A stretch of DNA of 64,000 nt, taken from the human T2T-CHM13v2.0 reference genome, Homo sapiens. A program made the position numbers and the translations under genes. This document shows, piece by piece, positions 1 through 64,000 of the stretch; positions within the stretch are counted from its first letter, which is position 1; every line of letters starts with the position of its first letter. The stretch lies in the NCBI RefSeq assembly GCF_009914755.1, contig NC_060933.1; one strand, given 5' to 3'. The notes beneath the pieces are model-generated. The model did not search any database, was not told the DNA's origin, and saw nothing but the letters and a program-made list of their open reading frames with translations.

Positions 1-1550
1 CGGGTTCATTCCATTCCATTCCATTCCATTCCGTTCCATTCCATTCCATTCCATTTCATTCCATTCCATTCTATTCCGTACCATTCCATTCCATCCCATT
101 CCATTCTGTTCCATTCCATGCCATTACACTCGGGTTGATTCCATTCCTTTCCATTCCATTCTTATTGAATCCATTCCATTCCAATCCATTCGAATCCATT
201 CCATTGCACTCGGGTTGATTCCATTCCATTCCATTCCATTCCATTCCATTCCATTCCATTCCATTACATTCGGATTGATTCTATTCAATTCCCTTACACT
301 CCATTACATTCCATTCCATTCGGGATGTTTCCATTCCATTCCATTCCATTCCACTCCATTCCATTGCATCAGGTTGATTGCATTCCATTCCATTCCATTC
401 CATTCCGGATGATTCCATTCCATTGCATTCCATTCCATTCCATTCCATTCCCCTGCACTCGGGTTGATTCCATTCGATTCCATTCCATTCCATTCCATTC
501 CATTCCGTTCCATTCCATTCCATTGCATTCTATTCCGGTTAATTCCATTCCATTCCATTCGATTCCATTCCATTCCATTCCATTCCATTCCATTCCATTC
601 CATTGCCATCGAGTTGATTCCATTCCATTCCATTCCATTCCGTTCCGGATGATTCCATTCCATTCCATTCCATTCCCCTGCAGTCGGGTTGATTCCATTC
701 CATTCCATTCCATTCCATTCCATTCCATTCCATTCCATTCCATTGCATTCCATTCCGTTCCATTCCATTCCATTCCATTCCATTCTATTCAGGTTAATTC
801 CATTCCATTCCATTCCATTCCATTCCATTCCAATCGAGTTGATTCCATTCCATTCCATTCCATTCCACTACATTCCAGTCCTTTCCATTCCATTACACTC
901 GGGTTGATTCCATTCTATTCCATTCTATTCCATTCCATTCCATTGCAATCGAGTTGATTCCATTGCTTTGCATTCCATTCCATTCCATTCCATTCCGGAT
1001 GATTCCATTCCATTGCATTCCATTCCATTCCATTCCCCTGCACTCGGGTTGATTCCATTCCATTCCACTCCATTCCTTTCCATTCCATTCCATTCCATTG
1101 TATTCGGGTTAATTCCATTCCATTCCATTCCATTCCATTCCATTCCAATACATTCCTTTACAATCGAGTTGATTCCATTCCATTCCATTCCATTCCATTC
1201 CACTCCAGTCCTTTCCATTCCATTCCACTCGGGTTGATTCCATTCTATTAGTTTCCATTCCATTCCATTCCCTTCCATTCCACTCTGATTGATTCCATTC
1301 CTTTCCATTCCACTCGAATACATTCCCACCTATTCCACTCGGAACGATTCCATTCCATTCCATTCCATTCCATTCCATTCCATTCCATTCCATTCCAGTT
1401 CGTTCCATTCCATTCTATTCCGTACCATTCCTTTCCATTCCATTCCTTTCCACTCGTGTTGATTCCATTCCTTTCCATTCCATTCGGTTTGAAGGCATTC
1501 CATTCCATTCAATTCCATTCCATTCCATTCCATTCCATTCCATTCCATTC
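1..1550 (+). repeat. ~1.55-kb segment duplicated at ~4140-5680 (offset ~4.12-4.14 kb)
   Basis: Shared private words (cttattgaatcc, gcatcaggttg, gccatcgag, ctacattccagtcc, caatacattcctttac, cggtttgaaggc). ORF pairs 893/5017 and 968/5092. Confidence 0.85.
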
Positions 1551-4139
1551 CATTCCCCTGTACTCGGGTTGATTCCAATCCATTCCATTCCAATCCATGC
1601 CATTCCACTCGTGTTGATTCCGTTCTTTCCATTCCATTCAAGTTGAATCCATTCCATTGCATTCCATTCCATTCGATTCCATTCGATTGCACTCGGGTTG
1701 ATTCCATTCCATTGCATTCCATTCCATTCCATTCCGTTCCATTCCATTCCATTACATTCGGATTGATTCTATTCAATTCCCTTACACTCCATTACATTCC
1801 ATTCCATTCGGGTAGTTTCCATTCCATTCCATTCCATTCCTCTCCATTCCATTGAACTCGGGTTGATTCCATTCCATTGCATTCCATTCCATTCCATTCC
1901 ATTCCATTCCGTTCCATTCCATTCCATTACATTCGGATTGATTCTATTCAACTCCCTTACTCTCCATTACATTCCGTTCCATTCGGGTTGTTCCATTCCA
2001 TTCCATTCCATTCCACTCCATTCCATTGCACTCGGGTTGATTCCATTCCATTCCATTCCATTCCATTCCATTCCATTCCATTCCGTTCCGGAAGATTCCA
2101 TTCCATTGCATTCCATTCCATTCCATTCCCCTGCACTCGCGTTGATTCCATTCCATTCCATTTGATTCCATTCCATTCCATTCCATTCCATTCCGGAAGA
2201 TTCCATTCCATTGCATTCCATTCCATTCCATTCCCCTGCACTCGCGTTGATTCCATTCCATTCCATTCCATTCCATTCCATTCCGTTCCGTTCCGTTCCA
2301 TTCCATTCCAATCCATTCCATTCCATTCCATTCCATTCCGTTCCGTTCCATTCCATTCCATTCCATTCTATTTGGGTTAATTCCATTCCATTCCATTGGA
2401 TTGCAATCGAGTTGATTCCATTCCATTCCATTCCATTCCATTCCATTCCATTCCATTCCTTTCCATTCCATTACGGGTGACTCCATTCCATTGCATTCCA
2501 TTCCATTCCATTCCCCTGTACTCGGGTTGATTCCATTCCATTCCATTCCAATCCATGCCATTCCACTCGTGTTGATTCCATTCTTTCCATTCCATTCAAG
2601 TTGAATCCATTCCATTGCATTGCATTCCATTCGATTCCATTCGATTGCACTCGGGTTCATTCCATTCCATTCCATTCCATTCCATTCCATTCCGTTCCGT
2701 TCCATTCCATTCCATTCTATTCGGATTGATTCTATTCAATTCCCTTACACTCCATTACATTCCATTCCATTCGGGTAGTTTCCATTCCATTCCATTCCAT
2801 TCCTCTCCATTCCATTGCACTCGGGTTGATTCCATTCAATTGCATTCCATTCCATTCCATTCAATTCCATTCCGTTCCATTCCATTCCATTACATTCGGA
2901 ATGATTCTATTCAACTCCCTTACTCTCCATTACATTCCATTCCATTCGGGTTGTTCCATTCCATTCCATTCCATTCCACTCCATTCCATTGCACTCGGGT
3001 TGATTCCATTCCATTCCATTCCATTCCATTCCGGAAGATTCCATTCCATTGCATTCCATTACATTCCATTACCCTGCACTCGCGTTGATTCCATTCCATT
3101 CCATTCCATTCCATTCCGTTCCATTCCATTCCTTTCCGTTCCATTCCATTCCATTCCATTCCATTCCATTCCGTTCCGTTCCGTTCCGTTCCATTCCATT
3201 CCATTCTATTCGGGTTAATTCCATTCCATTCCATTCGATTGCAATCGAGTTGATTCCATTCCATTCCATTCCATTCCATTCCATTCCATTCCATTCCTTT
3301 CCATTCCATTACGGATGATTCCATTCCATTGCATTCCATTCCATTCCATTCCCCTGTACTCGGGTTGATTCCATTCCATTCCATTCCAATCCATGCCATT
3401 CCACTCGTGTTGATTCCATTCTTTCCATTCCATTCAAGTTGAATCCATTCCATTGCATTCCATTCCATTCGATTCCATTCGATTGCACTCGGGTTGATTC
3501 CATGGCATTGCATTCCATTCCATTCCATTCCATTCCATTCCATTCCTTTCCATTCCATTCCATTCGGATTCATTCTATTCAATTCCCTTACACTCCATTA
3601 CATTCCATTCCATTCGTGTAGTTTCCATTCCATTCCATTCCATTCCTCTCCATTCCATTGCACTCGGGTTGATTCCATTCCATTCCATTCCATTCCATTC
3701 CATTCCATTCCATTCCATTCCGGATGATTCCATTCCATTGAATTCCATTCCATTCCATTCCCCTGCACTTAGGTTGATTCCATTCCATTCCATTCCATTC
3801 CTTTCTGTTCCATTCAATTCCATTCCATTCCATTCTATTCGTGTTAATTCCATTCCATTCTATTCCATTCCATTCCATTGAAATCGAGTTGATTCCATTC
3901 CATTCCATTCCATTCCATTCCATTCCATTCCGGATGATTCCATTCCATTGCATTCCATTCCATTCCATTCCCCTGCACTCGGGTTGATTCCATTCCATTC
4001 CATTCCATTCCATTCCATTCCATTCCATTCCACTCGGGTTGATTCCATTCTATTCCTTTCAATTCCATTCCATTCCATTGCAATCGAGTTGATTCCATTC
4101 GAGTTGAATCCATTCCATTCCATTCCATTCCATTGCACA

Positions 4140-5680
4140 CGGGTTCATTCCATTCCATTCCATTCCATTCCGTTCCATTCCATTCCATTCCATTTCATTC
4201 CATTCCATTCTATTCCGTACCATTCCATTCCATCCCATTCCATTCTGTTCCATTCCATGCCATTACACTCGGGTTGATTCCATTCCTTTCCATTACATTC
4301 TTATTGAATCCATTCCATTCCAATCCATTCGAATCCATTCCATTGCACTCGGGTTGATTCCATTCCATTCCATTCCATTCCATTCCATTCCATTCCATTA
4401 CATTCGGATTGATTCTATTCAATTCCCTTACACTCCATTACATTCCATTCCATTCGGGATGTTTCCATTCCATTCCATTCCATTCCACTCCATTCCATTG
4501 CATCAGGTTGATTGCATTCCATTCCATTCCATTCCATTCCGGATGATTCCATTCCATTGCATTCCATTCCATTCCATTCCCCTGCACTCGGGTTGATTCC
4601 ATTCCATTCCATTCCATTCCATTCCATTCCATTCCATTCCGTTCCATTCCATTCCATTGCATTCTATTCCGGTTAATTCCATTCCATTCCATTCGATTCC
4701 ATTCCATTCCATTGCATTCCATTCCATTGCCATCGAGTTGATTCCATTCCATTCCATTCCATTCCGTTCCGGATGATTCCATTCCATTCCATTCCATTCC
4801 ATTCCATTCCCCTGCAGTCGGGTTGATTCCATTCCATTCCATTCCATTCCATTCCATTCCATTCCATTGCATTCCATTCCGTTCCATTCCATTCCATTCC
4901 ATTCCATTCTATTCAGGTTAATTCCATTCCATTCCATTCCATTCCATTCCATTCCAATCGAGTTGATTCCATTCCATTCCATTCCATTCCACTACATTCC
5001 AGTCCTTTCCATTCCATTACACTCGGGTTGATTCCATTCTATTCCATTCTATTCCATTCCATTCCATTGCAATCCAGTTGATTCCATTGCTTTGCATTCC
5101 ATTCCATTCCATTCCATTCCGGATGATGCCATTCCATTGCATTCCATTCCATTCCATTCCCCTGCACTCGGGTTGATTCCATTCCATTCCACTCCATTCC
5201 TTTCCATTCCATTCCATTCCATTGTATTCGGGTTAATTCCATTCCATTCCATTCCATTCCATTCCATTCCAATACATTCCTTTACAATCGAGTTGATTCC
5301 ATTCCATTCCATTCCATTCCATTCCACTCCAGTCCTTTCCATTCCATTCCACTCGGGTTGATTCCATTCTATTAGTTTCCATTCCATTCCATTCCCTTCC
5401 ATTCCACTCTGGTTGATTCCATTCCTTTCCATTCCACTCGAATACATTCCCTCCTATTCCACTCGGAACGATTCCATTCCATTCCATTCCATTCCATTCC
5501 ATTGCATTCCATTCCATTCCATTCCAGTTAGTTCCATTCCATTCTATTCCGTACCATTCCTTTCCATTCCATTCCTTTCCACTCGTGTTGATTCCATTCA
5601 TTTCCATTCCATTCGGTTTGAAGGCATTCCATTCCATTCAATTCCATTCCATTCCATTCCATTCCATTCCATTCCATTCC
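4140..5680 (+). repeat. Second copy of the 1-1550 segment
   Basis: Begins (gcaca)cgggttcattcc like position 1 and is colinear with it until ~5680. Confidence 0.85.
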
Positions 5681-6828
5681 ATTCTTTTCCATTCCATTGC
5701 AATCGAGTTGAATCCATTGCCTTTCATTCCATTCCATTCCATTACATTACATTCCGGAAGATTCCATTCCATTGCATTCCATTCCATTCCATTCCCCTGC
5801 ACTCGCGTTGATTCCATTCCATTCCATTCCATTCCATTCAATTCCATTCCATTCCATTCCTTTCTATTCCATTACGGATGACTCCATTCCATTGCATTCC
5901 ATTCCATTCCATTCCCCTGTACTCGGGTTGATTCCATTCCATTCCATTCCACTCCATTCGGTTCCGTTGCATTCCATTCTATTGCATTCCATTCTATTCG
6001 GGTTAATTCCATTCCATTCTATTCCATTCCATTCCATTCCATTCCATTGCAATGGAGTTGATTCCATTCCCTTCCATTCCATTCCGGATGATTCCATTCC
6101 ATTGCATTCCATTCCATTCCATTCCCCTGCACTCGTGTTGATTCCATTCCCTTCCATTCCATTCCATTCCGTTCCATTCCCTTCCTTTCCGTTCTATTCC
6201 GGTTAATTCCATTCCATTCCATTCCATTCCATTCCATTCCACTCCATTGCAATCGAGTTGATTCCATTCCATTCCTTTCCATTCCATTCCATTGCCTTGC
6301 ATTGCACTCGGGTTGATTCCATTCCTTTCTTCCCACTCCATTACATTCCCTTCCATTCCACTCGGAATGATTGATTCCATTCCATTCCATTCCATTTCAT
6401 TCCATTGCAATCCATTCCAATCCATTCCGTTCCATTCCATTCCACTCGAGTTGACTTCATTCCATTCCTTTCCATTCCATTCCATTCCTTTCCACTCGAG
6501 TTGATTCCATTCCATTCCATTCCATTGCATTCCATTCTATGCCATTCCACTCGGGTTGATTCCATTCCTTTGCATTCCATTCCATTCCATTGCATTCCAT
6601 TCCATTTCATTCCGTTGCATTCCATTCCATTACATTCGGATTGATTCTATTCAACTCCCTTACTGTCCATTACATTCCATTCCATTCGGCTTGTTCCATT
6701 CCATTCCATTCCATTCCACTCCATTGCATTGCACTCGGGTTGATTCCATTCCACTCCATTCCATTCCATTCCATTCCGGATGATTCCATTCCATTGCATT
6801 CCGTTCCATTACATTCCCCTGCACTCGC

Positions 6829-9800
6829 GTTGATTCCATTCCATTCCATTCCATTCCATTCAATTCCTTTCCATTACCATTCGTTCCATTCCATTCTATT
6901 CCGTACCATTCCATTCCATTCCATACCATTCCATTCCATTCCATTCCATTCCATTCCATTCCATTCCATTCCATTCCATTCTATTCCATTCCACTGCAAT
7001 CGAGTTGAATCCATTGCATTTCATTCCATTCCATTGCATTCCATTCCATTCCGGAAGATTCCATTCCATTGCATTCCATTCCATTCCATTCCCCTGCACT
7101 CGCGTTGATTCCATTCCATTCCATTCCATTCCATTCCATTCCATTCCATTCCGTTCCGTTCCGTTCCTTTCCATTCCATTCCATTCCATTCCATTCCATT
7201 CCGTTCCGTTCCATTCCATTCCATCCCATTCTATTCGGGTTAATTCCATTCCATTCCATTCGATTGTAATCGAGTTGATTCCATTCCATTCCATTCCATT
7301 CCATTCCATTCCATTCCTTTCCATTCCATTACGGATGATTCCATTCCATTGCATTCCATTCCATTCCATTCCCCTGTACTCGGGTTGATTCCATTCCATT
7401 GCATTCCAATCCATGCCCTTCCTCTCGTGTTGATTCCATTCTTTCCATTCCATTCAAGTTGAATCCATTCCATTGCATTCCATTCCATTCGATTCCATTC
7501 GATTGCACTCGGGTTGATTCCATTCCATTGCATTCCATTCCATTCCATTCCATTCCATTACATTCGGATTGATTCTATTCAATTCCCTTACACTCCATTA
7601 CATTCCATTCCATTCGGGTAGTTTCCATTCCATTCCATTCCATTCCTCTCCATTCCATTGCACTCGGGTTGATTCCATTCCATTGCATTCCATTCCATTC
7701 CATTCAATTCCATTCCGTTCCATTCCATTCCATTACATTCGGATTCATTCTATTCAACTCCCTTACTCTCCATTACATTCCATTCCATTCGGGCTCTTCC
7801 ATTCCATTCCATTCCATTCCACTCCATTCCATTGCACTCGGGTTTATTCCATTCCATTCCATTCCATTCCATTCCATTCCATTCCATTCCGGAAGATTCC
7901 ATTCCATTGCATTCCATTCCATTCCATTCCCCTGCACTCGGGTTGATTCCATTCCATTCCACTCCATTCCGTTCCATTCCATTCCATTCCATTGTATTCG
8001 GGGTAATTCCATTCCATTCCATTCCATTCCATTCCATTCCATTCCATTACAATCGAGTTGATTCCATTCCATTCGATTCCATTCCAGTCCTTTCCATTCC
8101 ATTCCACTCGGGTTGATTCCATTCTATTAGTTTCCATTCCATTCCATTCCCTTCCATTCCACTCTGGTTGATTCCATTCCTTTCCATTCCACTCGAATAA
8201 ATTCCCTCCTATTCCACTCGGAACGATTCCATTCCATTCCATTCCATTCCATTCCATTCCATTCCATTTCGTTCCATTCCATTCTATTCCGTATCATTCC
8301 ATTCCATTCCATTCCATTCCATTCCATTCCACTCGTGTTGATTCCATTCCTTTCCATTCCATTCGGTTTGAAGGCATTCCATTCCATTCCATTCCATTCC
8401 ATTCCATTCCATTCCATTGTACTCTGGTTGATTGCATTCCATTGCATTCCATTCCATTCCATTCCGTTGCATTCCATTCCATTACATTCGGATTGATTCT
8501 ATTCAACTCAATTACATTCCATTACATTCCATTCCATTCGGGTTGTTCCATTCCATTCCATTCCATTCCACTCCATTCCATTGCACTCGGGTTGATTCCA
8601 TTCCATTCCATTCCATTCCATTCCATTCCATTCCATTCCGGATGATTCCATTCCATTGCATTCCGTTCCATTACATTCCCCTGCACTCGCGTTGATTCCA
8701 TTCCATTCCATTCAATTCCATTAAATTACAATTCGTTACATTCCATTCTATTCCGTACCATTCCATTCCATTCCATTCCATTCCGTTCCATTCCGTTCCA
8801 TTGCATTCCATTCCATTCTATTCGGGTTCATTCTATTCCATTCCATTCCGTTCCATTCTATTCCATTCCATTGCAATCGAGTTGAATTCATTGCGTTTCA
8901 TTCCATTCCATTCCATTCCATTCCATTCCATTCCGGAAGATTCCATTCCATTGCATTCCATTCCATTCCATTCCCCTGCACTCGCGTTGATTCCATTCCA
9001 TTCCATTCCATTCCATTCCATTCCATTCCGTTCCGTTCCATTCCACTCTATTCCATTCCATTCCATTCCATTCCATTCCGTTCCTTTCCATTCCATTCCA
9101 TTCTATTCTATTCGGGTTAATTCCATTCCATTCCATTCGATTGCAATCGAGTTGATTCCATTCCATTGCATTCCATTCCATTCGATTCCATTCGATTGCA
9201 CTCGGGTTGATTCCATTCCATTGCATTCCATTCCATTCCATTCCCCTGCACTCGGGTTGATTCCATTACATTCCATTCCATTACATTCCATTCCATTCCG
9301 TTCCATTTCATTCTATTCGGGTTAATTCCATTCCATTCCATTCCACTCCATTCCAGTCCTTTCCTTTCCATTCCACTCGGGTTGATTCCATTCTATTCCT
9401 TTTAATTCCATTCCATTCCATTGCAATCGAGTGGATTCCATTCGAGTTGAATCCATTCCATTCCATTCCATTCCATTCCATTGCACACGGGTTCATTCCA
9501 TTCCATTCCATTCCATTCCATTCCATTCCATTCCATTCTATTCCATTTCATTCCATTCCGTTCTATTCCGTACCATTCCATTCCATCCCATTCCATTCCG
9601 TTCCATTCCATGCCATTACACTCGGGTTGATTCCATTCCTTTCCATTCCATTCTTGTTGAATCCATTCCATTCCATTCCATTCCATTCCATTCGAATCCA
9701 TTCCATTGCACTCGGGTTGATTCCATTCCATTCCATTCCATTCCATTTCATTCCATTCCATTCCATTACATTCGGATTGATTCTATTCAATTCCCTTACA

Positions 9801-12800
9801 CTCCATTACATTCCATTCCATTCGGGATGTTTCCATTCCATTCCATTCCATTCCACTCCATTCCATTGCATCAGGTTGATTGCATTCCATTCCATTCCAT
9901 TCCATTCCGGATGATTCCATTCCATTGCATTCCATTCCATTCCATTCCATTCCGTTCCGGATGATTCCATTCCATTCCATTCCATTCCATTCCATTCCCC
10001 TGCAGTCGGGTTGATTCCATTCCATTCCATTCCATTCCATTCCATTTTATTCCATTCCGTTCAATTCCATTCCATTCCATTCTATTCGGGTTAATTCCAT
10101 TCCATTCCATTCCATTCCATTCTGTTCGGGTTAATTCCATTCCATTCCATTCCATTCCATTCCATTCCATTCTATTCCATTCCATTGCAATCGAGTTGAA
10201 TCCATTGCATTTCATTCCATTCCATTCCATTCCATTCCATTCCATTCCATTCCGGAAGATTCCATTCCATTACATTCCATTCCATTCCATTCCCCTGCAC
10301 TCGCGTTGATTCCATTCCATTCCATTCCATTCCATTCCATTCCGTTCCGTTCCGTTCCGTTCCTTTCCATTCCATTCCATTCCATTCCATTCCGTTCCGT
10401 TCCATTCCATTCAATTCCATTCTATTCGGGTTAATTCCATTCCATTCCATTCGATTGCAATCGTGTTGATTCCATTCCATTCCATTCCATTCCATTCCAT
10501 TCCATTCCATTCCATTCCATTCCTTTCCATTCCATTACGGATGATTCCATTCCATTGCATTCCATTCCATTCCATTCCCCTGTACTCGGGTTGATTCCAT
10601 TCCATTGCATTCCAATCCATGCCATTCCACTCGTGTTGATTCCATTCTTTCCATTCCGTTCAAGTTGAATCCATTCCGTTGCATTATATTCCATTCGATT
10701 CCATTCGATTTCACTCGGGTTGATTCCATTCCATTGCATTCCATTCCATTCCATTCCATTCCATTCCGTTCCATTCCATTCCATTACATTCGGATTGATT
10801 CTATTCAACTCCCTTACTCTCCATTACATTCCATTCCATTCGGGTTGTTCCATTCCATTCCATTCCATTCCACTCCATTCCATTGGACTCGGGTTTATTC
10901 CATTCCATTCCATTCCATTCCATTCCATTCCGGAAGATTCCATTCCATTGCATTCCATTCCATTCCATTCCCCTGCACTCGCGTTGATTCCATTCTATTC
11001 CATTCTATTCCATTCCTTTCCCTTCCTTTCCGTTCCATTCCGTTCCATTCCGTTCAGTTCCGTTCCACTCCATTCCATTCCATTCTATTCGGGTTAATTC
11101 CATTCCATTCCATTCGATTGCAATCGAGTTGATTCCATTCCATTCCATTTCATTCCATTCCATTCCATTCCATTCCATTCCATTCCTTTCCATTCCATTA
11201 CGGATGATTCCATTCCATTGCATTCCATTCCATTCCATTCCCCTGTACTCGGGTTGATTCCATTCCATTCCATTCCAATCCATGCCCTTCCACTCGTGTT
11301 GATTCCATTCTTTCCATTCCATTCTAGTTGAATCCATTCCATTGCATTCCATTCCATTCGATTCCATTCGATTGCACTCGGGTTGATTCCATTCCATTGC
11401 ATTCCATTCCATTCCATTCCATTCCATTCCATTCCATTCCGTTCCATTCCATTCCATTACATTCGGATTGATTCTATTCAACTCCCTTACTCTCCATTAC
11501 ATTCGATTCCATTCGGGTTGTTCCATTCCATTCCATTCCATTCGACTCCATTCCATTGCACTCGGGTTGATTCCATTACATTCCATTCCATTCCGGAAGA
11601 TTCCATTCCATTGCATTCCATTACATTCCATTCCCCTGCACTCGCGTTGATTCCATTCCTTTCCATTCCATTCCATTCCATTCCATTCCATTCCGTTCCA
11701 TTCCATTCCATTCCATTCCATTCCATTCCATTCCGTTCCGTTCCATTCCATTCCATTCCATTCTATTCGGGTTAATTCCATTCCATTCCATTCCATTGCA
11801 ATCTTGTTGATTCCATTCCATTCCATTCCATTCCATTACATTCGGATTGATTCTATTCAACTCCCTTACTCTCCATTACATTCCATTCCATTCGGGTTGT
11901 TCCATTCCATTCCATTCCATTCCACTCCATTCCATTGCACTCGGGTTTATTCCATTCCATTCCATTCCATTCCATTCCATTCCATTCCGGAAGATTCCAT
12001 TCCATTGCATTCCATTCCATTCCATTCCCCTGCACTCGCGTTGATTCCACTCCATTCCATTCCATTCCATTCCATTCCATTCCATTCCATTCCTTTCCGT
12101 TCCATTCCATTCCATTCCATTCCATTCCATTCCGTTCCGTTCCGTTCTATTCTATTCCATTCCATTCTATTCGGGTTAATTCCATTCCATTCCATTCGAT
12201 TGCAATCGAGTTGATTCCATTCCATTCCTTTCCATTCCATTCCATTCCATTCCATTCCATTCCTTTCCATTCCATTACGGATGATTCCATTCCATTGCAT
12301 TCCATTCCATTCCATTCCCCTGTACTCGGGTTGATTCCATTCCATTCCATTCCATTCCATTCTATTCCATTCCATTCCATTCCATTCCGGAAGATTCCAT
12401 TCCATTGCATTCCATTCCATTCCATTCCCCTGCACTCGCGTTGATTCCATTCAATTCCATTCCATTCCATTCCATTCCATTCCATTCCGATCCGTTCCGT
12501 TCCATTCCATTCCATTCCATTCCATTCCGTTCCGTTCCATTCCATTCCATTCCATTCCATTCCATTCCATTCCATTCTATTCGGGTTAATTCCATTCCAT
12601 TCCATTCAATTGCAATCAAGTTGATTCCATTCCATTCCATTCCATTCCATTCCATTCCTTTCCATTACATTACGGATGATTCCATTCCATTTAATTCCAT
12701 TCCATTTCATTCCATTCCATTCCATTCCCCTTTACTCGGGTTGATTCCATTCCATTCCATTCCAATCCATGCCATTCCACTCGTGTTGATTCCATTCTTT

Positions 12801-14814
12801 CCATTCCATTCAAGTTGAATCCATTCCGTTGCATTCCATTCCATTCGATTCCATTTGATTGCACTCGGGTTGATTCCATGGCATTGCATTCCATTCCATT
12901 CCATTCCATTCCATTCCATTCCATTCCATTCCATTCCTTTCCATTCCATTCCATTCCATTCCATTCGGATTCATTCTATTCAATTCCCTTACACTCCATT
13001 ACATTCCATTCCATTCGTGTAGTTTCCATTCCATTCCATTCCATTCCTCTCCATTCCATTGCACTCTGGTTGATTCCATTCCATTCCATTCCATTCCATT
13101 CCATTCCATTCCGGATGATTCCATTCCATAGAATTCCATTCCATTCCATTCCCCTGCACTTGGGTTGATTCCATTCCATTCCATTCCATTCCTTTCTGTT
13201 CCATTCCATTCCATTCCATTCCATTCTATTCGTGTTAATTCCGTTCCATTCTATTCCATTTCATTCCATTGAAATCGAGTTCATTCCATTCCATTCCTTT
13301 CCATTCCATTCCTTTCCATTCCATTACTAATGATTCCATTCCATTCCATTCCATTCCATTCCATTCCCCTGCAGTCGGGTTGATTCCATTCCATTCCATT
13401 TCATTCCATTCCATTCCATTCCATTCCATTCCGTTCCATTCCATTCCTTTCAATTCTATTTGGGTTAATTCCATTCCATTCCATTCCGTTCCGTTCCATT
13501 CCATTCCATTCCATTCCATTCCGTTCCGTTCCATTCCAATCCATTCCATTCTATTCGGGTTAATTCCATTCCATTCCATTCGATTGCCATCAAGTTGATT
13601 CCATTCCATTCCATTCCATTCCATTCCATTCCTTTCCATTCCATTACGGATGATTCCATTCCATTGCATTCCATTCCATTCCATTCTCCTGTACTCGGTT
13701 TGATTCCATTCCATTCCATTCCAATCCATGCCATTCCACTCCTGTTGATTCCATTCTTTCCATTCCATTCATGTTGAATCCATTCCATTGCATTCCATTC
13801 CATTCGATTCCATTCGATTGCACTCGGGTTGATTCCATTCCATTGCATTGCATTCCATTCAATTCCATTCCATTTCATTCTATTCCGTTCCATTCCATTC
13901 CATTACATTCGGATTGATTCTATTCAATTCCCTTACACTCCATTACATTCCATTCCATTCGGGTAGTTTCCATTCCATTCCATTCCATTCCTCTCCATTC
14001 CATTGCACTGGGGTTGATTCCATTCCATTGCATTCCATTCCATTCCATTCAATTCCATTCCGTTCCATTCCATTCCATTACATTCGGATTGATTCTATTC
14101 AACTCCCTTACTCTCCATTACATTCGATTCCATTCGGGTTGTTCCATTCCATTCCATTCCATTCCACTCCATTCCATTGCACTCGGGTTTATTCCATTCC
14201 ATTCCATTCCATTCCATTCCATTCCATTCCATTCCATTCCGGAATATTCCATTCCATTGCATTCCATTCCATTCCATTCCCCTGCACTCGCGTTGATTCC
14301 ATTCCATTCCATTCCATTCCATTCCATTCCATTGCATTCCTTTCCTTTCCATTCCATTCCATTCCATTCCAATCCATTCCATTCCGTTCCGTTCCGTTCC
14401 ATTCCATTCCATTCCATTCTATTCGGGTTAATTCCATTCCATTCCATTCGATTGCAAACGAGTTGATTCCATTCCATTCTATTCCATTCCATTCCATTCC
14501 TTTCCATTCCATTACGGATGATTCCATTCCATTGCATTCCATTCCATTCCATTCCCCTGTACTCGGGTTGATTCCATTCCATTCCATTTCACTTCTTGCC
14601 ATTCCACTCGTGTTGATTCCATTCTTTCCATTCCATTCAAGTTGAATCCATTCCATTGCATTCCATTCCATTCCATTCCCCTGCAGTCGGGTTGATTCCA
14701 TTCCATTCCATTCCATTCCATTCCATTCCATTCCGTTCCGTTCCGTTCCATTCCATTCCATTCCATTCTATTCAGTTAATTCCATTCCATTCCATTCCAT
14801 TCCATTCCAATCGA
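6829..14814 (+). repeat. 7,986-bp tandem duplication, copy 1
   Basis: Identical ORF translations recur at +7986 (6896/14882, 7569/15555, 9431/17417, 13848/21834) or +7991 (10605/18596, 12405/20396). Confidence 0.95.
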
Positions 14815-30364: not shown

Positions 30365-33050
30365 CCAATCAAGTTGATTCCATTCCATTCCATTCCATTC
30401 CATTCCATTCCATTCCACTCCATTCCAGTCCTTTCCATTCCATTCCACTCGTGTTGATTCCAATGTATTCCTTTCCATTCCATTCCATTCCATTGCAATC
30501 GAGTTGATTCCATTGCTTTGCATTCCATTCCATTCCATTCCATTCCGGATGATTCCATTCCATTGCATTGCATTCCATTCCATTCCCCTGCACTCGGGTT
30601 GATACCATTCCATTCCACTCCATTCCGTTCCATTCCATTCCATTCCATTGTATTCGGGTTAATTCCATTCCATTCCATTCCATTCCATTCCATTCCATTC
30701 CATTCCATTACAATCGAGTTTATTCCATTCCATTCCATTCCATTCCAGTCCTTTCCATTCCATTCCACTCGGGTTGATTCCACTCTATTAGTTTCCATTC
30801 CATTCCATTCCCTTCCATTCCACTCTGGTTGATTCCATTCCTTTCCATTCCACTCGAATACATTCCCTCCTATTCCACTCGGAACGATTCCATTCCATTC
30901 TATTCCATTCCATTCCAATCCATTCCATTCCATTTCGTTCCATTCCATTCCATTCCGTATCATTCCATTCCATTCCATTCCATTCCATTCCATTCCATTC
31001 CATTGTACTCGGGTTGATTCCATTCCATTGCATTCCATTCCATTCCATTCCATTCCATTCCATTCCGTTGCATTCCATTCCATTACATTCGGATTGATTC
31101 TATTCAACTCCCTTACTCTCCATTACATTCCATTCCATTCGGGTTGTTCCATTCCATTCCATTCCATTCCATTCCATTCCATTGCACTCGGGTTGATTCC
31201 ATTCCTTTCCATTCCATTCCATTCCATTCCGGATGATTACTTTCCATTGCATTCCGTTCCATTACATTCCCCTGCACTCGCGTTGATTCCATTCCATTCC
31301 ATTCCATTCCATTCAATTCCATTCCATTACAATTCGTTCCATTCTATTCTATTCCGTACCATTCCATTCCATTCCATGCCATTCCATTCCATTCCACTCC
31401 ATTCCATTCCGTTCCATTCCGTTCCATTCCATTCCATTCCATTCTATTCGGATTAATTCCATTCCATTCCATTCCATTCCATTCCATTCTATTCCACTCC
31501 ATTGCAATCGAGTTGAATCCATTGCATTTCATTCCATTCCATTCCATTCCATTCCATTCCATTCCATTCCATTCCGGAAGTTTCCATTCCATTGCATTCC
31601 ATTCCATTCCATTCCCCTGCACTCGCGTTGATTCCATTCCATTCCATTCCATTCCATTCCGTTCCCTTCCATTCTATTCCATTCCATTCCGTTCCGTTCC
31701 ATTCCATTCCATTCCATTCTATTCGGGTTAATTCCATTCCATTCCATTCGATTGCAATCGAGTTGATTCCATTCCATTCCATTCCATTCCATTCCATTCC
31801 ATTCCATTCCATTCCTTTCCATTCCATTACGGATGATTCCATTCCATTGCATTCCATTCCATTCCATTCCCCTGTACTCGGGTTGATTGCATTCCATTCC
31901 ATTCCAATCCATGCCATTCCACTCGTGTTGATTCCATTCTTTCCATTCCATTCAAGTTGAATCCATTCCATTACATTCCATTCAATTTGATTCCATTCGA
32001 TTGCACTCGGGTTGATTCCATTCCACTGCATTCCATTCCATTCAATTCCATTCCATTCCATTCCATTCCAATCCATTCCATTCCATTCCATTACATTACA
32101 TTCGGATTGATTCTATTCAATTCCCTTACAGTGCATTACATTCCATTCCATTCGGGTAGTTTCCATTCCATTCCATTCCATTCCTCTCCATTCCATTGCA
32201 CTCGGGTTGATTCCATTCCATTGCATTCCATTCCATTCCTTTCAATTCCATTCCGTTCCATTCAATTCCATTACATTCGGATTGATTCTATTCAACTCCC
32301 TTACTCTCCATTCCATTCCATTCCATTCACGTTGTTCCATTCCATTCCATTCCATTCCACTCCATTCCATTGCACTCGGGTTGATTCCATTCCATTCCAT
32401 TCCATTCCATTCCATTCCATTACAATTGAGTTGATTCCATTCCATTCCATTCCATTCCATTCCAGTCCTTTCCATTCCATTCCACTCGGGTTGATTCCAT
32501 TCTATTAGTTTCCATTCCATTCCATTGCCTTCCATTCCACTCTGGTTGATTCCATTCCTTTCCATTCCACTCGAATACATTCCCTCCTATTCCACTCGGA
32601 ACGATTCCATTCTATTCCATTCCATTCCATTCCATTCCATTCCATTCCATTTCGTTCCATTCCATTCTATTCCGTATCATTCCATTCCATTCCATTCCAT
32701 TCCATTCCATTCCATTCCATTCCATTCCATTGTACTCGGGTTGATTCCATTCCATTGCATTCCATTCCATTCCATTCCATTCCATTCCATTCCATTCCAT
32801 TCCGTTCCATTCCATTATATTCGGATTGATTCTTTTCAACTTCCTTACTCTCCATTCCATTCCATTCCATTCGGATTGTTCCATTCCATTCCATTCCATT
32901 CCACTCCATTCCATTGCACTCGGGTTGATTCCATTCCATTCCATTGCATTCCATTCCGGATGGTTCCATTCCATTGCATTCCGTTCCATTACATTCCCCT
33001 GCACTCGGGTTGATTCCATTCCATTCCATTCCATTCCATTCCATTCCATT
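30365..33050 (+). repeat. ~2.7-kb segment, copy 1 (copy 2 at ~35550-38300; offset ~5.18-5.24 kb)
   Basis: ORF pairs 30518/35694, 31513/36704, 31957/37148, 32525/37716. Private markers gattactttcc (31235/36426) and acagtgcattac (32128/37319). Confidence 0.88.
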
Positions 33051-35549
33051 CCATTCCATTCCTTTCCATTCCATTACGGATGATTCCATTCCATTGCATT
33101 CCATTCCATTCCATTCCCCTGTACTCGGGTTGATTCCATTCCATTCCATTCCAATCCATGCCATTCCACTCGTGTTGATTCCATTCTTTCCATTCCATTC
33201 AAGTTGAATCCATTCCATTGCATTCCATTCCATTCCATTCCCCTGCAGTCGGGTTGATTCCGTTCCCTTCCATTCCATTCCATTCCATTCCATTCCGTTC
33301 CGTTCCGTTCCATTCCATTCCATTCCATTCTATTCGGGTTAATTCCATTCCATTCCATTGCATTCCATTCCAATCGAGTTGATTCCATTCCATTCCATTC
33401 CATTCCATTCCACTCCATTCCAGTCCTTTCCATTCCATTCCACTCGGGTTGATTCCAATGTATTCCTTTCCATTCCATTCCATTCCATTGCAATCGAGTT
33501 GATTCCATTGCTTTGCATTCCATTCCATTCCATTCCATTCCGGATGATTCCATTCCATTGCATTCCATTCCATTCCATTCCATTCCATTCCATTCCATTC
33601 CATTCCGTTCCATTCCATTCCATTACATTCGGATTGATTCTATTCAATTCCCTTACACTCCATTACTTTCCATTCCATTCGGGTAGTTTCCATTCCATTC
33701 CATTCCATTCCTCTCCATTCGATTGCACTCGGGTTGATTCCATTCCATTGCATTCCATTCCATTCCATTCAATTCCATTCCGTTCCATTCCATTCCATTA
33801 CATTTGGATTGATTCTATTCAACTCCCTTACTCTCCATTACATTCCATTCCATTCGGGTTGTTCCATTCCATTCCATTCCATTCCACTCCATTCCATTGC
33901 ACTCGGGTTTATTCCATTCCATTCCATTCCATTCCATTCCATTCCAATCCATTCCATTCCGTTCCGTTCCGTTCCATTCCATTCCATTCCATTCTATTTG
34001 GGTTAATTCCATTCCATTCCATTCGACTGCAATCGAGTTGATTCCATTCCATTCTATTCCATTCCATTCCATTCCATTCCATTCCTTTCCATTCCATTCC
34101 ATTACGGATGATTCCATTCCATTGCATTCCATTCAATTCCATTCCCCTTTACTTGGGTTGATTCCATTGCATTGCATTCCAATCCATGCCATTCCACTCG
34201 TGTTGATTCCATTCTTTCCATTCCATTCAAGTTGAATCCATTCCATTGCATTCCATTCCATTCCATTCCCCTGCAGTCGGGTTGATTCCATTCCATTCCA
34301 TTCCATTCCATTCCATTCCATTCCGTTCCGTTCCATTACATTCCATTCCATTCTATTCGGGTTAATTCCATTCCATTCCATTCCATTCCATTCCAATCGA
34401 GTTGATTCCATTCCATTCAATTCCATTCCATTCCACTCCATTCCAGTCCTTTCCATTCCATTCCACTCTGGTTGATTCCAATCTATTCCTTTCCATTCCA
34501 TTCCATTCCATTGCAATCGAGTTGATTCCATTGCTTTGCATTCCATTCCATTCCATTCCATTCCGGATGATTCCATTCCATTGCATTCCATTCCATTCCA
34601 TTCCCCTGCACTCGGGTTGATTCCATTCCATTCCACTCCATTCCGTTCCATTCCATTCCATTGTATTCGGGTTAATTCCATTCCATTCCATTCCATTCCA
34701 TTCCATTACAATCGAGTTGATTCCATTCCATTCCATTCCATTCCAGTCCTTTCCATTCCATTCCACTCGGGTTGATTCCATTCTATTAGTTTCCATTCCA
34801 TTCCATTCCCTTCCATTCCACTCTGGTTGATACCATTCCTTTCCATTCCACTCGAATACATTCCCTCCTATTCAACTCGGAACGATTCCATTCCATTCCA
34901 TTCCATTCCATTCCATTCCATTCCATTCCATTTCGTTCCATTCCATTCTATTCCGTATCATTCCATTCCATTCCATTCCATTCCATTCCATTCCATTCCA
35001 TTCCATTCCATTGTACTCAGGTTGATTCAATTCCATTGCATTCCATTCCATTCCATTCCATTCCATTCCATTCCATTCCATTCCGTTCTATTCCATTCCA
35101 TTACATTCGGATTGATTCTATTCAACTCCCTTACTCTCCATTACATTCCATTCCATTCGGGTTGTTCCATTCCATTCCATTCCATTCCACTCCATTCCAT
35201 TGCACTCGGGTGTATTCCATTCCATTCCATTCCATTCCATTCCCTTCCTTTCCATTCCATTACGGATGATTCCATTCCATTGCATTCCATTCCATTCCAT
35301 TCCCCTGTACTCGGGTTGATTCCATTGCAATCCATGCCATTCCACTCGTGTTGATTCCATTCTTTCCATTCCATTCAAGTTGAATCCATTCCATTGCATT
35401 CCATTCCATTCCATTGCCCTGCATTCGGGTTGATTCCATTCCATTCCATTCCATTCCATTCCATTCCATTCCATTCCGTTCCTTTCCGTTCCATTCCATT
35501 CCATTCCATTCTATTCGGGTTAATTCCATTCCATTCCATTCCATTCCAT

Positions 35550-38300
35550 TCCAATCGAGTTGATTCCATTCCATTCCATTCCATTCCATTCCACTCCATT
35601 CCAGTCCTTTCCATTCCATTCCACTCGTGTTGATTCCAATGTATTCCTTTCCATTCCATTCCATTCCATTGCAATCGAGTTGATTCCATTGCTTTGCATT
35701 CCATTCCATTCCATTCCATTCCGGATGATTCCATTCCATTGCATTGCATTCCATTCCATTCCCCTGCACTCGGGTTGATACCATTCCATTCCACTCCATT
35801 CCGTTCCATTCCATTCCATTCCATTGTATTCGGGTTAATTCCATTCCATTCCATTCCATTCCATTCCATTCCATTCCATTCCATTACAATCGAGTTTATT
35901 CCATTCCATTCCATTCCATTCCAGTCCTTTCCATTCCATTCCACTCGGGTTGATTCCATTCTATTAGTTTCCATTCCATTCCATTCCCTTCCATTCCACT
36001 CTGGTTGATTCCATTCCTTTCCATTCCACTCGAATACATTCCCTCCTATTCCACTCGGAACGATTCCATTCCATTCCATTCCATTCCATTCCATTCCAAT
36101 CCATTCCATTCCATTTCGTTCCATTCCATTCCATTCCGTATCATTCCATTCCATTCCATTCCATTCCATTCCATTCCATTCCATTCCATTGTACTCGGGT
36201 TGATTCCATTCCATTGCATTCCATTCCATTCCATTCCATTCCATTCCATTCCATTCCGTTGCATTCCATTCCATTACATTCGGATTGATTCTATTCAACT
36301 CCCTTACTCTCCATTACATTCCATTCCATTCGGGTTGTTCCATTCCATTCCATTCCATTCCACTCCATTCCATTGCACTCGGGTTGATTCCATTCCTTTC
36401 CATTCCATTCCATTCCATTCCGGATGATTACTTTCCATTGCATTCCGTTCCATTACATTCCCCTGCACTCGCGTTGATTCCATTCCATTCCATTCCATTC
36501 CATTCAATTCCATTCCATTACAATTCGTTCCATTCTATTCTATTCCGTACCATTCCATTCCATTCCATGCCATTCCATTCCATTCCACTCCATTCCATTC
36601 CGTTCCATTCCGTTCCTTTCCATTCCATTCCATTCTATTCGGATTAATTCCATTCCATTCCATTCCATTCCATTCCATTCTATTCCACTCCATTGCAATC
36701 GAGTTGAATCCATTGCATTTCATTCCATTCCATTCCATTCCATTCCATTCCATTCCATTCCATTCCGGAAGTTTCCATTCCATTGCATTCCATTCCATTC
36801 CATTCCCCTGCACTCGCGTTGATTCCATTCCATTCCATTCCATTCCATTCCGTTCCCTTCCATTCCATTCCATTCCATTCCGTTCCGTTCCATTCCATTC
36901 CATTCCATTCTATTCGGGTTAATTCCATTCCATTCCATTCGATTGCAATCGAGTTGATTCCATTCCATTCCATTCCATTCCATTCCATTCCATTCCATTC
37001 CATTCCTTTCCATTCCATTACGGATGATTCCATTCCATTGCATTCCATTCCATTCCATTCCCCTGTACTCGGGTTGATTGCGTTCCATTCCATTCCAATC
37101 CATGCCATTCCACTCGTGTTGATTCCATTCTTTCCATTCCATTCAAGTTGAATCCATTCCATTACATTCCATTCAATTTGATTCCATTCGATTGCACTCG
37201 GGTTGATTCCATTCCATTACATTCCATTCCATTCAATTCCATTCCATTCCATTCCATTCCAATCCATTCCATTCCATTCCATTACATTACATTCGGATTG
37301 ATTCTATTCAATTCCCTTACAGTGCATTACATTCCATTCCATTCGGGTAGTTTCCATTCCATTCCATTCCATTCCTCTCCATTCCATTGCACTCGGGTTG
37401 ATTCCATTCCATTGCATTCCATTCCATTCCTTTCAATTCCATTCCGTTCCATTCAATTCCATTACATTCGGATTGATTCTATTCAACTCCCTTACTCTCC
37501 ATTCCATTCCATTCCATTCAGGATGTTCCATTCCATTCCATTCCATTCCACTCCATTCCATTGCACTCGGGTTGATTCCATTCCATTCCATTCCATTCCA
37601 TTCCATTCCATTCCAATTGAGTTGATTCCATTCCATTCCATTCCATTCCATTCCAGTCCTTTCCATTCCATTCCACTCGGGTTGATTCCATTCTATTAGT
37701 TTCCATTCCATTCCATTGCCTTCCATTCCACTCTGGTTGATTCCATTCCTTTCCATTCCACTCGAATACATTCCCTCCTATTCCACTCGGAACGATTCCA
37801 TTCTATTCCATTCCATTCCATTCCATTCCATTCCATTCCATTCCATTTCGTTCCATTCCATTCTATTCCGTATCATTCCATTCCATTCCATTCCATTCCA
37901 TTCCATTCCATTCCATTCCATTCCATTCCATTGTACTCGGGTTGATTCAATTCCATTGCATTCCATTCCATTCCATTCCATTCAATTCCATTCCATTCCA
38001 TTCCATTCCATTCCGTTCCATTCCATTCCATTCCATTCCATTCCGTTCCATTCCATTACATTCGGATTGATTCTTTTCAACTTCCTTTCTCTCCATTACA
38101 TTCCATTCCATTCGGATTGTTCCATTCCATTCCATTCCATTCCACTCCATTCCATTGCACTCGGGTTGATTCCATTCCATTCCATTGCATTCCATTCCGG
38201 ATGATTCCATTCCATTGCATTCCGTTCCATTACATTCCCCTGCACTCGGGTTGATTCCATTCCATTCCATTCCATTCCATTCCATTCCATTCCATTCCAT
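35550..38300 (+). repeat. ~2.7-kb segment, copy 2
   Basis: See copy 1. Also shares ccggaagtttcc, caattgagttg and gattcttttcaacttcc. Confidence 0.88.
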
Positions 38301-40050
38301 TCCATTCCATTCCCCTGCACTCGCGTTGATTCCATTCCATTCCATTCCATTCCATTCCATTCCATTCCTTTCCATTCCAGTCCTTTCCATTCCATTCCAC
38401 TCGGGTTGATTCCATTCTATTAGTTTCCATTCCATTCCATTCCCTTCCATTCCACTCTGGTTGATTCCATTCCTTTCCATTCCACTGGAATACATTCCCT
38501 CCTATTCCACTCGGAACGATTCCATTCCATTGCATTCCATTCAATTCCATTCCATTCCATTCCATTCCATTCCATTGCATTTCGTTCCATTCCATTCTAT
38601 TCCGTATCATTCCATTCCATTCCATTCCACTCGTGTTGATTTCATTCCTTTCCATTCCATTCGGTTTGAAGGCATTCCATTCCATTCCATTCCATTCCAT
38701 TCCATTCCAGTCCATTCCATTCCATTGTACTCGGGTTGATTCCATTCCATTGCATTCCATTCCATTCCATTCCATTCCATTCCGTTGCATTCCATTCCAT
38801 TTCATTCGGATTGATTCTATTCAACTCCCTTACTCTCCATTACATTCCATTCCATTCGGGTTGTTCCATTCCATTCCGTTCCATTCCACTCCATTCCATT
38901 GCACTTGGATTGATTCCATTCCATTCCATTCCATTCCATTCCATTCCATTCCATTCCATTCCGGATGATTCCATTCCATTGCATTCCGTTCCATTACATT
39001 CCCCTGCACTCGGGTTGATTCCATTCCATTCCATTCCATTCCATTCGATTCCATTCCATTCCAATTCTTTCCATTCCATTCTATTCCGTACCATTCCATT
39101 CCATTGCATACAATTCCATTCCATTCCATTCCACTCCGTTCCGTTCCGTTCCGTTCCATTCCGTTCCATTCCATTCCATTCCATTCTATTCGGTTTAATT
39201 CCATTCCATTCCATTCCATTCCATTCCATTCCATTCCATTCTATTCCATTCCATTGCAATCGATTTGAATCCATTGCATTCCATTCCATTCCATTCCATT
39301 CCATTCCGGAAGATTCCATTCCATTGCATTCCATTCCATTCCATTCCATTCCATTCCATTCCATTCCATTCCATTGTACTCGGGTTGATTCCATTCCATT
39401 GCATTCCATTCAATTCCATTCCATTCCATTCCATTCCATTCCATTCCATTCCATTCCGGATGATTCCATTCCATTGCATTCCGTTCCATTACATTCCCCT
39501 GCACTCGGGTTGATTCCATTCCATTCCATTCCATTCCATTCCATTCGATTCCATTCCATTCCCCTGCACTCGCGTTGATTCCATTCCATTCCATTCCATT
39601 CCATTCCATTCCATTCCATTCCTTTCCATTCCAGTCTTTTCCATTCCATTCCACTCGGGTTGATTCCATTCTATTAGTTTCCATTCCATTTCATTCCCTT
39701 CCATTCCACTCTGGTTGATTCCATTCCTTTCCATTCCACTCGAATACATTCCCTCCTAATCCACTCGGAACGATTCCATTCCATTCCATTCCATTCCATT
39801 CCATTCCATTTCGTTCCATTCCATTCTATTCCATATCATTCCATTCCATTCCATTCCATTCTATTCCATTCCATTCCATTCCATTCCACTCGTGTTGATT
39901 CCATTCCTTTCCATTCCATTCGGTTTGAAGGCATTCCATTCCATTCCATTCCATTCCATTCCATTCCATTCCATTGTACTCGGGTTGATTCCATTCCATT
40001 GCATTGCCTTCCATTCCATTCTATTACATTCCGTTCCATTCCATTCCATT
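38190..40050 (+). repeat. ~0.6-kb cassette repeated at ~1.26-kb spacing (38190-38800 and 39450-40050)
   Basis: cggtttgaaggc at 38662 and 39921. Same module order (cggatg, cccctgcactcggg, cccctgcactcgcg, ccagtc, ctattagttt, ggaacg). Confidence 0.7.
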
Positions 40051-43019
40051 CCGTTCCATTCCATTCCATTATATTCGGATTGATTCTATTCAATTCCCTT
40101 ACACTCCATTACATTCCATTCCATTCGGGTAGTTTCCATTCCACTCCATTAAATTCCTCTCCATTCCATTGCACTCGGGTTGATTCCATTACATTGCATT
40201 CCATTCCATTCCATTCAATTCCATTCCGTTCCATTCCATTCCATTACATTCGGATTGATTCTATTCAACTCCCTTACTCTCCATTACATTCAATTCCTTT
40301 CGAGTTGTTCCATTCCATTCCATTCCATTCCACTCCATTCCATTGCACTCGGGTTGATTCCATTCCATTCCATTCCATTCCATTCCGGAAGATTCCATTC
40401 CATTGCATTCCATTCCATTCCATTCCCCTGCACTCGCGTTGATCCCATTCCATTCCATTCCATTCCATTCCATTCCATTCCATTCCTTTCCTTTCCATTC
40501 CTTTCCATTCCATTCCATTCCATTCCAATCCATTGCATTCCGTTCCGTTCCGTTCCATTCAATTCCATTCCATTCTATTCGCGTTAATTCCATTCCATTC
40601 CATTCGATTGCAATCGAGTTGATTCCATTCCATTCTATTCCATTCCATTCCATTCCTTTCCATTCCATTACGGATGATTCCATTCCATTGCATTCCATTC
40701 CATTCCATTCTCCTGTACTCGGGTTGATTCCATTCCATTCCATTCCAATCCATGCCATTCCACTCGTGTTGATTCCATTCTTTCCATTCCATTCAAGTTG
40801 AATCCATTCCATTGCATTCCATTCCATTCCATTACCCTGCAGTCGGGTTGATTCCATTCCATTCCATTCCATTACATTCCATTCCATTGCATTCCGTTCC
40901 GTTCCATTCCATTCCATTCCATTCTATTCGGGTTAATTCCATTCCATTCCATTCCATTCCAATCGAGTTGATTCCATTCCATTCCATTCCATTCCACTCC
41001 ATTCCACTCCTTTCCATTCCACTCCACTCGGGTTGATTCCAATGTATTCCTTTCCATTCCATTCCATTCCATTGCAATCGAGTTGATTCCATTGCTTTGC
41101 ATTCCATTCCATTCCATTCCATTCCCTTCCTTTCCGTTCCATTCCATTCCATTCCATACCATTGCATTCCATTCCATTCCGTTCCATTCCGTTCCATTCC
41201 ATTCAATTCCATTCTATTCGGGTTAATCCCATTCCATTCCATTCCATTCCATTCTATTCCATTCCATTGCAACCTAGTTGAATCCATTGCATTTCATTCC
41301 ATTCCATTGCATTCCATTCCGGAAGATTCCATTCCATTGCATTCCATTCCATGCCATTCCCCTGCACTCGCGTTGATTCCATTCCATTCCATTCCATTCC
41401 ATTCCATTCCATTCCATTCCATTCCGTTAGGTTCTGTTCCATTCCATTCCATTCCGTTCCGTTCCGTTCCGTTCCGTTCCGTTCCATTCCATTCCATTCC
41501 ATTCCATTCCATTCCGTTCCGTTCCATTCCATTCCATTCCATTCCATTCCATTCCATTCCTTTCCATTCCATTACGGATGATTCCATTCCATTGCATTCC
41601 ATTCCATTCCATTCCCCTGTACTCGGGTTGATTCCATTCGATTGCATTCCAATCCATGCCCTTCCACTCTTGTTGATTCCATTCTTTCCATTCCATTCAA
41701 GTTGAATCCATTCCATTGCATTCCATTCCATTCGATTCCATTCGATTGCACTCGGGTTGATTCCATTCCATTGCATTCCATTCCATTCCATTCCATTCCA
41801 TTCCATTCCGTTCCTTTCCATTCTATTACATTCGGATTGATTCTATTCAATTCCCTTACACTCCATTAAGTTCCATTCCATTCGGGTAGTTTCCATTCCA
41901 TTCCATTCCATTCCTCTCCATTCCATTGCACTAGGGTTGATTCCATTCCATTGCATTCCATTCCATTCCATTCAATTCCATTCCGTTCCACTCCATTCCA
42001 TTACATTCGGATTGATTCTATTCAACTCCCTTTGTCCCCATTACATTTCATTCCATTCGGGTTGTTCCATTCCATTCCATTCCATTCCACTCCATTCCAT
42101 TGCACTGGGGTTTATTCCATTCCATTCTATTCCATTCCATTCCATTCCATTCCATTCCGGAAGATTCCATTCCATTGCATTCCATTCCATTCCATTCCCC
42201 TGCACTCGCGTTGATTCCATTCCATTCCATTCTATTCCATTCCATTCCTTTCGTTTCCATTCCATTCCATTCCATTCCATTCCATTCCGTTCCGTTCCGT
42301 TCCGTTCCGTTCCATTCCATTCCATTCCATTCTATTCGGGTTAATTCCATTCCATTCCATTCGATTGCAATCGAGTCGATTCCATTCCATTCCATTCCAT
42401 TCCATTCCATTCCATTCCTTTCCATTCCATTACGGATGATTCCATTCCATTGCATTCCATTCCATTCCATTCCCCTGTACTCGGGTTGATTCCATTCCAT
42501 TCCATTCCGTTCCATTCCATTCCATTCCATTCCATTCCATTCCATTCCATTCCATTCCATGCCATTCCACTCGGGTTGATTCCATTTGTTTCCATTCCAT
42601 TCGAGTTGAATCCATTCCATTCCATTCTATTCCAGTCGATTCCATTCCATTGCTCACGTGTTCATTCCATTCCATTCCATTCCATTCCATTCCATTTCGT
42701 TCCATTCCATTGTCTTCCGTAGTATTCCATTCCATTCCATTCCACTCCATTCCATGCCATTCCACTCGGGTTTATTCCATTCCTTTCCATTCCATTCGGG
42801 TTGAATTCATTCCATTCCATTCCATTCAATTCCATTACATTGCACTCGGGTTGATTCCATTCCATTCCATTCCATTTCAATCCATTCCCTTCCATTCCAT
42901 TTCATTCCATTCCATTCCATTCCATTCCATCCCATTTCATTCCATTCCATTCCATGCCATTCCACTCGGGTTGATTCCATTCCTTTCCATTCCATTCTAG
43001 TTGAACCCATTCCATTCCA

Positions 43020-43066
43020 TTCCATTCCATTCCATTCCATTGCACACGGAATGGAATGGAATGGAA
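43020..43066. other. Strand-switch (inversion) junction with perfect 19-bp inverted repeat and 9-nt spacer
   Basis: ttccattccattccattcc (43020-43038) + attgcacac + ggaatggaatggaatggaa (43048-43066). The left word cattgcacacgg(gttcattcc) is truncated at GG 43048-43049, which is also the start of the first GGAAT. Confidence 0.95.
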
Positions 43067-44979
43067 ACAACCCGAATGGAATGGAATGTAATGGAGTGTA
43101 AGGGAATTGAATACAATCAATCCGAATGTAATGGAATGGAATGGAACGGAATGAAATGGAATGGCATAGAATGGAATGGAATCAACCCGAGCGCAATGGA
43201 ATGGAATGGAATGGAATGGAATGGATTCAACCCGAATGGAATGGAAAGGAATGGAATAAACCCGAGTGAAATGACATGGAAGGGAATGGAATGGAATGGA
43301 ATGGTACGGAGTAGAATGGAATGGAACGAAATGGAATGGAATGGAATGGAATGGAATGGAATGGACCCGTGAGCAACGGAATGGAATGGAATGGAATGGA
43401 ATGGAAGGGAATGGAATGGGTTCAATTCGAATGGAATGGAAAGGAATGGAATCAACCGGAGTGCAATGGCATGGAATGGAATGGAATGGAATGGAATGGA
43501 ATGGAATGGAATGGATTCAACCCGAATGGAATGGAAAGGAATGGAATAAACCCGAGTGGAATGGCATGGAATGGAGTGGAATGGAATGGAATGGAATGGA
43601 ATGGAATGGAATGGAATGGAATGGAATTAACCCTAATAGAATGGAATGGAATGGAATGGAATGGAATGGAAGGGAATGGAATGGAATGGAATGGAATGGA
43701 ATGGAATTAACACGAATAGAATGGAATGGAATGCAATGGAATGGAATGAAATGGAATCAACTCGATTTCAATGGAATGGAATGGAATGGAATGGAATGGA
43801 AGGGAATGGAATGAAATTAACCCGAATAGAATGGAATGGAATGGAATGGAATGGAATGGAATGGAATAGAATGGAATCCAACCGAGTGCAGTGGAATGGA
43901 ATGGAATGGAATGCAATGGAATGGAATCATACGGAATGGAATGGAATGGAATGGAATGAAATGGAATGGAATGCAATGGAATGGAATGGAATAAACCCGA
44001 GTGGAATGGCATGGAATGGAGTGGAATGGAATTGAATGGAAGGGAATGGTACGGAATAGAATGGAATGGAACGAAATGGAATGGAATGGAATGGAATGGA
44101 ATGGAATGAACCCGTGAGCAATTGAATGGAATCGAATGGAATGGAATGCAATGGAATGGATTCAACTAGAATGGAATGGAAAGGAGTGGAATCAACCCGA
44201 GTGGAATGGCATGGCATGGAATGGAATGCAATGGAATGGAAAGGAATGGTATGGAATAGAATGGAATGGAACGAAATGGAATGGAATGGAATGGAATGCA
44301 ATGGAATGGAATGGAATACAATGGAATCCACCCGATTGCAGAGGAATGGAATGGAATGGAATGGAATGGAATGGAATGGAATGGATTCAACCCGAATGGA
44401 ATGGAAAGGAATGGAATCAACCCGAGTGGATTGGCATGGAATGGAATGGAATGGAATGGAATGGTAGGGAATAGAATGGAATGGAACGAAATGGAATGGA
44501 ATGGAATGGAATGGAATTGAATGGAATGGAATCAACCTGAGTGCAATGGAATGGAGTGGAAGGGAATGTAATGGAACGGAAACAACACGAATGGAATGGA
44601 ATGTAATGGAGTGTAACGGAATTGAATACAATCAATCCGAATGTAATGGAATGGAATGGAACGGAATGGAATGGAATGCAATGGAATGGAAAAGAATGGA
44701 ATGGAATGAAATGGAATGGCAGGGAATGGAATGGAATCAACCCGAGTGCAATGGAATGGAATAGAATGGAATGGAATGGAATGGAATGGATTCAACCCGA
44801 ATGGAAGGGAAAGGAATGGAATAAACCCGAGTGGAATGGCATGGAATGGAATGGAATGCAATGGAATGGTACGGAATAGAATGGAATGGAACGAAATGGA
44901 ATGGAATGGAATGGAATGGAATGGAATGGAAAGGAATGGAATCAACCTGAGTGCAATGGAATGGAATGGAATGGAATGG

Positions 44980-45495
44980 AATGGAATGGAATGGAAACAA
45001 CCCGAATGGAATGGAATGGAATGGAGTGTAAGGAATTGAATACAATCAATCCGAATGTAATGGAATGGAATGGAACAGAATGGAATGGAATGGAATACAG
45101 TGGAATGGATTCAAACCTAGTGCAATGGAATGGAATGGAATGGAATGGAATGGAATGGAATGGATTGGATTCAAAACAAATGGAATGGAAAGCAATAGAA
45201 TCAACCCGAGTGGAATGGCATGGAATGGAATGGAATCGAATGGAATGGAATGGAAACAACCCGAATGGAATGGAATGGAATGGAGTGTAAGGAATTGAAT
45301 ACAATCAATCCGAATGTAATGGAATGGAATGGAACAGAATGGAATGGAATGGAATACAGTGGAATGGATTCAAACCTAGTGCAATGGAATGGAATGGAAT
45401 GGAATGGAATGGAATGGAATGGATTGGATTCAAAACAAATGGAATGGAAAGCAATAGAATCAACCCGAGCGGAATGGCATGGAATGGAATGGAAT
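44980..45495 (-). repeat. 259-bp tandem duplication (2 copies)
   Basis: ggaaacaacccg at 44993 and 45252; ORFs 45065/45324. Both copies share private variants gtgtaaggaattg, ggaacagaa, atacagtgg, tcaaacctag and tcaaaacaaat. Confidence 0.92.
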
Positions 45496-46534
45496 GGAAT
45501 GGAATGGAATGGTACGGAATAGAATGCAATGGAACGAAATGGAATGGAATGGAATGGAATGGAACGGAATGGAATGGAATCATCTCGATTGCAATGGAAT
45601 GTAATGGAATGCAATGGAATTAACGCGAATAGAATGGAACGGAATGGAATGGAATGGGATGGAATGGAATCAATCCGAGTGCAGGGGAATGGAATGGAAT
45701 GGAATGCAATGGAATGGAATGTAATGGAATGGAATGCAATGGAATGGAATGGAATGGAATGGAATGCAATGGAATCAACTCGATTGCAATGGGATGGAAT
45801 GGAATGGAATGGAATGGAATGGAAGGGAATGGAATGGAATGGAATTAACCTGAACAGAATGGAATGGAATGGAATGCAACGGAATGGAATGGAATGGAAT
45901 GGAATGGAATGGAATCAACCCGATTGCAATGGAATGGAGTGGAATGGAATGGAATGGAATGGAAACAACCCGAATGGAATGGAATGTAATGGAGTGTAAG
46001 GGAATTGAATAGAATCAATACGAATGTAATGGAATGGAATGGAACGGAATGGAATGCAATGGAATGGAATGCAATGCAATGGAATGGGATCAACCCGAGT
46101 GTAATGGAATGGAATCGAAAGGAATGGAATGGAATGGAATGGTTTCAACCCGAATGGAATGGAAAGGAATGGAATCATCCCGAGTGGAATGGAATGGAAT
46201 GGAATGGAATGGAATGGAATGGAATGAACCCGTGTGCAATGTAATGGAATCGTATGGAATGGAATGGAATGGAATGGAATGGATTCAAGTCGAATGGAAT
46301 GGAAAGGAATGGAATCAACCCGAGTGGAATGGCATGGAATGGAATGGAATGAAATGGAATGGAATGGAATGGAATGGTACGGAATAGAACGGAATGAAAC
46401 GAAATGGAATGGAATGGAATGTAATGGAAAGGAATGGAATGGAATCAACCCGAGTGCAGGGGAATGGAATGGAATGGAAGGCAATGGAATGCAATCATCC
46501 GGAATTGAATGAAATGGAATGGAATGGAATGGAA

Positions 46535-49500
46535 TCAACTCGATTGCAATGGAATGTAATGGAATGGAATGGAATGGAATTAACCCTAATAGAATGGAAT
46601 GGAATGGAATGGAAGGGAATGGAATGGAATGGAATGGAATGGAATTAACCGGAATAGAATGCAATGGAATGGAATGGAATGGAATGGAATGGAATGGAAT
46701 GAAATGGAATCAACTCGATTTCAATGGAATGGAATGGAATGCAATGGAATGGAATGGAATGGAATGGAATGAAATTAACCCGAATAGAATGGAATGGAAT
46801 GGAATGGAATGGAATGGAATGGAATGGAATGGAATAGAGTGGAATGGAATGGAATGGAATAGAATGGAATCCACCCGAGTGCAAGGGAATGGAATGGAAT
46901 GGAATGGAATGCAATGGAATGGAATCATACGGAATGGAATGGAATGGAATGGAATGGAATCCATCCGATTGCAATGGAATGGAGTGGAATGGAATGGAAT
47001 GGAATGGAAACAACCCGAATGGAATGGAATGTAATGGAGAGTAAGGGAATTGAATAGAATCAATACGAATGTAATGGAATGGAATGGAACGGAATGGAAT
47101 GCAATGGAATGGGATCAACCCGAGTGAAATGGAATGGAATCGAAAGGAATGGAATGGAATGGAATGGTTTCAACCCGAATGGAATGGAAAGGAATGGAAT
47201 CAACCCGAGTGGAATGGAATGGAATGGAATGGAATGGAATGGAATGGAATGGGTTCAACTCGAATGGAATGGAAAGGAATGGAATCAACCCGAGTGGAAT
47301 GGCATGGAATGGAATGGAATGGAATGGAATGGAATGGAATGGAAGGGAATGGAATGGAATGGAATTAACCTGAACAGAATGGAAGGGAATGGAATGGAAC
47401 GGAACGGAATGGAATGGAATGGAATGGAATGGAATGGAATGCAATTGAATGGGATCAACCCGAGTACAGGGGAATGGAATGCAATGGAATGCAATGGAAT
47501 GGAATCATCCGGAATGGAATGGAATGGAATGGAATGCAATGGAATGGAATCAATCAACCCGAGTGCAATAGAATGCAGTGGAATGGAATGGAATGGTATG
47601 GAAACTACCCGAATGGAATAGAATGTAATGGAGTGTAAGGGAATTAAAAAGAATCAATCCGAATGTAATGGAATTGAATGGAACGGAATGGAATGGAATG
47701 GAATGGAATGGAATGGAATGGAATGGAATGGAATTAACCCGAATAGAATGGAATGGAATGGAATGGAAGTAAATGGAATGGAATGTAATGAACCCGAGTG
47801 CAGGGGAATGGAATGGAATGGAATGCAATGGAATGGAGTCATCCGGAATGGAACAGAAAGGAATGGAATGGAATCAACCCGTGTGCAATGGAATGGAAAG
47901 GAATGGAATGGAATGGAATGGAATGAAATGCAATGGAATGGATTCAACCCGAATGGAATGGAAAGGAAGGGAATCAACCCAAGTGGAATGGCATGGAATG
48001 GAATGGAATGGAATGGAATGGAATGGAATGGTACCGAATAGAATGGAATGGAACGAAATGGAATAGAATGGAATGGAATGGAATGGAATCAACCCGAGTG
48101 CAATGGAATGGAGTGGAATGGAAGGGAATGACATGGAAAGAACCCGAATGGAATGGAATGAAATGGAGTGTAAGGGAATTGAATACAATCAATCCGAATG
48201 TAATGGAATGGAATGGAACGGAATGGAATGGAATGGAATGGAATGGAATGGAATGCAGTGCAATGGAATCAAACCTAGTGCAATGGAATGGAATGGAATG
48301 GAATGGAATGGAATGGATTCAACCCAAATGGAATGGAAAGCAATGGAATCAACCCGAGTGGAATGGCATGGAATGGAATGGAATGGAATGGAATGGAATG
48401 GATTGGAATGGAATGGAATGGAATGGTACGGAATAGAATGGAAGGGAACGAAATGGAATGGAATGGAATGGAATGGAACGGAATGGAATGGAATCAACTC
48501 GATTGCAATGGAATGTAATGGAATGGAATGGAATGCAATTATCGCGAATAGAATGGAATGGAATGGAACGGAATGGAATGGAATGGAATGGAATGGAATC
48601 GAATGGAATCAACCTGAGTGCAGGGGAATGGAATGGAATGGAATGCAATGGAATGTAATGGAATGGAATGCAATGGAATTAACTCGATTGCAATGGGATG
48701 GAATGGAATGGAATGGAAGGGAAAGGAATAGAAAGGAATTAACCTGAACAGAATGGAATGGAATGGAATGGAACGGAATGGAATGGAATGGGTTCAACTC
48801 GAATGGAATGGAAAGGAATGGAATCAACACGAGTGGAATGGCATGGAATGGAATGGAATGGAATGGAATGGAATGGAATGGAAAGGAATGGAAAGGAATG
48901 GAATGGAATGAAATGTAATGGAATGGAATGGAATGGAATCAACCCGAGTGCAGTGTAATGGAATCGAATGGAATGGAATGGAATGGAATGGATTCAACAC
49001 GAATGGAATGGAAAGGAATGGAATAAACCCGCGTGGAATGGCATGGAATGGAGTGGAATGGAATGAAATGTAAAGGAATGGAATGGAATGGAATCAACCC
49101 GAGTGCAATGTAATGGAATCGAATGGAATGGAATGGAATGGAATGGATTCAACCCGAATGGAATGGAAAGGAATGGAATAAACCCGAGTGGAATGGCATG
49201 GAATGGAATGGAATGGAATGGAATGGAATGGAATGGTACGGAATAGAATGGAATGGAACGAAATGGAATGGAATGGAATGGAATGGAACGGAATGGAATG
49301 GAATCAACTCGATTGCAATGGAATGTGATGGAATGGAATGGAATGCAATTAACGCGAATAGAATGGAATGGAATGGAATGGAACGGAATGGAATGGAATG
49401 GAATGGAATGGAATCGAATGGAATCAACCTGAGTGCAGGGGAATGGAATGGAATGGAATGCAATGGAATGTAATGGAATGGAATGCAATGGAATGAACTC

Positions 49501-52500
49501 GATTGCAATGGGATGGAATGGAATGGAATGGAAGGGAAAGGAATAGAATGGAATTAACCTGAACAGAATGGAATGGAATGGAATGGAACGGAATGGAATG
49601 GAACGGAATGGAATGGAATGGAATGGAATGAACCCGTGTGCAATGAAATGGAATGGAATGGAATGGAATGGAATGGAATGGAAACATCCCGAGTGCATGG
49701 TAATGGAATGGAATGAAAGGCAATGGAATGGAATCATCCGGAATGGATTGGAATGGAATGGAATGGAATGGAATGGAATCAACTCGATTGCAATGGAATG
49801 GAATGGAATGGAATGGAATGGAATGGAATGGAATTAACCCGAATAGAATCGAATGGAATGGAATGGAATGGAATGGAATGGAATGGAAGGGAATGGAATG
49901 TAATGGAATGGAATGGAATTAACCCGAATAGAATGGAATGGAACGTAAAGGAAGGGAATGGAATGTAATCAACTCGAGTGCAGGGGAAAGCAAAGCAATG
50001 GAATGAAATGGAATGGAGTCATACGGAATGGAAGGGAATGGAATGGAATCAACCAGAGTGCAATGGAATGGAGTGGAATGGAATGGAATAGAATGGAAAC
50101 AACACGAATGGAATAGAATGTATTGGAGTGTAAGGGAATTGAATAGAATCAATAGAATCAATCAATCAATCCGAATGTAATTGAATGGAACGGAAAGGAA
50201 TGGAAAGGAATGGAATGGAATGGAATGGAATGGAATGGAATGGAATGAAATGGAATGGCATGGAATGGAATGGAATCAACCCGAGTTCAATGGAATTGAA
50301 TGGAATGGAATGGAATGGAACGGAATGGAATGGAATGGAATCAACTCGATTGCAATGGAATGGAAAGGAATGGAATGGAATGGAATGGAATGGAATGGAA
50401 TGGAATGGAATGGAATTAACCCTACTAGAATGGAATGGAATGGAATGGAATGGAATAGAATGGAATGGAAGGGAATGGAATGGAATGGAATGGAATGGAA
50501 TTAACCCGAATAGAATGGAATGGAATGGAATGGAATGGAATGGAATGGAATGGAATCAACTCGATTTGAATGGAATGGAATGAAATGGAATGGAATGCAA
50601 TGGAAGGGAATGGAATGGAATGGAATGATATTAACCCGAATAGAATGGAATGGAATGGAATGGAATGGAATGGAATGGAATGGAATAGAATGGAATCCAC
50701 CCGAGTGCAGGGGAATGGAATGGAATGGAATGCAATGGAATGGAATCATACGGAATGGAATGGAATGGAATGGAATGCAATGGAATGGAATGGAATCAAC
50801 CCGATTGCAATGGAATGGAGTGGAATGGAATGGAATGGAATGGAAACAACTCGAATGGAATGGAATGTAATGGAGAGTAAGGGAATTGAATAGAATCAAT
50901 ACGAATGTAATGGAATGGAATGGAACGGAATGGAATGCAATGGAATGGAATGGAATGCAATGGAATGGGATCAACCCGAGTGAAATGGAATGGAATCGAA
51001 AGGAATGGAATGGAATGGAATGGTTTCAACCCGAATGGAATGGAAAGGAATGGAATCAACCCGAGTGGAATGGAATGGAATGGAATGGAATGGGTTCAAC
51101 TCGAATGGAATGGAAAGGAATGGAATCAACCCGAGTGGAATGGCATGGAATGGAATGGAATGGAATGGAATGGAATGGAAGGGAATGGAATGGAATGGAA
51201 TTAACCTGAACAGAATGGAAGGGAATGGAATGGAACGGAACGGAATGGAATGGAATGGAATGGAATGGAATGGAATGCAATGGAATGGGATCAACCCGAG
51301 TACAGGGGAATGGAATGCAAGGGAATGCAATGGAATGGAATCATCCGGAATGGAATGGAATGGAATGGCATGCAATGGAATGGAATCAATCAACCCGACT
51401 GCAATAGAATGCAGTGGAATGGAATGGAATGGTATGGAAACTACCCGAATGGAATAGAATGTAATGGAGTGTAAGGGAATTAAAAAGAATCAATCCGAAT
51501 GTAATGGAATTGAATGGAACGGAATGGAATGGAATGGAATGGAATGGAATGGAATGGAATGGAATTAACCCGAATAGAATGGAATGGAATGGAATGGAAT
51601 GGAATGGAAGTAAATGGAATGGAATGTAATGAACCCGAGTGCAGGGGAATGGAATGGAATGGAATTCAATGGAATGGAGTCATCCGGAATGGAACAGAAA
51701 GGAATGGAATGGAATCAACCCGTGTGCAATGGAATGGAAAGGAATGGAATGGAATGGAATGGAATGGAATGGAATGGAATGGATTCAACCCGAATGGAAT
51801 GGAAAGGAAGGGAATCAACCCAAGTGGAATGGCATGGAATGGAATGGAATGGAATGGAATGGAATGGAATGGTTCCGAATAGAATGGAATGGAACGAAAT
51901 GGAATAGAATGGAATGGAATGGAATGGAATCAACCCGAGTGCAATGGAATGGAGTGGAATGGAAGGGAATGACATGGAAACAACCCGAATGGAATGGAAT
52001 GAAATGGAGTGTAAGGGAATTGAATACAATCAATCCGAATGTAATGGAATGGAATGGAACGGAATGGAATGGAATGGAATGGAATGGAATGCAGTGGAAT
52101 GGAATCAAACCTAGTGCAATGGAATGGAATGGAATGGAATGGAATGGAATGGATTCAACCCAAATGGAATGGAAAGCAATGGAATCAACCCGAGTGGAAT
52201 GGCATCGAATGGAATGGAATGGAATGGAATGGAATGGATTGGAATGGAATGGAATGGAATGGTACGGAATAGAATGGAATGGAACGAAATGGAATGGAAT
52301 GGAATGGAATGGAACGGAATGGAATGGAATCAACTCGATTGCAATGGAATGTAATGGAATGGAATGGAATGCTATTATCGCGAATAGAATGGAATGGAAT
52401 GGAATGGAACGGAATGGAATGGAATGGAATGGAATGGAATCGAATGGAATCAACCTGAGTGCAGGGGAATGGAATGGAATGGAATGCAATGGAATGTAAT

Positions 52501-55500
52501 GGAATGGAATGCAATGGAATCAACTCGATTGCAATGGGATGGAATGGAATGGAATGGAAGGGAAAGGAATAGAATGGAATTAACCTGAACAGAATGGAAT
52601 GGAATGGAATGGAACGGAATGGAATGGAACGGAATGGAATGGAATGGAATGGAATGAACCCGTGTGCAATGGAATGGAATGGAATGGAATGGAATGGAAT
52701 GGAATGGGTTCAACTCGAATGGAATGGAAAGGAATGGAATCAACACGAGTGGAATGGCATGGAATGGAATGGAATGGAATGGAATGGAATGGAAAGGAAT
52801 GGAATGGAATGAAATGTAATGGAATGGAATGGAATGGAATCAACCCGAGTGCAGTGTAATGGAATCGAATGGAATGGAATGGAATGGAATGGATTCAACA
52901 CGAATGGAATGGAAAGGAATGGAATAAACCCGCGTGGAATGGCATGGAATGGAGTGGAATGGAATGAAAAGTAAAGGAATGGAATGGAATGGAATCAACC
53001 AGAGTGCAAAGTAATGGAATCGAATGGAATGGAATGGAATGGAATGGATTCAACCCGAATGGAATGGAAAGGAATGGAATAAAACCGAGTGGAATGGCAT
53101 GGAATGGAATGGAATGGAATGGAATGGAATGGAATGGAATGGAATGGAATGGAATGGTACGGAATAGAATGGAATGGAACGAAATGGAATGGAATGGAAT
53201 GGAATGGAACGGAATGGAATGGAATCAACTCGATTGCAATGGAATGTGATGGAATGGAATGGAATGCAATTAACGCGAATAGAATGGAATGGAATGGAAT
53301 GGAACGGAATGGAATGGAATGGAATGGAATGGAATCGAATGGAATCAACCTGAGTGCAGGGGAATGGAATGGAATGGAATGCAATGGAATGTAATGGAAT
53401 GGAATGCAATGGAATGAACTCGATTGCAATGGGATGGAATGGAATGGAATGGAAGGGAAAGGAATAGAATGGAATTAACCTGAACAGAATGGAATGGAAT
53501 GGAATGGAACGGAATGGAATGGAACGGAATGGAATGGAATGGAATGGAATGAACCCGTGTGCAATGAAATGGAATGGAATGGAATGGAATGGAATGGAAT
53601 GGAAACAACCCGAGTGCATGGTAATGGAATGGAATGAAAGGCAATGGAATGGAATCATCCGGAATGGATTGGAATGGAATGGAATGGAATGGAATGGAAT
53701 CAACTCGATTGCAATGGAATGGAATGGAATGGAATGGAATGGAATGGAATGGAATGGAATTAACCCGAATAGAATCGAATGGAATGGAATGGAATGGAAT
53801 GGAATGGAATGGAATGGAAGGGAATGGAATGTAATGGAATGGAATGGAATTAACCCGAATAGAATGGAATGGAACGTAAAGGAAGGGAATGGAATGTAAT
53901 CAACTCGAGTGCAGGGGAAAGCAATGCAATGGAATGAAATGGAATGGAGTCATACGGAATGGAAGGGAATGGAATGGAATCAACCAGAGTGCAATGGAAT
54001 GGAGTGGAATGGAATGGAATAGAATGGAAACAACACGAATGGAATAGAATGTATTGGAGTGTAAGGGAATTGAATAGAATCAATAGAATCAATCAATCAA
54101 TCCGAATGTAATTGAATGGAACGGAAAGGAATGGAATGCAATGGAATGGAATGGAATGGAATGGAATGGAATGAAATGGAATGGCATGGAATGGAATGGA
54201 ATCAACCCGAGTTCAATGGAATTGAATGGAATGGAATGGAATGGAACGGAATGGAATGGAATGGAATCAACTCGATTGCAATGGAATGGAAAGGAATGGA
54301 ATGGAATGGAATGGAATGGAATGGAATGGAATTAACCCTACTAGAATGGAATGGAATGGAATGGAATGGAATGGAATAGAATGGAATGGAAGGGAATGGA
54401 ATGGAATGGAATGGAATGGAATTAACCCGAATAGAATGGAATGGAATGGAATGGAATGGAATGGAATGGAATGGAATGGAATCAACTCGATTTGAATGGA
54501 ATGGAATGAAATGGAATGGAATGCAATGGAAGGGAATGGAATGGAATGGAATGATATTAACCCGAATAGAATGGAATGGAATGGAATGGAATGGAATGGA
54601 ATGGAATGGAATAGAATGGAATCCACCCGAGTGCAGGGGAATGGAATGGAATGGAATGCAATGGAATGGAATCATACGGAATGGAATGGAATGGAATGGA
54701 ATGCAATGGAATGGAATGGAATCAACCCGATTGCAATGGAATGGAGTGGAATGGAATGGAATGGAATGGAAACAACTCGAATGGAATGGAATGTAATGGA
54801 GAGTAAGGGAATTGAATAGAATCAATACGAATGTAATGGAATGGAATGGAACGGAATGGAATGCAATGGAATGGAATGGAATGCAATGGAATGGGATCAA
54901 CCCGAGTGAAATGGAATGGAATCGAAAGGAATGGAATGGAATGGAATGGTTTCAACCCGAATGGAATGGAAAGGAATGGAATCAACCCGAGTGGAATGGA
55001 ATGGAATGGAATGGAATGGGTTCAACTCGAATGGAATGGAAAGGAATGGAATCAACCCGAGTGGAATGGCATGGAATGGAATGGAATGGAATGGAATGGA
55101 ATGGAATGGAAGGGAATGGAATGGAATGGAATTAACCTGAACAGAATGGAAGGGAATGGAATGGAACGGAACGGAATGGAATGGAATGGAATGGAATGGA
55201 ATGGAATGCAATGGAATGGGATCAACCCGAGTACAGGGGAATGGAATGCAATGGAATGCAATGGAATGGAATCATCCGGAATGGAATGGAATGGAATGGC
55301 ATGCAATGGAATGGAATCAATCAACCCGACTGCAATAGAATGCAGTGGAATGGAATGGAATGGTATGGAAACTACCCGAATGGAATAGAATGTAATGGAG
55401 TGTAAGGGAATTAAAAAGAATCAATCCGAATGTAATGGAATTGAATGGAACGGAATGGAATGGAATGGAATGGAATGGAATGGAATGGAATGGAATTAAC

Positions 55501-58200
55501 CCGAATAGAATGGAATGGAATGGAATGGAATGGAATGGAAGTAAATGGAATGGAATGTAATGAACCCGAGTGCAGGGGAATGGAATGGAATGGAATGCAA
55601 TGGAATGGAGTCATCCGGAATGGAACAGAAAGGAATGGAATGCAATCAACCCGTGTGCAATGGAATGGAAAGGAATGGAATGGAATGGAATGGAATGGAA
55701 TGGAATGGAATGGAATGGATTCAACCCGAATGGAATGGAAAGGAAGGGAATCAACCCAAGTGGAATGGCATGGAATGGAATGGAATGGAATGGAATGGAA
55801 TGGAATGGAATGGTACCGAATAGAATGGAATGGAACGAAATGGAATAGAATGGAATGGAATGGAATGGAATCAACCCGAGTGCAATGGAATGGAGTGGAA
55901 TGGAATGGAATGACATGGAAACAACCCGAATGGAATGGAATGAAATGGAGTGTAAGGGAATTGAATACAATCAATCCGAATGTAATGGAATGGAATGGAA
56001 CGGAATGGAATGGAATGGAATGGAATGCAGTGGAATGGAATCAAACCTAGTGCAATGGAATGGAATGGAATGGAATGGAATGGAATGGAATGGAATGGAT
56101 TCAACCCAAATGGAATGGAAAGCAATGGAATCAACCCGAGTGGAATGGCATGGAATGGAATGGAATGGAATGGAATGGAATGGAATGGAATGGAATGGTA
56201 CGGAATAGAATGGAATGGAATGAAATGGAATGGAATGGAATGGAATGGAACGTAATGGAATGGAATCAACTCGATTGCAATGGAATGTAATGGAATGGAA
56301 TGGAATGCAATTAACGAGAATAGAATGGAATGGAACGGAATGGAATGGAATGGAATGGAATGGAATCGAATGGAATCAACCTGAGTGCAGGGGAATGGAA
56401 TGGAATGGAATGCAATGGAATGTAATGGAATGGAATGCAATGGAATCAACTCGATTGCAATGGGATGGAATGGAATGGAATGGAAGGGAAAGGAATAGAA
56501 TGGAATTAACCTGAACAGAATGGAATGGAATGGAATGGAACGGAATGGAATGGAAGGGAATGGAATGGAATGGAATGGAATGAACCCGTGTGCAATGGAA
56601 TGGAATGGAATGGAATGGAATGGAATGGAATGGGTTCAACTCGAATGGAATGGAAAGGAATGGAATCAACACGAGTGGAATGGCATGGAATGGAATGGAA
56701 TGGAATGGAATGGAATGGAATGGAATGAAATGTAATGGAATGGAATGGAATGGAATCAACCCGAGTGCAGTGTAATGGAATGGAATGGAATGGAATGGAA
56801 TGGAATGGATTCAACACGAATGGAATGGAAAGGAATGGAATAAACCCGCGTGGAATGGCATGGAATGGAGTGGAATGGAATGAAATGTAAAGGAATGGAA
56901 TGGAATGGAATCAACCCGAGTGCAATGTAATGGAATCGAATGGAATGGAATGGAATGGAATGGATTCAACCCGAATGGAATGGAAAGGAATGGAATAAAC
57001 TCGAGTGGAATGGCATGGAATGGAATGGAATGGAATGGAATGGAATGGAATGGAATGGAATAGAATGGTACGGAATAGAATGGAATGGAAAGAAATGGAA
57101 TGGAATGGAATGGAATGGAACGGAATGGAATGGAATCAACTCGATTGCAATGGAATGTGATGGAATGGAATGCAATGCAATTAACGCGAATAGAATGGAA
57201 TGGAATGGAATGGAACGGAATGGAATGGAATGGAATGGAATGGAATGGAATCGAATGGAATCAACCTGAGTGCAGGGGAATGGAATGGCATGGAATGCAA
57301 TGGAATGTAATGGAATGGAATGCAATGGAATCAACTCGATTGCAATGGGATGGAATGGAATGGAATGGAAGGGAAAGGAATAGAATGGAATTAACCTGAA
57401 CAGAATGGAATGGAATGGAATGGAACGGAATGGAATGGAACGGAATGGAATGGAATGGAATGGAATGAACCCGTGTGCAATGAAATGGAATGGAATGGAA
57501 TGGAATGGAATGGAATGGAAACAACCCGAGTGCATGGTAATGGAATGGAATGAAAGGCAATGGAATGGAATCATCCGGAATGGAATGGAATGGAATGGAA
57601 TGGAATGGAATGGAATCAACTCGATTGCAATGGAATGGAATGGAATGGAATGGAATGGAATGGAATGGAATGGAATGGAATTAACCCGAATAGAATCGAA
57701 TGGAATGGAATGGAATTGAATGGAATGGAATGGAATGGAAGAGAATGGAATGTAATGGAATGGAATGGAATTAACCCGAATAGAATGGAATGGAACGGAA
57801 AGGAAGGGAATGGAATGTAATCAACTCGAGTGCAGGGGAAAGCAATGCAATGGAATGAAATGGAATGGAGTCATACGGAATGGAAGGGAATGGAATGGAA
57901 TCAACCAGAGTGCAATGGAATGGAGTGGAATGGAATGGAATAGAATGGAAACAACACGAATGGAATAGAATGTATTGGAGTGTAAGGGAATTGAATAGAA
58001 TCAATAGAATCAATCAATCAATCCGAATGTAATTGAATGGAATGGAAAGGAATGGAATGGAATGGAATGGAATGGAATGGAATGGAATGGAATGGAATGA
58101 AATGGAATGGCATGGAATGGAATGGAATCAACCCGAGTTCAATGGAATGGAATGGAATGGAATGGAATGGAATGGAATGGAATCAACTCGATTGCAATGG
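46535..58200 (-). repeat. ~3.9-kb higher-order repeat, three tandem copies (starts ~46535, 50341, 54267; ~3806, 3926, 3916 bp)
   Basis: Markers aattaaaaagaatc (~47643/51478/55409), ggaagtaaatgg, gcaggggaaagca and aatagaatcaatcaatcaatcc (~50151/54082/58003). ORF triplet 49919/53850/57771. Confidence 0.92.
50156..50171 (+). repeat. (AATC)4 micro-repeat within a 17-bp insertion, one per 3.9-kb unit (also 54087-54102 and 58008-58023)
   Basis: gaatagaatcaatagaatcaatcaatcaatccgaatg versus the usual gaatagaatcaatccgaatg. Confidence 0.9.

Positions 58201-64000: not shown

What the first reader, a model, noticed from the sequence alone, without database searches (positions are those of the whole stretch)
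2085..42168. Perfect heat-shock elements encoded by one recurrent variant word and restricted to subtype A
Seen: attccggaagattcc is an exact nTTCnnGAAnnTTCn. I count about 37 in the left arm (roughly one per 1.1 kb) and 2 in the distal A block, and none in the ~17-kb B block, where the equivalent word is attccggatgattcc (GAA to GAT). The variants seen (14245 G>T; ggaagtttcc at 31571 and 36762) alter only spacer positions. Known: HSF1 trimers bind inverted nGAAn triplets and drive Sat III transcription and nuclear stress bodies, whereas plain (GGAAT)n offers only head-to-tail nGAAn. Inference: these words may be the true HSF1 nucleation sites, so stress responsiveness could be patterned by subtype, dosed by duplication (+9 sites from the 8-kb event) and possibly modulated by the central CpG.
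Basis: partly seen in the sequence, partly recalled or inferred. Interest (0 to 1): 0.75.

Follow-up and report, generated by a model that had tools for sequence, protein, structure and literature searches.

The report
Heat-shock elements inside chromosome 9 satellite
One recurring 15-letter variant word scattered through the giant chromosome 9 satellite array is a textbook docking site for the heat-shock factor HSF1, present in one repeat subtype and absent from another, which sharpens a largely known story about how heat stress switches this satellite on.

Summary
The window has 39 perfect TTCnnGAAnnTTC sites (37 on +, 2 on -; 2.4 expected in shuffles). All are the word ATTCCGGAAGATTCC or spacer variants of it. 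None lies in a 17.8-kb B-type block (about 42.55-60.35 kb), which has no inverted nGAAn pair at all.

The word is a T>A derivative of a GGATG word in a conserved ~60-nt module, linked to a CGCG variant 36 nt downstream. It is therefore one amplified monomer lineage.

In 20 independent 10-kb samples of the chr9 array, 166 A-like 1-kb bins held 109 sites and 34 B-like bins held 0. The genome holds 12,700 exact copies, none on contigs 1-8.

One correction: the GAT word is not B-specific. It is commoner in A.

HSF1 binding was not tested here. In print: four perfect HSEs per Y-satellite unit (Penin 2021), "putative HSEs" at 9q12 as an unpublished observation (Vourc'h 2022), and patchy HSF1 motifs matched by ChIP-seq (Franklin preprint).

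New here: the exact word, its origin, its copy number, and strict-HSE density matching the primary (9, Y) versus secondary (15) hierarchy. A non-HSE sibling word is equally abundant, so selection is not shown.

The parts
2085..42168 (+). Field of 37 perfect three-unit heat-shock elements in the A-type left arm. 13-mer starts: 2086, 2191, 3029, 5752, 7049, 7887, 8931, 10250, 10928, 11591, 11985, 12385, 14237, 15035, 15873, 16917, 18236, 18919, 19582, 19976, 20376, 22223, 23964, 24761, 26058, 26726, 27115, 27515, 29197, 29865, 30268, 31572, 36763, 39304, 40383, 41317, 42155.
   Evidence: Spacings run from 105 to 5,191 bp, median 838 bp.
62870..62884 (-). Perfect HSE word in the distal A-type segment.
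   Evidence: The module context is the same as in the left arm.
63713..63727 (-). Perfect HSE word in the distal A-type segment.
12384..12442 (+). Example of the conserved module that carries the word: ATTCC-GGAAG-ATTCC, then cattccattgcattccattccattccattcccctgcactcgCgtt. In sibling modules the word position holds GGATG, and the downstream site reads CGGG.
   Evidence: One search gives the contexts. Linkage of GAA with CGCG is 36 of 39 in the window and 68 of 94 in 20 other loci, against 30 of 131 for GAT and 1 of 77 for ATTAC-GGATG.
14236..14250 (+). Spacer variant ATTCCGGAATATTCC (G>T at 14245). It is still a perfect HSE.
31571..31585 (+). Spacer variant ATTCCGGAAGTTTCC. It is still a perfect HSE and also makes CCGGAAGT.
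36762..36776 (+). Second copy of the ATTCCGGAAGTTTCC variant.
   Evidence: Its 103-nt context is identical to that of 31572.
6804..22850 (+). Tandem duplication of a unit of about 7,986 bp (6,804-14,789 and 14,790-22,850) carrying 9 HSE pairs.
   Evidence: One search gives 99.4-99.7% identity at offsets 7,986/7,991.
42551..60350 (.). B-type block with a period of about 3.9 kb. It has no perfect HSE and no inverted nGAAn dimer. It holds 7 GAT words.
43040..43050 (.). Strand switch (inversion junction) from ATTCC-rich to GGAAT-rich. It lies inside B-type sequence.

Best explanation
The sites are real, perfect trimeric heat-shock elements (TTC-GAA-TTC in 5-bp register, with a purine before each GAA).

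Origin. All are copies of one 15-nt word. A single T>A change (GGATG to GGAAG) made it, inside a conserved ~60-nt module of the chromosome-9 HSat3 satellite (annotated HSat3B5 in the Franklin supplement). That module variant also carries a CGCG change 36 nt downstream. It is therefore one monomer lineage, copied many thousands of times as A-type higher-order repeats and larger segments (such as the 8-kb duplication) were amplified. B-type repeats never acquired it.

Mechanism (inferred). On heat shock, HSF1 trimers dock first and most tightly on these words. The surrounding head-to-tail pentamers offer only weak extra contacts. HSF1 load and Sat III transcription would then be highest in A-type stretches and lowest in B-type stretches.

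What is shown and what is not. Sequence anatomy, distribution, single origin and copy number are shown here. HSF1 preference for three inverted units and for a purine before GAA comes from published structures. HSF1 occupancy following motif density comes from a preprint. That this word in particular is the site of first binding is inference. Its high copy number needs no selection.
For: In the window.
- 39 sites against 2.4 expected.
- All are one word or its spacer variants.
- No other inverted nGAAn pair exists in 64 kb.
- The word and the GAT word share one module.
- GAA is linked to CGCG in 36 of 39 copies in the window and in 68 of 94 copies elsewhere.

Across the array.
- 20 samples of 10 kb taken every 1.4 Mb (49.5-76.1 Mb) hold 112 perfect HSEs. 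All are this word (94) or single spacer variants of it (18).
- 166 A-like 1-kb bins hold 109 sites and 34 B-like bins, in 5 loci, hold 0. Three of the 112 sites straddled bin edges.
- Spearman correlation of HSE count per locus is -0.70 with the B score and +0.86 with the A score.

Genome-wide.
- 12,700 exact copies against 3 for the reversed control. None lies on contigs 1-8, and the first is at C9:49,162,019.
- Sample density of 4.7 +/- 0.64 per 10 kb over about 27 Mb predicts about 12,700 on chr9 alone.
- The word is 12,700 of the 76,189 perfect trimeric HSEs in the genome, and 12,700 of the 14,004 flanked by ATTCC on both sides.

Hierarchy across arrays.
- chrY HSat3 has its own perfect-HSE words: 4,836 and 4,895 copies, almost all on C24 at a period of about 3.55 kb.
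- 20 kb of chr15 HSat3 has 0 perfect and 0 two-unit sites. About 11 would be expected at chr9 density.
- This matches 9q12 and Yq12 as primary HSF1 targets and other chromosomes as low-affinity ones (Penin 2021 and Vourc'h 2022, passages).

Literature (passages only).
- An HSF trimer binds three nGAAn. A purine before GAA is favoured and T is excluded (Feng 2021).
- Recombinant HSF1 binds a 9q12 Sat III clone directly (Jolly 2002).
- HSF1 ChIP-seq is enriched where HSat3 motif density is high (Franklin preprint).
Against: - No binding data were analysed here.
- A sibling word that is not an HSE (ATTACGGATGATTCC) has 11,273 copies and starts at the same place on chr9. Satellite amplification alone therefore explains the abundance.
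- HSF1 DNA-binding domains have been crystallised on head-to-tail Sat III repeats (cited in Feng 2021). Bulk pentamers can therefore be contacted without the word.
- Other chromosomes also form stress bodies under stronger stress or HSF1 overexpression, and the chr15 sample has no perfect HSE. The word is thus not needed for HSF1 to bind HSat3.
- In HT1080 cells HSF1 foci form on Y and not on 9, although chr9 carries thousands of sites. Chromatin state or HSF1 dose also decide.
- In Franklin's table, PWM-based HSF1 motif enrichment is about 10 for the chr9 blocks, 18.6 for the chr15 HSat3A5 array and about 16 for chrY (column position counted by hand). 'Motif density' in that preprint is therefore not the same thing as the strict sites counted here, and its ChIP match cannot be credited to this word without re-analysis.
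- Per-chromosome counts beyond contig 9 were not visible. 'chr9-only' rests on a sample estimate with a standard error of about 14%.
Confidence: 0.6

Rival explanations
1. Neutral passenger. The word is a chance one-base variant that rode along with an amplified monomer. HSF1 is recruited to 9q12 mainly by the sheer mass of head-to-tail GGAAT units, by imperfect sites and by chromatin state. On this view the perfect sites add little, and the A/B pattern has no functional consequence.
For: - The non-HSE sibling word has 11,273 copies against 12,700 for the HSE word.
- The word is one substitution away from a word with 20,563 copies.
- HSF1 DNA-binding domains bind head-to-tail Sat III repeats in crystals (cited).
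- Arrays without perfect HSEs can still form stress bodies.
- HT1080 cells ignore chr9.
Against: - Trimeric HSF1 binds three inverted units with far higher affinity than other arrangements.
- The two primary targets, 9q12 and Yq12, each carry thousands of perfect HSEs made by unrelated words. The sampled chr15 array carries none.
- ChIP-seq follows motif density within arrays.
- One-mismatch copies of the GAA word fall 7 at triplet positions and 20 at spacers. The siblings give 52:25 and 25:14. This is suggestive only, because copies are not independent events.
Confidence: 0.28
2. The word works mainly as a site for another factor. The candidate is an ETS-family protein, because CCGGAAG is the ETS core. 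Binding would be gated by methylation of the central CpG.
For: - CCGGAAG is present in 38 of the 39 sites.
- The GTTTC variant makes CCGGAAGT: 2 copies in the window and 7 in the 20 loci.
Against: - The Franklin preprint reports that ETS motifs are not heavily enriched in HSat3, apart from an ETV5-FOXO1 composite (passage).
- The usual word has A, not T, after CCGGAAG.
- No ETS factor is known to me to mark 9q12 (recalled, not searched).
- Nothing here tests binding.
Confidence: 0.05
3. Assembly or counting artefact. On this view the regular recurrence reflects collapsed or mis-assembled satellite rather than real copies.
For: None found. Satellite arrays are hard to assemble in general.
Against: - The 39 sites sit in 27 distinct 103-nt contexts.
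- The duplicated 8-kb units differ at 37 positions.
- 20 distant samples show the same word at varying density.
Confidence: 0.02

Closest known systems
Perfect HSEs in the chromosome Y satellite III (DYZ1, HSat3A6) described by Penin et al. 2021 (PMC7889540; passages read)
   Same: Both are canonical three-unit HSEs embedded at regular intervals in an HSat3 array that is a primary HSF1 target. Both are created by array-specific variant words among head-to-tail pentamers. I found two such Y words at 4,836 and 4,895 copies, at a period of about 3.55 kb.
   Different: The words are unrelated in sequence (TTCCAGAAC and TTCGAGAAC cores against TTCCGGAAG). The Y array is a uniform 3.56-kb repeat, so its sites are evenly spaced. 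On chr9 the sites are mosaic, present in A-type and absent from B-type. The chr9 word has a central CpG.
HSF1 motif map of HSat3 arrays in T2T-CHM13 (Franklin et al. preprint, 10.1101/2024.10.22.616524; passages and supplement 3 read)
   Same: It covers the same arrays and reaches the same general conclusion: HSF1 motifs are patchy within arrays, and heat-shock ChIP-seq follows them.
   Different: That map uses motif matrices and reports enrichment per array block. It gives no word, no origin and no strict count. Its values (chr15 HSat3A5 18.6, chrY about 16, chr9 about 10) do not track the strict inverted-trimer sites counted here (chr15 0 in 20 kb).
Canonical promoter HSE, such as the HSP70 proximal element used as probe by Jolly et al. 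2002 (PMC2173303)
   Same: Three inverted nGAAn units in 5-bp register. The GGAAT/ATTCC pentamers are the same letters as the HSP70 core GGAATATTCC (probe printed).
   Different: The satellite word is not at a gene promoter. It is repeated about 12,700 times in heterochromatin, is flanked by same-orientation units rather than further alternating ones, and has exactly three units.
HSF1 DNA-binding domain on head-to-tail Sat III repeats (Neudegger et al. 2016; seen only as cited in Feng 2021)
   Same: The same satellite and the same protein domain contacting GGAAT units.
   Different: That model uses direct repeats, which a trimer cannot occupy in the optimal geometry. The word offers the inverted arrangement.

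Membership tests
Canonical trimeric heat-shock element (HSE) | At least three contiguous nGAAn units in alternating orientation at 5-bp register | tested here: met
   39 matches to TTCNNGAANNTTC. There is no fourth alternating unit, because the flanks are same-orientation TTC.
Canonical trimeric heat-shock element (HSE) | Favourable base (a purine, not T) before each GAA | tested here: met
   Read on the relevant strand, each unit is GGAAn (sequence). The rule comes from Feng 2021 passages.
Canonical trimeric heat-shock element (HSE) | HSF1 occupancy after heat shock | not testable with these tools
   There is only indirect published support at the level of array sub-regions (Franklin preprint). 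No read-level analysis was possible.
Canonical trimeric heat-shock element (HSE) | HSF1-dependent transcriptional activation of adjacent DNA | not testable with these tools
   This is known for 9q12 as a whole, not for this word.
Human satellite 3, chromosome 9 array (HSat3B5) | ATTCC/GGAAT pentamer-rich tandem repeat at 9q12 | tested here: met
   About 112 ATTCC per kb. The window is placed at chr9:65.84-65.91 Mb (hub annotation). The subfamily label HSat3B5 for the chr9 blocks comes from the head row of Franklin's supplement 3. I ran no subfamily classifier.
Human satellite 3, chromosome 9 array (HSat3B5) | Frequent strand switches along the array | tested here: met
   One switch lies in the window at about 43,045. 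Of the 20 samples, 9 are ATTCC-rich and 11 are GGAAT-rich on the + strand. Franklin's table splits the chr9 HSat3B5 array into 235 blocks.
ETS-family binding site | Core CCGGAAGT | tested here: inconclusive
   CCGGAAG is present in 38 of the 39 sites. The full CCGGAAGT occurs only in the 2 GTTTC variants. No binding evidence exists.

The most novel reading that the evidence does not exclude
The density of strict inverted-trimer HSEs decides two things: which satellite arrays are primary HSF1 targets, and which stretches inside the chr9 array fire. Array size and loosely defined motif density do not decide them. On this reading, a single T>A change in one monomer gave 9q12 roughly 13,000-15,000 high-affinity sites. 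Unrelated words did the same for Yq12. The HSE triplets of the chr9 word have since been kept intact, since one-mismatch copies avoid triplet positions 7:20 against 52:25 and 25:14 in sibling words. The A/B mosaic would then be a hard-wired map of stress-inducible and inert satellite.
Probability: 0.25. Interest if true: 0.65.

Novelty: new member of a known kind. Interest (0 to 1): 0.4.

Why it matters
HSF1-driven activation of 9q12 is the textbook case of heterochromatin switched on by stress. A 2022 review nonetheless says the number of HSF1 sites is unknown, and it mentions 9q12 HSEs only as an unpublished observation.

Naming the word gives three things:
- a count of about 12,700 exact copies, about one sixth of all perfect trimeric HSEs in this genome;
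- a natural allelic series in the same repeat context: GAA (an HSE), GAT and ATTAC-GAT (not HSEs);
- a test that sidesteps the mapping problem, because words can be counted directly in existing ChIP reads.

It also offers a simple sequence reason why 9q12 and Yq12 are primary targets and chr15 is not.

If the word turns out not to be preferred, HSF1 recruitment must rest on direct repeats or on chromatin. That would be equally informative.

Tried and rejected
- Per-chromosome distribution of the word. The genome search lists only the first 100 places, sorted by contig. Contigs 1-8 are shown to be empty, but contigs 10-24 could not be seen. I fell back on a density estimate.
Smaller samples were taken instead.
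- Two of the guessed coordinates were not HSat3: chrY 40 Mb and chr15 14 Mb. chr9 76.8 Mb lies beyond the array end.
- A literal search for the word and its reverse complement in 8.4 million papers gave 2 hits. The one I opened (GAATCTTCCGGAA) lies in a printed Cas12a coding sequence. The other, a zebrafish ZNF32 paper, I judged unrelated from its title and abstract start in the listing and did not open.
- Constraint test by position of one-mismatch copies. The skew exists, but copies are amplified together, so it is not a valid count of events. By variant type it is 4 triplet to 9 spacer for GAA, against 12:7 and 10:7 for the siblings. I ran no significance test on the types. I do not claim selection.
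- I considered a STAT-type reading of TTCCGGAA and dropped it. The half-sites are 2 nt apart, and as I recall STAT sites need a gap of 3-4.
- No matrix-based HSF1 scan was run, because no motif library is on the script machine.
- Two recent HSat3 papers (PMC13705371, PMC13634412) were searched for HSE or motif passages. They give no site-level analysis.
Full report
WHAT IS THERE. The window is chr9:65.844-65.908 Mb of T2T-CHM13, inside the large HSat3 array (hub annotation; placement repeated). A search for TTCNNGAANNTTC on both strands gives 39 matches: 37 on the + strand between 2,086 and 42,167, and 2 on the - strand at 62,871 and 63,714. Dinucleotide-preserving shuffles give 2.43 +/- 1.61, and none of 100 reaches 39. 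Every match is TTCCGGAAGATTC (36), TTCCGGAAGTTTC (2; 31,572 and 36,763) or TTCCGGAATATTC (1; 14,237). The exact 15-mer ATTCCGGAAGATTCC occurs 35 times.

SUBTYPES. A 24-mer sharing matrix of 1-kb bins, made without reference to the word, shows one distinct block with an internal period of about 3.9 kb. The rest of the window, including the last 3.6 kb, is one related family. With A-only and B-only 24-mers the edges fall at about 42.55 kb and 60.35 kb. The strand switch from ATTCC-rich to GGAAT-rich is at about 43,045, so it lies inside B-type sequence and not at the A/B edge.

In the 17.8-kb B block there is no three-unit site and no two-unit inverted pair (TTCnnGAA or GAAnnTTC). In A-type sequence, every such pair belongs to the word.

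WHAT THE WORD IS. Both ATTCCGGAAGATTCC and ATTCCGGATGATTCC sit at the same place in one conserved module. It reads ...ccaTTCCGGA[A/T]GATTCcattccattgcattccattccattccattcccctgcactcg[C/G]gtt. A third common form has ATTAC-GGATG.

The GAA form is linked to CGCG 36 nt downstream:
- in the window, 36 of 39 GAA copies, against 4 of 35 GAT copies;
- in 20 other loci, 68 of 94 GAA copies, against 30 of 131 GAT and 1 of 77 ATTAC-GGATG copies.

The HSE word is therefore a one-base (T>A) derivative of the GGATG word. It arose in one monomer lineage and then spread by amplification. The 8-kb event is a tandem duplication (6,804-14,789 and 14,790-22,850; 99.4-99.7% identity) that carries 9 site pairs.

The window has 22 copies in the left A arm, 7 in B and 2 in distal A. 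In the independent samples it runs at 0.79 per kb in A-like bins and 0.18 per kb in B-like bins.

BEYOND THE WINDOW. I took 20 stretches of 10 kb every 1.4 Mb from 49.5 to 76.1 Mb of the same chromosome. All are HSat3, 9 ATTCC-rich and 11 GGAAT-rich on the + strand. They hold 112 perfect sites: 94 are the exact word and the other 18 are single spacer variants of it.

Each 1-kb bin was scored with the window's A-only and B-only 24-mers:
- 166 A-like bins hold 109 sites;
- 34 B-like bins, in 5 loci, hold none;
- 3 of the 112 sites straddled bin edges and were not counted.

The subtype restriction is thus a property of the whole array.

Genome-wide counts:
- The exact word occurs 12,700 times against 3 for the reversed control. 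None lies on contigs 1-8, and the first is at C9:49,162,019.
- The sample density (4.7 +/- 0.64 per 10 kb) over about 27 Mb predicts about 12,700. Few copies can lie elsewhere, but contigs 10-24 were not visible to me.
- The GAT word has 20,563 copies and the ATTAC-GGATG word 11,273.
- Perfect trimeric HSEs number 76,189 in the genome, against 43,994 for the reversed control. This one word supplies about one in six.
- Of the 14,004 HSEs flanked by ATTCC on both sides, 12,700 are this word.
- The proximal end of the array (49.07-49.29 Mb) is dense in GAT words and nearly free of the GAA word.
- The array ends between 76.1 and 76.8 Mb.

OTHER ARRAYS. Two chrY HSat3 samples gave two different perfect-HSE words. 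These have 4,836 and 4,895 copies. All but 46 and 1 of them lie on contig 24, at a spacing of about 3.55 kb. This agrees with Penin et al. 2021, who report four perfect HSEs per 3,564-bp Y unit and HSF1 ChIP there (passages).

Eight chr15 HSat3 samples (20 kb, spanning 8-13 Mb) have no perfect site and no two-unit pair. About 11 would be expected at chr9 density. Their nearest approach is TTCGAGCACATTC at 0.6 per kb.

HOW IT MOST LIKELY WORKS. From published structures (Feng 2021, passages):
- an HSF trimer optimally contacts three inverted nGAAn;
- the guanine of GAA is the main contact;
- thymine methyls of TTC are also contacted;
- a purine before GAA is favoured.

The word meets all of these, since each unit reads GGAAn. 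The GAT sibling keeps the guanine but loses one A:T contact in the central unit, which should weaken binding without abolishing it (inference).

Recombinant HSF1 binds a 9q12 Sat III clone directly, more weakly than a consensus HSE (Jolly 2002, passages). I could not check whether that clone carries the word, because its sequence is only in a figure.

The Franklin preprint states that HSF1 motifs are enriched in sub-regions of HSat3 arrays and that heat-shock HSF1 ChIP-seq is enriched where motif density is high (passages).

I therefore think it most likely (about 0.6) that these words are the high-affinity docking sites and that A-type stretches load more HSF1 than B-type stretches. Binding to this word, the effect of the CpG, and any effect on transcription are not shown.

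EVIDENCE THAT CUTS THE OTHER WAY.
- The non-HSE ATTAC-GGATG word is as abundant as the HSE word. Copy number reflects amplification and is no sign of selection.
- HSF1 domains also bind head-to-tail repeats in crystals.
- Other chromosomes form stress bodies under harsher conditions.
- HT1080 cells use Y and ignore chr9.
- In Franklin's supplement 3, matrix-based HSF1 motif enrichment is about 10 for the 235 chr9 HSat3B5 blocks, 18.6 for chr15_HSat3A5 and about 16 for chrY HSat3A6 (column positions counted by hand). That measure does not track strict sites. The published ChIP match cannot simply be credited to this word.
- Conversely, strict-site density (chr9 0.56 per kb, chrY present, chr15 0 in 20 kb) fits the primary/secondary hierarchy better than that measure does. 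The chr15 sample is small.

A HINT OF CONSTRAINT, NOT MORE. Among 15-mers one mismatch away from the GAA word in 264 kb, 7 copies change a triplet position and 20 change a spacer. The figures are 52:25 for the GAT word and 25:14 for the ATTAC word. By variant type the counts are 4:9 against 12:7 and 10:7. Copies are co-amplified, the CpG sits at spacer positions, and the GAT word is older. I do not claim selection.

WHAT IS KNOWN AND WHAT IS NEW. Already in print:
- HSF1 binds and activates 9q12 Sat III;
- 'HSE-like sequences scattered in HSat3' (review);
- perfect HSEs in the Y satellite;
- putative HSEs at 9q12 as an unpublished observation, with the number of sites unknown;
- patchy motif density matched by ChIP-seq.

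I found none of the following in print, after a literal search for the word (checked) and four topic searches:
- the identity of the chr9 word;
- its one-base origin in a shared module;
- its linkage to CGCG;
- its restriction to one repeat subtype;
- its copy number;
- the contrast with chr15.

Only open-access papers and preprints were searched. Of the Franklin supplements, I read two parts of file 3 and only term-searched the PDF and file 2. I file the finding as a new member of a known kind, of moderate interest. Its main value is that it turns 'what does HSF1 read in 9q12' into a word-counting test on data that already exist.

Noticed in passing
window 42551-60350, junction at about 43040-43050: The ATTCC-to-GGAAT strand switch lies about 500 bp inside B-type sequence, not at the A/B edge. 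G-rich Sat III transcription would run away from this junction on both sides. The B block has its own period of about 3.9 kb.
   Followed up: partly
G000 contig 24 (chrY), e.g. 27.9-29.2 Mb; loci L024, L026: The Y-chromosome HSat3 has its own perfect-HSE words: CTTCCAGAACATTCC (4,836 copies) and TTTCGAGAACCTTCC (4,895 copies). Almost all are on contig 24, about one each per unit of about 3.55 kb, and mostly in one orientation.
   Followed up: yes
whole genome: Perfect trimeric HSEs are strand-asymmetric genome-wide (31,067 forward, 45,122 reverse). The two Y words explain about 9,000 of the 14,055 excess. The remainder was not traced.
   Followed up: partly
G000 C15 8-13 Mb (L021-L023, L029-L031, L033, L034): The sampled chr15 HSat3 array (HSat3A5 in Franklin's table) has no perfect HSE, no inverted nGAAn pair and no CCGG in 20 kb. 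It nonetheless scores 18.6 for HSF1 motif enrichment in the Franklin supplement, above the chr9 blocks (about 10).
   Followed up: partly
G000 C9 49.07-49.29 Mb (L028 and the listings): The proximal edge of the chr9 array is a third flavour. GAT words occur every few hundred bases, and only one GAA word appears before 49.288 Mb.
   Followed up: no
window, e.g. 12435-12442, and across L001-L020: GAA-type modules carry CTCGCGTT where sibling modules carry CTCGGGTT. This adds a second CpG pair 36 nt from the HSE and marks the lineage.
   Followed up: yes
window 10460-12967 versus 18451-20958: Within the 8-kb tandem duplication the offset shifts from 7,986 to 7,991 and back. One pentamer was gained and one lost since the duplication, alongside 37 mismatches.
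   Followed up: partly

What the first reader, a model, noticed from the sequence alone, without database searches (positions are those of the whole stretch)
43020..43066. Base-resolved satellite strand switch joined by GG microhomology, creating a very large degenerate palindrome
Seen: the CATTC arm ends mid-word (cattgcacacGG, elsewhere continued as ...gttcattcc, e.g. at 4131-4150) and continues directly as GGaatggaatggaatggaaacaacccg. There is no inserted foreign sequence and the overlap is 2 nt. The junction forms a perfect 19-bp stem with a 9-nt loop, and because both arms are the same pentamer, imperfect pairing could extend for >20 kb. Known: satellite arrays are mostly strand-uniform, but the human chr9 HSat3 array is reported to be unusually inversion-rich. 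Inference: microhomology-mediated joining or a replication template switch; a possible cruciform or fragile site.
Basis: partly seen in the sequence, partly recalled or inferred. Interest (0 to 1): 0.8.

Follow-up and report, generated by a model that had tools for sequence, protein, structure and literature searches.

The report
Amplified strand-switch junction in chr9 HSat3
The strand flip in this human chromosome 9 satellite is real, but it is one of at least 85 copies of a single old junction carried along as the satellite block expanded, not a unique event or a true giant palindrome.

Summary
The window has one strand switch. A (CATTC)n arm (1-43049) ends inside a CCATTGCACACGG|GTT motif and joins a (GGAAT)n arm (43050-64000). 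There is no filler DNA, the overlap is 2 nt (GG), and a perfect 19-bp stem with a 9-nt loop can form.

The interpretation mostly fails.
- The 36-mer across the junction occurs 85 times in the genome (75 exact, 10 with one mismatch). All copies lie on chr9 at 52.3-76.4 Mb, in both orientations, and their flanks are homologous.
- The nearest relative, 10.58 Mb away, matches at 4999 of 5000 bases. It belongs to the published CHM13 9qh+ multi-megabase duplication.
- Three other junction families (53, 20 and 11 copies) behave the same way. Four families give 169 of at least 208 switches in the array.
- The arms are not mirror images. Complementarity is only the satellite background of about 70% and loses register after about 1 kb.
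- A 2-nt overlap arises by chance in 14% of random joins.
- The junction centre is unchanged in 75 of 85 copies, so there is no sign of palindrome-driven instability.

Strand switches in the chr9 HSat3 array are already published. The only apparently new point is that they fall into a few founder-junction families.

The parts
1..43049 (+). CATTC-orientation HSat3 arm. It is the right-hand 43 kb of a 49.5-kb C-oriented block that starts at junction K2, 6.4 kb left of the window (chr9:65,837,567).
   Evidence: strand counts, TRF; strand map of the 264-kb surroundings.
43037..43049 (+). Truncated motif CCATTGCACACGG, the last word of the C arm. Elsewhere it continues as GTTCATTCC or GTTGATTCC.
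43048..43049 (+). GG shared by both parental sequences (2-nt overlap); this is the breakpoint.
   Evidence: parental paralogs; chance of 2 nt or more = 0.14.
43037..43072 (+). Junction 36-mer K1. It has 85 copies in the genome, all on chr9 at 52.34-76.36 Mb: 49 forward and 36 reverse.
   Evidence: 75 exact; 85 with up to 3 mismatches; reversed-pattern control 0.
43020..43066 (+). Hairpin-capable core: 19-bp perfect stem (43020-43038 with 43048-43066) and 9-nt loop (43039-43047).
43050..64000 (+). GGAAT-orientation HSat3 arm. It continues beyond the window to at least chr9:65,978,000. From about +50 to +180 it is 0.5-0.8 kb shorter than three other K1 copies.
4131..4150 (+). Intact example of the motif that is cut at the junction.

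Best explanation
The junction (K1) is an old inversion-type breakpoint inside the 9q12 HSat3 array. It is inherited, not made in place.

Origin (inferred): one founder event joined a break inside an AAC-CCGTGTGCAATGG-type motif, read on the C strand, to a break inside a short (GGAAT)n run on the opposite strand. The join was blunt or nearly blunt, with a 2-nt overlap and no filler.

Spread (shown): the junction then travelled as a passive passenger. Large blocks of the array that contained it were duplicated many times. The latest case is the multi-megabase tandem duplication of CHM13 (9qh+), which produced this window's copy or its twin at chr9:55.31 Mb.

Both orientations (inferred): blocks were probably flipped by exchange between oppositely oriented arms, which reverses a junction without creating a new junction sequence.

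Structure (shown): the two arms are merely the same satellite on opposite strands, not mirror copies. Beyond the trivial 19-bp hairpin there is no long palindrome and no evidence of a structural or fragile-site role.
For: Copy number: one search finds 75 exact copies. One search finds 85 with up to 3 mismatches (none with 2 or 3), all on contig C9, with a reversed-pattern control of 0.

Shared flanks: 16 of 17 other sampled copies, spread over 52.3-76.4 Mb and in both orientations, share the -90..+70 flanks. 14 of 17 are 98.2-99.5% identical to this copy over -330..+70, apart from pentamer-multiple indels.

Recent duplication: the copy at 55,311,645 matches this one at 4999 of 5000 bases. All 34 junction labels at 54.78-60.69 Mb recur in the same order and orientation at 65.36-71.35 Mb, shifted by 10.575-10.656 Mb. 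All 23 labels at 52.34-54.51 Mb recur at 61.08-63.34 Mb. [quoted passage not shown]

Other families: K2 (G->C, 53 copies), K5 (G->C, 20) and K3 (C->G, 11) are also confined to chr9. The four families give 169 sites. 39 same-type neighbour pairs imply at least 208 switches in total. This fits the 'over 200 inversion breakpoints' of the Altemose et al. preprint.

No mirror symmetry. At a second K1 locus the arms mirror each other only in the 1.4 kb next to K5.
Against: No reads or other human assemblies could be examined, so long-read support and polymorphism of this copy are untested here.

The reciprocal breakpoint of the founder event was not identified. K2 is not a clean partner: its left parent continues as ATTGCAATGG, not CCGTGTG. 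K5 is only a possible partner.

One pair of copies (65,720,225 and its 10.58-Mb counterpart 55,144,764) carries the same single mismatch. The left flank of 65,720,225, the only one of the pair that was read, differs from about -35 outward. This needs a later exchange close to the junction.

In four other copies, about 120 bp of the left arm (4-122) mirrors the right arm at +141..+275. This could be a relic of a fold-back origin. The same subunit recurs about 3 times per 2.5 kb, so it is within chance.

The tool states that counts are lower bounds.
Confidence: 0.85

Rival explanations
1. The founder event was a fold-back inverted duplication. A replication template switch, or a resected end priming on its own sister or complement, created a true palindrome with a spacer of about 140 bp. 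The mirror arms were later eroded by exchanges within the array.
For: In L001, L002, L005 and L007, the reverse complement of left-arm positions 4-122 matches right-arm positions 141-275 collinearly. The right arm holds an intact CCCGAGCGCAATGG motif at about +128, where the left arm's cut motif would map. K1 sits between K5+ and K5- with nearly equal arms of 8,409 and 8,209 bp at 70.86 Mb, and by position also at 60.21 Mb.
Against: The mirrored stretch is only about 130 bp and the same subunit recurs several times per 2.5 kb (row 'ours'). The last 300 bp of the left arm aligns better at 48.4 and 52.3 kb of the window than beside the junction: scores 223 and 208 against 166, median 146. The inner 7 kb of the K5-K1-K5 arms share no common diagonal. 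There is no mirror diagonal over 49 x 91 kb.
Confidence: 0.2
2. The same junction formed repeatedly and independently at a hotspot, for example by a preferred template switch between the CCGTGTG motif and a GGAAT run. On this view the 85 copies are 85 events.
For: Other C->G families also join at CGG (CATTAC-GG-AATGG and CATTC-GG-AATGG), which hints at a preferred join.
Against: The copies share flank-specific variants on both sides, for example TCTAGTTGAACCC on the left and GTAATGGAGTGTAAGGGAATTGAATACAATCAATCCG on the right. Their order, spacing and orientation are syntenic over megabases. Single-mismatch variants recur in pairs at the duplication shift.
Confidence: 0.03
3. Assembly or sequencing artefact, from fold-back chimeric reads or a mis-join in a hard satellite.
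For: The chr9 HSat3 array was one of the hardest regions of the assembly and needed two traversals of a graph loop (Nurk preprint). This copy and its twin differ at only 1 of 5000 bases. Nothing tested here independently confirms that both copies of the 9qh+ duplication exist.
Against: The junction is present at 85 loci whose flanks differ by 1-3% and by indels, which a read-level artefact cannot produce. Strand switches in this array are reported across hundreds of independent assemblies.
Confidence: 0.03
4. The junction is a functional or hazardous non-B DNA element, a cruciform or fragile site, because of its palindromic nature.
For: A 19-bp perfect stem with a 9-nt loop, dG -21.6 kcal/mol.
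Against: Pairing beyond 19 bp is about 70% and out of register after 1 kb. The centre is unchanged in 75 of 85 copies and no copy has a central deletion within the 36-mer. Recalled knowledge: unstable human palindromes have near-perfect arms of hundreds of bp.
Confidence: 0.05

Closest known systems
Strand switches ('mosaic inversion structure') of the large chr9 HSat3 (HSat3B5) array in T2T-CHM13 and pangenome assemblies
   Same: Same object. Passages of the Altemose et al. preprint report over 200 inversion breakpoints in the chr9 HSat3B5 array and the beta satellite arrays. A 2026 pangenome preprint reports about 129 orientation switches per haplotype on chr9. A 2026 Asian pangenome preprint reports hundreds of switches whose number correlates with array length, r = 0.90.
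   Different: The passages I read give counts and strand tracks, not junction sequences. Here the switches resolve into a few sequence families (K1 85, K2 53, K5 20, K3 11). This suggests that most are inherited copies, not stochastic by-products of expansion as the preprint suggests. Supplements of these preprints were not seen and may hold more.
CHM13 9qh+ multi-megabase tandem HSat3 duplication (Nurk et al.)
   Same: This window lies in the distal copy. Its twin is 10.575 Mb proximal and matches at 4999 of 5000 bases around the junction.
   Different: That duplication explains only the last doubling. Junction copies outside the two large duplications differ by 1-3%, so earlier rounds of amplification are needed.
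Fold-back inverted duplications and palindromic amplicons (breakage-fusion-bridge type)
   Same: Head-to-head join of the same sequence class with a short overlap and no filler.
   Different: The defining mirror-image arms are absent.
Cruciform-forming palindromic AT-rich repeats (PATRRs) and other fragile palindromes (recalled, no call)
   Same: A hairpin-capable centre.
   Different: Only 19 bp pair perfectly, the arms are about 70% complementary, and the centre is stable across 85 copies.

Membership tests
HSat3 pentameric satellite of the 9q12 array | Tandem CATTC/GGAAT pentamers interspersed with CAACCCGAGT-like motifs (the motif name is recalled) | tested here: met
   TRF period 5 with consensus CATTC/GGAAT and 73-74% matches; the motifs are visible.
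HSat3 pentameric satellite of the 9q12 array | Location inside the chr9 array; subfamily HSat3B5 | tested here: inconclusive
   Location is given by the hub note and (C9:65,844,001-65,908,000). The subfamily was not typed here and is taken from the Altemose preprint.
Known chr9 HSat3 strand switch (inversion breakpoint) | Abrupt change of satellite strand with the same satellite on both sides | tested here: met
Known chr9 HSat3 strand switch (inversion breakpoint) | One of about 200 such switches confined to this array | tested here: met
   169 sites in four families, at least 208 switches implied, all on C9.
True palindrome / fold-back inverted duplication | Arms are reverse complements of each other in register, well above array background | tested here: not met
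   for this copy; for a second copy.
Microhomology-mediated end joining product | Microhomology at the join beyond chance | tested here: not met
   2 nt, with P(2 nt or more) = 0.14 in 200,000 random joins. By contrast K2 has 5 nt (ACTCG), P = 0.001.
Microhomology-mediated end joining product | No templated or untemplated insertion | tested here: met
   Both parental sequences are reconstructed from paralogs and the join is seamless.
Fragile / cruciform-extruding palindrome | Long near-perfect inverted repeat with a short spacer, and instability of the centre among copies | tested here: not met
   The perfect stem is only 19 bp. 75 of 85 centres are identical and 10 have one substitution. Extrusion itself cannot be tested with these tools.

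The most novel reading that the evidence does not exclude
Nearly all of the roughly 200 strand switches of the human 9q12 HSat3 block descend from a handful of founder junctions. K1 alone accounts for about four in five of the C->G switches. The junctions spread as passengers of block duplications and were flipped by exchange between oppositely oriented arms. Switch number would then scale with array length because junctions are copied, not because they keep arising. Junction k-mers would become lineage markers for reconstructing how 9qh heteromorphisms grow and shrink.
Probability: 0.6. Interest if true: 0.45.

Novelty: already known. Interest (0 to 1): 0.3.

Why it matters
The chr9 HSat3 block is the largest satellite array in the human genome. 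It varies many-fold in size between people and its internal history is hard to read. The strand flip reported here is a published feature of that array.

The base-level view adds a practical point. A few short junction sequences (36-mers) mark most of the flips, so they can be counted in reads or assemblies. That would let one trace which blocks were duplicated, in what order, and in whom. It also corrects the idea that each flip is a fresh rearrangement or a structural hazard. The junction has been copied at least 85 times without change at its centre.

Tried and rejected
1. A whole-window self-BLAST timed out. I replaced it with rare k-mer diagonals.

2. K1 and K2 as clean reciprocal ends of one 49.5-kb inversion: rejected. 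The motif join looked right at first (CAAC + CCGTGTG). But 9 of 10 paralogs of the K2 left flank show GCAAAGCAATGGAATCAAC-TCG continuing as ATTGCAATGG or a close variant.

3. K1 and K5 as reciprocal ends: inconclusive. One uninverted paralog has a b'-like end followed by an R'-like start at 92%. The L'->a' comparison gives 72-79% against a control of 68-78%.

4. K1 as the axis of an 8.3-kb palindrome bounded by K5+ and K5-: rejected. Only the distal 1.4 kb is mirrored.

5. A clean-pentamer pattern for G->C switches found only 5 sites. Most G->C junctions lie in degenerate sequence and had to be found by reading fetched DNA.

Smaller samples were used instead, so flanks of only 18 of the 84 other K1 copies were read, most of them over 0.8-3 kb.

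8. A look-up of the journal version of Altemose et al. under an id I recalled was not held.

9. Literature searches for base-level descriptions of these junctions found none: 'HSat3'+'inversion'+'chr9', 'HSat3B5', 'HSat3'+'strand switch', 'HSat3'+'microhomology', 'mosaic inversion'+'satellite'. Only listings and the passages named were read, and supplements were not seen.

Full report
THE OBSERVATION

The window is chr9:65,844,001-65,908,000 of T2T-CHM13 (hub note; confirmed). It contains exactly one strand switch. CATTC words dominate every 500-bp bin up to 43,000 and GAATG words dominate from there on. TRF reports a CATTC array at 7-43041 and a GGAAT array at 43048-63997, with 73-74% matches.

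At the switch the sequence reads ...CCATTCCATTGCACAC-GG-AATGGAATGGAATGGAAACAACCCG.... The word CCATTGCACACGG is normally continued by GTTCATTCC or GTTGATTCC. This is seen at 4131-4150 and in 25 further intact occurrences in the 264 kb around the window. So the C arm does end mid-motif.

Twelve of 12 uninverted paralogs of the right-arm start read ...GGAAT|GGAATGGAATGGAATGGAAAC, or in one case ...GGAGT|. The base before the GG is therefore C in one parent and T in the other, and the base after it is G in one and A in the other. The overlap is exactly 2 nt and nothing is inserted.

The perfect stem is 43020-43038 with 43048-43066 (19 bp), and the loop is 43039-43047. The fold energy is -21.6 kcal/mol, z = -6.6.

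NOT A LARGE PALINDROME

Complementarity around the junction is 200-213 of 300 in every 5-nt register, with no preferred axis. In the best register it is 0.69-0.79 for 1 kb and then collapses to 0.31 and 0.09 as non-pentamer indels break the phase. That level equals the within-array similarity reported by TRF.

The reverse complement of the last 300, 600 or 1200 bases of the left arm aligns no better next to the junction than at other places in the right arm:
- 300 bases: 166, against a top score of 223 and a median of 146.
- 600 bases: at most 321, against 358 and 264.
- 1200 bases: at most 537, against 735 and a median of 549.

The full 49.5-kb C block was compared with 91 kb of the G arm. 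Only 1112 of 19841 rare shared 28-mers lie within 3 kb of the mirror diagonal, and no diagonal stands out. The two arms also have different higher-order periods: 7,986/7,991 bp on the left and about 3.84-3.93 kb on the right.

NOT A UNIQUE EVENT

The 36-mer spanning the junction (K1) occurs 75 times exactly and 85 times with up to three mismatches. Ten copies have one mismatch and none have two or three. There are 49 forward and 36 reverse copies. All lie on chr9 between 52.34 and 76.36 Mb, and the reversed-pattern control found none.

I read the flanks of 18 other copies, spread over 52.3-76.4 Mb and in both orientations. One of them, the twin at 55,311,645, is treated under the recent doubling below. 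Of the other 17:
- Sixteen share the -90..+70 flanks with this copy, including distinctive non-pentamer words on both sides.
- Fourteen are 98.2-99.5% identical over -330..+70, apart from indels that are multiples of five.
- Two fall to 87.5% and 92.2% further out.
- One (65,720,225) has a different left flank from about -35.

Compared with three other copies, this copy is 0.5-0.8 kb shorter in the right arm between about +50 and +180.

THE RECENT DOUBLING

The copy at 55,311,645 matches this one at 4999 of 5000 bases.

I placed the 85 K1 sites on a map together with three further junction families:
- All 34 junction labels at 54.78-60.69 Mb recur in the same order and orientation at 65.36-71.35 Mb, shifted by 10.575-10.656 Mb.
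- All 23 labels at 52.34-54.51 Mb recur at 61.08-63.34 Mb.

[quoted passage not shown] This window lies in its distal copy.

OTHER JUNCTION FAMILIES

I fetched 130 kb to the left and 70 kb to the right of the window. The local strand map runs as follows:
- C orientation up to a K1 copy at 65,720,237.
- G orientation for 117 kb.
- A G->C switch (K2) at 65,837,567.
- C orientation for 49.5 kb.
- This K1.
- G orientation for at least 91 kb.

K2 reads GCAATGGAATCAAC-TCG-GGTTGATTCC and has 53 copies, all on chr9. Its parental sequences share 5 nt (ACTCG). The chance of 5 nt or more is 0.001 in random joins, against 0.14 for the 2 nt of K1.

A second G->C family (K5) has 20 copies. A second C->G family (K3, CATTAC-GG-AATGG) has 11 copies. 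A third C->G junction (CATTC-GG-AATGG) was seen once among the rows that one search listed; that list was cut off.

The four counted families give 169 sites. 129 of 168 neighbour pairs alternate in type as they must. The 39 that do not alternate imply at least 39 unseen junctions, so at least 208 switches in all. This agrees with the 'over 200 inversion breakpoints' of the Altemose et al. preprint. If switches alternate, there are about 104 C->G switches, and K1 would account for about four in five of them.

MECHANISM

Shown: the junction is inherited. Block duplication, including one very recent multi-megabase duplication, multiplies it.

Also seen is a local 9.5-kb tandem duplication carrying K5 and K1. 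It is present in only one of the two 9qh+ copies, at 70,845,487-70,863,432, against a single unit at 60,202,484-60,210,881.

Inferred: a single founder join by end joining. The two orientations are most simply explained by exchange between oppositely oriented arms, which flips a junction without making a new junction sequence. This fits the small number of families.

The founder's reciprocal breakpoint is unresolved. A fold-back origin cannot be excluded. A 120-bp stretch is mirrored at an offset of 141 bp in four copies, but this is within what the recurring subunit structure gives by chance. The K5+ / K1+ / K5- arrangement with arms of 8,409 and 8,209 bp is mirrored only in the 1.4 kb next to K5.

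COMPARISON WITH THE LITERATURE

- Strand switches in this array are published.
- Two 2026 preprints report about 129 switches per haplotype, and hundreds of switches whose number correlates with array length at r = 0.90. The second reads them as stochastic by-products of expansion.
- In the passages I read, and in five searches, I found no junction sequences or junction families. Supplements were not seen.
- The family structure found here offers a simpler reason for the correlation: junctions are copied together with the blocks.

VERDICT

The feature is real and accurately described, but it belongs to a known phenomenon. It is one of at least 85 copies of one old junction. It is not a giant palindrome. 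Its 2-nt overlap is uninformative about mechanism, and its centre shows no instability. Interest is modest, and rests on using junction k-mers as lineage markers for the 9q12 block.

NOT TESTED

- Read support for this copy.
- Other human or ape genomes.
- Cruciform extrusion.
- The full set of switches across the array.

Noticed in passing
outside the window: chr9:65,837,554-65,837,589 (6.4 kb left of window start; locus L021): G->C junction K2, GCAATGGAATCAAC-TCG-GGTTGATTCC, with a 9-bp stem and 4-nt loop. The two parents share 5 nt (ACTCG), which is beyond chance (P about 0.001). It has 53 copies, all on chr9 at 51.07-75.68 Mb.
   Followed up: yes
window 9445-25375 (left arm) and 47000-52000 (right arm): The two arms carry different higher-order repeats. 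The left arm has periods of 7,986/7,991 bp. The right arm has periods of about 3,836-3,931 and 7,767-7,852 bp.
   Followed up: partly
window 45001-45500: A local 259-bp direct duplication: 164-186 shared 24-mers at offsets of +259 and -259.
   Followed up: no
window 43100-43230 compared with loci L001, L005, L007: This K1 copy and its 9qh+ twin lack 485-805 bp that three other K1 copies carry shortly after the junction.
   Followed up: partly
chr9:70,845,487-70,871,669 (L030, L041) against 60,202,484-60,219,113: A 9.5-kb tandem duplication carrying K5+ and K1+ is present in only one of the two copies of the CHM13 multi-megabase duplication. It therefore arose, or was lost in the other copy, after that duplication. 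It is a junction-bearing module caught in the act of being copied.
   Followed up: partly
chr9:52,339,073/52,351,745; 61,030,709/61,043,381; 61,082,275/61,094,947: A module in which K1+ is followed by K2- at exactly 12,672 bp occurs three times. Two of these are 51.6 kb apart in tandem.
   Followed up: no
chr9:65,720,225 (L009) and 55,144,764: A pair of K1 copies with the same single mismatch. In the one that was read (65,720,225), the left flank differs from the family from about -35 outward, which suggests a later exchange inside the (CATTC)n run next to the junction.
   Followed up: partly
chr7:58,746,831-58,746,870: The only clean-pentamer G->C strand switch found outside chr9: GGAATGGAATTGATTCCATTCC, nearly a perfect palindrome.
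   Followed up: no
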